Positions 1-64,000 of a stretch of DNA of 64,000 nt are shown here, piece after piece. A program made the position numbers and the translations under genes. Below the pieces are notes generated by a model that saw nothing but the letters and a program-made list of their open reading frames with translations, was not told the origin of the DNA and searched no databases. This DNA is from a virus. Taxonomy: Duplodnaviria; Caudoviricetes. Location: positions 1 to 64,000 of the IMG/VR virus record IMGVR_UViG_3300033120_000574; one strand, written 5' to 3'. Positions within the stretch are counted from its first letter, which is position 1, and every line of letters begins with the position of its first letter.

Positions 1-2
1 TT

Positions 3-164
3 TATGTTGAGTTTACAGAGCGTAAATCTCATGACGCAGCACACAGGTCAGCGGGTTATCAACCATTGACAAACGAGGAGTGTATCAACCTTCTTGTGAA
101 GCATGCGGGTTACACTGACGAGCAAATAACGCTGCTTACTCTACAAACTGAGGTGCTACAATGA
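3..164 (+). CDS. Partial (5'-truncated) small protein with C-terminal LxLQxEx tag, module A
   Basis: Hand translation ends ...PLTNEECINLLVKHAGYTDEQITLLTLQTEVLQ*; ATGA overlap with the next ORF. Confidence 0.75.
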   Translation, partial: YVEFTERKSHDAAHRSAGYQPLTNEECINLLVKHAGYTDEQITLLTLQTEVLQ

Positions 165-331
165 ATTACTTAGGCTTGTTCATGAAACATGTACGTAGGT
201 CAGGTACACAGTACCCTGGTGAGATAAAGATGAGTGTAATTGCTAAGTATGTGTGGACTACAAAAGCAGTAACCTTTGTAGTTGAAGAGTTGAAACATGC
301 CCAACTTCAATATGAGTTGTCATGTGGTTAA
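161..331 (+). CDS. 56-aa tagged protein (not in ORF track)
   Basis: MNYLGLFMKH...EELKHAQLQYELSCG*; start overlaps the upstream stop. Confidence 0.75.
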   Translation: MNYLGLFMKHVRRSGTQYPGEIKMSVIAKYVWTTKAVTFVVEELKHAQLQYELSCG

Positions 332-570
332 GAATCCTTGAATTGTGGCTTTGGAAGAAACCAGGTCATGTACTTACTGTACAAGACGAGTATGGCACTA
401 TCTTCTTAGAAGTAGATGGATTTTGTCGGGTTCGTTGGGGTCTACTTGGAGCGCCTGATTGTGCTTTACCAGTAACAGAGTACCATGCTGAGAAGCTGGT
501 GAAGGTGTACATTCCAGAGGAAGAACACGAGCTGTTACAACTTAGCGTGGAGTTGCTCAATGCACAGTAA
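322..570 (+). CDS. Hypothetical tagged protein
   Basis: Ends EEEHELLQLSVELLNAQ. Confidence 0.8.
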   Translation: MWLRILELWLWKKPGHVLTVQDEYGTIFLEVDGFCRVRWGLLGAPDCALPVTEYHAEKLVKVYIPEEEHELLQLSVELLNAQ

Positions 571-1000
571 ACTTGACATCATAAAAATGGCCATAATCAA
601 CAAACTAGATACTGCAATAGCACATCACCTAAATCTTCGTGAAGAACAAGAAAAATACGTCTGCATTCAAGACAAGAATGGAAAGAAGCTATACATTAGC
701 TATGTGACATTAGACGTGAGCATCTTTGTTGCAAAAGAAGAATATTCAAGTACAGGCAAACCAACTAACGAGTTTTTCAATACCTTTCCAGTCTTTAATG
801 TCAACAGAATTTACAAAGATGCAATTCGCAACTGCATTGAGTCTGGTTGGATAAACATAAACAACCGGCACAGACACCGCCACCGCGCCCTCCACCGAGA
901 GCTCAGTTTCGGGCGAGGTCTTGTATTGTCAACAGCGCGGAGTATCCTTTCCCCAAAAGAATACAAACTCTTGTTGTTGCAACTGGAGATGCAGGCATGA
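560..1000 (+). CDS. Hypothetical tagged protein
   Basis: Ends LSPKEYKLLLLQLEMQA. Confidence 0.8.
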   Translation: MHSKLDIIKMAIINKLDTAIAHHLNLREEQEKYVCIQDKNGKKLYISYVTLDVSIFVAKEEYSSTGKPTNEFFNTFPVFNVNRIYKDAIRNCIESGWININNRHRHRHRALHRELSFGRGLVLSTARSILSPKEYKLLLLQLEMQA

Positions 1001-1374
1001 AGTCATTCCACTACCAGCACTTACTTGGACGTTATCTGTTCTCTTTAAAGAGTGGATACGGAACCCCAGCGTTTGACAGCGGTCAAAGACTTATTGCTCC
1101 TAACTGTGGAATACGTGTTAGCAGCAAAGTATCGCATCCAGACCAACTGTGCAGTGTTGAGATATTTACAGTATCAAAGGCATATCCGAAACCAGAAAAG
1201 AAACTGGTGTTTCATACACCCTTGCCAAGTGACTTCAGGTACCTTTATCCTACGGGTAATCCACACAGTTACCAAACGTTAAACGAAAAGAAGTGCTGCC
1301 AGTTCTTGCACTGTTTGTTTACTGTGGAGGAAATAGAAATGTTGCAACTCAAACTTGAATTAGTGGACGGTTGA
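997..1374 (+). CDS. Hypothetical tagged protein (start reassigned to ATG 997)
   Basis: ATGA overlap at 997-1000; ends KCCQFLHCLFTVEEIEMLQLKLELVDG. Confidence 0.8.
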   Translation: MKSFHYQHLLGRYLFSLKSGYGTPAFDSGQRLIAPNCGIRVSSKVSHPDQLCSVEIFTVSKAYPKPEKKLVFHTPLPSDFRYLYPTGNPHSYQTLNEKKCCQFLHCLFTVEEIEMLQLKLELVDG

Positions 1375-1377
1375 GCA

Positions 1378-1632
1378 ATGCAACAAGACAAAAAACCCCA
1401 CCAAAAGGCATTGGCAGCATACATTCTGTCCAAGCAGTTCTCCAATACCGATAGAACCCAAGATGTTGAAGTAAACGGAAAGCCATTGTGGGTCGGAGTC
1501 GCAACCAACTCAGTGTACATAGCTGGTGAGGGTGGACCACTAGATAATGAAAAGTGCAGGGAATTTCTAGTTCACTGCATCTCAAAAGAAGAACTCGAAA
1601 TATTGGAGCTACAATATGAACTCGATCAATGA
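1378..1632 (+). CDS. Hypothetical tagged protein
   Basis: Ends PLDNEKCREFLVHCISKEELEILELQYELDQ. Confidence 0.8.
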   Translation: MQQDKKPHQKALAAYILSKQFSNTDRTQDVEVNGKPLWVGVATNSVYIAGEGGPLDNEKCREFLVHCISKEELEILELQYELDQ

Positions 1633-1885
1633 CACTGGTGTGTATTACAAAGCACTGTTTAACTACGTTAAGAACTTTGGAACGTACACGGACAGGCGAG
1701 GCACGCGCGCTGGAGGAGTGCTCTCCGTAGACATTGGCGATCGGGTTATAACATTGTACGCAAACTCATTAGGTTGCGGAATGGGATACCTACTAACAAA
1801 TGTCGAATGCAGGGAGCACTTGTTGCTTGTCCTAACGCCAGAGTCGATGGAAATCTTGGACATTCAACACGAGCTTCAGCAATGA
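1616..1885 (+). CDS. Hypothetical tagged protein
   Basis: Ends LTNVECREHLLLVLTPESMEILDIQHELQQ. Confidence 0.8.
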   Translation: MNSINDTGVYYKALFNYVKNFGTYTDRRGTRAGGVLSVDIGDRVITLYANSLGCGMGYLLTNVECREHLLLVLTPESMEILDIQHELQQ

Positions 1886-2265
1886 TCTCAAAATACTATG
1901 ACTTGTTGGCAAAATACATTCAAGAACATGGCAAGACGCTCAAGTGTACCAGAGATCCTAATTCTGGTGTAATTCCTGAGTTGCCTGAGTTGCCAGAGCA
2001 TTACTTGGTCATTGAAACAAAAGAGTCATTGCACGACTGTGCGTGTGATAGATACGTGTTGCAAACCACAAAGCTAGATGAGTTTGGACTCAAGTATTGT
2101 CCTCCTATCTATGTGGACTACAACAACACAGACTCTTGGACCTACTTTCTGTTCCGAGGTAATGGTTCACACGAAAGAAGAGAAAAGGATGCACGAGCAT
2201 TATTGCTTCGCTTGTGTCCAGAAGAGCTAGCCATGCTGGAGCTACAGCTTGAGCTTGCTGCATGA
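1882..2265 (+). CDS. Hypothetical tagged protein (start reassigned to ATG 1882)
   Basis: ATGA overlap; ends LCPEELAMLELQLELAA. Confidence 0.8.
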   Translation: MISKYYDLLAKYIQEHGKTLKCTRDPNSGVIPELPELPEHYLVIETKESLHDCACDRYVLQTTKLDEFGLKYCPPIYVDYNNTDSWTYFLFRGNGSHERREKDARALLLRLCPEELAMLELQLELAA

Positions 2266-2548
2266 ATAAAATTCCTATGAACATCAAGCCGTCAAGTTAC
2301 CCAGCTTACTATGGAAAGGTGTACTACAACCTAGCCGTCAGGTACATAAACAAGCATGCAGATACATACGATGACATTCATGTCGAAGACAAGCATTACT
2401 GTATTCTAGGAACAGAAATACTAATCAACCAAGGCAAAGCAACTGGTGCAATCAACGGGTTGCATACAGTAAATGTAAAGAGTTGTGTGAGAAGTTACTT
2501 ACACAAGAAGAGCTACAACTACTTCAACTGCAAGAAGAATTAACTTAG
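2262..2548 (+). pseudogene. Frameshifted tagged protein (tag in the -1 frame)
   Basis: ORF 2262..2543 lacks the tag. The -1 frame from ~2470 reads KCKELCEKLLTQEELQLLQLQEELT* (stop 2546-2548) and has no ATG of its own. Confidence 0.75.
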
Positions 2549-2709
2549 ATCTGTAGCTAATGATCAAGAAGGATCTAATTCTTCTCTTTGATCAAACTTG
2601 ATACCCACCCAACCAATTAACCCATATCATCACGTCAGTAGAGATCTACAGTATTACAGTTGGCTTGTCAAGCTATAACGTTTGATACCCTGGTACAGGA
2701 GATAGGATC
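2548..2709. other. Non-coding GATC-rich intergenic region
   Basis: GATC at 2548, 2562, 2572, 2590, 2643 and 2706; imperfect inverted repeat 2561-2594. Confidence 0.5.
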
Positions 2710-2711
2710 CA

Positions 2712-2816
2712 ATGAACGAACCAGATGAAGTGGATAGCATTCCCATCTTCGATGAAGATGACTCTGAATATCTAGACCGCATTTACTTTACTGAGCAAAC
2801 TACGGAGCTACTGTGA
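2712..2816 (+). CDS. 34-aa acidic peptide
   Basis: MNEPDEVDSIPIFDEDDSEYLDRIYFTEQTTELL*; upstream AGGA; GTGA overlap with the next gene. Confidence 0.55.
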   Translation: MNEPDEVDSIPIFDEDDSEYLDRIYFTEQTTELL

Positions 2817-3820
2817 GCAAGAAATACAATTTTGATAACCGCTTAGACCGCCGAGGAAAGCCTACAAGGGCTTCAAACTACGAGACTGCACACCTCAAGG
2901 TTCCATGTGCTTGTGGGGCTCCTATCAAGCACAAAGGGCCACAGCTACACACGGTCACAGTGGTGTTTGATCGTCCAGCAATGTCTATCAAGACTGTTCG
3001 AGCCCAGTGTGCTGCAACTGCTGGGTTTGACGTAATTGCTGACTTGTCCCCTGACTTGCCAACTTGTGTTCGTTTTGCCAAAGCTTTGCTTACTGCAGCT
3101 ACTGAGGGAGGAACTAAAGAGTTTCAAATACTAGATGAACACAGTGACGAAAAGCGGATTGACACATATGGGGACCTGAAAGTTACATTTACATTGACTA
3201 GTTTGGTGCGTGCCTCAAATCTGGCAAACAATTTGCGAAATAGTTGGGACAGGCTACGAGACCTCCGAATTACAGAGAAAGAAAGTAAGAAGCCTGCAGC
3301 TGTTGCATTGAAACCACGTTTGTTGCAAAACTCATTTACTGCTTTTGTAAGTAAATCAATGCCATTCATTGATGACTGTGCAGCAGGCACATGTCCCCAC
3401 ACATACCCAGTGATTAATAACAACCATCTTGAGTTCACAGTTAGCATTGCGTACGATGGCTCACTTCAACTTTGCACAAACGGTGGTACAGTTGCTACAC
3501 AGCGTGTTGGACAGACTACATGGGTGGCAGACGATGACCGTGTATTGAGCTACTTTGGGTCACGTATTCACCCATGTGCGTATCCTGGCAACGTTAGTTA
3601 CAAACGAATAAACAAACAAAGTGTAGAAGCAAAAAGTGTTTACTGCTTCTTTTGCAAGCAGTCTTTTGAGAAGATTGACAAACATCTTGAAGGCGCTAAA
3701 CACTTGACTGCGGTAAAAAACTGGTTCTCACTCTTCTTGAAAGCCCACTCCTCAGCAGGCTTAAAGATGTTGAACAACCAAAAGTACAAACACATCTTCT
3801 TTCCTAATTTGGTGAAATAA
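2813..3820 (+). CDS. Hypothetical protein with C-terminal matrin/U1-type C2H2 zinc finger
   Basis: YCFFCKQSFEKIDKHLEGAKH pattern; also CxC near the N-terminus. Confidence 0.6.
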   Translation: MSKKYNFDNRLDRRGKPTRASNYETAHLKVPCACGAPIKHKGPQLHTVTVVFDRPAMSIKTVRAQCAATAGFDVIADLSPDLPTCVRFAKALLTAATEGGTKEFQILDEHSDEKRIDTYGDLKVTFTLTSLVRASNLANNLRNSWDRLRDLRITEKESKKPAAVALKPRLLQNSFTAFVSKSMPFIDDCAAGTCPHTYPVINNNHLEFTVSIAYDGSLQLCTNGGTVATQRVGQTTWVADDDRVLSYFGSRIHPCAYPGNVSYKRINKQSVEAKSVYCFFCKQSFEKIDKHLEGAKHLTAVKNWFSLFLKAHSSAGLKMLNNQKYKHIFFPNLVK

Positions 3821-3821
3821 C

Positions 3822-4421
3822 ATGCATTTTTGTCACGAAGAACTATTTCTCATTACCAGTGCAGCAGCGTTTGCAAAGCCAGCTTACTCTTACTTAAAAG
3901 GTAAGAGCTATTTGGTTGGACTTAGCTTGCTCGCTCTAGTCAACCTTGGATGTCCACGAAGAGGGGAGATGGACGTTCGCACAGACGCAGAAATGCCTGT
4001 CGCTGTTGATGCTGCAATGAGTACAACAGATGTATACGGAGCAGATGCACAAGTTACCCAGGAAGACGCAGATGCATTTGTTGGCACAGATGCTGCATTC
4101 ACCAATTGCCCAGAGCTGCCATCAACTGCAAGGTATCTATTTGCTTCAACTAACTGTGTAGCCCCTGTAAACACAATCACAGCCATCACAGTCACAGGAC
4201 GTACTGAGTTGGTTGATGGAATGTGTTACGCGGATATCTGGGTGCAGTCGGATACCTGTGGCGGTTCCTACTCCCTGCCTTGGTCACTTGGAGTGGACAG
4301 CTTCATGTTGCGTTGTGGTAGTGAACTTACGCAGTGCAGAATTCGTACCACGGAGGAAACACTAACCATGACATGCATCCAGAACGCAATACAGTGCACC
4401 ATGTTTTTTGACCACAGCTAA
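3822..4421 (+). CDS. Putative lipoprotein / exported Cys-rich protein
   Basis: Hydrophobic segment ending in lipobox-like VNLG-C, DA-rich linker, Cys-rich C-terminal domain. Confidence 0.55.
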   Translation: MHFCHEELFLITSAAAFAKPAYSYLKGKSYLVGLSLLALVNLGCPRRGEMDVRTDAEMPVAVDAAMSTTDVYGADAQVTQEDADAFVGTDAAFTNCPELPSTARYLFASTNCVAPVNTITAITVTGRTELVDGMCYADIWVQSDTCGGSYSLPWSLGVDSFMLRCGSELTQCRIRTTEETLTMTCIQNAIQCTMFFDHS

Positions 4422-4434
4422 GAATGGAACTTTC

Positions 4435-4851
4435 ATGACCGAATTCGTAATCACAGCGCCAGTCACAGTCACAGATTCAATAGAGGAAGCAAAGGCTTTC
4501 GTTGTTGAACAAAACCTTGAGTTACTTAAGACGCAGTATTCCATGCTTGTGGATCCTAATGCTTGCTTCACGAGTGAAGTTTGTGAAGCATTGGCTGAAG
4601 CTGGAATCCTAACCAAAGAACCTTCAACGTATGAGAAGCCTCCTACTGAGGTCGGAGGTGAACCCACCGTCATTCACTCATCGATCACTCTAAACGGTGT
4701 GAAGGTTAAGCTGTACAACTATTCCTGGTTGCACAAGGAACTTGCTACGCCCTCACAGTTTCTTTCACTGGCCTCTCCAGACTTACTTAAACAAGTAGCC
4801 TGGGATCTGCGTACGTTTCCAGCATTTTGTAATGTGGTGTCAAATGGCTAA
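4435..4851 (+). CDS. Hypothetical protein
   Basis: Long ORF in a coupled + strand run; start uncertain (4408 or 4435). Confidence 0.65.
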   Translation: MTEFVITAPVTVTDSIEEAKAFVVEQNLELLKTQYSMLVDPNACFTSEVCEALAEAGILTKEPSTYEKPPTEVGGEPTVIHSSITLNGVKVKLYNYSWLHKELATPSQFLSLASPDLLKQVAWDLRTFPAFCNVVSNG

Positions 4852-5440
4852 AACATTAGAAAAAAGAGTTGCCGAGGTTATAGCCCACGAAACTGATTGG
4901 ACAGCCCAAGTACTAAAGAGCAGAAAGAGTGAGCTTAAAAGAGGAAAGACAACAGAAAAGTTGGTGGAGCAGTTACAAGACAGAATTGAGACAGCTTCCG
5001 AGAAATGGTTTGACCAATTCTTTAATGGAGACCAGGAGTTAGTAACAACACAGATAGACAATGCTGTAAAAGCAAACCTGGACAACATGCTGGAGGAAGC
5101 TGTAAAATCAGCTACGGTTGGAACTGGTGGCTATGGGGGCGCTCCAAAACTGTTCAAGAGCAAGATTGATCCTATCCTGAACGAAGCAATTACAGAATCA
5201 TTTAAGGCTCTTGATTTGCCGTCTAAGATCAAAGCAGCCATAGCTGCACAAGAAGAAGCTATGCAGCTACACATAAACAATGTAGTATCAGATTACATAC
5301 GAAGAGAGCTGCACAATCTTTCTCGTTCATCAGAGGAACTGATCAAGGCGGCTATTGTAGCTCATCAAAGAAATACTTTGGAAACCTTTGAGGCACGCTT
5401 GAAGGGTATGCAAGAACTGATGAATGCAGGAAAAGGTTGA
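4844..5440 (+). CDS. Hypothetical helical/coiled-coil protein
   Basis: Ends RLKGMQELMNAGKG (possible class II tag). Confidence 0.7.
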   Translation: MAKTLEKRVAEVIAHETDWTAQVLKSRKSELKRGKTTEKLVEQLQDRIETASEKWFDQFFNGDQELVTTQIDNAVKANLDNMLEEAVKSATVGTGGYGGAPKLFKSKIDPILNEAITESFKALDLPSKIKAAIAAQEEAMQLHINNVVSDYIRRELHNLSRSSEELIKAAIVAHQRNTLETFEARLKGMQELMNAGKG

Positions 5441-5739
5441 ACATGAGTAAAGTATACACAGTCTACCAGTATTGCCGAGAGGGCATTGAGCGTGGCACGT
5501 TCTCCACGAAAAGTGCTGCATACGATTACGCATTCGAGTACATCAAAGAGACCGTCTTCTTCATCATTAGAAGCAAACTCTTCACAGCAAGCGAAGATGA
5601 CATGCTTCCATCTCTTGCAGAGAAGATAATGAAGATGGAGCCAAAGGAAGCTGTGCTGGCTTGGAATGCTTGGGCAGAGAAGAATACATACGGTGATGAT
5701 TACTACCTTGAAGTAGAGGAAGTTACTGTCAACCTTTGA
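5437..5739 (+). CDS. Hypothetical protein
   Basis: ORF track; coupled to the upstream stop. Confidence 0.7.
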   Translation: MNMSKVYTVYQYCREGIERGTFSTKSAAYDYAFEYIKETVFFIIRSKLFTASEDDMLPSLAEKIMKMEPKEAVLAWNAWAEKNTYGDDYYLEVEEVTVNL

Positions 5740-5829
5740 CAGTAACATCTTACCTGCTACACCTAACTTGTTCCTAAACGAAAACAAACAAACAACAACC
5801 AAACAACAACCAAACAAAAGAGAAAACAA
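5736..5829 (+). promoter_or_regulatory. Putative sigma70-like promoter and A/C-rich leader
   Basis: TTGACA at 5736; TTGACAGTAACA repeated at 13811; leader 5776-5829 is almost only A/C. Confidence 0.5.
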
Positions 5830-6219
5830 ATGGAAAATTCAGAAAATTCAGTTCACGACACGATCATTGCAGCACTTGAAGCAGAGAAGCAGGTTCACGA
5901 AGCACAGTTGAACTACGAGAATAAGCTTCAAGCAATCATCGCACAGAACGGTGGAGCAACCTTCGAGCACGAATCTCGTTGGTTCCAGATTCGTACACGT
6001 GATGATGGAGAGCGCCGTGTGTCCTACCTGTGCGCGTTGAAGGACAACCCCAAGAACTACCTTCGTGGTCGTCCAAAGGGTTCCGTGAACAAGAAGAAGC
6101 CAACGAGCTTGACTGATGTACCTACGTCAGTTACAGAACAGCTTACTGCGCTTGATGCAGCACTTCTAGCTGAGCAAGCAGTCGCCACGCCAGAGGGCAC
6201 CACAACTGTCATTGATTGA
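5830..6219 (+). CDS. Hypothetical protein with AT-hook-like RGRPKGS
   Basis: RGRPKGSVNKKK basic motif; possibly DNA binding. Confidence 0.65.
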   Translation: MENSENSVHDTIIAALEAEKQVHEAQLNYENKLQAIIAQNGGATFEHESRWFQIRTRDDGERRVSYLCALKDNPKNYLRGRPKGSVNKKKPTSLTDVPTSVTEQLTALDAALLAEQAVATPEGTTTVID

Positions 6220-6225
6220 GGATAA

Positions 6226-6468
6226 ATGTACAAGCATACGGTTAGTCACCAGGTTCAAGGCAAGCTAGTTGAAGTTTATAGTGAGACTCTTGAATCACGT
6301 GAGCCACAACAGCGGATTGTTGACCTACTAGACAATGTAGCCAGGACTACATTTGAGCGAGCAAATGGAGTTGAAGGTGGTTGCGCTTTCACTGCCATTG
6401 CTTACAAGGTTGACGATTCGCTTGAACACTACGTTCATCGAGGTTTCTTCCTAGATCAGTATAACTGA
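6226..6468 (+). CDS. Hypothetical protein
   Basis: GAGG ribosome-binding site upstream; ORF track. Confidence 0.65.
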   Translation: MYKHTVSHQVQGKLVEVYSETLESREPQQRIVDLLDNVARTTFERANGVEGGCAFTAIAYKVDDSLEHYVHRGFFLDQYN

Positions 6469-6480
6469 GTTTAAATTTCC

Positions 6481-6531
6481 TTGCAATGTGAACGCCTAGA
6501 CGGTATAAAAGCTGTTTAGGCGTTCACTGCA
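6481..6531 (+). promoter_or_regulatory. Sigma70-like promoter embedded in a 16-bp inverted repeat
   Basis: TTGCAA(6481)-17 nt-TATAAA(6504); arms GTGAACGCCTAGACGG / CTGTTTAGGCGTTCAC. Confidence 0.65.
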
Positions 6532-6541
6532 TTGGAGATAT

Positions 6542-7309
6542 ATGGCTAAAGATCCTGAGAAACAAGAGTTGTTGAAGAAGCTTGGCATTGAAGATACCAA
6601 GAAGAACTGGACTAAAGCGGAACTACAAGACCGTGTTCGTAGAATTGAAGAAGAAGCAAAAGCTAAAGAAGCGTTGAAGGCTAAGCTAGAACCAATCATG
6701 GGTGAGCTTCCCAAGGAAGCGCCAGCAGAAATGGAAATACCAGATAGCTTAGTTACTGCCGAAGACCCGTTCAATGGTTTGAGTGATCGCCAAAGAACAA
6801 TTGCTAGACTAAGACTTCGTAACATTTCTCAAGGTGCAATAGCTAAGTTACTTGGTGTAACCCAACCGCTAATCAGCGTAGAGCTTAAAGCCATCCGAGA
6901 GTGGCAGATAGCACGTGGTAAGAACGTAGACCAAGCAGCCGTTGTAGGCGCTGCCACAAGCATCTACGACGAAGTAGAGCACCAGGCTTGGCAGCTGTTC
7001 TATGACACCGAAGCACCCTCTGAGGACAAGTTTAAAGCGCTTGCATTAGTGATGCAGTCTCGTGAAAAGCAAACAAAGCTTATGATGGACCTTGGCCTAC
7101 TCAAGAAGGCAAGCCAAGAGATTACACATAAGTTAGAAGTCTCTCCTTTCCTAGAGAAGTGGAAATCTGGAGATGCAAAGAAATCATTTGGCGATACCAT
7201 TGTGAGTAGCCAGCTTACACCTTTGGCAGAGCCAACATTAGATATTGAAGACGCTGATATAGTCGAAGACACCAAACCGGAATCCGAGGAGGTTCCAGAA
7301 GACGACTAA
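6542..7309 (+). CDS. HTH DNA-binding protein (possibly terminase small subunit-like)
   Basis: LSDRQRTIARLRLRNISQGAIAKLLGVTQPLIS is an HTH; helical middle region, acidic tail. Confidence 0.6.
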   Translation: MAKDPEKQELLKKLGIEDTKKNWTKAELQDRVRRIEEEAKAKEALKAKLEPIMGELPKEAPAEMEIPDSLVTAEDPFNGLSDRQRTIARLRLRNISQGAIAKLLGVTQPLISVELKAIREWQIARGKNVDQAAVVGAATSIYDEVEHQAWQLFYDTEAPSEDKFKALALVMQSREKQTKLMMDLGLLKKASQEITHKLEVSPFLEKWKSGDAKKSFGDTIVSSQLTPLAEPTLDIEDADIVEDTKPESEEVPEDD

Positions 7310-7414
7310 ATGTTAGGTTTGTGGCGAAACATGTTGCATGACTACCTTTGTGCTGCTGACGAGGACAAAGAAGATGTGATCGCAATGATGCAGCTTAAAC
7401 AGGAGCTACGATGA
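7310..7414 (+). CDS. 34-aa tag-only peptide (not in ORF track)
   Basis: MLGLWRNMLHDYLCAADEDKEDVIAMMQLKQELR*; fills the gap exactly, with ATGA overlap. Confidence 0.7.
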   Translation: MLGLWRNMLHDYLCAADEDKEDVIAMMQLKQELR

Positions 7415-7719
7415 CAGAGGACACTTTGTGGTTACGTGCTCTTCGTTTTCGTGGAGAGCAGTTAAGCGTAGTAGCTGGCGTAGTAACCTTTCCTCAAGTA
7501 AAAATTGATAGGCTTTCATACTATCTTGACTGTGTATACTGTCGAGGAAGTGCACCCGAGTATGCGCTCGCACCCAAATCAGAGCTTGTTACACGAACAC
7601 CCAGCAAGCCTACACAGTGGCACATTGTGCCACTTGATAGAGCTAAAGAATTCCTGCTGCAGTTGGACCCTAACTTTGACATTGAAGTCTTCCAACTTCA
7701 ACAAGAGTTACAGCCATGA
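7411..7719 (+). CDS. Hypothetical tagged protein, module B
   Basis: Ends LDPNFDIEVFQLQQELQP. Confidence 0.8.
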   Translation: MTEDTLWLRALRFRGEQLSVVAGVVTFPQVKIDRLSYYLDCVYCRGSAPEYALAPKSELVTRTPSKPTQWHIVPLDRAKEFLLQLDPNFDIEVFQLQQELQP

Positions 7720-7974
7720 CAGTGTATTATCATGCACTCAAAAACCTTATATTGACTAAGTACATGAAAGACCCTTTGCTCCTTCTAGGATACGAACTAG
7801 ACGTGAATGCAACGCATACTTTTCTCATGATCACAAACCATGTCTCCCCAAACTGGAGAAAGGTTATATGAGCACGAAGTAGATCTTTGTAAAGCATTAG
7901 TGTTTGCTCATGATCCAAACTTCAATGAAGAGTTATTTCAACTTCAATATGAGTTAACAGATGCACTACACTAG
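7716..7974 (+). pseudogene. Frameshifted tagged protein, module B
   Basis: ATG 7716 frame stops at 7869-7871. The +1 frame after CCCCAAA (7846-7852) reads TGERLYEHEVDLCKALVFAHDPNFNEELFQLQYELTDALH*. Confidence 0.75.
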
Positions 7975-8428
7975 GATACTTACAACCTGGTTAAATAAAC
8001 AGGTGCCAACTACTTTTCCAGACGTGTTAGATGTTGATGGGAAACCACTGCTGCACCGATTCACACGTGTTTTAGGACCAGACCCTAGGTATGCTTCGGT
8101 AAGATTCATTTTTGGAACGTATCCTGGGTACAGAAACAGGTTTTGGTTGAACTACCTGTATGGCGACCCCAACGAAGTGAGACAGTCTGTGAGACTACTA
8201 AAGCCGCTTCAGGCATACAGAACACTACCAGACACAGGAGTCTACACAAACAATAAAATAGAAAACCTTAAGTCAACTGCATTGCTTGACCGCTTGTATG
8301 ATGGCTACTTGTACAGACGTGGGGAAGTGATACTTGACGAACGTGATGCAGTAGAGCTAGTCGACTGTCTTCTTTCGCCTGAGGAAGCAGCATTAATACA
8401 ACTTCAAATCGAATTAGGAAACAAATGA
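7961..8428 (+). CDS. Hypothetical tagged protein, module A
   Basis: Ends VDCLLSPEEAALIQLQIELGNK. Confidence 0.8.
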   Translation: MHYTRILTTWLNKQVPTTFPDVLDVDGKPLLHRFTRVLGPDPRYASVRFIFGTYPGYRNRFWLNYLYGDPNEVRQSVRLLKPLQAYRTLPDTGVYTNNKIENLKSTALLDRLYDGYLYRRGEVILDERDAVELVDCLLSPEEAALIQLQIELGNK

Positions 8429-9771
8429 CGGATAATATAATTGACCTTGGTGAGCGTTCGGCAGCGGATAACAAAATTCACAAAGTGCAACTCAAGGCAA
8501 GTGCACTCACAACTCACGCAGTCATCGTAGGTTCTACGGGATCTGGTAAGTCTGGTCTAATCATTGGAATGGTTGAAGAGTTCATTCGTTTGGGAATCCC
8601 TAGCTTCCTTGTAGACATTAAGGGTGACATCGCAAACATTGCGCTACAGCCACCCGAAATTCGTGAGAAGATGGCACTTAGGTTCCTCACACCAGGCGGG
8701 ACACACGGAGAAGCAGTCAACATCTTCTCAGGCATTGAGAACACGGATCGCGTCACGTCTACTGTGACTGCAATCTACAAGCTTATGGGAATCAAAGCGG
8801 AGCCCACAAGCACACAACACACGTTCATGTCTACGATTATTCAAACGCGTCTTAGCAAGAAGATGCCATGCACAATTGTTGACATCTTTCAAGATGTGTC
8901 GGAGCCACCCTTTGAGTACTTAGGTTTGCTTCCGCTTGAGGAAGTGTTTCCAAAGCAGTCTCGTGCAAAGCTTGCAGCGCGTCTCAACAACTTGATTGCA
9001 GCACCAAGCTTTCAAGCTTGGCGAGAAGGTATCTCACTTGATATCAACTCTCTTATGCAGTGTGAGACTGGTAAAACCCCCGTTGTTGTGTACTCGGTTG
9101 CTCACATCATTGATGACACGGAACGTGTGTTTGCAATCTCCATGTTCTTGGAAGAAATGCAGTCTTGGGTTCGCCAGCAGCCAGGCACGAGTAATCTCAA
9201 GTCTTGTTTGCTTTTAGATGAGATGTTTGGTGTGATGCCTCCACATCCGGCCAATCCTCCAACTAAGAAGCCACTGCTTACGATGTTGAAGCAGGCACGT
9301 GCTCATGGTCTTGGCATTGTAATCTGTTCGCAGAATCCAATGGACCTAGACTACAAGGGTATGAGCAACGCACAGACTTGGTTAGTTGGTCGTTTGCAGA
9401 CTTCTAATGACCGTCGCCGCATTGTTGATGGCGTGTGCTCTGCAACTGCTGCAGATTCGCACAAGATTGACACTGCAATTGCAAGCTTGAAGCAACGTCA
9501 GTTCTTGCTTGTGCGTCCTACTGGCAATGCAGTGTTCAATACACGTGATTGTACTGCTGAGTTGCGTGGTCCAATGTCACCGATGGAGATCAAGAAGTTG
9601 CTCTCTTTTGGGGTTGCGGACGAAGTGCAAACACTGCAAGATTTGAAGGCAAACCTTGAACGTGCTCGTGCTCGTTGGGCAGAAGTCAACACGGATGCTA
9701 ACTGGGCAGACGTAGAAGCTGCACAAGACGCGGTAGATTCTCACACAACAGGTGTTACACAAGATGAATGA
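8425..9771 (+). CDS. HerA/FtsK-superfamily P-loop ATPase (DUF87/DUF853-like)
   Basis: THAVIVGSTGSGKS Walker A; VDIKGD; LLLDE Walker B; KQARAHGLGIVICSQNP (arginine finger, Q sensor). Confidence 0.85.
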   Translation: MTDNIIDLGERSAADNKIHKVQLKASALTTHAVIVGSTGSGKSGLIIGMVEEFIRLGIPSFLVDIKGDIANIALQPPEIREKMALRFLTPGGTHGEAVNIFSGIENTDRVTSTVTAIYKLMGIKAEPTSTQHTFMSTIIQTRLSKKMPCTIVDIFQDVSEPPFEYLGLLPLEEVFPKQSRAKLAARLNNLIAAPSFQAWREGISLDINSLMQCETGKTPVVVYSVAHIIDDTERVFAISMFLEEMQSWVRQQPGTSNLKSCLLLDEMFGVMPPHPANPPTKKPLLTMLKQARAHGLGIVICSQNPMDLDYKGMSNAQTWLVGRLQTSNDRRRIVDGVCSATAADSHKIDTAIASLKQRQFLLVRPTGNAVFNTRDCTAELRGPMSPMEIKKLLSFGVADEVQTLQDLKANLERARARWAEVNTDANWADVEAAQDAVDSHTTGVTQDE

Positions 9772-9916
9772 GAACCCATTAACAGATTATGAACGTCTTG
9801 CATTGATTGCGGAAGTTTATAAGACAGCATTTGGTGCTAAATGGGATGCAGATGCAATACTAAAACAAGTAGATATCCACGAACGTGACCAGTTGCAAAG
9901 AGAACTAAAGGAATAA
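9764..9916 (+). CDS. 50-aa tagged peptide (not in ORF track)
   Basis: MNENPLTDYERL...DIHERDQLQRELKE*. Confidence 0.65.
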   Translation: MNENPLTDYERLALIAEVYKTAFGAKWDADAILKQVDIHERDQLQRELKE

Positions 9917-9917
9917 A

Positions 9918-10211
9918 ATGAAAATCGCTACTCTAGCTTCTCCAGAAGCATTCATGTCACAGCCGGTATATATTGTGTACCTAGACGAAAAAAACAATAA
10001 GCGAATGGCCTGTGAACCATTACTTCACGTGTCCGCTTACAAGTGGGAGACCTTTAGGGATGTAAGAGAGCATCTAGCTGATGCTTACATAACCTACTTT
10101 TGTGCAAACAACATCGTGCAGGCAAGAACTAAGTTTCAAGAGATAGCAGATTTTTATAAAATAACAAATCTGTATTTTGATGATGGCTCAAGTTGTTTGG
10201 AGTCCACATGA
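9918..10211 (+). CDS. Hypothetical protein
   Basis: AAGGA upstream; ORF track. Confidence 0.65.
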   Translation: MKIATLASPEAFMSQPVYIVYLDEKNNKRMACEPLLHVSAYKWETFRDVREHLADAYITYFCANNIVQARTKFQEIADFYKITNLYFDDGSSCLEST

Positions 10212-10558
10212 GTGCTATCTCCGAACTGTTCAGCCATCCAGATGATTATCCTCTTGGTTTCTTTGATCCAGACGAGGATAGCAAGATCTCCGATGACACT
10301 CGGTCAGCCTTTGTGCACGCAGCAGTTGAAGAGTTTGTGTTGTCTCTTGCAAAAGAGAAGAAGATCATTGTAGACACGGATGTGGAGATAAATGATCAAC
10401 ACAAGTTGGTAGCTGCAACTGTTGTTTTTCTTGGTCCTTACCTGGAGCTAGAAGAAAGCATGAAGGCTTGCAAACATCACAGTGGAATTCTTGTAGCTCC
10501 AACTCTTCTTTGGAAAAAGAAGAAGGTGTTTGTTTATGTCGCAGTCCTCGGAAATTGA
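10208..10558 (+). CDS. Hypothetical protein
   Basis: ATGA overlap at 10208, GGAG upstream. Confidence 0.65.
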   Translation: MSAISELFSHPDDYPLGFFDPDEDSKISDDTRSAFVHAAVEEFVLSLAKEKKIIVDTDVEINDQHKLVAATVVFLGPYLELEESMKACKHHSGILVAPTLLWKKKKVFVYVAVLGN

Positions 10559-10707
10559 CATAGAAGGAGACCTATACCTAATAAGTCCAATACGTGAAAT
10601 ACATGTACATGGCGCACGAGATGCTGGCTGTGTAAATCCAAACGAAGTAACTCATCCTATTTGGAGGAAGATGCTAGGGCATGTTTGGAAAGAAAAAGAA
10701 GATAACA

Positions 10708-10989
10708 ATGGAAACAACACATAAAGGTTGCATTTCAGTACGTAGTTACGTGCAGCGTGCAAACATTGAAAATGTAGAGTTCTACAACCCAGTAAAACAC
10801 CACGAATGGGATCATGGACAGGTTTGTAGACACTGCGATTCCTATAGAACCTTTTTTCCTACTACGTTTCACCCAAGCGACCGTTTGTTAACTACGCAAC
10901 TAAGCCGAGAGTTAGGTACACAAGCTACTGCTGAAGAATTGATGCATCGCTTAACGTTACTACAACTACAAGAAGAATTGAAATCATGA
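10708..10989 (+). CDS. Hypothetical tagged protein with CxxC
   Basis: HEWDHGQVCRHC; ends LTLLQLQEELKS. Confidence 0.75.
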   Translation: METTHKGCISVRSYVQRANIENVEFYNPVKHHEWDHGQVCRHCDSYRTFFPTTFHPSDRLLTTQLSRELGTQATAEELMHRLTLLQLQEELKS

Positions 10990-11444
10990 AACTCAAAGAA
11001 AAGATACTTCGTAAGGCTGCTTCGCTTCTAAACAATCGACTTGCACAGCTTAAGCAAGAGGAAGCACCTGTTGCAGCTGCACCAACACCTGTTCCAGACC
11101 CAGTTCCTGCACCCACCACACAGTTATCGGAGATGCCAGATCCCGCAACGCTGCCAAAGATCTACGGCCACGACGGCAAAGAGATTCCAGTGTCTATAGA
11201 GCCTCTTCCAAACTATGAGACGTTTTTCTTTATGTTCACACGCAAGTATGGAACGAAGGGTAAGCATCCAATGAGCTTGAATGGCGAAATCAGGGAGTTC
11301 GATTGTAGGACATTGTATGACATGCTGTACGTCATACGAACCTCTCCAAAGGCCAACGAAACCCACTGGTCAGTGTATGGGGCAGTTCTCAGTGTGATCA
11401 TGCACGCACATGGCGAAGACGTAACCAAACAGGTGTTAAATTGA
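10986..11444 (+). CDS. Hypothetical protein with Pro/Ala linker
   Basis: APVAAAPTPVPDPVPAP linker. Confidence 0.7.
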   Translation: MKLKEKILRKAASLLNNRLAQLKQEEAPVAAAPTPVPDPVPAPTTQLSEMPDPATLPKIYGHDGKEIPVSIEPLPNYETFFFMFTRKYGTKGKHPMSLNGEIREFDCRTLYDMLYVIRTSPKANETHWSVYGAVLSVIMHAHGEDVTKQVLN

Positions 11445-11980
11445 AAGTTGCAATCGACATCCAGTACTTAACCAGCACGTCATACATGTTGGGTGCTGTC
11501 TTCTTTGAAAATTGGACAAGCAAAGAAGAGCATTTCTATTTACAACAGTATGTTACTGGGCATACGCAGATTCCACCATACGTTCCAGGTAACTTCAAAG
11601 AGCGAGAACTTCCACTGCTTTTGACCTTCATCGAGGGTTCACAGCAAAAACGTAAAGACCTTTGGGAAAAGGTAGATACGATCATAATTGATGGCTATGT
11701 AGACTTGGGCCGGGACCCAGGCTTGGGTAGGCATTTGTACAACGAACTTAAAGGAAAGTATCTTGTTGTTGGTGTGGCTAAGAAGCCATACAAAGAAGCA
11801 AACAACGCCATTAAGGTTTTCCGAGGTAAATCAAAGACGCCGCTGTACGTGACAGCTACTCATGATCCTCTTGGAGCCGCAAGTTGTATGTATGCCCTGG
11901 AAGGAAACTACAGGCTTCCAACCTTCTTGAAACTGGCTGACTCAATCGCAAGGAATACACACAAACATGAAAAAGTTTAA
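11441..11980 (+). CDS. nfi: Endonuclease V family protein
   Basis: AIDxxY, YVPGxFxxRELP, IIDGY, GLGxHL, GVAK, PLYVTA, YRLPxxLKLAD. Confidence 0.85.
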   Translation: MKVAIDIQYLTSTSYMLGAVFFENWTSKEEHFYLQQYVTGHTQIPPYVPGNFKERELPLLLTFIEGSQQKRKDLWEKVDTIIIDGYVDLGRDPGLGRHLYNELKGKYLVVGVAKKPYKEANNAIKVFRGKSKTPLYVTATHDPLGAASCMYALEGNYRLPTFLKLADSIARNTHKHEKV

Positions 11981-12146
11981 TTGGAGTTGGATAACTGAGC
12001 AGGTGTTGATCTGGTGCACTGTCCTGTCTTTCGTGACAGGTTTCCTAGGTCCAGAGCCATACGGCTCCTGGTGTCGCCAACACTTCTTTAGCGTCGTGAT
12101 CTGCCTGCTTGCATACTTAGTCGGTAAGTATGAACCGGTCAAGTGA
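11967..12146 (+). CDS. 59-aa two-TM membrane protein (not in ORF track)
   Basis: MKKFNWSWITEQVLIWCTVLSFVTGFLG...FFSVVICLLAYLVGKYEPVK*. Confidence 0.55.
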   Translation: MKKFNWSWITEQVLIWCTVLSFVTGFLGPEPYGSWCRQHFFSVVICLLAYLVGKYEPVK

Positions 12147-12345
12147 AGTCACACTAGAAGAACTTGAACAGGGAAGTGTAGATGCTTACCACTCAGTGAA
12201 AGCGTGGCATCTGGAAGAAATAGAACGAACAGCATTAGCATATGAGTTGGGTGTTGGTACAAAACAAGCTGCTCATATGGCACGCGTACAGTACTCACTA
12301 TTCATATTGCTTAACTGTAACATCCCAGACTCAAAGGATAGGTAA
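12130..12345 (+). CDS. Small protein with LAYELGVGT motif
   Basis: Paralogous motif shared with 12347..12553. Confidence 0.7.
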   Translation: MNRSSEVTLEELEQGSVDAYHSVKAWHLEEIERTALAYELGVGTKQAAHMARVQYSLFILLNCNIPDSKDR

Positions 12346-12346
12346 T

Positions 12347-12553
12347 ATGCCTGAGACTAGAGAGTCAGTGCTTGACGATACTAGGAAGTACTTTGAGCAT
12401 GAGGCTGAGCTTGCTCGCTTAGCTTATGAACTTGGCGTAGGCACATTAGAGTCTGCGGAACATGCACAACGCTGCCTTACAAATTGTGTACACAACCATG
12501 AGATCATTAAGTCACTTTGGTCTCAGCAAAATGCAATAGAAAACGAGGAGTAA
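12347..12553 (+). CDS. Small protein with LAYELGVGT motif
   Basis: Start reassigned to ATG 12347 (AGGT upstream); AELARLAYELGVGTLESAEHAQ. Confidence 0.7.
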   Translation: MPETRESVLDDTRKYFEHEAELARLAYELGVGTLESAEHAQRCLTNCVHNHEIIKSLWSQQNAIENEE

Positions 12554-13047
12554 TGGGCCGAAGTTTTACAAATGAAACACGGAGAACCTTTGCTGCAAAA
12601 AAGTCTAAGGACCACATAGCAAGGACACATTGGTCAGGAAGTAACGAAGGTATTCGTTTAAGGTCACTAGCTAGTGACCTTGTTTGGTTTGAAGAGCTTA
12701 GACAACAAGACGCTCCTGCTGTTGTACCAGTTCCTGCACCAGTACTACAGCAACTACACACAGAGAAAATAACTCGTGCAGACGTTCACGGCCTTACAGC
12801 AGATGAACTTCGCTTGATGCATAACCAAACGATTAGGCGGTTAGGTAAGTTGTGCAAGAAGCACAATCCAACGTATGCAACCAACTCAGAACTTCAAAGG
12901 TTGGAGGAATGGCGTCTGACAGAAATAAAGCATGTGAACACAAACTGTACAATCTTGACTCAGCTCTTGATTGATATGAAAGAACCTCTAACCAAGCCAA
13001 AGGTTGCAAATGTCGTCAAGGAAGATGAAAATCAAAAGCATGTTTAA
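12553..13047 (+). CDS. Hypothetical protein
   Basis: GAGGAG ribosome-binding site before ATG 12553. Confidence 0.7.
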   Translation: MGRSFTNETRRTFAAKKSKDHIARTHWSGSNEGIRLRSLASDLVWFEELRQQDAPAVVPVPAPVLQQLHTEKITRADVHGLTADELRLMHNQTIRRLGKLCKKHNPTYATNSELQRLEEWRLTEIKHVNTNCTILTQLLIDMKEPLTKPKVANVVKEDENQKHV

Positions 13048-13203
13048 TTCCCTCTTAGAGGGTGCAATGTACTTGTTCTACGTGCCACGAACAGAGTTCA
13101 GGAAACCACGAGAGTTTCCAAAGACTGCAGAAGAGGCACTAAAGCAAGACATGGAAGCTATTCGAAAAGACGCTGTAAAAGTGTGGGGAGAGGATTGGGA
13201 TAA

Positions 13204-13500
13204 ATGGCCAAAGAGTTAACTGAAATTGAGCAACTGCAACATGAGCTTGGTGTTCCAAAGCCAAAGTGGGCGGTAGCTACACTGCTGGATCAAACACACG
13301 GTTACTTTGCAGAAGGTGATGAGGGAAACTACGGGGTATGGACAACACAGCATCCGAAAGCGTGTTTATATGACACTAAAGAAGAGGCAGAGGATGCTAT
13401 GGCTTCTTGCATTAGCGCAGAGAACATACCTGCTGATGAAATTTGGATTGAAGATGTTTTAGATTCTAACGAGTTTAAAGCACGTGAAGACACTTGGTAA
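13204..13500 (+). CDS. Acidic hypothetical protein with an N-terminal copy of the tag
   Basis: Begins MAKELTEIEQLQHELGV. Confidence 0.7.
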   Translation: MAKELTEIEQLQHELGVPKPKWAVATLLDQTHGYFAEGDEGNYGVWTTQHPKACLYDTKEEAEDAMASCISAENIPADEIWIEDVLDSNEFKAREDTW

Positions 13501-13507
13501 GGTGCAT

Positions 13508-13807
13508 ATGAAAGAAGACCCGTTTCGACTAAACGCAAAACCGGAACAAAAGATGGAGAGTAAGATGCATGAGTTCTTTGAAGGAGTAAAAAAGAACAGT
13601 GAGACAATCACTAAACTTGGAGAAAACCTTGTATTTGCAACCGCAATAATTGGTTTCTTGCTTGTAGCTACGTTTGGAATTCACTCTTGTTCTTCTACTG
13701 CAGTGACTAGGGCAGAGATCATTGAGTGCATACGCGTTTGCAATGGACATGAAAACGTACAAACCTACGAAGGCACTAACCGTGTGTGTCGTTGTCGTCA
13801 CCATTGA
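13508..13807 (+). CDS. Small membrane protein with Cys-rich C-terminus
   Basis: TM segment LVFATAIIGFLLVATFGI; CxxxC...CxC. Confidence 0.6.
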   Translation: MKEDPFRLNAKPEQKMESKMHEFFEGVKKNSETITKLGENLVFATAIIGFLLVATFGIHSCSSTAVTRAEIIECIRVCNGHENVQTYEGTNRVCRCRHH

Positions 13808-13810
13808 CAC

Positions 13811-13845
13811 TTGACAGTAACACCGTTCCGTAGTAACACTAATTC
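13811..13845 (+). promoter_or_regulatory. Putative promoter
   Basis: TTGACAGTAACA identical to 5736; intergenic. Confidence 0.45.
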
Positions 13846-13880
13846 CAGTTCGATAACCAACCATTTCTCGGAGACTAAAG

Positions 13881-14372
13881 ATGACTTTGCCAAAGAATGT
13901 TCGTGTGTTTCATATCCGCAATATCCAAAACCCAAACCAAGTTCTTACGATTGCGGAGACATACAACCCAGACGACAAGCTTGACGGAAAGGCTTGTGCA
14001 ACGACCACATACGGTTGGAGCTTGAACAAGCCAACGCATTGGGTTACTTACAAGGGGCCAGACCGAATCATCATGGACAAGATCAAGGGTGATGCTTTCA
14101 ATCGTGACAAGGGTCGAATGATTGCAATGGGTCGCATGTCTCACAACCGTTCTAACGTCACATTGGAAGTTCGTAATGGAGAGCGTCCAATTGATGCCAT
14201 CATGGCAAACTTGGTGACTAGCGTGGACACGCAGATTTCACAGATTGCACGTGATTGGCTGTGTGGGGTAAAGCCAAGCAAGGGTGACAAGGATCAGCTT
14301 CGTATGTTTGAGGCAACACGTGCTTCCCGTGCACGAGCAAACGCAGCTGTGCTTGGTGGGGTGACACAGTAA
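13881..14372 (+). CDS. Phage hypothetical protein
   Basis: GGAG ribosome-binding site; DAFNRDKGRMIAMGR motif of a type seen in phage proteins. Confidence 0.7.
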   Translation: MTLPKNVRVFHIRNIQNPNQVLTIAETYNPDDKLDGKACATTTYGWSLNKPTHWVTYKGPDRIIMDKIKGDAFNRDKGRMIAMGRMSHNRSNVTLEVRNGERPIDAIMANLVTSVDTQISQIARDWLCGVKPSKGDKDQLRMFEATRASRARANAAVLGGVTQ

Positions 14373-14388
14373 GGCGAGTGATAGCGTA

Positions 14389-14453
14389 AGACCGGCACCA
14401 TTGGCGTACCCAAGGGGCAGTGCAATATGGTGGTTCGACTCCACCACGGTCTG
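14389..14453 (+). ncRNA. tRNA-like element (canonical T-arm and acceptor-like stem, short non-canonical middle)
   Basis: GGTGG-TTCGACT-CCACC T-arm at 14429-14445; AGACCG/CGGTCT stem; only ~33 nt between, with no clear D arm or anticodon arm. Confidence 0.5.
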
Positions 14454-14471
14454 TTACTTTTAGGAGTTAAT

Positions 14472-15080
14472 ATGATCCCAGGAATTATAATCATTTGTTT
14501 AGTTGTTGCTTGTTTCATTGCTTTTGGCATTTGGTTCTTTGTACAGGGAATCAAGCCCATTGTACCAGAAGGCACAAAGTATACACTCATGACTTCAACT
14601 GGAATCAAGTTCACCTTGGTGACACAGAATCTTTCCATAGTTGAATTGAAGGCACATGTACCATTGGCTGGAAGGCTACCACAGCAGGTGTTCTTGGATA
14701 CTATGGAAGCTTTGCTAGCTACTTGGGGAAATACATACAATGTAACACCAAAGAAGGTGTTGGATAACATGTATGTTGTTTTCTATACAGATGCGGCTTG
14801 GGAGAAACTGTTGACTTCGGTTGGATACACTCCTGCAGACAAAGTAGTTGCCTTCCAAAACAGGGTTCCACAGCGTGTTGGTCAAGGCCCAGTGCAAATC
14901 AACATTCAAGCAAGCGCTGGTGAAACAGACTATTTGCTGATTCACGAAGTACTTCATGCATTGTTAAGTACAAGGGCAAACAAAGACCCAGATCGCACGC
15001 ACAATGACAGTTTGATTTGGGGACAAAACCAAGTTCAAGGTATCGAGCGCTCAGTGCAAATTGCAGCAATGAAGGAATGA
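14472..15080 (+). CDS. Membrane-anchored HExxH zinc-metallopeptidase-like protein
   Basis: AGGAG ribosome-binding site; N-terminal TM helix; LLIHEVLHALL with a downstream H (DRTH). Confidence 0.65.
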   Translation: MIPGIIIICLVVACFIAFGIWFFVQGIKPIVPEGTKYTLMTSTGIKFTLVTQNLSIVELKAHVPLAGRLPQQVFLDTMEALLATWGNTYNVTPKKVLDNMYVVFYTDAAWEKLLTSVGYTPADKVVAFQNRVPQRVGQGPVQINIQASAGETDYLLIHEVLHALLSTRANKDPDRTHNDSLIWGQNQVQGIERSVQIAAMKE

Positions 15081-15081
15081 C

Positions 15082-16008
15082 ATGCGTTATAACCCTTGGA
15101 AAAACGATCCGGATTGGAAGACAACACCTCCTCCAATGTGGGTAGATGTAAAAGCTCTAAGTCAAAAGCAACTCAAGGAACATGAGTATAAAGTTCGCTG
15201 GGAGTTCGCGGACATGATTGAACGTGCTTGTCTTACGCAGACTGCGACAAGCTGCAAAGCTTGTGATTGGAGGCCAAGTAAAAAGCCAGAGTGGGTATGG
15301 GACGCTTTGATTCGAAACAACCGATATGGTAATCCTGCACCTAATGTAACATTGGATGAACTTCGGGAAGAGTACAAGGCCACATATGCAGGTTTGGTAA
15401 CATATGCTGAGGAGGTGCGAGCACACTTTGCTACACATAAGAATGTGGCAACTTGCAAGTGTGGCAAAGTGCACAAGAATGCAACTGCTGCCAAGAAGCA
15501 TGAGTCTACAATCATATGTAAAGAGACCTACCGCAACGTGAAAGTGGAAAGCCAAGGATACAAAATGGCTAAGGTTGGTGGTTTGTTTCATGACATGCTT
15601 GATTTGATCCGAACACGTCATGTCCACATTCTTGGTTTCGTTGAGTTTGAGGATGAAGAAACCATTGACTTGCTCAAGCAAGAGCGAAACAAGGCAATTA
15701 AGTACGTTGTAGAGTTAGCACAAGCTAAGCGGTACTTGACACAATACGTAGTAAACACACCCTCTGTTTCTCCAGGTGACGCTGGTTGGCAAGAAGTGTA
15801 TTGGTTATCTAACGAGATTTCATACTCCTTGGAGACACTGTCTAAGTACACCGAGAAGCGTACGGACAAGCCAAGAGGAGACTTTGCAAAAGTTAAAGAG
15901 TGGCAAGAGCGCCAAACTCAAACAGCGTTAGACTTCTTAATGGCTGATCAAGAAGAAAAAGATACTATTCTTGGTTGCTTGGAACTTCAACTGCATGGAA
16001 TGCAATGA
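15082..16008 (+). CDS. Zinc-finger protein (C2H2 + CxCG...H...C), class II tag
   Basis: CKAC...HFATH; CKCGKVH...H...C; ends EEKDTILGCLELQLHGMQ. Confidence 0.75.
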   Translation: MRYNPWKNDPDWKTTPPPMWVDVKALSQKQLKEHEYKVRWEFADMIERACLTQTATSCKACDWRPSKKPEWVWDALIRNNRYGNPAPNVTLDELREEYKATYAGLVTYAEEVRAHFATHKNVATCKCGKVHKNATAAKKHESTIICKETYRNVKVESQGYKMAKVGGLFHDMLDLIRTRHVHILGFVEFEDEETIDLLKQERNKAIKYVVELAQAKRYLTQYVVNTPSVSPGDAGWQEVYWLSNEISYSLETLSKYTEKRTDKPRGDFAKVKEWQERQTQTALDFLMADQEEKDTILGCLELQLHGMQ

Positions 16009-16712
16009 CTACTGTGTATGACCTGCTCGAAAAAGAGAAGGAATTGTGGGCACTGTGCAAGACACACCTTGTAAATCAACGAAGGTCATCTAGGTATTTT
16101 TGTCCTTTTTGCAAAGAGATGTTGCTTGAACACAACGACTTCTACTCCTACAACACAAGTAATGCGAAGCGGTACGGACATTACCAATTTAAGATTGATT
16201 CCATTAAGAACCACATGAACGCTCACAAATCTGTAGAGTGTTCATGTGGTAAGTTGTTTAAGAGGCAAGAAGAGAAGATTGCACATATGGTCAAACCTGT
16301 GTGCAAAGACCGTACCGTAATCAAGCAGGTTCTAGACCAAGGCTATGTAGATAGTAGGCACGTTCAACTGTTAGAAGACTGTTTGCAAGCACTTCACTTT
16401 GAAATTTCCGACGATGAAAACACTTGGAATGAAGTACAAGAAGCATACACTGAGGCGAAGAATAACCTGCCTGCACAACTAGGTGCTATCAAGATTCCAA
16501 CGAGGAATCGCCTATACCAAGGCTGGTACACAAAGCCAGAGACGGCTGCACTGCTGCGTGGTGTGTTTGAGAGTCAAGCAAATATGGCTGCTAGGTCCAC
16601 TACCGACCCATATGCAGCACAAAAACTGCTGTACGAAGCACATTACATACTAGCTGCATCTAGAGAAGAGAAAGATAGCTTTCTTTGCATGCTAGAGCTT
16701 AGAAAAGGTTGA
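16005..16712 (+). CDS. Zinc-finger protein paralog, class II tag
   Basis: CPFC...HMNAH; CSCGKLF...H...C; ends EEKDSFLCMLELRKG. Confidence 0.75.
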   Translation: MTTVYDLLEKEKELWALCKTHLVNQRRSSRYFCPFCKEMLLEHNDFYSYNTSNAKRYGHYQFKIDSIKNHMNAHKSVECSCGKLFKRQEEKIAHMVKPVCKDRTVIKQVLDQGYVDSRHVQLLEDCLQALHFEISDDENTWNEVQEAYTEAKNNLPAQLGAIKIPTRNRLYQGWYTKPETAALLRGVFESQANMAARSTTDPYAAQKLLYEAHYILAASREEKDSFLCMLELRKG

Positions 16713-16713
16713 T

Positions 16714-17397
16714 ATGCCTACTCCTCCAGATCATCCACTGCAATCACAGATACGTGAGCTAAGTAAGAATCTAGCTACAACAACTAAACATGCACAATTA
16801 GTTTGCAGGCGTTGTCCAGTAACTTGGGAAATGCCCCGTGAATTTTATTCGCCGTCTGATTCTCTTGGGGAAACAGCAATAGTAAATCTGTTGGAGTTTG
16901 TCACAAAGCTAACCGTACACTTGACTACTGCACACAAACTGCATGTGTGCAGCTGTGGCGGTGCTTTCTCAAATGTGGGTGGTGTGCGAAAATGCAATAC
17001 AAGTGAAACATGCAAAAATAGTACACAAAAAAAGGAATTTGAAAAGATTGGCTATCGTGCTGTTGCATTCGCACCCACGATGTTAAACGCCACTAAGTAT
17101 AACGACTTAGTGTCTAGATTTAAGAATACGTTTGAAGTCAAAGAATTGCCTGTACCAACCTTTATGTTTGGGAGGTGGTTTGTACCTAACCACATTGCAG
17201 ACAGGCTCGATTTCCTGCACTATAAAGCACACAGGAGCACCCAAGACTGGGAACTCAATGCGGAATATACCGGGTACGGGGCTAAAGGAAATCCTAAAAA
17301 GGAAGCGTATATCGCGGACTTGGAAGTGTTAATTAACACCATAAACGAAGACTGGAATCTGGTCCTCGCAATGTTTGAACTCAGGGAGAAACAATGA
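16714..17397 (+). CDS. Zinc-finger protein paralog, class II tag
   Basis: CRRC...HLTTAH; CSCGGAF...C; ends DWNLVLAMFELREKQ. Confidence 0.75.
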   Translation: MPTPPDHPLQSQIRELSKNLATTTKHAQLVCRRCPVTWEMPREFYSPSDSLGETAIVNLLEFVTKLTVHLTTAHKLHVCSCGGAFSNVGGVRKCNTSETCKNSTQKKEFEKIGYRAVAFAPTMLNATKYNDLVSRFKNTFEVKELPVPTFMFGRWFVPNHIADRLDFLHYKAHRSTQDWELNAEYTGYGAKGNPKKEAYIADLEVLINTINEDWNLVLAMFELREKQ

Positions 17398-17696
17398 CTA
17401 CTGTACTTGGTTTGTTTGTAGTTGCAACGATGATGTATTTTGGAGCAAAGGCTGCAATATATTTGAAGTCGTTGGTTAAGAAAGAACATGAAATTACTGA
17501 CCATGTTCTTAACGAATATGACAAAATTGTTAAGAGACGAGATGAGATGATCCACGGTTTGCTTGTGGATCAGTTTGCAGACCTACGTAAAGCGTTGATA
17601 CTTGTAGACACTCACACCATTCGTGACGCAGCTGACCTTGCTGATGTTGCACGTAAATGCCTACACAACTATGACAAGGTGCGCAATGGAGTTTGA
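17394..17696 (+). CDS. Small membrane-anchored protein
   Basis: N-terminal hydrophobic helix. Confidence 0.65.
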   Translation: MTTVLGLFVVATMMYFGAKAAIYLKSLVKKEHEITDHVLNEYDKIVKRRDEMIHGLLVDQFADLRKALILVDTHTIRDAADLADVARKCLHNYDKVRNGV

Positions 17697-17901
17697 GTAT
17701 ACACATAAACCTTTGTTCAAGGTTAGTTTTAACCACTTTACCTTGATCAAAGAACCTAAAGGCGAGATTGATCCAAATGCACCTACTTGGTGCTTTTTCG
17801 ATACCAAGCATCCAAGTGTCTACTTTGCTGAAACACTTCCAAAGCTAGTAAAAGAAGTAGTACTTAACTGGCGTAAAGACCACACGATTGTAGGATACTG
17901 A
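17686..17901 (+). CDS. Hypothetical protein
   Basis: MEFEYTHK... in a coupled run; start uncertain. Confidence 0.55.
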   Translation: MEFEYTHKPLFKVSFNHFTLIKEPKGEIDPNAPTWCFFDTKHPSVYFAETLPKLVKEVVLNWRKDHTIVGY

Positions 17902-17902
17902 G

Positions 17903-18442
17903 ATGAAGAAGAATACAATAAAAGCAATGACAAGTTCTGTGAATGAACACTGGAACACGCCAGAGTCTATTATTGATCCTATGGTGGCTAGGTTTGGACA
18001 GGTAACTCTTGACCCTTGTTCAAACTCAACAAGCATTGTCAATGCAAAGCAAATCTATACAGGGCCGGATGCTGGTGGCTTGGACGGCTTAGCGGAGACT
18101 TGGCAAGTCAACGGACTAGTGTTTGCTAACACACCTTATGGACGCAAGATTCGACTGTGGACAAAGAAGATAGCTATTGAGGCTGCATTGGCTAGGAAGT
18201 CTTACCTTGCGGATCCAGAGATTGTTCCAACTGAGATTATCTTCCTCGGACCAGCACGTACAGACACAAAGTACTTTCAAGAGGACATCTGCCCAACAGC
18301 CGACTCTGTGTGCCTTCTAAAAGGTCGTCTAGTCTTCCGTGGTGCTCCAAGCACTGCGTTGTTTCCGAGCTTCCTGGCGTACTGGGGACCGCGTCCTATG
18401 GAATTTAAGCTTGCCTTCTTGGGCATGGGTTGGTTTATGTGA
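17903..18442 (+). CDS. Phage DNA N6-adenine methyltransferase (phage Dam family)
   Basis: WNTP, LDPC, DGL..W, VFANTPY (NPPY-like), PARTDT.YF, KGRL.F. Confidence 0.85.
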   Translation: MKKNTIKAMTSSVNEHWNTPESIIDPMVARFGQVTLDPCSNSTSIVNAKQIYTGPDAGGLDGLAETWQVNGLVFANTPYGRKIRLWTKKIAIEAALARKSYLADPEIVPTEIIFLGPARTDTKYFQEDICPTADSVCLLKGRLVFRGAPSTALFPSFLAYWGPRPMEFKLAFLGMGWFM

Positions 18443-18822
18443 GTATGGTGTCTTCATTGCTACAGGATGCTTTGCAGCTGGATCGCGCTATTGAAGACGC
18501 CATAGTGCTTGTGTACCCACCCAAACCGTTTAGAGCAAAAGCAGTACTTGCCCTGTTGGTAAGCAGCACGCCATGGCTTCCTCATCCATTCACAATTAGT
18601 GAAATTACATCGCCAAACGTATTGACACGTATGCTTAACGCACCTTCTCTTCCAGAGGCTATACATGTGACAGAGGGTCAACGCGAAGCATTGACCGAAC
18701 TTGGACCTGCTTTTTGTGAAGTGTACACATGCAGCGTGCAAGACGAGATAGCTTTGTTGAAGATTCTTTTCAACAAAGAAATACCTGAGATCCTTCAACT
18801 TCAACTAGAGTTACAACAATGA
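18439..18822 (+). CDS. Tagged protein, module C
   Basis: Ends CSVQDEIALLKILFNKEIPEILQLQLELQQ. Confidence 0.8.
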   Translation: MSMVSSLLQDALQLDRAIEDAIVLVYPPKPFRAKAVLALLVSSTPWLPHPFTISEITSPNVLTRMLNAPSLPEAIHVTEGQREALTELGPAFCEVYTCSVQDEIALLKILFNKEIPEILQLQLELQQ

Positions 18823-19175
18823 GTATTGTATCCCCTATATTATTTGAAGCTTTGGGAGCAGAGGAAGTGCTCCTAGCATTTCCGTTTAGCCAAGGATCAG
18901 CATTAGGAATAATACTTCATTGCTATTTACCTAGAGCAATTCCAACTCATGTTGGAGTTATTAGATCACCAACTGTTTTAGCTGGTGTTCGTACGTACTC
19001 GGATAGTATAATAGAGCTAGGCAAGGAACAAGCCGAAGCTGTGTGTTTACTGATGGACACACGAAATAAAGAGTTTCGTGAATGTAGCGTAAGGGATGAA
19101 GCTGACTTACTAAAGATCTTGTTTGATCAAAGCCTTCCAGAGCAGATTCAACTTCAACTAGAGTTACAGCAATGA
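18819..19175 (+). CDS. Tagged protein, module C paralog
   Basis: Ends CSVRDEADLLKILFDQSLPEQIQLQLELQQ. Confidence 0.8.
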   Translation: MSIVSPILFEALGAEEVLLAFPFSQGSALGIILHCYLPRAIPTHVGVIRSPTVLAGVRTYSDSIIELGKEQAEAVCLLMDTRNKEFRECSVRDEADLLKILFDQSLPEQIQLQLELQQ

Positions 19176-19516
19176 CACCAGAAAGAATGCATAGCTGGAT
19201 TAAACGTAAACTAAGTTTAGAGCATTTGCATAATGCTTGGCCTGCGACGCCCGCTGCCACGTATGGGACTAGGAACACACAAGTCACAGTAATCACTCCA
19301 TATTCAACATCGTTTGTCATAGACGTTTTGGACAAGCATTATCGAGGTAATTTTCGTGAAATAACCACGGAGCAAGCGGATGCTTTACGCAGCATTACGA
19401 AAGAACATATGTCTTCATTTGAAGCGTCAACCAAAGAAATGATGAAGATCGTTGAGATCATTACAGGCAAACCGATCCCAAAGAAGCTTCAACTTCAAAT
19501 AGAGCTAGGACATTAA
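19172..19516 (+). CDS. Tagged protein, module C paralog
   Basis: Ends ITGKPIPKKLQLQIELGH. Confidence 0.8.
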   Translation: MTPERMHSWIKRKLSLEHLHNAWPATPAATYGTRNTQVTVITPYSTSFVIDVLDKHYRGNFREITTEQADALRSITKEHMSSFEASTKEMMKIVEIITGKPIPKKLQLQIELGH

Positions 19517-19517
19517 A

Positions 19518-19697
19518 ATGACGAAAACAACAGATATCACAGTCCCTGCAGCCTTTGCTAAGATGGCATACGATTACGCTTGGGAAGCGTATGTTACCTC
19601 TTGCCTAACGCAAGGTGTAGAGGTAACAAGTAAAGAAAGCGAATACATGAAGTGGGATGACAAGGACCAAAAATTTGTAAAGCAGTTTACGAAGTAA
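19518..19697 (+). CDS. 59-aa hypothetical protein (not in ORF track)
   Basis: MTKTTDITVP...KFVKQFTK*; followed by a terminator. Confidence 0.6.
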   Translation: MTKTTDITVPAAFAKMAYDYAWEAYVTSCLTQGVEVTSKESEYMKWDDKDQKFVKQFTK

Positions 19698-19716
19698 CTT
19701 GTTTTGATGGTTGAAT

Positions 19717-19748
19717 AGCGGCTTAGGAAACTAGGCCGCTTTTCTTTT
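19717..19748 (+). terminator. Intrinsic terminator
   Basis: AGCGGCTTAG-GAAA-CTAGGCCGCT followed by a T-tract. Confidence 0.85.
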
Positions 19749-19756
19749 GGAGACAT

Positions 19757-20053
19757 ATGGAAGAGAAATTAACACAGCTGCAGTTGCTCATGGAAGTTTG
19801 TGAAGATGCTGAAAAGCTAAGTGCTATCAAGTTCATTGAAGAGCAAGAAGACCTAATCGAGAAGTCAGCGCTTGTAGCCTTGCACGTCGATGAGTGTTCG
19901 ACTTCAAGTTACAACTGCGCTATATGCTCTAAGTACAGGTGCCACTATTGCGGGAAACAAGAGTTGGATCGTAGTGAAGATGAGCCTTGCGAAGAATGTC
20001 AAGCCGACTTTCGCCAACAGGAAATGAACGATTACTATGGCCACACGTACTAA
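19757..20053 (+). CDS. Small Cys-rich zinc-binding protein
   Basis: CxxC pairs; begins MEEKLTQLQLLMEV. Confidence 0.7.
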   Translation: MEEKLTQLQLLMEVCEDAEKLSAIKFIEEQEDLIEKSALVALHVDECSTSSYNCAICSKYRCHYCGKQELDRSEDEPCEECQADFRQQEMNDYYGHTY

Positions 20054-20849
20054 CATGAAACAAATTCCTCCACGCAGATACACAGGCACTCGTAGAGTTG
20101 TAGAGGCCCGAGTTGCAGCTATGGAGGAACTGGCACTGCGTGGAAACTCTCAACACACTACGATACAGCACAGGGCTATGAATGAAGCACTTTTTATAGC
20201 AACGGGCTACAAACGCCTCACTGAAGAAGTGAAAAACAAGTGCACTGAGTTAGGTATCCTTACGCCACAAACTAAGCGTACAACGTATCAAGCAGTGAAA
20301 GACAAGAAGGAAGCTAAGTCACATGTACGGTATCGTACAGGGGGACGTGTGGGAAGACAAAACAAGCCAAAAGAAAACTGCTTACTGTGTAGTAAACTTC
20401 ACAAATCTCGACAGTGCCCGCTTACTAAAGACTGGGTAGACCTGTCCGACCCAGACACAAGTTATTCCGTGTTTGAACCCAGTGCTTGCACCTACTGGAA
20501 ACGTGAGGACTTCTTAAATAGCGTCTTCAGTGCAATTCTTTCTAATAGCTTTCGTGGTGGTAAAACTAGGGAAGAAGCAACAGGTTTGGAACAAGAGTGG
20601 AAGTTTGCGTGTGATACCTTTGCTGTCTTTGGAGACATTGGTGTGTTTGCGTTTGCTAAGAATGCAACACGTTTGGTGTATGTCTCGACTAGGTGTATGC
20701 AGTTTGCTGTTGCATGCAAAGATTACCAAGTGTTTCGGTGTATTGCACGCTCTGATCACGAGTTATCGTTGAAGCTGCAGTGCTTCAAAGAACACTACAT
20801 TCTTGGTGAAGACAATCTTCTTGGCCTTTTTGAATTGGGTAGAATGTGA
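20037..20849 (+). CDS. Hypothetical protein with CxxC-H-C zinc knuckle, class II tag
   Basis: CLLCSKLHKSRQC; ends EDNLLGLFELGRM. Confidence 0.7.
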   Translation: MATRTNMKQIPPRRYTGTRRVVEARVAAMEELALRGNSQHTTIQHRAMNEALFIATGYKRLTEEVKNKCTELGILTPQTKRTTYQAVKDKKEAKSHVRYRTGGRVGRQNKPKENCLLCSKLHKSRQCPLTKDWVDLSDPDTSYSVFEPSACTYWKREDFLNSVFSAILSNSFRGGKTREEATGLEQEWKFACDTFAVFGDIGVFAFAKNATRLVYVSTRCMQFAVACKDYQVFRCIARSDHELSLKLQCFKEHYILGEDNLLGLFELGRM

Positions 20850-21343
20850 AAAACATACATGAGATTGCCGCTGCTAACTTAGCAAAGTTCACTGCGCAAA
20901 GATACACGTTCTTAAGCAACAACGTGATACTTAGTCAATCTGTAAAAAACTTGCTAGAACGAGCAAGAAAAGAAGGGTCAAATTACAGAGGGGATGGACC
21001 CAACGAGTATTGGTGGGACATTGCAAAAGCGTTGAAGGAACAACAAGGACCATTAACAGGGGAAGATGGTTACGTGTATCGTACGGACATCACGAACTTA
21101 TGTGTAGTTGGACGTGACGTGGAAGTAAGAGAACACTTTTCAACTGGTGAACTACTTCTAGCTAAACGCAGCATGATTCCTGCTTGGCTTAATCCCTTGC
21201 CTGTGTATTTGCGGTTCGGCATTCAAGGACCAAGTGATTACGATCACCTCTTAGAAGCGACAATAGCTGCCTTGCGAGGAGACTTGGATATGATTGAAAA
21301 CATCTTTGGTTGTTACGAGTTGATGCGAGAAGCTGCTCAATGA
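20846..21343 (+). CDS. Hypothetical protein, class II tag
   Basis: Ends MIENIFGCYELMREAAQ. Confidence 0.7.
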   Translation: MKNIHEIAAANLAKFTAQRYTFLSNNVILSQSVKNLLERARKEGSNYRGDGPNEYWWDIAKALKEQQGPLTGEDGYVYRTDITNLCVVGRDVEVREHFSTGELLLAKRSMIPAWLNPLPVYLRFGIQGPSDYDHLLEATIAALRGDLDMIENIFGCYELMREAAQ

Positions 21344-21642
21344 ACTGGGCTGTCTTCAAAGAAAAGTACGCTTGGCTTATAAAGAGCACTTCAAATTCAG
21401 ATGCATTTTACGTAACATGCCCTAAAAGGCAGATAACGTTAGTCTATTATGACCAGCTGGGGCGCGTAGCAAAACGTGCTTTTGAGGACATAGAATATGA
21501 GCACCTGTGTTTTGAATCCTTCGATGTGCATTATGCAAAAGCGTACTACCTGTACATATATGAGGATGGCTTTGACGAAGACGCAGTGAAGGCTTTTGAC
21601 GTTTGTCTTGAGCAATTTCAACTTATGAACGAGTTACAATGA
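21340..21642 (+). CDS. Tagged protein, module D
   Basis: ATGA start; ends AFDVCLEQFQLMNELQ. Confidence 0.8.
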   Translation: MNWAVFKEKYAWLIKSTSNSDAFYVTCPKRQITLVYYDQLGRVAKRAFEDIEYEHLCFESFDVHYAKAYYLYIYEDGFDEDAVKAFDVCLEQFQLMNELQ

Positions 21643-21983
21643 CTGCAGAAGACTTTTACGATAGATATAAGCATTTGCTTATGTCCAGACTTTTTCCTCG
21701 TTGGAGCGTTGGCCCTGATCTGGGAATTAACCACAATAGAATTGTGTGTACTTGGTTCGACAACAATGGGTTTGGGGACGAAAACTTAGTAGCTGGTCAA
21801 GCAGAACTTGTTGCAAAGGTGTTCGGTGACCTACCCAAGAACACATCCTGCTTTTACTTAGAAGCAGAGACAGGAGTTACTACTCTGACTATCTTCTTCA
21901 ACGCTTTTGCAGGCAAGTTACAAGAGGAATTTGACGTAGCTTTGGAAAAGCTACAGTTAATGCACGAGCTAAGCAATGAGTAA
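21639..21983 (+). CDS. Tagged protein, module D
   Basis: Ends EFDVALEKLQLMHELSNE. Confidence 0.8.
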   Translation: MTAEDFYDRYKHLLMSRLFPRWSVGPDLGINHNRIVCTWFDNNGFGDENLVAGQAELVAKVFGDLPKNTSCFYLEAETGVTTLTIFFNAFAGKLQEEFDVALEKLQLMHELSNE

Positions 21984-22193
21984 ACCTTTGATGTCAGCTA
22001 AAACCTTTTTAAGGTTGAATTCACATTCAATACTGCCCCCACCAACCCACCACCATTTAGCTTACAAGGTACTTTGGACGTGGGATAATTCCTTGGCCGA
22101 GGACTACGCGGATCGTAATTACGAGCTTTACGAAAAACAAAAGATTACCTTTCCCATAATATATATAATTTCCTAACGAAAGAACTACAATGA
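21976..22193 (+). pseudogene. Possible frameshifted array member
   Basis: ORF stops at 22176. The -1 frame reads KDYLSHNIYNFLTKELQ*, ending in an ATGA overlap with the next gene. Confidence 0.45.
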
Positions 22194-22486
22194 GAGCATC
22201 CGCCGTTTGGAAAAAAGCCGTATGGTTGCAGCCCTATTGTAATGAATACAAAGACGATCTAATATCCTATGGGTTTGGTAGCGGTAGGTTGCGTGTGTTT
22301 AACATAATGTATCCTGTGTTTAGAGAAAAGCATTACGTGGAATTCTCAACAAACACTTCAACGGAGTGTGTTGCTGATTGGCAGATGTTCATCACTTTCC
22401 ACACAGAGTTCATGACAGAGCAGGACTTAGAGTTGCTTGTAGAAACTATGAACATACTCCAACTTAGACGAGAGCTTGAGCCATGA
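22190..22486 (+). CDS. Tagged protein, module D
   Basis: Ends LVETMNILQLRRELEP. Confidence 0.75.
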   Translation: MRASAVWKKAVWLQPYCNEYKDDLISYGFGSGRLRVFNIMYPVFREKHYVEFSTNTSTECVADWQMFITFHTEFMTEQDLELLVETMNILQLRRELEP

Positions 22487-22803
22487 CCAAAGAAGAGTTT
22501 TACGCAAGGTATGATGTAGGCAACAATATTGTACGTAATTATCCATTTACGGACAAAGACGAAGGTATTGCAGGATGGCATCTATACGCGCATTTACAGC
22601 AACAGGAGCATATGGATAAGCTGCGCAGCTTATTGAAAGAGCAAGGAAAGACGGACAGTGCGGATCTCAGTTGGCCATCAGGCTATCAAAACCATTTGTA
22701 TAGCTGCTTTAGAGTAAGCATAGCGTCTTTCACTGCTGAGCAAGCTGACCGACTAGACGAAGTGATGTTGCAGTGGCAACTGTATAGAGAGCTAATTCAA
22801 TGA
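22483..22803 (+). CDS. Tagged protein, module D
   Basis: Ends LDEVMLQWQLYRELIQ. Confidence 0.8.
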   Translation: MTKEEFYARYDVGNNIVRNYPFTDKDEGIAGWHLYAHLQQQEHMDKLRSLLKEQGKTDSADLSWPSGYQNHLYSCFRVSIASFTAEQADRLDEVMLQWQLYRELIQ

Positions 22804-23048
22804 GTAAGCGTCCACGATACTCATGTGTATACTTATCTAGGTACTTCAAAGAGGATGACACTACAGAAGAAGAGTATACGTATGGTCCGCATGCAGTACA
22901 TGTGTGGGATCCACAAAAGGATTATTGGGTGTGCAGAGACTGCCAATCTACATACCAAGAAAACACTGAGACGTTCGTAGAGGGTGAACGTCTCAAAATG
23001 GCACAACTACAATACGAGCTGCGCAGTGAGCAAAGAGATCAAGATTAA
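22800..23048 (+). CDS. Tagged small protein with H/CxxC motif
   Basis: HVWD...WVCRDC (similar to 10708); ends LKMAQLQYELRSEQRDQD. Confidence 0.75.
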   Translation: MSKRPRYSCVYLSRYFKEDDTTEEEYTYGPHAVHVWDPQKDYWVCRDCQSTYQENTETFVEGERLKMAQLQYELRSEQRDQD

Positions 23049-23325
23049 AGCTGTCATAATGAGAATTAACTTGCACTTCAGCAAACACAAGTTCTATCCA
23101 CAAATGTTGTTACTTGGGGAAAAAGGTAAATACAAAGTTACATCTCTGTACATTAGTGCAACAAAGATTCAAATTCGCAGAACCGACTGTGCACCTGTTG
23201 CAGTTGGAGAGATTGTAGATTTGCTTAATAGTACAGAGGAGTACATAGACTTTATATTGAACCAAGTCTATCCAGACTTCAATCTTGAAGTGTTTCAACT
23301 CCAGCAAGAACTCATAGGAACGTAA
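23026..23325 (+). CDS. Tagged protein, module B; last gene of the + strand arm
   Basis: Ends VYPDFNLEVFQLQQELIGT; GTG start inferred. Confidence 0.75.
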   Translation: MSKEIKIKAVIMRINLHFSKHKFYPQMLLLGEKGKYKVTSLYISATKIQIRRTDCAPVAVGEIVDLLNSTEEYIDFILNQVYPDFNLEVFQLQQELIGT

Positions 23326-23360
23326 AGCTATGTGTGCGACGCAGGCGTTCCAAAGCTATG

Positions 23361-24788
23361 TTACAAATGCTTTACAAATGCTGCTTGACCACAATCCCAG
23401 ATTTTGTGGAGACCAGCTGCATAGCCACTGTTTCCGGGGTATTTCATACGGTGAAAGCTTTGCTTACCGTCCGTCCAACGGAACGATGGCCAAGTCTTTT
23501 GGGGTGCAAATCCTAATGAGCACATGTAGGCAGGATTGCCATAACGCAAATCCACATACGTAAATATGCTGGCTGGTGACTCTAACTGCACTATGTGCGC
23601 TAGTAGTCTTGTATACGCCCCCGTTACTGAATGTCCGAGTTTTGTGCTAAATCTACTCACTTCAAGTTGACGGGTAGCTTTGTTCTTCCAACGAAATGCC
23701 AATGCTGCAACACATACACCATCATACATTAGCCCTACAATTTTATCGTGTGCGCGACTTCCCATAAGGTGGTTCTCATCGAAAAATGCAGCACCAACCT
23801 CTACGATTTGGCATTTGCGGGCCATTACAGTTCGGCTCAAATGTAGCTTGTGCAGGATCATGCTTTCACAGATTTGCGGACAGTTATCCAACTCATCCGT
23901 ACGGAAAAACAACGAACGGTATCCCAAGTCTGTGTAAGTTTGCTGTTTAGTCACGTGATACTGATTGTTCGCCTGAACCGCATCGCTGTGCCAGTACAAA
24001 CCGTCCACCTCAATAATGAGTTTGTGTGACTCAATTACAAAATCAGGACGATAACGCGACCCCAACAACTGTTTGTTACACACAGGATTATACTGTCGGA
24101 TCCAGGACATAACCAATGTTTCGTAACTTGACTTGTCTGGCTCCAAAGACAACGCGTGTGCTTCTCCCTTGTGTTTGAGTGCAGATTGCAATGTTGAGTA
24201 AGCCACACCTTGTGTACGTGCTTGTGTTGACAGTGGTACGCCTTGAATGAGTTTGTTCAAGCCTGAGCGTTCACGTGTTGCCCTAGTCTTTGAAATCACC
24301 TCAGGGCGTGACAAAGGGTGTGAGCCGTTCCATCGTGCCAACTTCTTTTCCAAACCAACACCGCCATGTAGTGAACAAGCATGACCATAGCGATCTTGGT
24401 TTGTTTGTTTAATCTTTTGTTTGGTGTCCTTTGATTTCAAGTTAGTAGACACACCGTAACGAGCGAGACATGTAGCGCGCTTCTTAGCTTTGACAGAGGG
24501 TAGCTGTGATACGTTCGTGCATCCTGCCAGGTCCAGTTTAGGCGGTTTAGTAGCAGACTTTGCCCTACCTTGACCAACACCAATACGCTCTATTGGTGTA
24601 GACCGTATGCGCTTTATCAATGAATTCAAAGTGGTACTGAATTCTCTGTTAGTGACCAGGTTCTTAAATACTGAGGGTGCAGTCACGGACCCTCCATACT
24701 GTAAGACTAGCACCTGTGAGGTGGTTTTATATAAGTGTTCGTTGGCATCTTCAAGCGTTTTGATTTGTTTACGCATAAGAGATCTCAT
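23361..24788 (-). CDS. Hef-like free-standing homing endonuclease (Vsr/DUF559-type nuclease + GNAT-like domain)
   Basis: ATCLARYGV-type repeats; YRPDF...IIEVDGLYWHS; ARKC...ENHLMG...RF...TYVDLRY...IWDCG; ATGA overlap with the terL stop. Confidence 0.75.
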   Translation of the reverse strand: MRSLMRKQIKTLEDANEHLYKTTSQVLVLQYGGSVTAPSVFKNLVTNREFSTTLNSLIKRIRSTPIERIGVGQGRAKSATKPPKLDLAGCTNVSQLPSVKAKKRATCLARYGVSTNLKSKDTKQKIKQTNQDRYGHACSLHGGVGLEKKLARWNGSHPLSRPEVISKTRATRERSGLNKLIQGVPLSTQARTQGVAYSTLQSALKHKGEAHALSLEPDKSSYETLVMSWIRQYNPVCNKQLLGSRYRPDFVIESHKLIIEVDGLYWHSDAVQANNQYHVTKQQTYTDLGYRSLFFRTDELDNCPQICESMILHKLHLSRTVMARKCQIVEVGAAFFDENHLMGSRAHDKIVGLMYDGVCVAALAFRWKNKATRQLEVSRFSTKLGHSVTGAYTRLLAHIVQLESPASIFTYVDLRYGNPAYMCSLGFAPQKTWPSFRWTDGKQSFHRMKYPGNSGYAAGLHKIWDCGQAAFVKHL

Positions 24789-27013
24789 AGGAAAGTAAAA
24801 CTGTGTGATCTGCGAAGACGTTCCAAGGCAACGTTGCAGTAGTTCCAAGCATGCGCGAAGTGTGGATCACCTCCCGAATAAATCCACTCATGGCGACCTT
24901 CACCAGTCTCTTCATTGGTGATGTTGTAGCGCTTGATCAAACGCATGAACATTGAGAACGCACGGGTCATCGGAGCTTCTGGGTTCAAGTCCTTTGAGTT
25001 TTCCTTAAAGCACATTTGAACCAGTTGATCTGGATCTGGACAAATGACTTCTTGGTTCGCCCATTGTGACAAAGCTACGTCTAAGCTTAGAAAGCGTGAA
25101 AGTACACAATAATACTTAAACTTAAGCAAAGGTCCAGCCTTCTTAATACCTGCTTTGACCTTTGGTCTATCACTCCACGAGACAACATCCTTGGCTTCCT
25201 TAGCATAGAAGGATGCGAATACCTTACCAGGAAACTCTTGTGCAAACTCAATAACCATGTCGTAGTTAGGCATAGCATCAACTACGCACATTTGTACTTT
25301 GTACTCTCGCATCAACTCGCGTAATCTCTTGAATGGGGTTACGCGTTTTCCGTTTTCCATGTAGTTAGGGTTCTCAGACTCAATGATTTCAACATGGCGA
25401 ATACGTTTCTTGTCTCCATGCAAGTCTGCAATGAAGACGTAACAGTAGCCACCACCAACGTCTACACCCATAGCTGTGGTATTTGTTTGGCCAGGAGATG
25501 CCCACTGAAGAGAAGTGTCTACGCAAGCTCTTAGCTGTGACAAGCCAACACCACGGTTCTCTTCGTCAATGTAAGGCAACCCAAGCTTAGCATTGAAGAA
25601 CTCAGCTTTGTTAGTTGTCCTGTGGTAGAAGTCCCACAAAACCTTCAAAGGCATGTACTTAGACGTAAGCTGTGAAACGTGAAACGAAGTGTAATCCGCC
25701 CCTGGATTATGTGGAACATATCTTCCATTTTGTGGGTCGTTGATTGTGTACTTACACTTGGGGCAGCGGAGATAGAGCTTGTTCCTGCGCTTGTCGTCCA
25801 CCACACAGGCGGGGAAAGTACGGGCGAGGTCGACTCCGTCTATACAGTTACAGCGTGCATGCCAGACGTGCTGGGAGCCTAGATCAAAGCGTGCTGCAAT
25901 GTCCGAGGAAGGCATTCCGCAGTTGTGAGCCACAGCACCATTCTCAAGAACGTAGTTGTGGTACTGGTCTACTGTAATGTCATAAACTTCCGTCGCTTCT
26001 ACAGGCTCAAGGTTTACGATCCTTGACGCTTTTGTGTTAGATAGTATGTGTGTCCCATTTTTATGCAACATGGCTAAGCTATCCCAACATATGTTGCCTG
26101 TAGAGTCACACCAAGCAAACTCATGGTTAGGGGTGCTTACTACTTCCGTACCGTCGTCAAAGGTAGCCTTGACGACCTCTTTCACTCCGTTGTCATGGAA
26201 TGCCGTGATGTTTCGGTAAGTATAGTTAGCTCCATCAGAGGAGTAATAACAAAGCGCTTGGTAGTCTTGCCAGCAAGACTTAAGTTCTTCGAAAGACATA
26301 GATACTGGTGGAGTAGAAACCTGCCAGTGTTTAATGTCTACTTTCTTACGAACGATAATACGAGTATCACCCCTATGGCACGTTGACATCAAAATCTTTT
26401 GCTTGTAGATCGAGTGAGAGATACGTTCCATGGCCTGGTCGATGTCTGCAGGTCTACACAAACGTACTTCGTCAAATGCAACAAAGTCCAAAGGCACGGA
26501 GTCTTTGGATGCAGTTCCTCCAAGGTGGAATAGATAGAAGGAAGACTTACCGATCTTACGAAGACCTAACTTGTCTTCTTTGTCAATTGAAGTCTCCAAG
26601 TCTTTGATAGACCCCAGCAACGGCGTTAGTCTATCCTTTGATAAGTTTTCTACACCTTCTTTAGTTGGGAAGTACAAACCAGCTTTGCGCCCTGGATGAG
26701 CATTGAGCCAGTGAATGACCTTCAAAAGCATGTAGATTGTAGCGCCCATCTGCGCTGCTTTTTGCCACACAATCTCAGTGTCATTGCACATGTAGATAGG
26801 CAACAGATACCTGTGCATGTCAAAATCTACAGCGTTGCCGTCTACTTCAACTCCAGCGGTCTGTGTCCACAAAGCGAAGCTATCACTGGATAGGTGACGC
26901 AAATCATCCATCGAGATATCTTCCGGTTTTATCTTCTTCGGAAGCCTCACGATGGATGGAGCACCTTCAATGGTGTTGGTTTTTAAGTGATTTCTAGGAA
27001 CGTAGGCAGTCAT
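24785..27013 (-). CDS. terL: Terminase large subunit (lambda gpA-like) with mini-intein
   Basis: QKAAQMGAT Walker A; VAFDEV Walker B; FHVSQL; FFNAKLGLPY; AMGVDVG nuclease; DPHFAHA. Confidence 0.85.
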   Translation of the reverse strand: MTAYVPRNHLKTNTIEGAPSIVRLPKKIKPEDISMDDLRHLSSDSFALWTQTAGVEVDGNAVDFDMHRYLLPIYMCNDTEIVWQKAAQMGATIYMLLKVIHWLNAHPGRKAGLYFPTKEGVENLSKDRLTPLLGSIKDLETSIDKEDKLGLRKIGKSSFYLFHLGGTASKDSVPLDFVAFDEVRLCRPADIDQAMERISHSIYKQKILMSTCHRGDTRIIVRKKVDIKHWQVSTPPVSMSFEELKSCWQDYQALCYYSSDGANYTYRNITAFHDNGVKEVVKATFDDGTEVVSTPNHEFAWCDSTGNICWDSLAMLHKNGTHILSNTKASRIVNLEPVEATEVYDITVDQYHNYVLENGAVAHNCGMPSSDIAARFDLGSQHVWHARCNCIDGVDLARTFPACVVDDKRRNKLYLRCPKCKYTINDPQNGRYVPHNPGADYTSFHVSQLTSKYMPLKVLWDFYHRTTNKAEFFNAKLGLPYIDEENRGVGLSQLRACVDTSLQWASPGQTNTTAMGVDVGGGYCYVFIADLHGDKKRIRHVEIIESENPNYMENGKRVTPFKRLRELMREYKVQMCVVDAMPNYDMVIEFAQEFPGKVFASFYAKEAKDVVSWSDRPKVKAGIKKAGPLLKFKYYCVLSRFLSLDVALSQWANQEVICPDPDQLVQMCFKENSKDLNPEAPMTRAFSMFMRLIKRYNITNEETGEGRHEWIYSGGDPHFAHAWNYCNVALERLRRSHSFTFL
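25922..26380 (-). mobile_element. Mini-intein (153 aa, no endonuclease) in TerL
   Basis: MST|CHRGDT...TPNHEF...VYDITVDQYHNYVLENGAVAHN|C. Confidence 0.9.
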
Positions 27014-27202
27014 ATGTTAAGAACATAACACATGTTTACCAAGTCATCCAGCCACAAGTGCCCTTTTTTATTGGAATGTTGTCATAATCTTTAGCATCCA
27101 TTCGAGCTTTCACAGCAGCACGATACTTACGGCGTGTTAGCTTTCTCGCCCACGCCTTCTCTTTACTCATTGGGTGATACACTTTTGCTTTGGTTGTGTT
27201 AC

Positions 27203-27670
27203 TCATTTTTGAAACCAGTCCGGAACACTACGCTTGTTCCATTGCGCAAAGCTAGCCTTAGCCCCGTTATAGTAGTTGCGATATGAAGCAACTACGTCGT
27301 CCTGTATGTATGCTGTGGGCACACACTTAGGATGTTGGGTAAGACCTTTTATTGTGAAATTAGGTTTATTGGATGTAGCCCACGAAATGATTGCTCTAGA
27401 TTTGTGTTCTTTGTTGTACTCAAGTTTGTAAGCATCACACAACGCTAAGCCATGCACAACTAACCAGTCAAAGTTCTCTTCACTTTGCCTTGTCCAGATT
27501 CCACAAGGATGGTTTTTGTAGCAGGGCTTGTATGGTGTTTGAATTCCTGTTAGAGTGTGAACTGCAGTACAGAGAAGCTGTGCAGTTTCAAGAGGCATTT
27601 TTACAACGTGTTTGTTGCAAAGACTCATAGCTGCTTTAACTGGATCGGATTCAACAACAAAGATATTCAT
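27203..27670 (-). CDS. Pyrimidine-dimer DNA glycosylase (DenV-related family)
   Basis: MNIF...KHVVKMPLETAQLL...NHPC.IW.R...WL..HG..L. Confidence 0.8.
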   Translation of the reverse strand: MNIFVVESDPVKAAMSLCNKHVVKMPLETAQLLCTAVHTLTGIQTPYKPCYKNHPCGIWTRQSEENFDWLVVHGLALCDAYKLEYNKEHKSRAIISWATSNKPNFTIKGLTQHPKCVPTAYIQDDVVASYRNYYNGAKASFAQWNKRSVPDWFQK

Positions 27671-27945
27671 TTCGCGTACCTATAGTAGCCTTTGCGAGAA
27701 TTGTAGTGCATTTCAGCAGTTGTGATCCAACCGAGAGGTTCTCCTATGTAGCGCCACTGCACCCACACCCGATCGATGTCTTCGATGCCCTTGCAGGACC
27801 GCAAAGCTCTATCTAGGGATCTGGCCTCTTCAATGGGCACCCCAAAACCTAGAGACTGTCTATGAAGCAGTTGAGCCGCATACTGGCGCAAAGCTCTTGC
27901 TACCAAGTCTTCTGGCTTCTCAAACTGAGTTTTAGCTGTTGTCAC
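27667..27945 (-). CDS. Hypothetical protein
   Basis: Coupled - strand run, GGAG upstream. Confidence 0.6.
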   Translation of the reverse strand: MTTAKTQFEKPEDLVARALRQYAAQLLHRQSLGFGVPIEEARSLDRALRSCKGIEDIDRVWVQWRYIGEPLGWITTAEMHYNSRKGYYRYAK

Positions 27946-27954
27946 TTTGCGCTC

Positions 27955-28413
27955 CTAGGTCTTGGTGTCAGTAGGTATGTGTGTTGCTGCTAGTTCAAAG
28001 GCTTCTTTCCATTGATGTGCTTCAAACATAAGGTTGAGATCAACGTTGCCCTCTAAACAAGCAGTAAGTTCAATCAAATCGTTGGCTAAGTTAATCTCCA
28101 AAGACAGATAGCGAACGTCACCATTTGAGATGTGTCCTTTTTCATTTAGGATAGACCACTCCCAATCCAAGTTAATTACCGAGTCTTTACCCACGTCCGT
28201 ACATGCCGGAAAAATGCCTAGAAGCTCGGGGTTAGGAATAGTCACAAATGAAAGCCTGTGTATAACCTTTTCCAACTCTTCTGGTTTGAATGCAGCACCA
28301 CAGGGTCTTCCACGACTGTCACTGTTCCAACCATTTTCTATGTCTTTGAAAGACCTAATGCGGTCCGCTATAGGCGTTTTACGTGTGTACTTGCTAGTGG
28401 CGGTTGCTGTCAC
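27955..28413 (-). CDS. Hypothetical protein
   Basis: ORF track; coupled run. Confidence 0.65.
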   Translation of the reverse strand: MTATATSKYTRKTPIADRIRSFKDIENGWNSDSRGRPCGAAFKPEELEKVIHRLSFVTIPNPELLGIFPACTDVGKDSVINLDWEWSILNEKGHISNGDVRYLSLEINLANDLIELTACLEGNVDLNLMFEAHQWKEAFELAATHIPTDTKT

Positions 28414-29081
28414 TTTGGCTCCAAATATACGCTATCAAATGGTTGATTTCGTTTTGTGAAGTGATGTCCAACGCCCATTGTGGAGCTGTGTCAATCCACT
28501 GTTCGGCTGTAACTCGGTTATTGAACGCGTTCCAAGCATGATAGGTTAACGTTCTACGTGCTTGTATTCTCTCTTGAAGGCTATCTTCCACACTCATGAT
28601 GAAGTGCTCACTGGTACAAACGTTATCGTGCCTTTTAGTATCACGTACTGTGACTTACCTTGCTCATCTTTTACAGGACGTAAACCTTGTACACCTTGTT
28701 CAAATACAAGCTGTGCTACTTCACCAGTTTCATCATCTGCCCAAATAGCATAGTCTACTTTCTTACCATCGAGGTAAGCATAGAACTTGCGTCCGACAAG
28801 AGTATTAGCATCCAATCGCATGATTACTCCTTAATTTCTATTGGCGAACATTTTTCAAATGAATAAGCACGTGGCCCTACATGCCTTACTTCAAGACCAG
28901 CAATACGAACGTACGCATACAATGAGTAGCCTGTCTCTTTGTGGGCGTACTTTTCACATGCCCAATACCTGTCAGGATACTTCCATTCCGAAGGCCAGTG
29001 CCATGTTATAGTAAACCTGTTGAAAAACTTTCTCTTCCTCTTGTACATACTCATCTTATTCCTTGAGTTCGAGATTCGCAT
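28394..29081 (-). CDS. Three small hypothetical ORFs (28394..28597, 28594..28821, 28824..~29054)
   Basis: Abutting or overlapping - strand ORFs. Confidence 0.55.
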
Positions 29082-29928
29082 CTCCAGACACTGATCCAGC
29101 TTCTACCACATCCTCCACCTTGTTTCCAGCCTTGAAGAAGGACGTGTGGTGAATTCCGATCTGAAGAAGACCACCCATCACTGTGTTAATGTCCAAGCCC
29201 TCGGCAACACACTTGGTTGTGATTGCATCAAAGGACTTCTTCAATGCTGGAGTGACCTGCATATACATGTGATTCTTTCCACCAACAGGGAAGATCATGA
29301 ATGACTGTGGGACAGTGTTGCCATACTTCTCAAACAAATTACTCACAATCACGCCAACATCGTCGATCATTTTGACTTGCTGTGCCACTTGGTTGGAAGA
29401 GTTAGCAATTGCAGTCGCCATGCGAGTTTCCTTAGCCTTCTCTTGCTTATAGAACTCAGCAAAGGATTCTGTGTCTTCAAAACCCATGCGTTCAATGATG
29501 ACACCCATATCTAGAGACGCTTCTTTAACCAAACGATTGACGCTTTCCGTGAATGCAACTCGGTCAATTTCACCGCGCACAAGGTTTCGTCGCACAAGCT
29601 GAATCTCAGCCTCCACTTCATCCCAATCGTCACGAATGATACAAGGCAGCTCTTCATACCCTACTGCCACGCCAGCCTTGAATCTGTGGTTACCAGACAC
29701 CACGTAGTAACCTTCCGCATCCTTGCGAGGAACTACAAGCAAAGGTTCATCAAATCCACCGCTTGCAATGCTCTCCTTAAGCTCGTTGAATACATGCTTA
29801 CTCTGTGCATTGCTGTTGTTGGGGTGCTGTGCAAGCAAACCAACTGAGAGCATTTGAGCAAGGTGTACTGTCTTCGGAGTGGAGTCTATTGTAACTTGGG
29901 TCTTCTTTGCCATTTGTTCCTCAATCAA
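29056..29928 (-). CDS. ParB/Srx N-terminal domain protein
   Basis: HPNNSN...LKESI...GFDEPLLV...YYVVSGNHRFKA...ELPCII. Confidence 0.8.
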   Translation of the reverse strand: MIEEQMAKKTQVTIDSTPKTVHLAQMLSVGLLAQHPNNSNAQSKHVFNELKESIASGGFDEPLLVVPRKDAEGYYVVSGNHRFKAGVAVGYEELPCIIRDDWDEVEAEIQLVRRNLVRGEIDRVAFTESVNRLVKEASLDMGVIIERMGFEDTESFAEFYKQEKAKETRMATAIANSSNQVAQQVKMIDDVGVIVSNLFEKYGNTVPQSFMIFPVGGKNHMYMQVTPALKKSFDAITTKCVAEGLDINTVMGGLLQIGIHHTSFFKAGNKVEDVVEAGSVSGDANLELKE

Positions 29929-30862
29929 CTTCTTTAATCAAACGTAGAATGTCTTGTTCAAAACCAACCACACCTTTGTGAGTTGGTAATGCGAGTATTG
30001 TATTTTCCAAAGACTCTGCAACTGGATAAGATGGTTGTTCAAGCCAACGTTCCTGTAACGTAGGAAGGTTGTGTACTGGTCGTATAAGTTTGTCGCTCAT
30101 GATACCGTTTGAATGCAAGTGAACTATTACCCTTGCTACATCTTTTACAGGCAGTGAGCATACTTTGTGTTCGGGATGGGTAGTAGTGTCTTGATATCCT
30201 GTAAGCACAGATCTACGTGAGCTGCGAGCTGCTTCCATCGTAGGATCTAGTTTAAGCTCCTCTAAGATCTGCAGGCTCTTAGCTTCCGAAAGACCAGCAC
30301 CCAATCCAAGCATTCCAGATCTAACAAGTTTCAATGCTCTAACTTCATCTGAAAAGCGATGTACAAGTAGAGCACCTTCTCCAAATGCAGATTGCATATC
30401 AAAAATGCTAAAAGAGCAAAGACAGTCTTTATCCGTGAGCCCCTTGTGTGGAATACGATTAGGTAAACCGATCGTAGGAACTTCTTCACACAAGTCTAAT
30501 AAACGTTGGTCTATGTCTAAGCCAAGTAAGCTGTCCAGCAGCACAACTGTGTCCGCTGGTAGCTGTGACAACGCTTCTTTAAGTAACTCTGGTTGCATCT
30601 GAAGTGTTGTGGCGTCTATGTCCAATAGGAATGGAGAAGCGCCAGACCTAAGAACAGCAGCAACTACGTCAGGCGTTGAAGCAATGGAAAGAACTACAGG
30701 TAAGTCGGATTCTCTAGAACCTAAGATTTCTAAAGTAGCTTGAATAGCTGCTTGTTGGTTCGAGAATATTACTGCAGTTGGACCAAAGAAAGCTTCTAGG
30801 GCAGTGAGATTAGGAGCTTCTAAGCTGGAAGCTACACCATCAATAGAGTCTAAAGGAATCAT
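29921..30862 (-). CDS. Degenerate DegT/DnrJ/EryC1/StrS aminotransferase-like protein
   Basis: GASPFLLDID, FS...GEGA, YPVAE...ILALPTH; catalytic Lys not evident. Confidence 0.7.
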   Translation of the reverse strand: MIPLDSIDGVASSLEAPNLTALEAFFGPTAVIFSNQQAAIQATLEILGSRESDLPVVLSIASTPDVVAAVLRSGASPFLLDIDATTLQMQPELLKEALSQLPADTVVLLDSLLGLDIDQRLLDLCEEVPTIGLPNRIPHKGLTDKDCLCSFSIFDMQSAFGEGALLVHRFSDEVRALKLVRSGMLGLGAGLSEAKSLQILEELKLDPTMEAARSSRRSVLTGYQDTTTHPEHKVCSLPVKDVARVIVHLHSNGIMSDKLIRPVHNLPTLQERWLEQPSYPVAESLENTILALPTHKGVVGFEQDILRLIKEVD

Positions 30863-31080
30863 GATTCGCTCGGCACCACAATGTTCTTACACTTTGGACA
30901 TTTCCAACCACGTCTTGTAGACCGCAGGGCACCTTCATACCCACAAGGGCAACCTTCATCTTGTTCTAACAAGCTTTTGAAAGTGTTTTCATCATCATAC
31001 TCGTCCTCATCGTTTCGCGCTGAGTTCCAAGTATTTCCACTACAGTTACCGTCCGGGTCTACAAGCATACGTTTTGACAT
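30859..31080 (-). CDS. Small acidic zinc-ribbon protein
   Basis: CPCG...WKCPKC. Confidence 0.6.
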   Translation of the reverse strand: MSKRMLVDPDGNCSGNTWNSARNDEDEYDDENTFKSLLEQDEGCPCGYEGALRSTRRGWKCPKCKNIVVPSES

Positions 31081-31275
31081 TTAATCTCGCTTCTCCCACA
31101 GATCGCGAGAGTTCTTAAAGATATACTCATTTTTTATTAGTAACGCAAGTACTTTCTTTAAAGAAGCCAAATCTAGAAAACTCAATCGAAGCAGTTCATC
31201 GTATGTCCTTGGTGAATCAAGCAGATTCATAACCTTGTTACTGTGCTTGATATCCTTTAACTCTTTCTTTACCAC
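31081..31275 (-). CDS. Small winged-helix-like protein
   Basis: PRTYDELL...LKKVLALLIKNEYI...W. Confidence 0.5.
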   Translation of the reverse strand: MVKKELKDIKHSNKVMNLLDSPRTYDELLRLSFLDLASLKKVLALLIKNEYIFKNSRDLWEKRD

Positions 31276-31276
31276 T

Positions 31277-32479
31277 CTACACTCCTGTGCGTCTCATGTT
31301 ACTGTTGTATTGTGCTAACTGACCTCCAGTTAGCTTTTTACCTTGCAAGTACAATGCTATCACCATTGGCTTAGGTCCGCCAACAATTGGTGAATCTCCA
31401 AGTCTAGAACCAACAAATGTAACTAGTTCCATATTCTTTATGGTCTTACTTGTGCGTGTGATAGTTCTAGCCCTCTCGTCCGCCTCTGTAAATGTGTATG
31501 GTCCCTCTCGCTCCGCACCCTGGTGTTGTTGCAACCAGTAGTCTCGTTGCACTACAGCTATTCTTGGAGGAACAACTGGTACACCAACACGCACTACATG
31601 TACGATGCCTTGTATGTCACAAAAGCCTAAAGACAATGTAGCTTGTACAGATCCAGTGATCGTGCTGGACCCCGTTGCGTTCGCTTGTAGCTCTCCAAGA
31701 ACTGAATTAACTTCACCAAAGCGTGGAGCATAGAAAGCTGTACCCGCACTTGACAAAGACACAGCAGCCAACGTCTGATTTACATTGCCGCTTACCAACA
31801 GTGTTCCTGTCGTAGCATTGGTAACGCTGTCTAATGCATTTGTACTTGTTGCGCGAACAAGTACTTGTCCTTGGCTTGTCGTTGCTAGTAGATCAAGGGA
31901 ATTTGATATTTGCCCAGTAATAGGAGCAATAGCTGTTGCAGACCCTGTGAGGGTGTCCAACAACAGTGCAGAGTTGCCTGTGTTACGTACTTCCCCCGTG
32001 CTAGTAGCTAACAGTGAACCAAGCGTTTGATTTAGCTGGCCTATGACTTCAGACTGTACTTCACCAACGGAAGATAACGTAACAGCTTCTAGTGTGCTGG
32101 CTACGTTGGAATTAATTCTTACTTGCCCAGTGCCACTGCTTACTGCATTTGTAAGTGTGTTTGCACTTACTGCATGAATTGGCGCAACGCCTGTAGTAGC
32201 GACAGTTAGTAGGTCTAGGGTGTTGGTGCTAGACCCAGTGGAAACAGTGGTACCTGCGCTGGATACAGTAGCAGCACTCAGGGTAGTTGCAGTGGTACCC
32301 ACCACCAAGACAGTACCAGTACTTAGTACAGCGAGTGACCCTAAAGTAGTTGTACTAGTTCCTACGACCGTAACAGCGCCAGCACTCGAACTAGTAAGAG
32401 TTCCTAGTGTGGCGTTTACTGTTCCTACGACCGCGCTTGCTGTGGTTTCGTCGAAGAATTCGAAAAGAATCCTAGACAT
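31277..32479 (-). CDS. Thr/Ser-rich repetitive virion protein
   Basis: ~22-23 aa repeats of the form G...TL...T...TG.V. Confidence 0.65.
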   Translation of the reverse strand: MSRILFEFFDETTASAVVGTVNATLGTLTSSSAGAVTVVGTSTTTLGSLAVLSTGTVLVVGTTATTLSAATVSSAGTTVSTGSSTNTLDLLTVATTGVAPIHAVSANTLTNAVSSGTGQVRINSNVASTLEAVTLSSVGEVQSEVIGQLNQTLGSLLATSTGEVRNTGNSALLLDTLTGSATAIAPITGQISNSLDLLATTSQGQVLVRATSTNALDSVTNATTGTLLVSGNVNQTLAAVSLSSAGTAFYAPRFGEVNSVLGELQANATGSSTITGSVQATLSLGFCDIQGIVHVVRVGVPVVPPRIAVVQRDYWLQQHQGAEREGPYTFTEADERARTITRTSKTIKNMELVTFVGSRLGDSPIVGGPKPMVIALYLQGKKLTGGQLAQYNSNMRRTGV

Positions 32480-32491
32480 GGATTCCTCCGA

Positions 32492-33142
32492 TCATCTGTT
32501 TAGTAGCGCAAAGGTTACCCCTGCTGCTGGAATTCCTGTGAATCCGCCACCAACAGTAATGGCTTTGGTTGTGCCATCATATGCAGTTACTCTCTTTACT
32601 TGCCCGATTAAGGCACCACTTGTAATACGAACAAGATTGTCTTTCCAGTAGTCATCCACACTTTCGCTCAAATCAGTAACAAAAGTAGAAGCTGTATTAC
32701 CTGCATCAAATACAACTACAGAAGTCTCTTCTGGTTGTGCTAACCAAACAGCTGCTGCAATAGCTGTAGGATCTCCACCAGCTGCAATCTGTGTAAGAGA
32801 AGAAGTTTCTAATCTAGTTTGAACAAGAAAACTTCCCAACGTATTTGTAAATATTGAGTCTCCTGCGTTGTTTGGATACAAGTTTCCAACGAGAGTAAGA
32901 GTGTGATCTTCCTCTCTTGGACGGATTACCCAACCGTCTAGAGTATTTAAGAAAAAGTAATCCCCTTGAAACCTACCACCACCTAAAGCTTGCCCACCAT
33001 TTGCTGTGAAGGCAAATACCCAAGGAGACCCAACACCACTAAGTACCCAGTCTTTCCAACGAGAGTAAATAGTTACAACTGGAATCTCATCTCCATCGGA
33101 TGCTTCAAGAATTATAAGAGAGTTAGGTCCATCGAAAATCAT
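32492..33142 (-). CDS. Putative virion structural protein
   Basis: In the structural cluster; ITSGALIGQVKRVTAYDGTTK. Confidence 0.6.
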   Translation of the reverse strand: MIFDGPNSLIILEASDGDEIPVVTIYSRWKDWVLSGVGSPWVFAFTANGGQALGGGRFQGDYFFLNTLDGWVIRPREEDHTLTLVGNLYPNNAGDSIFTNTLGSFLVQTRLETSSLTQIAAGGDPTAIAAAVWLAQPEETSVVVFDAGNTASTFVTDLSESVDDYWKDNLVRITSGALIGQVKRVTAYDGTTKAITVGGGFTGIPAAGVTFALLNR

Positions 33143-33150
33143 ATTCTCTC

Positions 33151-36100
33151 CTATGGAGTGTATTGCAAATCAGTTGTTAGTGAAAGTGGAATAGAGATAT
33201 CTGCATTCGATGAAACATCAAAATAACTCAAACGTTGCAAATAGTTAGCTTCTCTAGCAACAACTATGTTAACAGCATTGTAAGTATCTACTGGAATAGA
33301 GAATGAAGCTTTGCCAGTACCTCCAGTAACAGTGGCTTCACCGATCAGGTCAATAGCAATGTCTCCGTCATACACACGTACAATTGTACCATTTGGAAGA
33401 CCAGTCACTTCTAAATTAAAGAAGTCTAGGGGGTACTTTGTATTTCTAGACGTGGTTGTTGACCCCGTAAAAACATACAATGCTGTAATCGCTGCAACGT
33501 TAGTAGCTACTGTAGTAAACCTCCATTTAAGGTTAAATCCATTCAGGAACGATGGAACAACTTCCGTTGGCAACCTGAAGAATGTTAGCGTTCCTGACAC
33601 AGTGCCAATGTTTGGAAGGCTTACAGTTATGTTAGTTGAAGAGTCTACAGACACAACAGTTGCATACACAGCTACGTTAGTTCCAGAGATGTAGTCACCT
33701 ACGCTAACTCCAGTAGTATCTGTCATTGTGACAGTAGTGCTTGCACTTGCGCCTCCACCACCTGTTCGTGGATAAGCAAGATTCTTCCAAGAAGAATAAC
33801 CATTTCCATCTCGCAAATCGATTTGATATTCTATGTGATGGTTGCTTAGTGTACCACCAAGCATAACGGGTAATGCTCTACAGAAATGGGTATATCCAAG
33901 TATCTGATACGGTGTTGTGAATACCACTTGGTCGCCAATGGTAGGCATGTAGAGTTGCCCTGCGCTGGTAAATGTAGGAGTCCCTGCAGTGACAGTAACC
34001 TGTGCCGCTGTGTTAGCTGTTGGTTCATTCATCTGAATAGCAATGCGACTAGCAACTTCTTCAAAGTCCATAGTTCCAGATGTGCCACCAGCGTTTAAAC
34101 AAGTGAAAGAAAACGTATCAGGAGTCAATGCAGTTATAGTTTTCACACCACGAACAACTGCAGCTGTATCCGAGCACACGATAACATTGATAAAATCACC
34201 AGTACGCAAACCGTGATTGACCGATGTGACCGTTGCTGTAGTACTGCTACGTGTCCATGGAATGAAAAATCTATCTGGAGAAAGCTCTTGGAAATGCCCA
34301 TCATACCAATGTGTTCCGTATGTAGAAGTCTGTGCTGTAAATGGAGTAAGAGCCTCTACACCACGTGCAGTCATATTGAGTGCTGGCAACAATAGAGTAC
34401 CCCATTGTGACCCATACACGTTGTCAAATACTATCCTGGTAGAACTGTTATCACTAGACAACAAAAATTGTCTAAGGTTACTTAGGTACACTTGTTGTAC
34501 ACGTATGTCCACAGATGACGCTAACACCAACAAAGCTCCAACTACTGTAGGAGTGTAAGATAACGTTCCGCTAGTGCTTCCTGCGTTTAATGCTGCAAAC
34601 GTAAATGTGTCTGCAGTTGGCACAGTTGCTATTGTCTTGGAAGCAACTGTTATCGCTGCAATATCTGAGGATATACTTACATATACAGAATCTCCAACCT
34701 TCAAACCGTGTGCTACAGAGGTAACAGTCGCAGTAGTACCGCTGCGCGACCACGATACAGCGTTTACAGGGGGTGCACCACAGTCTAATGGACCAGTAGA
34801 TGAACCAAACTGTCTAATGTCTATGCGAGCGCAACCAGCGGAGATATTAACAAATCCTAGGTATGGGCCAGACATGAATAAACCACCCATACTAAAATTA
34901 CGCAGTACTATGTCATTGCATACAGACAAGCTAGCCGCATAAACACCTGCAGTAGAGTTGGTGCTTCCAGCGATGCGATCATAATATTGAACGTCTTCAA
35001 TTACACAGCTTGAACAGTTGGTCATGAAAATACTTCCACAACCGAGTACACACGCATTCCACAAAGAATTTTGCACACGGGTAGCTGACCAGGCACCAGC
35101 ACCAACGTTTCCACGTTGTAAGAACGAGTGCGTTCTAACTTGTAGGAACTGTAGGTTAGCACAATCACTAACAGAGCAAATAAAGTTAGATGCGCTTGTT
35201 AGTGAAGCTCGTGTACATGTCAAGTTTGTGAATGTACCTCCAGCAAGACACAAGTTTAAAAACAAAGGAGTGTTTACTTGTGCTGCTGTTTGGCCAACGA
35301 GCACGTCAGTAACTTCAATAGCAGTTGCACACTCTAGGATAGTGATGGTTTCCAATACGCCACTGTACAATACACGCACTGCATATGGTTGTGTGAATTG
35401 TGTATGCCAAGCAAGACACATGTTTTCTATATCTATTGTTCCTGCTCCAGTTGTTGTGAAGTCATAACGTGTTGCCAACGTAGCATTAGGTACTGCATTG
35501 GTGTTCATCGCTCCTGCAGTAACGTTAATCGTGATTACGTTTGGAGTCCTAATGCGCAAGCCTGCCGCTGGAAGAAAGCCGTTTGTATTGGTTCCATCTG
35601 TGCCAAAACGAAGTAACCCTTGAGAAGAAATCCAACACATTTTTCCACGAATTGTGTCGTTTGCAATGGTACCCACGCCAACCAAAGAACCTGCACAAGG
35701 GTAGTGTTCAAACTCACCAGTTCCAACAGCAGTTTCTACCCAAACACCTGGATAATATGTATTTGCTTGCGATGCTGGAAGTTGATATGTGGTCGCACTA
35801 GACCCAGACGTAGTGTAAAGCTCAAACCAATTACCACGAACAGTAAACTTACCCGTACGTGAAATTGTCATTGTGGCTGCTTCTACACCAACAACCTCAA
35901 TCCAACCAACAATGTCTGGGCCGGTAGCTGTGCATGCAGGACCTGTAATTGCTCCTGCTGCGAAGTCACCACCAGTTTTGTTCTTTACTTTTACCCAACC
36001 AGTGGTGGGCATTGCTGCTCCAGCAGCTGTGGGTGCTGCATTTAGAGCGGACCACACACCCAACAATACAGCAGTTACACCACCTTGTGTAACCGTAGTA

Positions 36101-36366
36101 CCCGTTGCAGGTACGTTTCCAGTTCCCGTATTATACGGGATAACACGAACGTTATTGCCATCAATATATACTTCACCACCAGAAGCGGCTGAGATGGTTA
36201 CTGGACCCAAGTTTCCAGTAGTAGCTGTTGCATTAGTGCAGTAACGCGTATCTGTGTCTATTGTTAGTCGTGCGTTCAACGACAAGTTATACGTATCATT
36301 TCCAGCACGTGTGGAAAAGAACGCTTCATCAAATGTGCGGTTTGAGTTAACAGTAAACGTTGCCAT
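33151..36366 (-). CDS. Large tail fibre/spike-like virion protein (1071 aa)
   Basis: T/G/A-rich; beta-helix-like middle; two internal repeats W.RS.TTATVTSV.HGL..GD...DTF.F..LNAG.TSGT. Confidence 0.7.
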   Translation of the reverse strand: MATFTVNSNRTFDEAFFSTRAGNDTYNLSLNARLTIDTDTRYCTNATATTGNLGPVTISAASGGEVYIDGNNVRVIPYNTGTGNVPATGTTVTQGGVTAVLLGVWSALNAAPTAAGAAMPTTGWVKVKNKTGGDFAAGAITGPACTATGPDIVGWIEVVGVEAATMTISRTGKFTVRGNWFELYTTSGSSATTYQLPASQANTYYPGVWVETAVGTGEFEHYPCAGSLVGVGTIANDTIRGKMCWISSQGLLRFGTDGTNTNGFLPAAGLRIRTPNVITINVTAGAMNTNAVPNATLATRYDFTTTGAGTIDIENMCLAWHTQFTQPYAVRVLYSGVLETITILECATAIEVTDVLVGQTAAQVNTPLFLNLCLAGGTFTNLTCTRASLTSASNFICSVSDCANLQFLQVRTHSFLQRGNVGAGAWSATRVQNSLWNACVLGCGSIFMTNCSSCVIEDVQYYDRIAGSTNSTAGVYAASLSVCNDIVLRNFSMGGLFMSGPYLGFVNISAGCARIDIRQFGSSTGPLDCGAPPVNAVSWSRSGTTATVTSVAHGLKVGDSVYVSISSDIAAITVASKTIATVPTADTFTFAALNAGSTSGTLSYTPTVVGALLVLASSVDIRVQQVYLSNLRQFLLSSDNSSTRIVFDNVYGSQWGTLLLPALNMTARGVEALTPFTAQTSTYGTHWYDGHFQELSPDRFFIPWTRSSTTATVTSVNHGLRTGDFINVIVCSDTAAVVRGVKTITALTPDTFSFTCLNAGGTSGTMDFEEVASRIAIQMNEPTANTAAQVTVTAGTPTFTSAGQLYMPTIGDQVVFTTPYQILGYTHFCRALPVMLGGTLSNHHIEYQIDLRDGNGYSSWKNLAYPRTGGGGASASTTVTMTDTTGVSVGDYISGTNVAVYATVVSVDSSTNITVSLPNIGTVSGTLTFFRLPTEVVPSFLNGFNLKWRFTTVATNVAAITALYVFTGSTTTSRNTKYPLDFFNLEVTGLPNGTIVRVYDGDIAIDLIGEATVTGGTGKASFSIPVDTYNAVNIVVAREANYLQRLSYFDVSSNADISIPLSLTTDLQYTP

Positions 36367-36369
36367 GGA

Positions 36370-36777
36370 TTAGGCGTTTCCGTCCGTAAGTGTGAAAGAT
36401 GTGATTGTTACTTGTTGACCGGTAGCAAGAGACGTGTTGTCTAGTGTCATGTCACCGCCACCACCAGTAATGGTTACGGTTCCTTGTAGACCGCATACCG
36501 TTCCAGCGGAGTCGTAGAGTCTAAAGTGCGCTGCTGTGCCTGTAGCGTCTGCTGACAAGTCTTGCCACACACCTGACAGTGCTTTGCTACCGGCTGAGGC
36601 GGCTGCCATCCAATCTGCCGGAAGTGTCAACGTAGCCAATACCGTGCCAGAGTCTGCAGTTGCACAGGTTGCAGGAGGCGGACCTGATCTAATACGCAAA
36701 ACAGCAGTAGCACCAATAGTACTCTCAATAACATCTAGACGTGCGTTGCGTACAGCAATAGAAAGTTGAATGGCCAT
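36370..36777 (-). CDS. Conserved small phage structural protein
   Basis: MAIQLSIAVRNARLD...GTVLATLTL...ADATGTAAHFRL...ITSFTLT; GAGG ribosome-binding site. Confidence 0.75.
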   Translation of the reverse strand: MAIQLSIAVRNARLDVIESTIGATAVLRIRSGPPPATCATADSGTVLATLTLPADWMAAASAGSKALSGVWQDLSADATGTAAHFRLYDSAGTVCGLQGTVTITGGGGDMTLDNTSLATGQQVTITSFTLTDGNA

Positions 36778-36897
36778 ATAGTTCCTCAATCGCTTAGTTG
36801 AAATGACCTGTCGGTTTGAGGATACGTATGCCGTATTAACCTTGACAGGTTCTGTTGCAACTAATCTAGCAGATTGAGCCCTATATGGCCACGTATA

Positions 36898-37077
36898 TTA
36901 CTTCGTAGTTTCAAGTGGAGGTAAACCCTCATCTTCCCTAACCATGTTTACCGTCCGCTGGTCAGGTAGCTTTGATTTCAAGACACGTACCTCAGATTCT
37001 AGCTTACCAACTCTATCTAATAGCTTGTATACTTTTTGCTCAAGATTGTAAATCTGTTGTTCTTGATGTAGACTCAT
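36898..37077 (-). CDS. 59-aa coiled-coil peptide with portal-like TxNxxR..GLPPL tail (not in ORF track)
   Basis: MSLHQEQQIYNLEQKVYKLLDRVGKLESEV...RTVNMVREDEGLPPLETTK*. Confidence 0.6.
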   Translation of the reverse strand: MSLHQEQQIYNLEQKVYKLLDRVGKLESEVRVLKSKLPDQRTVNMVREDEGLPPLETTK

Positions 37078-37702
37078 TGTTTACCTTCAATAATTTGATC
37101 CAGTCCACACACAGCAGCAGCAAGTGTAATAGCAGAGTGTGAGACTGTGTTAACGCCCTGAACGCCTGTGGCTGTGAAAGAGCCCCACAGGACACTAAAG
37201 TTCACAGTCATTGCATGTTTCCGCATCAAAAGTTCTAGTTCTTCAACACTTAAATTGCTGTTCATTTTGTCCATTCCTTTGGAAAGTTGATCTTAGCTAT
37301 GGCTTGTTGTGCAGCAGCTACTTCGTAATACAGTTCATCAAGGTTCTTATTCTTCTCTGCAAGAGCTTTAGTCAAAAACCTTACTTGTTCACGAAGTTCA
37401 TTACGTTCCGCCAACAGAGGAGAAAACCCAACACCATCTGGTTCTGCTTTTGCATCATCACTGCTAACCGTACAAAGAGCACAGCCTATGCGATGCTCAT
37501 TGCACTTACAACAGCTTGGGTGAACCTGTGGTGCTAACTCAAGTTCTTCCGGAAGATAGTTTCCGCCGTTGTATGGTTGCAGACAGCCGACAACATCCCA
37601 CTTAACATTCACGCTGTTGGCTTTGGGTTGATATCTAACAGTGCCGTGTTCTCGGTTCCACGGTCCGTTTACTAGACGGACTCTGTCATTAGTCTTAAAC
37701 AT
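37074..37702 (-). CDS. Two hypothetical ORFs (37074..37274; 37262..37702, SH3/KOW-like N-terminus + coiled coil)
   Basis: ORF track. Confidence 0.55.
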
Positions 37703-37708
37703 AGATCC

Positions 37709-38380
37709 TCACAGATGAATGACGGTTGGCAGCCAGTGAGCCTTGCCTGTAGAGTCACCTTGGCAGGCTGCATTCACGACTATGGTGCCAAAGTCAGTAG
37801 CGTGCACTCCAAATCCGCCATGAATGTGACCACAAATATGGTACTTAGGGCGAACAACCTTGAGTCGTGCAAGCAGACCTAAGTCGCCAACACATATTCT
37901 GTTGTTGGCATCGTACATATCATCCACTTCATCAGCAATGCCAAGCGGTGGACCATGAGAAACAACAATGTCCGTTCGCTCTGGAATCTGCTTCCAATGT
38001 TCTTTACACGTGAGCTTTCCACTTCCACTGTCTCGCTTTAACTGAAATGCCCAACCATGTCCAAACTCAGGCGTATAAGGACTGCCCCAAATATACTTGC
38101 CCATTATCTCGATACCCGATTGGTTGAGATAATGAATATTGTATGTTTTGCACAGATCTTCAACAACCTCTGAGTTGTTTTGACAAAAGATATCGTGGTT
38201 GCCTGCGATGATTACCTTGTGTTTTATTTGTCCGTGGTTAGCAAGCCACTTCACAAAGTCTTCAACTTCTGAGAAACGACCTGCATTTGTGAAGTCTCCT
38301 GCATGAATCAAGAGGTCACAAGGAGGTAAAGACAGTTTACGATGCACACTGTGTGTGTCACTAATACATACAATTTTCAT
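37709..38380 (-). CDS. Calcineurin-like metallophosphoesterase
   Basis: ISDTH, HAGD, IAGNHD, SHGPP, GHIH. Confidence 0.9.
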   Translation of the reverse strand: MKIVCISDTHSVHRKLSLPPCDLLIHAGDFTNAGRFSEVEDFVKWLANHGQIKHKVIIAGNHDIFCQNNSEVVEDLCKTYNIHYLNQSGIEIMGKYIWGSPYTPEFGHGWAFQLKRDSGSGKLTCKEHWKQIPERTDIVVSHGPPLGIADEVDDMYDANNRICVGDLGLLARLKVVRPKYHICGHIHGGFGVHATDFGTIVVNAACQGDSTGKAHWLPTVIHL

Positions 38381-38525
38381 TTGAATTCCCTGTCTGCTTT
38401 GATTTTGAAAGCAAGTCCTTGCTTTAGGATTTGTTTGGATAACGTGTGTACACGGGTAGCAATACGAAAGCACACTATTGAGAGGTAATAGTGTGCGTAT
38501 TGTCTCTTTAGTTTGAAGAACTGCT

Positions 38526-39319
38526 TCATTGCATGTCGAAGTGCCATTCTTTAGCTTGTGCAATCTTGATCCCCAAGTCAATACCGTGTCGCATAATATC
38601 TACAACTTGAGGACGCGGAATGCGACTATGTTTATCTACGTAGTCTTCCAAAAGACAACCCAAGTACGCTTCAAACTGTTCCTCTTTAGGTAAAGCCAGA
38701 ACACGGTAAGTTTGGTCTGTTCGTGTCTGTATAAGCTGTACACGCTCTCTATCGAGAAACAAAACAAGATTCATGCTCATGGAATCCTACCTACCTGCCA
38801 AACGTTGGCCAGTCCAAGTGTTAGCAGTGCGTTTTGCAATGAATTGCATAGCTGCAGATTGCACGCGAGCGGCTTCTTGTAATGCCTTGTACAAGGCTTT
38901 AATAGCTATTTGTGGAGACACGTACCCACCCGTGGCTTCAATGCCAGCAGCATATGCATTCCACGTCTCTGTGCCATCATCCCACTTTATCATATCCAAA
39001 TACACGCACGGATCAAGAATGTTAGACTTAGTGGAAATCCACTGTTCTCCAAATTTAGAACTATAAATCTCTCTAAAGTTCATACTCAGAACAGTCTTAA
39101 TTCGTGGCTTTTTAGCTTTCATTTCTTCAACTCCGTTGCTTCACACTTACACATGAGAAGGATCTTGTGACACTTCTCACATTTTGGAAGTTCTTTAGGT
39201 TCTTCTTTTTTAGTCATATACCTGTTTACCAACCTATCCAATAAACCACTTCGCAGTAGTGGAAAGCCAATTGACGCAAGAACAGTCAAAAACAAAGTGA
39301 CAGTAAGAGCTATAATCAC
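38526..39319 (-). CDS. Three small hypothetical ORFs (38526..38780, 38787..39122, 39119..39319 membrane)
   Basis: ORF track; coupled. Confidence 0.55.
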
Positions 39320-39969
39320 TTAAGTACTCCAAGCCCATCCTTCAATAACCACACTTTTTTGTCACTTGCCAACAATAAATCCAACGCAAAAATGTAATTA
39401 CCGGTCAAAGGACCAGTACGTATGTTGATTATTGTGGATTGCAGCTGTTGCTCTTCTTCGTGTATCCTGGCTTTGCTGTCAACGGTACCTGCCAGTGCCT
39501 GCCAACGAGGCTGAGTCATCCAGTGAAAGCGATTGTGTGTCGAAGACAGCATGCAGTACACAGGTGAATGGTTCTTTGTGAAGACAAGCAATGGAACCTT
39601 ATCTGGTGGACACTCACGCACAGTCTGTTCCCACCAAGAATGAATCTTAGTCTTGTTTGAAGTTAGGATCTGTTCAAGAGTCCAGCCTTCAACCTTCTTA
39701 GATTCTACACAGAATGGGAATGTAGAGTCAGTAGTTACCAAGTCGCCAGCCATAGAAGACGTATCAATGCCTGCAAATCCCTTAGTTGCAAATGCACCAG
39801 ATCCAGGCGTACGGAAGAACTCGGAACCCCACCAAGCAGAGAACAGTTTTGCTAACCTACGTTCAGCGCTCTGTCCCTTAGTGCGCGAGTTGATCTTCTT
39901 TTTCTTTGGTGTCTCAACCAAAACGGAAGCCACTTTTTTACTAGTGGCTTTCTTAACTGGCTTTTTCAT
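39316..39969 (-). CDS. Holliday junction resolvase (PD-(D/E)xK, Hjc-like)
   Basis: NSRTKG..AER...RTPGSGA...GDL...FCVESK. Confidence 0.8.
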   Translation of the reverse strand: MKKPVKKATSKKVASVLVETPKKKKINSRTKGQSAERRLAKLFSAWWGSEFFRTPGSGAFATKGFAGIDTSSMAGDLVTTDSTFPFCVESKKVEGWTLEQILTSNKTKIHSWWEQTVRECPPDKVPLLVFTKNHSPVYCMLSSTHNRFHWMTQPRWQALAGTVDSKARIHEEEQQLQSTIINIRTGPLTGNYIFALDLLLASDKKVWLLKDGLGVLK

Positions 39970-40424
39970 AGATCCCACGCAAACGATTGTGATTTTGGCA
40001 ATTTAGCAGGCTTTGCTGTTGTTACTGGAACTTGGTTCTTAGCTGGACGCAAGAAATATGCAGTGGTTGCATCTATGGTCTTATATCCCTTTTTCATTTT
40101 GTCTTTAGTACGCTGACTAATGTATTGTCCAGCCAACCATTTATTATCAAACTCTTTAACCTCAGACTGTCCAAGTAAGTTAACCTTACCCCAACGAAGT
40201 ATGACCCTTATTTTATAAGAATCCATCGGTAGTGGTAGCTGTAAAGAATCTATTGCAATGCTTCCTACTACGTAGTAACTCCAATACTTGTCAGACCCGT
40301 CCTCAGTGCAATGCAGGTGAATCGTGTCATACAAGTAGTTAAACTCTTGAGGCAGCGGTGTAACTAGGTTAGCAGTGTCCAGAGTGTAGATGTCTTTTTG
40401 TGCTGAGTTAGTTAACAGATTCAT
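39966..40424 (-). CDS. WGR-domain protein
   Basis: SDKYW...RWGKV...GQ...K.KKGY. Confidence 0.75.
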   Translation of the reverse strand: MNLLTNSAQKDIYTLDTANLVTPLPQEFNYLYDTIHLHCTEDGSDKYWSYYVVGSIAIDSLQLPLPMDSYKIRVILRWGKVNLLGQSEVKEFDNKWLAGQYISQRTKDKMKKGYKTIDATTAYFLRPAKNQVPVTTAKPAKLPKSQSFAWDL

Positions 40425-41038
40425 AATCCTCTTTTATTTACTGTGAATACTGCGTCTCTTGGACTCCAGTTGCGCTCCAGTCTCTTGTATATCGTGAATT
40501 GCGTGACTTGGCAACGAGGATCTCGTGACCACTCAGAAACAGTTTTAGTTTCTCCATCGATTGTCAAACGTACATTACTTCTAGTATTTACGTTCTGTTC
40601 TGCGCGAGAAGCCCAACGCACGTTTCCTGGTTCATAAGACTTGTTAGAGTCGATGCGCTCGATCGTGGCTTCCGCAAATGGACGTTTACCAACCATCAAA
40701 AGAAACGCTTCAAAGCTTTCCTTCCAAAGGTCACAAACTACAATTCCACGTCCGCCGTAGTTCTTGTAGTCTTTGTTCTTTGGATTGTGACAGCGCTGAA
40801 GCATGTGGCTCCACGTTGTGTACTCTGGAGATGTGTTCCCCATTGGAGAAGCGCCATGAGACTTCTTAGACAAGCCAACAGAGCAACGCTTACACATAAG
40901 CGTCTTGCCTTGTTCAAGGTCGTACTTGCGTAAGGTAGTCTCTGTTCGCCCACAAGAACAAGAGCATGTGAGCCTTGCTGGATCAACTGGAAGGCGAACA
41001 ACTGTCCACATTCCGTATTTTTTGCCTATGTCAGACAT
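40421..41038 (-). CDS. HNH-type homing endonuclease
   Basis: W..MLQRC.NP...YGGRGI.VC..W...TIERID...YEPGNVRWA...QN.N. Confidence 0.85.
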   Translation of the reverse strand: MSDIGKKYGMWTVVRLPVDPARLTCSCSCGRTETTLRKYDLEQGKTLMCKRCSVGLSKKSHGASPMGNTSPEYTTWSHMLQRCHNPKNKDYKNYGGRGIVVCDLWKESFEAFLLMVGKRPFAEATIERIDSNKSYEPGNVRWASRAEQNVNTRSNVRLTIDGETKTVSEWSRDPRCQVTQFTIYKRLERNWSPRDAVFTVNKRGL

Positions 41039-41910
41039 ACGGTTAATACTCTTATAAGTCGGGATAGTATGGAATTGCTTATGTTGTTGTGATATCCATC
41101 AACCTGATCGAGCAATACTTGGTGTTGCATCTCTACTTGTTCATCATGCAACACGTGTGAAGCAAAGAAGTTCTCCAAGTACTGCAACATTTCTTGTGTT
41201 TTCATTGTAGGTGGTATCGCGTCAATGCATTGTTCTAAGTCAGTAGCCAGGGATAAGTGCATTGGCACAAACATTTGAAATAACGCTAATGACTTTACTT
41301 GTTTGTTATACGGCGAACGGGGTAACCGTAAAGTACTAGGATTGTTTGCTAAGTTCCTAGTCGCAGCGCTGCGTGAAAGACCAACAAACTCAGTATCAAG
41401 CTCACAGTATTCCGAGTACTGTGGAGCTATAAAGTGTGAGTAACGAAGTACAAGATGAGTAGGGAACCAACGGGAAAGTACCTTGTATTCCTTGTCAACT
41501 ACCAATGCAGTGACGTTGAACACATACGAGCGTTCATCTGTAAGCATCGTACAAGCCAAGTCCATGCCAGCTCTCGTACGTGAGAGAAACCGTATGAACT
41601 GTGCTCTACCTTCTGTTGGTTCCCAAACTATCATAGCTCAGTGCTTCTTCTTTAAGAGTTTGGTGAGGTCATCCTGTGTAGCAAGTTTGATACCTGGCTT
41701 CTTAGCCTTCTTTGGCTTTCCACCAAGAGACTGCATAACCACTTCCGGTGGCTTTTCAAGGACTTCAACAGTGATCGTCTTCTCTTCATCATCGATGATT
41801 CGACGAATCTCGTAATTGAGTTCTACAAACTGCTTAAAGCGGTCTGACGCTAGGAGTTGAAGGAACACTTCACCGTGATATTTGAGATTTGCTTCGTTTG
41901 TCATTTTCAT
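41026..41910 (-). CDS. Two hypothetical ORFs (41026..41634; 41638..41910)
   Basis: ORF track. Confidence 0.6.
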
Positions 41911-43739
41911 CCTTTGAATACAGCTTCATTTAGTAAGGTTTTGCGATACTGCTGCCATGGAGCAGCAAAGTTGGATACACCACGAATATTCTCATTCAGA
42001 CAAACAAATGCTTGATGCTCAAAAGGACTCATATGTCCACAGGCAGCCAACATATCGTGACGAGCCATTTCTTCTTCAAGAGTCTTCGTAGAAGAATGCT
42101 TCTCATAAGAGACAGCCGCACAACGAGCAACGCTAAGCTTGATTAATACCTTAGTCGAATACAGCTCACGTTCACGATCTGTGACCAAAGGAATGTGCCA
42201 CTCCCGCTCATTGAGAACAGTTGGTGTGGACGCTTCAATAGCAGCCTTCATGGCACGTGCTGCAGCTTGAATCTCGGGAGCAGCAGCGGCATGGTCACGC
42301 AAAGCAAAGTAGTTATCCCACTCGGTTGCTGAGATGATTTGTGTGACCCATGCAAAAGGCTCTGTAATGCGGTTTGCCAGTTGCTTATGGGCTCCAAGCT
42401 TCTCTAGTCTACGAGCATGCCTCAAAGCATCCGCAAGAGCTTCACGCCAAATCTGCTCAGCTTCTATTGAAGAAGCTTCATCTAGATCCTGTGATGCAGA
42501 CATCCCCTTTTGGTTCTTTCCAAATGCAGAGGGAATGAAAGGCATCTCTTCAATTGCATTACAGCGAGTAGCAACAGGAATAGCACGAGATGACGCAGTA
42601 TTACGTGAATTATGAACAACTATGTCGTTTGCAAAAAAGTTAGGAAACTCTCCAGCAATGGTTAGGTCATACGTGGGTTCGTTCCCACGAAAAGTTACAG
42701 AGGTCACAGCGGCAGTAGCACCATACAAGTAAGTTCCTCCTTGCCAACCTTGGTTTTCATGCGCTGCCTTGTGACAAGGAACACATAGAAGTGTTATGTT
42801 GCTGTTTTCGAAAGCTAACTCTGGATGTGTATGTACCGGAAGAATGTGGTGGATATCTGTACCTTCCGACTTTCCACAGGTTCTACACAAGGGAGATTCC
42901 ACATACATCTTTTCTCTCTCTTTACGTTGCCATACGCTCCTCCAACGTCCATCAAATACACGGAAACGATTCTCATCCACTTTATCTTCTTCTCGTTTCC
43001 CAAACTTTTGAACGATTATGGAATCTGCTGTGGTCAGTTCTTTAATCTTCTTCCATCCATCTACTGTTAGTACAAGATGGTCTTCACTTCCTGCGACCTT
43101 AAAAGAACCTGCGGTAACTTCATACACTGGCTTTATACCTGACTCAAAAGCATCAGTTACAGTAGACCATTGGACATCTCCAGTTGTCTCGTTGATTTGT
43201 CTGATTTTCATATTTTTCAAACGAGGTTGCATATCAAATCTCGTATGAATTGGCTTGCTGTTTCGCCACGCAAAAAAATCACTACCAAGAACAAGCCATT
43301 GTCTTTTATCACTTGCTTTGATAGCGGTAAGATCGCCCTTTCGGCAGGCTGTGTGAACATTTGTTTTGGTCATACCACACAGCTTCGCAATCTCACTTCC
43401 TGTGTATGTCTTCGTAGGAAGTACATCATCTATACTAATTGTCTTTTTTGGATTTGCAGTGATGTGATTTGCTCCATTCAACCACTTATCTACAAAAGAA
43501 GAGATAGTCATCTTGTGTGATCTATACTCTCCTTTACTTTGTTTGCTTGGAAGATCAAACTCTAGTATGGCGTCACCAGCAAGACAAAAAGTCCTATGAG
43601 TATTTTGTTCAGCTAGAATGATGCGAGGAATCGTAATTGCCAAAGTAATCAAACGTGTTTGACGTTTATTCTCTGGAGAGAGTACCTTGTAGGTAGGAAT
43701 TGAGTCGGCAAGGATTTCGCAATGATATGGAGTGGTCAT
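41907..43739 (-). CDS. thyX: Flavin-dependent thymidylate synthase (ThyX-like) with intein
   Basis: Spliced product reads AEQNTHRTF-SRNTASSRAIP; HKQLANR..EPF; HMSPFEH. Confidence 0.8.
   Translation of the reverse strand: MTTPYHCEILADSIPTYKVLSPENKRQTRLITLAITIPRIILAEQNTHRTFCLAGDAILEFDLPSKQSKGEYRSHKMTISSFVDKWLNGANHITANPKKTISIDDVLPTKTYTGSEIAKLCGMTKTNVHTACRKGDLTAIKASDKRQWLVLGSDFFAWRNSKPIHTRFDMQPRLKNMKIRQINETTGDVQWSTVTDAFESGIKPVYEVTAGSFKVAGSEDHLVLTVDGWKKIKELTTADSIIVQKFGKREEDKVDENRFRVFDGRWRSVWQRKEREKMYVESPLCRTCGKSEGTDIHHILPVHTHPELAFENSNITLLCVPCHKAAHENQGWQGGTYLYGATAAVTSVTFRGNEPTYDLTIAGEFPNFFANDIVVHNSRNTASSRAIPVATRCNAIEEMPFIPSAFGKNQKGMSASQDLDEASSIEAEQIWREALADALRHARRLEKLGAHKQLANRITEPFAWVTQIISATEWDNYFALRDHAAAAPEIQAAARAMKAAIEASTPTVLNEREWHIPLVTDRERELYSTKVLIKLSVARCAAVSYEKHSSTKTLEEEMARHDMLAACGHMSPFEHQAFVCLNENIRGVSNFAAPWQQYRKTLLNEAVFKG
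42609..43586 (-). mobile_element. Intein (326 aa) with HNH endonuclease and an extra HTH
   Basis: F|CLAGD...SEDHLV...CRTC..HH..N..LCVPCH...TYDLTI...NFFANDIVVHN|S. Confidence 0.9.
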
Positions 43740-44551
43740 AGTACTTTCAAAAAGATATCAATGTTGTGTTCTAGTTGAGCAAGTGTTCCGTCATTCCTAA
43801 GAATGAAATGAAACTCACTTAGAGGAAAATCCTGCGTTTCGGAAGCATGTTGTGGAATACCAATAGATGCCGCCTCTGCATCTGTTGCTTCACGCAGCAC
43901 CTTCACCAAGGTTCCATGCTTATCTCGGATAGCTGCAAACTCATTTTGAAAACGAACATCTGAGATGACAACGCCTTGTACGTGTTCCGAGTCATGTGTT
44001 TCACGTAAGCCGTGCGCTGGATCGTAGCGAAGTGTAGCGCGTCCCTCATCTGCCATCGTTCCATTCCATCGGGTATGCAGCAACTGTTTCGCTGTGTCAA
44101 GCACAAGGGAGATCCAAACGTCTTCATCTACAGAGTCGCGTCCCCATTCTGTTCCAAGAGCTTGAAGCATGATGCGTGGTGACAAGTCTGGATAGTTACT
44201 CTCAAGGTCGTCAAACCAAGAAAGCAGGGATTGCTTTACTGCCATGATATCCAAATCTGGATACAACTTAAAGATAGGTTCTAACCAGCGGTCAGCTACT
44301 GCAACTAAACGAACAGCTGCATTCTTCCAAGCAGGAGAGCCTGCAAAGTATCTTGTATCGTGTGCATTTCTCATTTGTGAGGGTCCCCACAGTTGATTGT
44401 ATGAGAATAGGAACACTGAGCTTCCTAGACGCTTTAATGGGTCTGCCAAAGCTATGCGTACGTAGGCGTGATGGTCTATCAGGTAGTCAGCAACTGTATC
44501 TTTGCCAGATCCTAGATTGCCACTAATTCCAATGATTCGTTCTTTTTTCAT
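43736..44551 (-). CDS. Deoxynucleoside monophosphate kinase
   Basis: GNLGSGKDT; ADPLK; R..LQ.LGTEWGR; ISDVRF.NE; HASE. Confidence 0.85.
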   Translation of the reverse strand: MKKERIIGISGNLGSGKDTVADYLIDHHAYVRIALADPLKRLGSSVFLFSYNQLWGPSQMRNAHDTRYFAGSPAWKNAAVRLVAVADRWLEPIFKLYPDLDIMAVKQSLLSWFDDLESNYPDLSPRIMLQALGTEWGRDSVDEDVWISLVLDTAKQLLHTRWNGTMADEGRATLRYDPAHGLRETHDSEHVQGVVISDVRFQNEFAAIRDKHGTLVKVLREATDAEAASIGIPQHASETQDFPLSEFHFILRNDGTLAQLEHNIDIFLKVL

Positions 44552-44904
44552 TAGCTTGATGTCTTTCGAATAAACTCATCACTGATACGATAATTGACGT
44601 TGTCCACAAGTGTAGTGGCAAATACATTCAACTCTGCTAGTTGTGTCTCCAACTCAGCTGCACGTTCTATGCACGCCTTGAAGAACAGGGCTTGTTCATT
44701 TAGTGCTCTTGTTCCATGCAGTGTGACCATCAGTGCAATAGCAGTCTTAGTATCTGGCATCTCTAACGCCATACGTGACAAAAGCTTGTCTAACGCTATT
44801 TGTAGTGCATTGGTTTTGTGTTTTATATTCTGCTTGATCTTCTCACCAGGGAGAACGCAGTAGTCGCCTTTAGTAGTATCTACTATCTCAGCTTTCATTG
44901 TCAT
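44551..44904 (-). CDS. Hypothetical protein
   Basis: ORF track. Confidence 0.6.
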   Translation of the reverse strand: MTMKAEIVDTTKGDYCVLPGEKIKQNIKHKTNALQIALDKLLSRMALEMPDTKTAIALMVTLHGTRALNEQALFFKACIERAAELETQLAELNVFATTLVDNVNYRISDEFIRKTSS

Positions 44905-46813
44905 CCTTTATGGAAGTTATTCCATCCTTTTTAATTACTGTCAATGTTTGTGTGAACAAATCACTGAAATCTGGGCGGTGAGTAACAACGAACACCGTCT
45001 TGTACCTGGACTTTTGGTCGTTCAGCAAGCGGACTATAGCTTCTGTACCGGACCTGTCAATCGACTCGAAAGGCTCATCTAGGAAGCGCCAAGGAAGCTG
45101 TTTGGCGGTTCTAAACTGTGCAAGGTCTCCAAGTGCAAGGGACACGATCAAGTCGATTCTAGCGCGTTCCCCAGTGCTGGCACCCTTGTATGAGTTGGAC
45201 CCATGCTGGTACTCACAGTTTACTGAGAACTTGTCTTTCTCCACACCCGTTTTGAGTGTGCTCTTTGTGGAGAAAGACACTTTGAGTTCTCCACTTGTGA
45301 GTATGTTGCTGTAGTACGCTGCTCGGTCGTTTAGAATAGGTGTAACAAAATCCAACATGTAGCTTCGCAGACCAGCAGGACCAAAACCAGTTACCCAAAA
45401 TTGGTACAGTGAAAGTTGCTTTTGAGTCTCTTCCTCTTGTGTACTTAACGCAGAGAGGCTTTCCTCACAAGAAACTAGCGTCGCTTTGAGTGCATCAAAC
45501 TTCTCTGTGTAAGAAGAGTTGCTTTTCTTAGCTTCCAGTAAAGCAACTTCTTCCTTAGCTCGATTAAGCTTTAGGTTGCGTAAGTCAGTTTGTATTACCT
45601 TGCTCTTCCACTGGTTCTCCGTTTGCAAAGCATATTCATCCTCTGCAATCTTGTTCTTAGATTCGAGAGTTTCACAAAACTTTAGATGCTCTTTAGTTTG
45701 CTGCTCAAGCTGAGCGGTCAACTTAAGCAAGTCTTGTTTTAGAGTTTCATCAAACTTGAATAGCCTTGTGTACTCGCTTTGTGCTTGTTGAAGCAAGCAG
45801 GCGTGCTTTTCCGCAGGAAGCGATTGTTCACAATGAACACAGTCTGTTTGACTTTTTGTCTTCTCAAGCAAAGAGGCGTGTTGTGTAACAGTGGCGCTAG
45901 AAACAGCTAGTTTGTTCTTGGTGCTGTGTATTTTATCTTCAATAGCTTTAGTTTGTTTCTCTTGCTGCTTTGTGTAGTCACTAGTTAGCTTTTGTATAGC
46001 TGCTAATGCTGACTTTGCAGCTGCATAATCAACATCTGTGTTGGCATAGATGGCAAGAGACTTCTCATGCTCTGCTATCTCTGCATTTGTTTGTGTAAGA
46101 GCAGCTTCACACTGTGTAACTATCTCTTCTTGTCTAGCTTCTCGATCTTGAATAAGTTGCTCAAGGTCAGCCATGTGGCGTTGCGTAGACGCAACCTCTA
46201 CTTCAAGAGCTTTCTTCTTTGCTTGCAGTCCAGCTATCACAAGTTCTAGGTCTTTTGATTTTTGCTTAGCGAGGTCACCAGCTGCAGCAAGTTGCTTGGT
46301 TTGTAAAAGAGACTCTAGAATATCTTTGACCGCCTTATCTGTCATCTTGGCAACTTTAATGCCAGTTCCAGGCATCATTGCACAGAATGTAGTGAAGTCG
46401 AAACCTACGATCTGGTTAACTAGCTCTTGCGTTGCTGCCATGCTAGGCGCGGATTGCACTTGCTTTCCATCAATAGCTATAGTCAAATCGTTTGGTTTCT
46501 TTGAGGAAGTGTCAAGACGATGCCTTGAAACTGTGTACTTTTTACCCTCTACTTGAAAAGTAAGAGCAACCACACAGTCTTTACCAAAAGCACGGTTAAC
46601 TACTTCATCACCAGTTAGGTCACGAATAGTCTCACCCCACAAACACCAACAAATAGCTTCGAGAAGGATCGATTTACCACTGCCATTCGAGTCCGCCAAA
46701 GGCGCATCCGCATTGATACCCTTAATCAAGACCAAGCCTGGCTGGTTGAGGGCAAGTTCAATGTGTTTGATTGAACAAAAGTTACGTATTGAAATGTGAT
46801 GTAGGTCCATCAA
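44888..46813 (-). CDS. SbcC/Rad50/gp46-like recombination ATPase
   Basis: SNGSGKS; coiled coils; CVHC hook; STGE signature; FLDEPF; VVTH. Confidence 0.9.
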   Translation of the reverse strand: MMDLHHISIRNFCSIKHIELALNQPGLVLIKGINADAPLADSNGSGKSILLEAICWCLWGETIRDLTGDEVVNRAFGKDCVVALTFQVEGKKYTVSRHRLDTSSKKPNDLTIAIDGKQVQSAPSMAATQELVNQIVGFDFTTFCAMMPGTGIKVAKMTDKAVKDILESLLQTKQLAAAGDLAKQKSKDLELVIAGLQAKKKALEVEVASTQRHMADLEQLIQDREARQEEIVTQCEAALTQTNAEIAEHEKSLAIYANTDVDYAAAKSALAAIQKLTSDYTKQQEKQTKAIEDKIHSTKNKLAVSSATVTQHASLLEKTKSQTDCVHCEQSLPAEKHACLLQQAQSEYTRLFKFDETLKQDLLKLTAQLEQQTKEHLKFCETLESKNKIAEDEYALQTENQWKSKVIQTDLRNLKLNRAKEEVALLEAKKSNSSYTEKFDALKATLVSCEESLSALSTQEEETQKQLSLYQFWVTGFGPAGLRSYMLDFVTPILNDRAAYYSNILTSGELKVSFSTKSTLKTGVEKDKFSVNCEYQHGSNSYKGASTGERARIDLIVSLALGDLAQFRTAKQLPWRFLDEPFESIDRSGTEAIVRLLNDQKSRYKTVFVVTHRPDFSDLFTQTLTVIKKDGITSIKDDNES

Positions 46814-47934
46814 TCCTCGGAAGCATCAGCAAGCAAAGCATTGCCAGTGGTGATAAGAGATTCTTTTGCAGGAGACGCAGCAGTGTACAGATTGCGTGAG
46901 TCAACCCAACTGGAGACCATCCTAGCCAATGAAAGGTCTGCGTCCAGCACCATTACGTCTGGTGCCTCTTCCGGGGCTGCAATGACTTCGTAGGTGCTGC
47001 TCTTAGCCTTTGAGCGAAGCTTTGTAACCTCATCCAAACTCAAGTTCTTGGGAGCCATGTAGCGCACGAAGTCTATGTCACGTACTTCGGTATCCTCTGA
47101 CTGTGTGACAATAAAGCGTGGTGCTGCTGTAGACTCAATGTGAGTAAAGTCTACATAGTCTCGGTAAACACGAACATGTAGGAAACCACGCTTTGTATTT
47201 GCATCCCCCCAATTGTGTTGGTGCGTGGCGCCTACATACCAACCGTTTTTGAATAGCTGTTGGTGTTCATGGTAATGGCCAAACAAACACAAAGAAAACT
47301 TATCCACTGGCAGGTCTGTAGTAGTTACATCTGAGTCAGACACGAGTACGTAATCAGATCCTACCTTTGCACCTTGAATTCCTAGATGCGAAAACAGCAT
47401 GTGTGGAATTAGTGGTTGCGTAAGATTAGACAGTTCTTGTATTTCTTTGGTAGCCAGCGCACGGTCATCTGTGTATGGCACAAAGGAAAACCTAAGTTGT
47501 TCACCCATTTTACTCATTGGTGTGAGTGTGCTGTTTTCTTTGCCTGCCTCAGTTCGATCAAAAATCACAACATTTGGCAAAGACTTAAAAGTGTGCAGTG
47601 AGTGTACTTTTCCAGCACGGTCAGCGTAATCATGATTTCCAGGCATCATGTAAACCTTGGAATAATACGACAATGACTCTATTGCATCATACATCAAGTT
47701 TGTAGCCAAAGTAGGCACAGAGGACCGTGTATGGAACATGTCTCCACAGAACACTGTGTGTTTGATTTTGTTGGTGCGACAGTAAGCAGTGATTTCATCA
47801 ATCACAAGCTTAGAGGCAAGCAAACGGTCATTTACGAAAACTCCGTTATGTTCCACTTCATGTGACCCGTAGGGAAACGGATGTGCATGGTGATCGGAAA
47901 ATACAACGAACTCGTCAATTACAATGTCAGGCAT
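46810..47934 (-). CDS. SbcD/Mre11/gp47-like nuclease
   Basis: SDHH, GDMFH, GNHD, GHYH. Confidence 0.9.
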   Translation of the reverse strand: MPDIVIDEFVVFSDHHAHPFPYGSHEVEHNGVFVNDRLLASKLVIDEITAYCRTNKIKHTVFCGDMFHTRSSVPTLATNLMYDAIESLSYYSKVYMMPGNHDYADRAGKVHSLHTFKSLPNVVIFDRTEAGKENSTLTPMSKMGEQLRFSFVPYTDDRALATKEIQELSNLTQPLIPHMLFSHLGIQGAKVGSDYVLVSDSDVTTTDLPVDKFSLCLFGHYHEHQQLFKNGWYVGATHQHNWGDANTKRGFLHVRVYRDYVDFTHIESTAAPRFIVTQSEDTEVRDIDFVRYMAPKNLSLDEVTKLRSKAKSSTYEVIAAPEEAPDVMVLDADLSLARMVSSWVDSRNLYTAASPAKESLITTGNALLADASED

Positions 47935-47942
47935 AGTTCTCC

Positions 47943-47980
47943 AAAGAAAGAAGTCCCTCAAATGTTACTTCAAGGGACTT
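47943..47980 (-). terminator. Intrinsic terminator
   Basis: AAGTCCCTTGAA-GTAACA-TTTGAGGGACTT followed by CTTTCTTT on the - strand. Confidence 0.65.
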
Positions 47981-47999
47981 AGGTAAGAATCAATCTAAA

Positions 48000-48845
48000 T
48001 CAAACAAGCTGTTCGCGGTGATAGGTAATCCAACCATTAGGACAGTGCTTGTTCATGTATACATCACTCATGTTCTTAGATTCATCATCTGTAAGCAAAC
48101 GAACATGTGGAGCATACACTTTGTCTTTGAAAGCAAATACTGTTGGAGTAAGACCTAAGTGTGTGAGATTCAGTTTATCATGCTCTAATGATAGCCGCGA
48201 ACACACGATGAATGCTTTAAGGGTTTCCTTATCACCTTCCCATGCATTTCGAATAAGTAAATCATGTTGCTCTTTGTCAACAACTAGCAAAGCTATGTGT
48301 CGTGTAAACTGTGTTGTACTGTTTGGTTCACTACAGTTAAACTCAACTAAAGTGTTGGACTGTTGTTCAAGACTAGCAAGTGTGTATGTAGCGTCTCCTA
48401 TTTGAAGGACTACAGGCTTACCAGTGATACGCATCATTTTATTTTCCATTTCTTATTCTCCACGTGTCTTATCTAGTTTGTAAACAGGGCAACCATAGTG
48501 GTGCCAATCTAACCGTTCTTGCACACACTCTTGGATCGAGTATGCAGGGTTTGCGAGGCGAAGCAACAAGGAAATGAACGCAGGGTGCAATCCGTCGTAC
48601 TTCTTTGGGATCACCTTGTGTTCAATCAAGTGCTCACCTAGTGTTGGTGCACGTCTAAGCTCCGCTATCACATTATCCGCAAAGCCTTTCTTCCAGTGTG
48701 GTGAACCGCCTTCCTCTTGCTTTCGCGCTTCCTTCTTTTGCTGTGCAACTTTGCAAAATTCAATGTTCTTACATTCATCTGTGGTTTGGTGACCACATCC
48801 ATTACAGCTATTCTGCATCTTCAGGGATCTCCTCTTCAGTTTCAA
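48000..48845 (-). CDS. Two hypothetical ORFs (48000..48449; 48453..~48818)
   Basis: ORF track. Confidence 0.55.
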
Positions 48846-51180
48846 ACACGATAGGCTCAGTCAAAGGAACTGCTTGACTTCCTGTTGTTGCTTCAGGCAA
48901 ACGAGCTTGCTTCTTGATCTCCATTTCTAGAGACTCCATAAGGTCTGGATGTTCTTCAAGATAAGCACACAGTTTCTTGTGTCCTTGTGCAATGAGTTCA
49001 CCTTGATAGGAATACCATGCACCTGCTTTCTCCACAAGATTGTAGTACACAGAGAGCGTGGCAATGTCGTTTGATTTAGATACACCTTTACCGTAGTAGA
49101 TTTCAAAGTCTACTTCACGGAATGGAGGTGCAATCTTGTTCTTGATAATCTTGACGTGTGTCAAGTTTCCAACAACACGATCACCTTCTTTGATGGCCTC
49201 TTTCTTACGGATATCTAGACGCTGAGATGCGTAGAACTTAAGTGCGTTTCCACCTGTTGTAGTCTCAGGAGAACCGAACATAACTCCAATCTTCATACGC
49301 AACTGGTTGATGAAGAAGATCAATGTATTTGTCTTGTCCGCAATAGCTGTGAGCTTACGAAGAGCTTGACTCATCAAACGAGCTTGCAAACCCATTTGTG
49401 CAGTGCCCATGTCCGCATCCAACTCAGCTTGCGGCACTAGTGCGGCCACAGAGTCGAGCACAACGATGTCAAAGCCACCAGAGCTGATTAGCTCTTCCAT
49501 GACGGTTAGCGCCTGCTCAGCGGAGTCTGGTTGGCTCAGGACAAGCTTATCCATGTCTACGCCTAGTTGCCTAGCGTACGATGGTGACAAGGCGTGTTCA
49601 GCGTCTACAAAGGCTGCTGCACCACCAAGCTTTTGAATCTCTGCAATAGCGTGCAAAGTCAGCGTAGTGTTGTGCGTTACAACACCGTTTGCAATGAATG
49701 AGTGTGTTTCACTCATTTCAAAGTCAAAGGTAGGTTCCTCACCAGCAGGAGAGACTCCTACTACAGCTACGTAAACATAGTGTTGTTCCGCTATTTCCCG
49801 CAACCTAGCAAGCACTGGCCCTTCCTGCCAGTCAAGACTCAAAATCTCTTTAAGTTTTGCGTAAGTTGGAGAATGCCCGCCTCTAGTATAGTCACCAACT
49901 AGACCATCATGCATTCTAGAAGTTTCACTCATGCCATACAAATCAGTGAGCAAAGACGTGAGATTGGGAATCAAGTCAATAGTAGATTTCACACAAGGCT
50001 TAACTTGGTATTCGTTTTTTCGAATATCAGATTTAAAACCTATGTAGGTATTATAGGCTGCATAGGAAGGTCCAGAGATATTCAAACGCCAATAAGAAGA
50101 GTTTGGGTACTTTGCCACAGGTTTAGGAAACACAGTAGAGTGCACGCCAAAACAAAGTAGTGCTATCTGTACTTCACTAAGAAGTTTTTTAGAGGCAGAG
50201 CAAACTTCGATAGTTGTTCGTTCTGTGTCGATGTGTGATTCACAGTCAACATAGCCCATTAGGAATGATCGAAGACTAGCTAGGTCATTCCTAATCTTTG
50301 GGGGAATGAATTTAGAGGAAGCTACTCCCATAACTAAACCAGTTTCCTCCCTAAAACGAACACTGCCCTCTGTGCTGTTAAAATGGTACTCAACTGTATT
50401 GTTTTGTGTACGAGGATATACTTTTGGTGCTGCGAAACCAAAAGTATTTTGCATTTCAGTAAGAACAACGTTAGTTACTACAGGATCATTGTTTGTGAAA
50501 GATACTCGGCTATCTGTAGAGAGGCAAGAGTCTGCCACAACACAACCCAATGCGTACGCACTGGAAACAAACTCTGTGTGTTGTGGAGTTTCTCGCAGCT
50601 TCAGCAACACATCACCCTCAGATATTTCACTGGTACGCTTCCATACCCAGTTTCCCGTTGGGCTCATGGTCAAATGTGGGTGATTGTGAGTACTCGTAAT
50701 GCTACTTCCATCTGCTAGGTCAACACGTGAGACTTCTCGCAAACCGTTATTAGTAAACTTTACAGTACGCTCTGGCAAACCAACACGGTTTAGCAACGTA
50801 ACAGACTTTTCTGTCACACGAGTTGTACAACTCGCTGCAAGATCATTTTCTGTGAAAAGTTCCTCTATAGTCTGTATACCTGTATTTGTGCGGATATAGG
50901 TATCTTTGGTCAAACACTTGCCGCTAGCTTCAGGTCCAAAGATTTCAACAATCCTTCCACGTGGGTAGCCACCGCCAAGAGCAACGTCCAAGCTAATCGA
51001 ACCACTTGGTGTGCAAGACACGTTTGGCAATGGATGCTTTGAAAACTCAAACACTGTGCCGCTACCAAAACGCTTATTCAATGAAGTCAGTGCAGCTTGT
51101 CTAGCTTCCTCTTTGTTAGAGTGCACTACCTTGATTTCCTTGATCTTAGGTTCTTTCTTCTCTGCTTTTTCTTTTGCCAT
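48808..51180 (-). CDS. recA: RecA recombinase with intein
   Basis: [20 protein letters not shown]|TTL; DAEHAL; DSVAAL; [11 protein letters not shown]; [10 protein letters not shown]. Confidence 0.95.
49669..50916 (-). mobile_element. Intein (416 aa, LAGLIDADG-type) inside the RecA Walker A motif
   Basis: GK|CLTKDT...FLMGYVDCE...[12 protein letters not shown]|T. Confidence 0.9.
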
Positions 51181-51205
51181 TTTCTTGATTCCGTTCTTTG
51201 TATTT

Positions 51206-51252
51206 AAAAAGAAAGAGGACCCGATGAGTGAACACCAGATCCTCTCACTCAT
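51206..51252 (-). terminator. Terminator with a competing alternative hairpin, between ssb and recA
   Basis: GAGGATCTGGTG-TTCACT-CATCGGGTCCTC followed by TTTCTTTTT; alternative pairing ATGAGTGAG/TTCACTCAT. Confidence 0.7.
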
Positions 51253-51263
51253 GTTTTGATAGA

Positions 51264-52190
51264 TCAGCCTAGTTGAGCACGCATCTCAGCAGCCAAGTCT
51301 GCATCGTCATCGTCTTCCTTGATGGCAGTTCCACCAAGTGACCAACCAGGATTGCCTGCGTTACCAGTACCTGTTGGCATCGCTCCTGCATTACCACCTG
51401 GAGTATTTGCAGGAAGAACACCCTTGATATAGGACGCAGCCTTACCCTCTGACAAGACCTTAAGCATTTCTGCTACAGTCTGGAAAGAACGACCAACGTT
51501 TGCAAGGTTTGGAATTGTGAAGTCAACTGGAAGTGGAACCTTTGTTGGCTTCATTTCTGGAGTTACTGTGTACTTGGTGTTCAAGCCATCACCAGACTTG
51601 GTAATCTGAATGTTGTGTCCAGCTTCCAAATCTGTAATGTCCAACTCATTGCTGAGTACTAGAGTAGCAATACCCTCGTACACAGTAGAAGTTGCTGCGT
51701 AAACCTGTACCTTGGGATCTCCGACTGCAAATGGAGCCTCAGTCTCAGGGCGTGTGTTCTTCCACTCAGTAAGATCCTTACTGGTGTAGAGCGGATCCTT
51801 CAAGTCGATGATTGACATGTTATACGCAACCTTCGCCTTGAAATCTTTAGCAAGCTCTTGAGCTTCTGGATTTGACTTCTGTGACTTCAACTGTTCAACA
51901 AGTGCACAGATTGGACAGTCAGTGTCAGTCGCGCCAGGAGTCTTTGCGGGGCAAAGAACAGGTCCAGCCTTCTCAGGTCCGGCATTCCAATGCTGCCATA
52001 CTTCACGCCAAAATGATCCAGCGTAAAATCCCTCGTCAGTCCATGGTGGAAGAATACGAACCTTATTCACACCCTTCTGTGGCTTCCAATACTTAAGTGC
52101 TGTAGTCTCGCCCCCTCCACGTGTCATTCGTGCTTGTACTTCAGCGTGAGCCTTCTTCAACTTTTCATTCATTACGGAATCGAGTGCCAT
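51264..52190 (-). CDS. Single-stranded DNA-binding protein (T4 gp32-like)
   Basis: VRILP, H...CP...DCPIC zinc site, TKY, acidic C-terminal tail. Confidence 0.8.
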
Positions 52191-52251
52191 TTGTTTTATT
52201 TCTTTCTTTGTTTACTAGTTTCTACCAGTTAAGGTAGGTTTGGTTAGCGAC

Positions 52252-52279
52252 AGTCTACCACATTGTGAACTGTCGTCAA
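52252..52279 (-). promoter_or_regulatory. Sigma70-like promoter upstream of ssb
   Basis: TTGACG-16 nt-TAGACT with extended TG. Confidence 0.5.
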
Positions 52280-52286
52280 CGAAGTC

Positions 52287-52769
52287 TTAGCGGTTACGCA
52301 TCTCATTTGATAGCAAGGTAGTATCCGCACGGAACTCAGTACGGAAGTTAGCTCCCAAGGAAACTAACATCTCTTTGCGTGCAGCCATCGCATCTCGTGC
52401 AGCCTTTAGAACACCAAGTTCACGCTCAGCTTCCATGCATTCATCTTGCATTGCAACGTACGTGTCATCGATGATTACGCTGTTCTCTACCATCTTCTCA
52501 GTCATTTTCAAGCCTGATAGGTGGGCTTCTTGTCGTTTCTGAATGTCGAGAACTGCGTACTGTCTCTTCAGGTTAATCTCTAGTCGTCTAAGTTTATCAG
52601 CAGCAAGCTCGAAACAAGTAGAGTAATAAGCAAAGCGCTCGCTATGTTCAGCAAACTCAACAGACAAATCTGTGCGGTTAATGTACAAATGATCATCGAG
52701 TTCGCTTGTGTATGTGATTTCGCCTACAGTGTGCGTGGGTGCAAGTTCAGTTAATTTTGGTCGTGTCAT
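52287..52769 (-). CDS. UvsY-like recombination mediator
   Basis: Helical; K.TEK.VE..V..D..Y; RKEMLVSLGA; located between pol and ssb. Confidence 0.6.
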   Translation of the reverse strand: MTRPKLTELAPTHTVGEITYTSELDDHLYINRTDLSVEFAEHSERFAYYSTCFELAADKLRRLEINLKRQYAVLDIQKRQEAHLSGLKMTEKMVENSVIIDDTYVAMQDECMEAERELGVLKAARDAMAARKEMLVSLGANFRTEFRADTTLLSNEMRNR

Positions 52770-52792
52770 AACTTCCTTTTAGTACAGATTTT

Positions 52793-55700
52793 CTAAAAGT
52801 GAAGCGATTTCTTGTCGCCCCAAGATGTTTCACTATAAGAGAATTCTGCGATAATATCGATTGCAAACTTCCAGTCTTCCATAGCTTTCTTGATAGCAGG
52901 AAGTAAGTCCATTTCAGACTTATGCATATAGATTTGTACTTCGTCATGTACAAAGTTGACAAGTTTGCTCTTCTTACCCTTCAGGATGTTCCTGATACGC
53001 ACTACGGCAACCTTGAACAAATCAGCTGCAGTGTTGTGTTGCACCAACCCACGACAAATATACGAATGGTCTTCTCCATGTAGTTCAAGATCCATAGTTG
53101 GAAGAACTCCCTTTGGATTGATCTCAAGAATAGTTGCCCAATCCAGTTTTAGCAGGTCGCGAAGATTGGTTTCAACCGCACCAACTTTATCTAGTAATGC
53201 AAGGGCGGTATATTTGTTCATGCGCAAGGATTTGACTGCAACTCGCTCAGACTTGGTGAGAAGCAACCAGTTACTTGAGCCGCTGACTGCTTGTTTCACA
53301 GCAGCAAGTAGCTCTCTTGGAAGCTTACTTTTCGTAAACTTTTGTGTAGCATGGGTCAATGCATGCTGTTGCTTATAGTCAAGGCCATGGATAACTACTT
53401 GTGTGTAAGCTTCCAGGTGTTCCTGGCGAATAAGAACCCGGTAATAGCCCGCATCTTCTTTGAGACGAGACTGTATGCCTAATGACTGTAGTAGCAACTG
53501 TACAGACTCTGCGACCTGTTTTACCTTGTTAGTAAACCCAATACATTGTCCATTCAAGCCACCATCGGTGTCCATAAGCCCACGAAGTACTGCTGCTCGA
53601 ATAGCTCTCGGCTGCGTCTGCAACCAAGAGGGAACTACTTTGTCTAGCTTGGAAACACGTTCCAATCCAAGAGAAAGCAATGCTTCCCGTGCTTCTTTGT
53701 TTTCTACGGAAACAACGTAATTTATGTTTCCAGTGGACTTAACAACGGTTCTTAGTTTTGGTGTAGTTTGTGGAAACACACGTAAGACAAGGGCTTGTAC
53801 ATATTCAGCCCAGTCTTTAGACAAGCCACAAGAAACTGTGAACACGTTTCTAATGTGTTCTTTATTTCTTGTGCCATTGATCCCTCTTACTATTCCGTAA
53901 GAACCATCACCCACCAAAATACCAATCAACTCCGCCATGTCTTCAGTAGTCTTAGCTTGGCCACCTTCTACATTTGCGGTCAAACCAACAACTTGTTGAC
54001 CAACAGACAAATCGCAGATGGATTTAAACTCCAAATCCATTGTAGCTGGATCAAGTACAAAGAACTTGTGTTCCGTAGAACAAATCCCTGTTGAGATACT
54101 TGTTACTACTTCCACAGATGCTTTCTCACCAGTATCCAAAACTGTGTAGTTCTCTTCTGTACCTGTGTATGTCACCAGTGGGGGCTTGCCCAACTCTTCA
54201 AGCTTGTTCAACGGCACATAACCTTGAGTAGTTAATACCGGTGCGTTTGGATCTTGGCAGCCCTGTACCAGGAAGTTAACCCCTTGTCTAGCTGCACGTG
54301 CTTCCATCCAACGCAGTGTCTTATCCCTTGTGACTTTAGAAATGTTGGCATGTGGCAGATGACGTACACGACCAAAGTAGTTTGTTACCTGCAAGTCTCT
54401 AGCAACAAGTGCTTTTCCTTGAGAAACAAACTGGCGCACGCCCACATATTTATCTAGATACTGGTCAATATACCCTTGGCAGATTCCAACCCACTCTTCG
54501 TCGGATGCATCTTTGTATTTGCTAGGACGCTCAATCTGCTCCGAGAGCCCAGGTGCTCCAACACCATAGATAATGCCGAAGTTGATACGCTTCGCAACAC
54601 CACGAAGCAATGAGTATTCCTTATACATAGGATGGTTCTCATCCTTGAGTATTTCGGACACAGCTTCTACGTCTAGACCCCACATCTCACAGAACGTGCG
54701 CGTGTGAACGTCCTGGTTTCTTCTATATGCATCAAGAAGTAAAGGATCTTGAGAATAGTGTGCAGTTAAGCGTACTTCTATTTGGGAGTAGTCGGCAAAT
54801 ACATAGATGTACTCATCACTCCACGGAACAAAGGCTTTACGAATGCTTTTATTGCGTGCAGGAATGTTTTGGAGGTTTGGATCCTGTGACGACATGCGTC
54901 CAGTAGCAACGTTTTGATTAAACGAACAGTGAAGTACGTCCTCGTTGCTGATCTTCTCGAAAATACCGTCTACATATGTGTTCTTTGTCTTGAGAACTTC
55001 ACGCAAAGACAGGATTGCCTTTACAATCTCGTGTTTTGACTTGAGTTTCTCAAGAACTTTCTTATCTAGAACGTATTTCTTACCCTCATCGTCGTCTTCT
55101 AGATGTGCAGTGGCCTCTGTTGCCTTTGTAAGCTTCACTCCCTTGTCTTGTAGCGCCTCTGCAAGCTGCTGCACGGACTTGAGATTGATGTCACCAAGCT
55201 CAGCCTTGATAATGGTTGTCAGTTCTTCTATACGGGCGTCTAGAATCTTTCCAGTTTCGACTAGATGTGCACGAGAAACGCGCATGCCATGTTCTTCTGC
55301 TTCAAAGAGAGCAAGAAGAAGGTTCATTTCGTTCTTATACAGTGCAGTTAAGCCTGCAGTCCATGTAATGTTCCTTACACAGTACTCATACACACGATAA
55401 GTAAGATACGTATCTAGTGCTGCGTACTCCGTCATCAAAGAAATAGGAATAAATCCGTAATGGATATCTTCTTTTCCTGATTTTGCATACTCGTGGTCTA
55501 CTAACTCTTTAGCAATGTGCTTTTTTAGCTCATTGCGCTTCATATGTTGAAACTCAATTTGCTTACAACGAATATCTGCTTCGGCCATTACAAGCTTACG
55601 AAACAGATCTCTACGTAAACGAGACTCACGTGTGCGCCACTCTGAGAGTTGCTTCTCTTTGACGGATGCTGCGCCATCCACGATGCCCTTATGCCAACGA

Positions 55701-57301
55701 CCAAGCTCATCCTTCCAGCCGGAAGCAATGACTTTCAAAGCGCCAGGCGCATTCTCATCAAAGAAATGCCAAAGGATGCGTGTGTCATGAATCTTACAAA
55801 GAATGTCTATGCCTTCTCTCTTGTAGAAGTGCATATCAAACTTGCAATTTGATACACAAAACCCTGCGTTTACGAAAAAGTTCTTGTTATCCTCTACAGC
55901 GATACAATATTCTCTTGCCTTTTGAAACTTTCTAGAAATACCATCTCGCCCGTTCTTTTGGAACAATGGAGTAATGGATGCAACAGTTTCAGCAAACAAA
56001 GAAGTATCAAACAAATTCCAATCTGCAGTAGCCACAACACTACCAACTGGAGTTTTACGTGCCATGCATGCAGGAATCCAAGGACACAAAAGATCCCACA
56101 CAGGAGTGGGAGATCCACTAGATAGATAAATACGACATACGTCTTCTCCAGCGCCCTCCACATCTCGGTACCGTATAGAGAATCCAAGGTTATTAAGTTT
56201 GTTAGCTAGCGCTTCTCTAAGAGAAGCGGGCACAGTTGATGTAATTACTGGATAATTACCGGATTCTATATGCCCGTCATCACAATACCACATGGCTACT
56301 GCAGGAACGTCTACAGCAGCTATCCAATCAACGTTCAACGATTTTGTTCCAGTTGGTGCCACTGTAGCAAAGATGTCATGAAGTCGCGCGTCAGTGCTGG
56401 TCGTGAACTTAGACAGTTGTCCTGTAGGTTTACCAAAACCTCGATTATTTTTACTTATGACAATCGTTGAAGGACACAAAGAAGACAAGATTGAACGCTT
56501 CCACTCTACATAAGCCAAATCTTCTATGCAATGTGCAATAGTAATGTGAGGAGTTTTAGCTTTCGCTGTTTTCTGCAGTGAAATTGAAGCATCCCCTAAA
56601 AGGGTTCCTAACAGAAAGGAACGAAGTCCAGCAAGGTTAGGCAAAGCAGTTACTACTTTATCTCCTGGCATCAATGAGTCGGCGGTGACGCGACCACGGG
56701 ATGTGATGATTTCATGGTCAATTGTGCAGGACACTACACCTTTTGACGCAAAAGAAATACGAAGCCACTCTTCATTTGGACGAAGATCCCCTTTAAGCCA
56801 ATTAACCACTCTCTTAGATTCGAGTTGTCCTGTCTCCTCATTAAGACACAAGACAGGGCCAGGATGCTTGTCCTTCACCATCTTATCTATCTTCATCTTT
56901 GTACCGTCAGCAAGCAATACTTCTGAGGAGGCATGCATGCAGTTATGCCATATCGTCGATTTAGTCTTATCACTAAAGAACTCAATCAAGTCATCTTTGA
57001 TATCCAGAATATCAATCTGGGCTTCTTGTGGACCTTCTTGAACTGACGCGCTGTGACGCAAGGGTATATAGAAGTGTTGGTCTTTCCAACCAAAGGACAA
57101 GCCAATTACTTCATGGTCCTTAAACCACTGGAAACCTGTTGTTTCAGTATCGCAAGCTACCAGCTTTTGTTGTGCCAGGATTTCGTAAAACGCCTTCCAC
57201 TCCGTAAGAGTATTAACACAGTATAAGTAGGAGTCTCCAATGCTGCGCCAGCAGGTCATTGGTACGTTATTGAATATTTCAGTTGGTAGGTTACTTAGCA
57301 T
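52793..57301 (-). CDS. Family A DNA polymerase (3'-5' exonuclease + polymerase) with two inteins
   Basis: DTETTG; HN|CKFD; YAALD; TGRMSS..PNLQNIP; DYSQIEVR; R..AKRINFGIIYG; VQG|TAAD; VHDE. Confidence 0.95.
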   Translation of the reverse strand: MLSNLPTEIFNNVPMTCWRSIGDSYLYCVNTLTEWKAFYEILAQQKLVACDTETTGFQWFKDHEVIGLSFGWKDQHFYIPLRHSASVQEGPQEAQIDILDIKDDLIEFFSDKTKSTIWHNCMHASSEVLLADGTKMKIDKMVKDKHPGPVLCLNEETGQLESKRVVNWLKGDLRPNEEWLRISFASKGVVSCTIDHEIITSRGRVTADSLMPGDKVVTALPNLAGLRSFLLGTLLGDASISLQKTAKAKTPHITIAHCIEDLAYVEWKRSILSSLCPSTIVISKNNRGFGKPTGQLSKFTTSTDARLHDIFATVAPTGTKSLNVDWIAAVDVPAVAMWYCDDGHIESGNYPVITSTVPASLREALANKLNNLGFSIRYRDVEGAGEDVCRIYLSSGSPTPVWDLLCPWIPACMARKTPVGSVVATADWNLFDTSLFAETVASITPLFQKNGRDGISRKFQKAREYCIAVEDNKNFFVNAGFCVSNCKFDMHFYKREGIDILCKIHDTRILWHFFDENAPGALKVIASGWKDELGRWHKGIVDGAASVKEKQLSEWRTRESRLRRDLFRKLVMAEADIRCKQIEFQHMKRNELKKHIAKELVDHEYAKSGKEDIHYGFIPISLMTEYAALDTYLTYRVYEYCVRNITWTAGLTALYKNEMNLLLALFEAEEHGMRVSRAHLVETGKILDARIEELTTIIKAELGDINLKSVQQLAEALQDKGVKLTKATEATAHLEDDDEGKKYVLDKKVLEKLKSKHEIVKAILSLREVLKTKNTYVDGIFEKISNEDVLHCSFNQNVATGRMSSQDPNLQNIPARNKSIRKAFVPWSDEYIYVFADYSQIEVRLTAHYSQDPLLLDAYRRNQDVHTRTFCEMWGLDVEAVSEILKDENHPMYKEYSLLRGVAKRINFGIIYGVGAPGLSEQIERPSKYKDASDEEWVGICQGYIDQYLDKYVGVRQFVSQGKALVARDLQVTNYFGRVRHLPHANISKVTRDKTLRWMEARAARQGVNFLVQGCQDPNAPVLTTQGYVPLNKLEELGKPPLVTYTGTEENYTVLDTGEKASVEVVTSISTGICSTEHKFFVLDPATMDLEFKSICDLSVGQQVVGLTANVEGGQAKTTEDMAELIGILVGDGSYGIVRGINGTRNKEHIRNVFTVSCGLSKDWAEYVQALVLRVFPQTTPKLRTVVKSTGNINYVVSVENKEAREALLSLGLERVSKLDKVVPSWLQTQPRAIRAAVLRGLMDTDGGLNGQCIGFTNKVKQVAESVQLLLQSLGIQSRLKEDAGYYRVLIRQEHLEAYTQVVIHGLDYKQQHALTHATQKFTKSKLPRELLAAVKQAVSGSSNWLLLTKSERVAVKSLRMNKYTALALLDKVGAVETNLRDLLKLDWATILEINPKGVLPTMDLELHGEDHSYICRGLVQHNTAADLFKVAVVRIRNILKGKKSKLVNFVHDEVQIYMHKSEMDLLPAIKKAMEDWKFAIDIIAEFSYSETSWGDKKSLHF
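53033..54259 (-). mobile_element. Pol intein 2 (409 aa, LAGLIDADG)
   Basis: VQG|CQDPNA...IGILVGDGS...LRGLMDTDG...GLVQHN|T. Confidence 0.9.
55847..56941 (-). mobile_element. Pol intein 1 (365 aa, LAGLIDADG) in the exonuclease II motif
   Basis: HN|CMHASS...LLGTLLGDA...WYCDDG...GFCVSN|C. Confidence 0.85.
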
Positions 57302-57325
57302 TATTATTACCTATAGACTAGTACA

Positions 57326-57955
57326 TTACTTGTACGTCCTTGCTGCAAATATGTCTAATGGGACTTTTCCAGCACGCATGTCATCTGTGATTCGGTCATC
57401 ACCGATGCATGTGTACGATCTACAAGTCATTGGACGTGTAGCATAGATTCCACACTTGTTATTGTCCGTTAGGAATGGGCAACGTTCACCAATCTTACCT
57501 TCCAAGTAGTAAGCATTTTGAGCGTCTTGCATAGGCATACCAACTCTTGCTGCCTGTAGGAAGCTGCTGCCAAGCTGGTTAACTATGTCTGGAGTTATCT
57601 CCACTGCGTTGTCACCAAACAAACCGGAATCGTATTCTTGCTTGGATATGTTTACGGCAAACACAGTACAGCACACAGCAACACAAGTGTCACACGGTGG
57701 AGTCTTGTCTTTTGGTATTGGTGGGTGTGTGTCATACACCACACGCAAATTAACCTGTAACTTAGCTTTCTTGACTGTGTTATCTATTTGCACTTTAGGA
57801 AGCTTGAAAACAGTTGTCTTCGCTTCCGCAGGCAATGGAGACGTGTTCTCATTGGATACAAAAGTACGTGGAAGCTTTCTGGAGGCTTCCATGCTTTGCA
57901 AGTGTGTGGGCTTTAGCAAAGCGATATGTATTGGCTTCTTAAGTATGTCTGTCAT
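57326..57955 (-). CDS. YkgJ-family cysteine-cluster protein
   Basis: CDTC..VCC...CPFL...CGIY.TRP.TCR.Y.C. Confidence 0.8.
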   Translation of the reverse strand: MTDILKKPIHIALLKPTHLQSMEASRKLPRTFVSNENTSPLPAEAKTTVFKLPKVQIDNTVKKAKLQVNLRVVYDTHPPIPKDKTPPCDTCVAVCCTVFAVNISKQEYDSGLFGDNAVEITPDIVNQLGSSFLQAARVGMPMQDAQNAYYLEGKIGERCPFLTDNNKCGIYATRPMTCRSYTCIGDDRITDDMRAGKVPLDIFAARTYK

Positions 57956-58227
57956 TTCTTACCTGTAACGTGACGTGACATCTTTATGCTGGTGGGATCT
58001 TGCTTTAATAGCTTTTTTGTATGGTCACGAGAACGCTTACGTAAACTCTTAGCTTGGTCATCCTTGCTAAGCATAGAATACACAGCAGGCTTGGGAGCAG
58101 ACAGAGTGCTTGCACACAACCTAGAACATGCTGGACAGGCAGCGTCAGAGCTTCCGCCAGACTGGGTCATGTCTTCAAAAGAAGAATCACATGCAGCACA
58201 ATAGTAGTCACGTAAAATCCAAGCCAT
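57952..58227 (-). CDS. FmdB-like zinc-ribbon protein
   Basis: DYYCAAC...FE...CPAC. Confidence 0.7.
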   Translation of the reverse strand: MAWILRDYYCAACDSSFEDMTQSGGSSDAACPACSRLCASTLSAPKPAVYSMLSKDDQAKSLRKRSRDHTKKLLKQDPTSIKMSRHVTGKK

Positions 58228-58663
58228 ATATGCTCCGAATCGCTTGTAGTAAAATGTCTATTTGTGCTGTTGTAGTAACTAGCACACGTTTAGTGAACGG
58301 TTTGCACTTCTTGATGTTTCCAACAGGAATGGTTTCCACTGGAAGAAGTGTATGGATAGCACTTGCTAATCCGTCATTCAAGTCAAGAAAACAGGCAGAC
58401 TTTGAGTCTGTCCAAAGTCTAAATGTCTTGTTTCCATACAGCAACAGCATGTGTGAACTTGCTGCTTTTGCCCACAACACATTTCCTAAGTTCGAGTACA
58501 GGTGAAGGAAAGACTGTGTAGAAGTATGAAACCAACGAGAAGGTAGAATTCCATCATGTTTTACTTTAGAAACAAGGTACTGTAAAAGTACATCGGAGTG
58601 ATTACCACGGGAATAGTAGCCACTCCGAATGTACTTGTATTCATCTTCTAAACTATCGGTCAT
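58208..58663 (-). CDS. Hypothetical protein
   Basis: ORF track; start inferred at MTDSLE. Confidence 0.55.
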   Translation of the reverse strand: MTDSLEDEYKYIRSGYYSRGNHSDVLLQYLVSKVKHDGILPSRWFHTSTQSFLHLYSNLGNVLWAKAASSHMLLLYGNKTFRLWTDSKSACFLDLNDGLASAIHTLLPVETIPVGNIKKCKPFTKRVLVTTTAQIDILLQAIRSIYGLDFT

Positions 58664-58982
58664 CTCCACTACCTTGAAGCGTACCAGCAAGCTTACGTGC
58701 AGCAAGCTTAGCAATGTTCTTTGAAGCTATGGTTTCCATGTCATAGCCAAGTTCACTTGCGCAACTTGCAACGTACCAAAGCACGTCACCAAGTTCCTTA
58801 GCCATGGCAGCCTTAGCTTCTTCTGTTGCTACTCCATTGCAATCACGGATGATCTTCTTAACCTTGTCCGCAAACTCTCCAGACTCTCCACACAAACCCA
58901 AGGCAGTGTATGCAAGGTTGTTACCCTTGTTTGGGTACACCGCAGTGGAAATAGCCATCTCTTGATAATCATTCATCTTCAT
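58653..58982 (-). CDS. MazG-like nucleotide pyrophosphohydrolase
   Basis: LGLCGESGE..DKVKK...KELGDVLWY...NIAKL..R. Confidence 0.9.
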   Translation of the reverse strand: MKMNDYQEMAISTAVYPNKGNNLAYTALGLCGESGEFADKVKKIIRDCNGVATEEAKAAMAKELGDVLWYVASCASELGYDMETIASKNIAKLAARKLAGTLQGSGDDR

Positions 58983-60811
58983 TTTTTATTGCCTTTACGT
59001 AACATGCTGTCAAGAATTGTTAAGGGTTCTTTAACCAAGTCATTCAAGTCGTTGATTACAACGTTCTTTGGATAGTAGTTGACTACGTCATCCGACTGAA
59101 TACCAAAAGCCACAACCTCAACGCCAACTTTTGTAGCAGAGGCTACAACGTCTCGCAAGTGCTGTTGGCAGTCTGCCAGGTTTCCATAACCAGGGTATGG
59201 CATACCGTCGTTGAATACGAACAATATCTTACGTTTCTCTTTACGTTGAAGAAGACGCTGAATGCCATGCTTCACAGATTCTGCGTCTAGAGTGTTTTCA
59301 CGAACGTTCCTAGAACAAGCTGCGAGATGCAGTGCCCCCTGTTCCCAAGGTTCATGGAAATCCCGATAGTAGTGAATCCACAAGTCAGACCAGCGAGAGT
59401 ATAGTTGCTGCTCTTGCTGAGATGGAGACTCCCTAGGTGACGTAGTGGAGTAGCCATACACTGCAAAGGGTATCTTGAGGGCCTGCAAGGCATCTCCAAC
59501 CACAATGGCACTCTTACCAGCAAGAGACAAGCGTCCGCCAGACATAGAGCCTGAGTGGTCGATAGCGAACATTACAGCAGTGTCCAACGTGGACTTATCC
59601 GTAAGTTGCTTGTAAACCCGATTATCAATCCCAAGTGCAGCTTTGTACAACTGCTTAGAGTTGATTTTACCTTCCTCTTTGCCACCTACCCAACGACGGC
59701 GTGATTGTGCACGCAAAGAGTTTACTAGCTTTGTCTTGATTACGGAAGTGAGGGTATTGGCCTCATCTCGGTTTTTCTGCAAAGCTTTGCCATCTTCTTG
59801 CAAAGAAGAACCCCTATTGACCTGCACAATGTCATTCTTAGTTGAATAAACAAGATATGGCTTTTGCCCTGCAATATTGTGAGAGTAGCCACTATTGCTT
59901 GTGTTCTTAGCGCCAGTTCCTCCACTATTTACAATGAGTTGAACTGCTGCTTGTTTGAGTCGGTCACCAAGTGACTTAGGAGAGTCTACTTCTTTCAAAG
60001 ACTCCGCTGAGTTTCCAGGCTTGCTGTCTTTGCCTTTACCCTGGCTTGGCTTGTTTGACTGCTTTCCAGACGCTTCCTGCTCTTCGTCAGATTCGTCACC
60101 ATCGCCATCCTCAGATTCCGAGTCGGATTCATCAGATTCGTTGCTCTCTCCATCATCCTGTTCAGACTCGTCTTCTGATTCGGAGTCTGGAATCAAGTGC
60201 TTCAGCATCTCAAACAGCTTGAGACCAACATCAATGGAGTCTGCAGTAGAGTCCATATCTTTGATGTCAGCAGCTAGGTACTGAATGCAGTCTTGTACTT
60301 GTTGTTTGATCTCTGGAGACTGCACTGCAAGAAACTCAGGCGAGTCATCGCCATAAGTAACATAGTCACCAAAAGCAGTAAGTGCTTGATGAAAAGGTGA
60401 AATGGTTTTCCAGTCCTTTGTCAAAGCACCAAGCAACCACTCACGAGCATAGCGAAGGTTTGATGGTGCACCTGGAAAGAAGTCACCAATGCGTTTTTCA
60501 ATACGCAGGTCTTCTATGGTGTTGACCGCGTCAAACTGATTCTTCGTAAGTTTGCGAGACTTACCTATGTTGAAATCTGTGAACAACACATGGGCTGTTT
60601 CGTGGTCAAGGAAACCTTGTGTTGCACAAAGCAAATCGTTTGGTGCGTCTGGAGGAAGAGTAGGCAAGTAAATGGTTTTGCCATCGGTCTTACATACTCC
60701 GTGCTTCCACACAACACGGATATTAAACTGCTGTGAAAGTAACCGTGCAGTACGTTCAATGGAACGTTCAGCCAAAGCTACCTGTCGTGTCTTTTGAATT
60801 GCAGTGCTCAT
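58979..60811 (-). CDS. CobT-like vWA-domain protein (MoxR partner)
   Basis: HETAH; N.IED.RIE; acidic linker; DHSGSM MIDAS; NDG.P. Confidence 0.85.
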   Translation of the reverse strand: MSTAIQKTRQVALAERSIERTARLLSQQFNIRVVWKHGVCKTDGKTIYLPTLPPDAPNDLLCATQGFLDHETAHVLFTDFNIGKSRKLTKNQFDAVNTIEDLRIEKRIGDFFPGAPSNLRYAREWLLGALTKDWKTISPFHQALTAFGDYVTYGDDSPEFLAVQSPEIKQQVQDCIQYLAADIKDMDSTADSIDVGLKLFEMLKHLIPDSESEDESEQDDGESNESDESDSESEDGDGDESDEEQEASGKQSNKPSQGKGKDSKPGNSAESLKEVDSPKSLGDRLKQAAVQLIVNSGGTGAKNTSNSGYSHNIAGQKPYLVYSTKNDIVQVNRGSSLQEDGKALQKNRDEANTLTSVIKTKLVNSLRAQSRRRWVGGKEEGKINSKQLYKAALGIDNRVYKQLTDKSTLDTAVMFAIDHSGSMSGGRLSLAGKSAIVVGDALQALKIPFAVYGYSTTSPRESPSQQEQQLYSRWSDLWIHYYRDFHEPWEQGALHLAACSRNVRENTLDAESVKHGIQRLLQRKEKRKILFVFNDGMPYPGYGNLADCQQHLRDVVASATKVGVEVVAFGIQSDDVVNYYPKNVVINDLNDLVKEPLTILDSMLRKGNKK

Positions 60812-60933
60812 GATAACCTTGATTTAAATACAACTTCGTAATACAAAAATCACAAGTATTGGAAGTACTAGGAAGAGTAGGATGGCAGGTATTGGATTCC
60901 AGGGACCACGACCATCATCGTTGTATACCTGCA

Positions 60934-61299
60934 TCATTGTTGTAGCTCAAATTGAAGTTGCTGCATGGGAGTAAGCACTCCACCAAGCAGTTTGTGTAGG
61001 ACGAGCATACCATGCTGGCTTAATTTAATTCGGTTTCCTCCGCTTTGAACATGGTGACTTGGAATAGAAGCACAATATCCATGAAACCACTTCAACTGCT
61101 TAGAAGAACCTAGCCAATGTGCTTGCACAGTTTTATTGTTTTGATAGAAAACAAGACGCAATAATACAGGTCCGCCACGGACTGCATCAGGCCAACGAAG
61201 TATCCAGTCTATGTAAGACTCACATGGATTATACTTTGTGCCTTTGCTGACCGTGGCGAACAGTAAATCAAACGCTGTCACCTTTTCGTGGTCAGCCAC
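60934..61299 (-). CDS. Tagged small protein inserted between the AAA+ and vWA genes
   Basis: Ends LTPMQQLQFELQQ. Confidence 0.75.
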   Translation of the reverse strand: MADHEKVTAFDLLFATVSKGTKYNPCESYIDWILRWPDAVRGGPVLLRLVFYQNNKTVQAHWLGSSKQLKWFHGYCASIPSHHVQSGGNRIKLSQHGMLVLHKLLGGVLTPMQQLQFELQQ

Positions 61300-62339
61300 T
61301 TCTTGTCATCCGTGTCTGGAAGTTTGAAATTGCGTTGAATCAAGCTTGCAATGCTGATTGCATCATTAGGTGGAAGCTTATCCAAGAAGCTGTGACGTGC
61401 AGCACGCATTGGATGAGGAAGACGAGTAATCTTCTCCAACCAGTTGATGCCATCACGAACAGTCAAAGGTACAGACATAGTTCCACCCTTGAACGCTTCA
61501 CGAACACTTTGCAGTGTACGGATAACACCAGGAATACAAGCCTTTGCGTGTGGCTCACGAAACATGGATTCCAACACCTTTGTCTCATTCTCCGCTGAAA
61601 TGTAGTCAACCTGGATTACAGTCTTCCAACGGTTCAAGAACGAGAAGTTCTGTACGTTCGTACCTGCAATGTACAGAGACGAATCATCTCCCATACCATT
61701 GGTATTTGCAGTACCCACAATCGCGTTCTGTGGGTGGAGTTCAATGATCTCGTTCGTCTCATGCATGAGAAACTTCAAGTCGCTTGAAACGGCACGCTGA
61801 AGGACGAATGCTGTCTCGGGTGGGCAAGCATCGATCTCATCAAACAACACGATGGTGCCTGGCTCAGTGAAAGCAATTGGAATGAGGCCGTAACGGAAAG
61901 TCATGTCACCGTTGGAGATCTTCCAGTCACCAATCAAGTCACCACGAGACAAGTGACCATCAAAGTTAATTTGAACCACGTTGTAGTTCAAGCGTGCAGC
62001 AACTTGATTGGCCAACTCACTCTTACCCGTGCCCGAATGTCCAACAAGGTAAGTGGTATCGCGTGCTTCCAAAGCTTTCAAGAACTCAATAAGCTCTGCC
62101 TTCTGGAAGATGAAGTGTGGGTTGATCTTTGGAGTAAGCACTCCAGGTTCTGCGAAACCGTTAATGAAGTGATCCTTGTACTTGATGTTACCCTTTTCAT
62201 CAACAACGTCGGATCCATCACTATTCTTTAGTGGTTGTGTCTCCACCTTGAACGTCTCAACAATAGAGAACTTCTTTGTATCGCGGTTAGGACGATGTGC
62301 GATTTGTTCGATTTTAGCAGCTTGCAACATGTTAGTCAT
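61278..62339 (-). CDS. MoxR/CobS/CbbQ-family AAA+ ATPase
   Basis: GHSGTGKS; DLIG; LFDEID; TANTNG.GD; SFLNRW. Confidence 0.9.
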   Translation of the reverse strand: MTNMLQAAKIEQIAHRPNRDTKKFSIVETFKVETQPLKNSDGSDVVDEKGNIKYKDHFINGFAEPGVLTPKINPHFIFQKAELIEFLKALEARDTTYLVGHSGTGKSELANQVAARLNYNVVQINFDGHLSRGDLIGDWKISNGDMTFRYGLIPIAFTEPGTIVLFDEIDACPPETAFVLQRAVSSDLKFLMHETNEIIELHPQNAIVGTANTNGMGDDSSLYIAGTNVQNFSFLNRWKTVIQVDYISAENETKVLESMFREPHAKACIPGVIRTLQSVREAFKGGTMSVPLTVRDGINWLEKITRLPHPMRAARHSFLDKLPPNDAISIASLIQRNFKLPDTDDKKWLTTKR

Positions 62340-62773
62340 AGATCCCAGTCAGTTTTCAGTTGTATTGTTTGTTTAGTTTCGTTTGTTTTGACGTGCTTAA
62401 AATAGTCAGCTGTGCTGTTTAAGCACACTAACGTGGTGTCAGTGTTCATGTGAATCAACGCGCCACTTAATGGAATAGGTAAAGCTTCTAATCCTAAGTG
62501 TCTAGATTCAAACTTCACACCAACACTCTGCAGTAAATCCCTCAGTCGTATTACTGTAGCTTGTATGCTTGCATTGTCAAGACTGTATGCGATCAGCTTC
62601 ACGTTTGAAGGAAAAATCCAATTATCAGGCAAGTCATAGTCATCTCCATGGGAGAACAAGATTACTAACTTGTAATCCCTGGATAGTGCCTCTATTGCGT
62701 CTTCATGCGGAACATCTACTGGTAGCGCGGACGGGTCTTTAACGAAGATCAGTCGGTCCAAGATATTTGCCAT
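62336..62773 (-). CDS. Hypothetical protein
   Basis: ORF track; ends TDWDL. Confidence 0.6.
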   Translation of the reverse strand: MANILDRLIFVKDPSALPVDVPHEDAIEALSRDYKLVILFSHGDDYDLPDNWIFPSNVKLIAYSLDNASIQATVIRLRDLLQSVGVKFESRHLGLEALPIPLSGALIHMNTDTTLVCLNSTADYFKHVKTNETKQTIQLKTDWDL

Positions 62774-63825
62774 TTTGCATACTCCAAAGAGTTGGTGACA
62801 TCTAAACAGTCAAGTAAAGCACTCTTTAGAATATCAGAACCCTCTGGAACAGCAAGCATGTTACCTGGATCTTTATTTTTAGGCCAGTTTTTCATCCAGC
62901 ACACGAAGACTTGGTCAAAGTGCATAAGAAGTTCTTTTGCTGCTTTGATTATTTCCTTCTTAGCATCCTTGCGATCCCAAAACACTGTGACCGTCTTCAC
63001 ACCCCATTCTTTAAGTTTGAATATCTGATCAATCGATATCTTCTTGGAGAATGTAGCGTATGCGTTCATTCCCTGGACACGACGAACTGCAAGAGTGTCA
63101 AGAATGCCTTCAGTTAGAACAGCATGTGTTCCAGTGGGAGGAACGTAAGGCCACAGCGTGCGTACAATCTCAGACTCAGGGCAGACTAGGTACTTGTCAT
63201 GTCTAGGGTATTCAGGGTCAATTACACGTGCTTGCCAACTAACCAAGTCGTTGTTTCCTCCATACACAGGAAAGATCAAACGTCTACCAACGTCGCCACG
63301 CATGTTTCCTTTGGCATCAAATACACGGCACACTTTCTCAGGTACAAAGTGAACACGAATAGCTTTGATTTCTTGTGGAGTCATACCACGGTCGATCAAG
63401 TACTCATACCCAGCAGCGTGTGCAACAGGATCTAGTAGCTTTGCTTCCTCTGGCATCTTGGCCAACTTAATAGGTGTCAAGGAAACTGTAGGCAGTATTT
63501 CCTCTTTAGCCTTACTTAAGAGGTCAAACATAGGGTCGTTTGGTGTCGTGCGCTTGTATTCCTGCAAGAGACGAGCAATCACACGATGGCGTGGAATGTT
63601 CTCCTGTTTGGCTACAAAGTCAAATACATCGAACTTTCCAGACTTGAAACCACACTTAAAGCAGTTCCATTTCCCTTTCTCAGGGTTAATATACAATCTG
63701 TGTTTTGTGTCATCACATACGAAACAACACGCTCGGATTTCTTCGCCAGAAGTGCGCTTCACATCCAAGTGTGTCGTTACATAGTCTTCCCATTCAAACG
63801 CTTCCTGTATGTTTGGAAACAGCAT
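62749..63825 (-). CDS. DNA primase (zinc finger + TOPRIM)
   Basis: CFVC...CFKC; YL.DRG; RLIFPV; TEGILD; WDRKD; KDPG. Confidence 0.85.
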   Translation of the reverse strand: MLFPNIQEAFEWEDYVTTHLDVKRTSGEEIRACCFVCDDTKHRLYINPEKGKWNCFKCGFKSGKFDVFDFVAKQENIPRHRVIARLLQEYKRTTPNDPMFDLLSKAKEEILPTVSLTPIKLAKMPEEAKLLDPVAHAAGYEYLIDRGMTPQEIKAIRVHFVPEKVCRVFDAKGNMRGDVGRRLIFPVYGGNNDLVSWQARVIDPEYPRHDKYLVCPESEIVRTLWPYVPPTGTHAVLTEGILDTLAVRRVQGMNAYATFSKKISIDQIFKLKEWGVKTVTVFWDRKDAKKEIIKAAKELLMHFDQVFVCWMKNWPKNKDPGNMLAVPEGSDILKSALLDCLDVTNSLEYAKWQISWTD

Positions 63826-63826
63826 A

Positions 63827-64000
63827 TCAATCCAATATCAAGTCTCCAACTTGGTCTAGAGACAGTTCGGGTTCATTGTCAGTCGCGTAGTCAGTGTTAC
63901 TAGCACTGCCTGCTTTGTCTTGCAACGAAGAAGATTCGACTGTGCCCTTGTAGAAGGTCATGTGTTCAAAGTCTGTCGTCAACTTGATAGTACGCATGGA
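63827..64000 (-). CDS. 3' end of a gene, probably a replicative helicase
   Basis: ...TIKLTTDFEHMTF then an acidic tail; directly upstream of primase. Confidence 0.4.
   Translation of the reverse strand, partial: SMRTIKLTTDFEHMTFYKGTVESSSLQDKAGSASNTDYATDNEPELSLDQVGDLILD

Follow-up and report, generated by a model that had tools for sequence, protein, structure and literature searches.

The record under study is an uncultured 139-kb phage genome, and the window, the stretch of 64,000 nucleotides analysed here, covers its first 64,000 positions. The record opens with a plus-strand gene block, about half of which is taken up by a multigene family whose members end in a common motif, typically QLQxEL; of the small genes at that end, about half carry this tag. 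A search with a profile built from 24 tails through the ORFs of all six frames of the record recovered 25 of them at E ≤ 5e-4, all inside the window, 24 at 3-23325 on the plus strand and one at 60934-61299 on the minus strand; the next match had an E value of 0.27. Nineteen ORFs have the strict core QL[QKMRSY]xEL within their last 16 residues, where 0.012 would be expected (mean of 1000 residue shuffles, maximum 2), and away from the termini it occurs only twice in 45,207 residues. The common C-terminal motif is real and far beyond chance. Every instance listed in the preliminary description lies where it had been placed, and there are others: QLQYEL at 7840-7974 and 22800-23048, and QLQEEL at 2375-2548.

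Most members, which we call type 2, stand in plus-strand arrays joined by ATGA or short overlaps, as had been described. The first array opens with a gene that has lost its 5' end at the record start (3-164, tail TLQTEV-LQ, E 2.6e-8) and continues with 161-331 (QLQYEL-SCG), 322-570 (QLSVEL-LNAQ), the weak member 560-1000 (LLQLEM-QA, E 4.8e-4), 997-1374 (QLKLEL-VDG), 1378-1632 (ELQYEL-DQ, the top profile match, E 1.7e-12), 1616-1885 (DIQHEL-QQ) and 1882-2265 (ELQLEL-AA), all recovered by the profile. It closes with one of two frameshift-broken members, 2262-2548, in which an ATG-initiated ORF (2262-2543) occupies one frame and the module, QLQEEL-T, lies in the frame of 2375-2548. The next array begins with a minimal member of 34 amino acids that is nothing but the module (7310-7414, QLKQEL-R), followed by 7411-7719 (QLQQEL-QP), by the second broken member at 7716-7974 (QLQYEL-TDALH), where a 1-nt insertion splits what is a single 85-aa gene in the near-identical relative L005, and by 7961-8428 (QLQIEL-GNK). 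The last of these is coupled to an FtsK/HerA-like ATPase gene that sits inside the tagged arrays, and another member, 9764-9916 (QLQREL-KE), lies directly 3' of it. Farther along are a member with a CxxC head (10681-10989, QLQEEL-KS) and a gene that bears an N-terminal copy of the motif (13204-13500, EIEQLQHELG); the copy is kept in L005, which indicates that the motif is portable. Three type-1 genes with Zn-finger-like heads follow, at 15082-16008 (tail ILGCLEL), 16005-16712 (FLCMLEL) and 16714-17397 (VLAMFEL), then the type-2 members 18445-18822 and 18819-19175 (both QLQLEL-QQ) and 19172-19516 (QLQIEL-GH), and two further type-1 genes, 20037-20849 (LLGLFEL) and 20846-21343 (IFGCYEL). The remaining plus-strand members are 21340-21642 (QLMNEL-Q), 21639-21983 (QLMHEL-SNE), 22190-22486 (QLRREL-EP), 22483-22803 (QLYREL-IQ), 22800-23048 (a CxxC head, with QLQYEL followed by 8 residues) and 23059-23325 (QLQQEL-IGT). 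The sole minus-strand type-2 member, 60934-61299 (QLQFEL-QQ), lies between a cobS-like MoxR AAA+ gene and a cobT-like VWA gene.

The preliminary description had taken the constant element for a tag of seven residues whose spacing fits one face of an amphipathic helix. Neither point holds. The conserved part extends over about 25-35 residues and is predicted to form a helix-turn-helix, a small helical module whose last helix has the pattern h-E-h-h-Q-L-Q-x-E-L, and its hydrophobic positions form two stripes, -8/-5/-1 and -6/-3/+1. The module also has an invariant polar ridge, Glu-7, Gln-4 and Glu0, the last unchanged in all 35 non-redundant tails. One to three residues follow Glu-Leu in 31 of the 35, and these final residues are variable and polar. 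An AF2 model of the type-1 protein 15082-16008 places helices at 268-287 and 290-306 (pLDDT 80-88), which together with helix 244-259 form a three-helix bundle; a model of 18445-18822 has helices at 98-109 and 115-123 (pLDDT about 60-68). For one member the ESM Atlas offers a model of poor quality.

The heads, in contrast to the module, vary. With the last ~36 residues removed, no pair among 19 members scored above 20.4 bits, and the maxima of 20 control shuffles were 16.5-21.9 bits, so that the dissimilarity of the N-terminal parts noted previously is upheld at the sequence level; as judged by this comparison the heads appear mutually unrelated. Leave-one-out searches with a profile of the 50 residues upstream of the tag found close paralogs only. 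Head length ranges from 0 to ~120 aa, and the kinds of head include CxxC types and, in the relative L001, Gly-X repeats. Broader homology exists within subfamilies: 18445 and 18819 are related over their full length, and 1378/1616 and 10681/22800 form further related pairs. The heads may still resemble one another in structure; the two AF2 models are of low to middling confidence.

Comparison with relatives indicates a rapid turnover of whole genes. L005 differs from the window by at least six indels or replacements in 17 kb, gains and losses of entire genes with junctions within the tag-coding sequence. An extra L005 gene is flanked by a direct repeat of 41 nt of tag-coding sequence, the one that belongs to 7411-7719; the gene 19172-19516 is missing from L005, its junction again within the tag; most of 20846-21343 (20842-21234) is unmatched there; and in place of 22483-22803 L005 has three other tagged genes. 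Relatives more distant than L005 have tails that read h-L-G-h-Φ-E-L or W-D-L, and at 60-71% HerA identity the tails are different Glu-Leu ones. L001 has undergone its own expansion, with the tail ILGILELR in 8 copies, an independent amplification of the kind that the preliminary description had proposed to look for. A complete 169-kb relative carries its tail genes at the genome end, terminal repeat included. Sequence homology among the QLQxEL, L-G-x-Φ-E-L and WDL tails is not demonstrable, and the QLQxEL form was found in this lineage only, among 1.84 billion representatives. Pfam, PHROG and fold searches returned no matches to the module proteins, in agreement with the earlier statement that no phage system with this tag is known to have been described.

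Selection acts on the amino acids of the module. Leu(+1) is encoded by six codons (TTA 7, CTA 6, TTG 3, CTT 3, CTC 2, CTG 1), Leu(-3) likewise by six, and comparison of the window with L005 gives a pN/pS of 0.17 for the final 32 residues; the value is 0.43 for the heads, which are likewise under purifying selection, and 0.18 for untagged neighbours. The earlier observation that codons vary synonymously, with selection on the peptide, stands; codon choice, however, is biased, with CAA in 31 of 36 cases (59% in the background), CTT in 12 of 23 (26%) and GAG in 18 of 24 (45%). Unconstrained synonymous drift would leave the codons less uniform than they are, so conservation is in part at the nucleotide level, whether from recent copying, gene conversion or use as a Shine-Dalgarno sequence. 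For Glu the usual codon is GAG, placed 8-11 nt upstream of the next ATG, in the Shine-Dalgarno position: GAG outnumbers GAA 16:1 where the next ATG is at this distance and 2:5 otherwise (Fisher p = 0.0027), and ahead of 99 other genes Shine-Dalgarno-like words are commonest at -13 to -8. The rule is weaker in L005, where GAA is found in 4 of 12 tags at the Shine-Dalgarno position. GAG acts as the Shine-Dalgarno sequence of the next, translationally coupled gene, which explains why the motif sits two codons from the stop in an ATGA overlap; the distance to the stop and the choice of GAG are largely set by translational coupling.

From this it could be argued that the peptide has no function and that the repeated unit is a nucleotide junction cassette, consisting of an unstructured CAA-rich leader, a GAG Shine-Dalgarno sequence and an ATGA overlap, copied by recombination. 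The codon bias, the position of GAG and the indel junctions within the tag would all follow. The pattern of synonymous change nevertheless largely refutes it: both Leu positions exchange TTR and CTN codons yet remain Leu, Glu is retained as GAA where no Shine-Dalgarno sequence is needed, the low pN/pS of the module coexists with a pS of 0.18, and Glu-Leu of the type-1 tails lies 18-25 nt from the next start, beyond the Shine-Dalgarno position. We regard this explanation as very improbable. Less probable still is that the tail routes proteins to the host sliding clamp. Beta-clamp-binding motifs, reportedly QLxLxL or QL[SD]LF, often stand at the extreme C-terminus, start with Gln-Leu and occur in many unrelated proteins, and QLQLEL, QLKLEL and QLQIEL fit QLxLxL by eye. 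However, clamp motifs require a hydrophobic residue at position 4, which only 49% of the tails have, and contain nothing that corresponds to the invariant Glu; the tail is predicted to be helical, not extended, and the phage has no clamp gene.

An ordinary, very fast-diverging paralog family descended from one small gene, in which a common fold is under its strongest constraint in the C-terminal helices, with no shared partner to bind, is unlikely, though the likeliest of the alternatives. It accommodates the homology within subfamilies, the tandem arrays with turnover through duplication and deletion, and the packing of the last two type-1 helices against helix 244-259. It does not sit well with module-less similarities that never exceed shuffles, with the close paralogs alone returned by the leave-one-out profile, or with heads that range from nothing to CxxC and Gly-X types, and the invariant Gln, Gln and Glu would be more at home on a binding surface than in a structural core. 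Rather less likely is self-association, the terminal hairpins pairing as four-helix bundles into homo- or hetero-oligomers of members. The two hydrophobic stripes, a 34-aa protein that cannot fold alone and generic structural matches to helix-hairpin docking domains (polyketide synthase [PKS] class 2, 4myy, Z 6.4) are compatible with it, but nothing speaks positively in its favour; the same interface in about 30 proteins of one block would entail indiscriminate cross-pairing, and the interfaces of self-associating paralogs usually diverge. We consider it improbable, and somewhat more so, that the module is a terminal signal, whether a degron that sets when early proteins are cleared or a label for localisation, export or virion loading. 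Its strict position near the C-terminus, the many unrelated bearers and the HerA-like gene within the arrays favour such a role. Against it, the last residues differ from ssrA or MuA-type ends, coupling accounts for the distance to the stop, one copy is N-terminal, and the block and the structural genes lie on opposite strands. The roles suggested previously, AAA+ protease adaptor, export and virion loading, are unsupported, the variable last residues speaking against a ClpX- or ssrA-type end signal.

In the poxvirus ankyrin/PRANC (F-box-like) proteins and similar multigene families of viruses, a constant adaptor domain forms the C-terminus. As in the phage, a single short helical domain there is common to many heads, paralogous or unrelated; the expansion is specific to a lineage, and the genes lie near genome ends. 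There is no relation in sequence or fold, the phage heads are not repeat proteins and the host is a bacterium; the poxvirus partner, Skp1/SCF, is established, whereas docking by the phage module is conjectural. The T4 internal-protein capsid-targeting sequence, encapsulin cargo-loading peptides and the SspB XB tail are address peptides read by one partner, and they too place one short terminal peptide on unrelated cargo or adaptor proteins. Their motifs are different, the phage has no encapsulin gene and no prohead-protease context, and its tagged genes lie apart from the structural ones, on the other strand. The class 2 C-terminal docking domains of PKSs are two-helix elements that dock a partner from diverse bodies, but the 4myy match is weak, within the range of generic helical matches, and the phage has neither a PKS context nor a detected complementary N-terminal docking element.

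A further parallel is offered by the MoxR AAA+/VWA motors. NorD of the NorQD motor docks onto the AAA+ ring by its extreme C-terminus and depends on its very last hydrophobic residues (PMC13036017), and in CobSTN domain VI of CobN has its last two helices next to the MIDAS site of CobT (bioRxiv 10.64898/2026.07.21.739949). Among the phage genes are one for a cobS-like MoxR ATPase and one for a cobT-like VWA protein that retains the DxSxS MIDAS motif, and the cobS-like gene is flanked by two tail-bearing genes, the minus-strand QLQxEL gene and a WDL-tailed gene kept in G001, where gene order near cobS is not fully conserved. Unlike CobS-CobT-CobN, no CobN was found in the phage record, and unlike NorD, the phage tails end in variable, polar residues. 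By gene context, the cobS/cobT-like pair and the HerA-like ATPase are candidates for a phage partner.

The likeness of the polar ridge and two Leu stripes in about 30 proteins of one block fits a single third-party partner better than self-association. We favour, at a probability of roughly 0.5, a lineage-specific, fast-turnover family in which unrelated heads are joined to a constant C-terminal docking module for a shared partner. Of the original interpretation, the architecture of variable head and constant C-terminal element, peptide-level selection, the expansions in relatives and the lack of a matching family are supported, while the tag length and the named functions are not. The position of the genes suggests early expression; sigma-70-like promoters showed no enrichment. 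The module would be a common protein-protein docking handle, its partner may belong to the phage or to the host, and the variable heads may be the parts that do the work or bind the targets in early proteins for host takeover or anti-defence.

The preliminary description had reported that one small open reading frame (ORF) after another ends in the same C-terminal tag, here termed QLQxEL. All of the motifs that it listed were found in place, and three additional instances were detected. The strict core QL[QKMRSY]xEL lies within the last 16 residues of 19 ORFs, compared with 0.012 expected from 1000 residue shuffles, which bears out the enrichment over background, and internal matches to the same core occur only twice in 45,207 residues. 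A profile built from 24 tails and searched against the six-frame ORFs of the entire record retrieved 25 ORFs at E <= 5e-4, with the next match at E = 0.27. All 25 members are inside the window, 24 of them at 3-23325 and the other at 60934-61299 on the minus strand. When the last ~36 residues were removed from 19 of the proteins, the best pair among the remaining N-terminal heads scored 20.4 bits versus 16.5-21.9 in shuffled controls, so the proposal of unrelated heads with one common end is true at the sequence level. Leave-one-out profiles were significant for close pairs only. The pattern is real, clean and testable. Two genes of the block are disrupted: in 2262-2548 (plus strand) the frame of the ATG ORF is not that of the tag-bearing end, owing either to a frameshift in this family member or to an error of assembly, and 7716-7974 (plus strand) is split by one extra A in GGAGAAAGG, the intact 85-aa ORF being found in the near-identical relative L005 (1536-1793).

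The tag was originally described as seven residues long and as one face of an amphipathic helix, and neither feature survives closer alignment. With the Glu of Glu-Leu, invariant across 35 non-redundant tails, numbered 0, the conserved pattern reaches back to -21. Hydrophobic residues occupy -8, -6, -5, -3 and +1, and -1 half the time; acidic residues are found at -10 and -7 and Gln at -4 and -2. A turn rich in Pro, Ser and Thr lies at about -12, and a second amphipathic stretch extends from -21 to -13. Plotted on a helix, the hydrophobic positions make two stripes with a conserved polar ridge (Glu-7, Gln-4 and Glu0) between them. The C-terminal region is predicted to be a helix-turn-helix: in the AF2 model of 15082-16008, one of the larger proteins with the related tail type discussed below (type 1), helices span residues 268-287 and 290-306 with pLDDT 80-88 (whole-model mean 66), and in that of the QLQxEL protein 18445-18822 they span 98-109 and 115-123 with pLDDT of about 60-68 (mean 52). 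The shortest member, 7310-7414, has 34 aa and consists of the module without a head. In a 98-aa protein (13204-13500, plus strand) the motif is N-terminal (EIEQLQHELG), and this arrangement is kept in L005 at 7755-8066.

Selection had been proposed to act on the peptide, and that part of the proposal stands, although the DNA is constrained as well. Both Leu(+1) and Leu(-3) are encoded by six codons, including switches between TTR and CTN, and between the window and L005 pN/pS is 0.17 (pS 0.18) in the last 32 residues, 0.43 in the heads and 0.18 in untagged neighbours. The heads are thus real coding sequence that evolves faster than the neighbours. Relative to surrounding genes the module has an excess of CAA (31/36), CTT (12/23) and GAG (18/24). 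The ratio of GAG to GAA is 16:1 if the next start codon lies 8-11 nt past the Glu codon and 2:5 otherwise (Fisher p = 0.0027); ahead of 99 other genes of the phage, Shine-Dalgarno-like words are most frequent at -13 to -8, and the GAG excess is explained by the position of the Glu codon in the Shine-Dalgarno site of the next gene. The usual gene end, GAG-YTN-NNN-NNA-TGA, is simultaneously Glu-Leu-x-x-stop, a Shine-Dalgarno sequence and the start of the next gene, and because of this overlap exactly two residues follow Glu-Leu in 20 of 35 tails. The GAG rule is weaker in L005, where GAA is used in 4 of 12 tags in the Shine-Dalgarno position. In the type-1 tails, Glu-Leu is 18-25 nt from the next start, which argues that the Shine-Dalgarno role was added onto a conserved peptide and was not its cause. 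A pure by-product of translational coupling was rejected because Glu stays, as GAA, where there is no Shine-Dalgarno need, because the Leu codons vary freely and because of the low pN/pS of the module. A small RNA hairpin (AACTT/GAGTT) was likewise rejected as the cause, since it forms only where the Leu codons are TTR. Peptide and nucleotide constraints both act.

Related contigs were retrieved through the HerA-like gene (8425-9771, plus strand) that lies within the tag arrays. At 6.5-24 kb the window aligns with L005, which comes from a Logan assembly, in 13 blocks with DNA identities of 85-99%, eleven of them at 89-99%. At least six insertions, deletions or replacements of entire genes, mostly tagged ones, separate the two. 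An extra tagged gene in L005 has on both sides a 41-nt direct repeat of tag-coding sequence that is present as one copy in the window, and 19172-19516 is absent from L005 with the junction within the tag; the shared sequence therefore doubles as a recombination site. Elsewhere, the L005 gene corresponding to 10681-10989, a tagged gene, is broken into two ORFs by a 548-nt insertion (L005 5122-5670 versus window position 10923). When a profile was run against 1.84 billion representative proteins, every QLQxEL module recovered was in a protein identical or near-identical to those of the window and L005, and word-indexed searches for homologues of 15082-16008 and of alignment A2 returned the near-identical relative only.

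More distant relatives (60-73% HerA identity) lack QLQxEL tails and carry instead h-L-[GAC]-h-[LFWY]-E-L with 2-8 residues after it. The window has this type-1 tail as well, on five larger proteins that show a zinc-finger-like Cys/His pattern; those at 15082-17397 and 20037-20849 (plus strand) have in common CxxC...H....H....C.CG...H..S..CK, for which Pfam, PHROG and fold searches found no match. The preliminary description had suggested looking for independent expansion in related phages, and the relative L001 provides it, with eight ...ILGILELR copies that follow (Gly-Asn/Asp/Tyr)n repeats. At L001 98-1316, 6801-7671 and 9035-9457, about 85 residues of Gly-Asn/Asp/Tyr dipeptide repeats precede a near-identical 50-aa C-terminal module; between copies, the module is 89-96% identical and the repeats 61-74%. 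A third tail type, WDL-stop, ends six tandem proteins at 135607-138837 of the genome (minus strand; L010 608-3838) and two in the window, 39966-40424 and 62336-62773 (both minus strand). Its 13-nt junction also codes for Met-Gly-Ser-Met, with which the next gene begins, and WDL-like tails recur in the relatives G001 (EWDLL, EWSLLD, TDWDLS) and L002 (STWDLF). Comparisons by hhalign of QLQxEL with type-1 tails, and of the WDL family with the 18445 group, were not significant, so a single superfamily for the three tail types cannot be claimed.

The IMG/VR virus record, of 139,128 bp, is classed as linear with a CheckV completeness of 82%; the window is its first 64 kb. Bases 1-23,330 form a compact plus-strand block of about 60 small genes, and nearly all remaining genes are on the minus strand, including those for terminase (with an intein), ThyX, RecA, family-A DNA polymerase, primase, a gp32-like SSB and SbcCD, together with a cobS-like MoxR AAA+ ATPase and a cobT-like VWA protein. 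Inteins are found in terminase, ThyX, RecA and the DNA polymerase (24785-27013, 41907-43739, 48808-51252 and 52793-57301, all minus strand), some with LAGLIDADG or HNH domains and two within the polymerase. Megablast gave no DNA match to cultured phages, tblastn with the HerA-like protein found no match in them, and the best known-phage matches of the terminase are only 25-30% identical; judged by these comparisons, the phage is distant from cultured phages. A scan of genome contigs found no bacterial genome with the HerA-like protein and hence gave no host clue. Sigma-70-like promoters in window 1-20000 were fewer than expected (11 sites versus 27.8 +/- 5.6 in shuffles), which lends no support to early promoters for host RNA polymerase. 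There is a single strong terminator-like hairpin at 19717-19740 (plus strand). Directly upstream of a tag array, 6542-7309 (plus strand) encodes a conserved 255-aa protein with a very acidic C-terminal tail and a segment that looks like a sigma-region-4-type helix-turn-helix. Some phages keep host-takeover genes at their genome termini. In G001, a complete genome of 169 kb with direct terminal repeats, the tailed genes are at the genome end and within the repeat, a layout that, by analogy, suggests that the tailed genes are early genes.

Known families do not account for the module. Pfam-A gave no match at E < 0.04 for 10 members, PHROGs gave none for 10 tagged proteins, and the two together covered 20 tagged proteins. 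The best match of the module profile to PDB sequences was not significant (E = 0.23), Foldseek searches of PDB, BFVD and VIA-wide with the type-1 model returned generic helical matches only (Z < 8), and no ESM Atlas structural look-alike of 7961-8428 scored above 0.79. Some tails fit the beta-clamp-binding motif (QL[SD]LF / QLxLxL) by eye; however, position 4 (-1), the key hydrophobic position of that motif, is hydrophobic in just 49% of 35 tails, and the invariant Glu of the module (position 5) is foreign to the clamp motif. The phage record is without a clamp gene.

Gene context makes the HerA-like ATPase and the cobS/cobT-like pair candidate partners of the tails. The HerA-like gene is translationally coupled with tagged genes at both sides; its protein matches P-loop segments only. 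The cobS-like gene (61278-62339, minus strand) has an AAA_5 domain match, and the cobT-like gene (58979-60811, minus strand) has a CobT_C/VWA match with DHSGS, an intact DxSxS MIDAS. The cobS-like gene is flanked by the WDL-tailed gene 62336-62773, which is conserved in G001, and by 60934-61299, the sole minus-strand QLQxEL gene. The order of genes around cobS is conserved only in part, and G001 has other genes where the window has the tagged gene between cobS and cobT. NorD docks onto the NorQ ring by its C-terminus, whose hydrophobic extreme residues are essential for binding (PMC13036017); in CobN domain VI, the last two helices are beside the MIDAS site of CobT (bioRxiv 10.64898/2026.07.21.739949). 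These NorQ-NorD and CobSTN precedents are analogies only. A MoxR AAA+/VWA(MIDAS) pair linked to tagged genes, as NorD-like docking would entail, is present here, but such docking needs a hydrophobic end, whereas QLQxEL proteins end in mostly polar, variable residues; the WDL tails do have a hydrophobic last residue. CobN was not found in the record. We consider it improbable that the phage's own cobS/cobT-like MoxR AAA+/VWA motor, lacking a CobN client, reads the Glu-Leu and Trp-Asp-Leu tails as address labels. If it did, one ATP-driven remodelling machine would have some 30 early proteins as its clients or adaptors, the cobS/cobT genes that are so puzzling in large phages would gain a function, and a class of shared end-tags in many uncultured phages would be explained.

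About 30 proteins of one gene block retain a common polar and hydrophobic surface on the predicted terminal helix as the rest of each protein diverges, and this is what would be expected if a single third party reads that surface. The reading that we favor, at a probability of roughly 0.45-0.5, is that the module is a docking handle tying exchangeable heads to one partner. Next in order is an ordinary fast-diverging family. At the sequence level, homology outside the C-terminal module was found in close pairs only; for the head folds, the models comprised the two from AF2, with mean pLDDT 66 and 52, and an ESM Atlas model of 7961-8428 with pLDDT 0.39. A self-association module follows; a co-fold of two copies of the 40-aa module, with the module alignment, scored 0.02 with the fold of the module itself uncertain, a result that weighs on neither side. 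A terminal signal is placed last. The variable residues past Glu-Leu (QQ, AA, DG, GNK, KE, EP, IQ and others) speak against an ssrA/MuA-type ClpX degron, and a type VII WXG100-like substrate read by an FtsK-like ATPase was rejected because the module alignment is without a W-x-G or YxxxD/E column.

We found no paper in the literature describing such a tail. The family is new; constant docking elements on variable proteins are a known principle. One short sequence is here constrained in three ways simultaneously: it is a peptide, it provides the next gene with its ribosome-binding site, and it is a site of recombination driving gene gain and loss. Large phages carry dozens of small early genes to which no function is assigned, and about half of one such block in this phage has a common handle. 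If the handle is read by one partner, some 30 orphan proteins would make up one system of exchangeable heads, and one pull-down would be enough to reveal a host-takeover hub. The shared-tail layout may be general among phages and not yet described.
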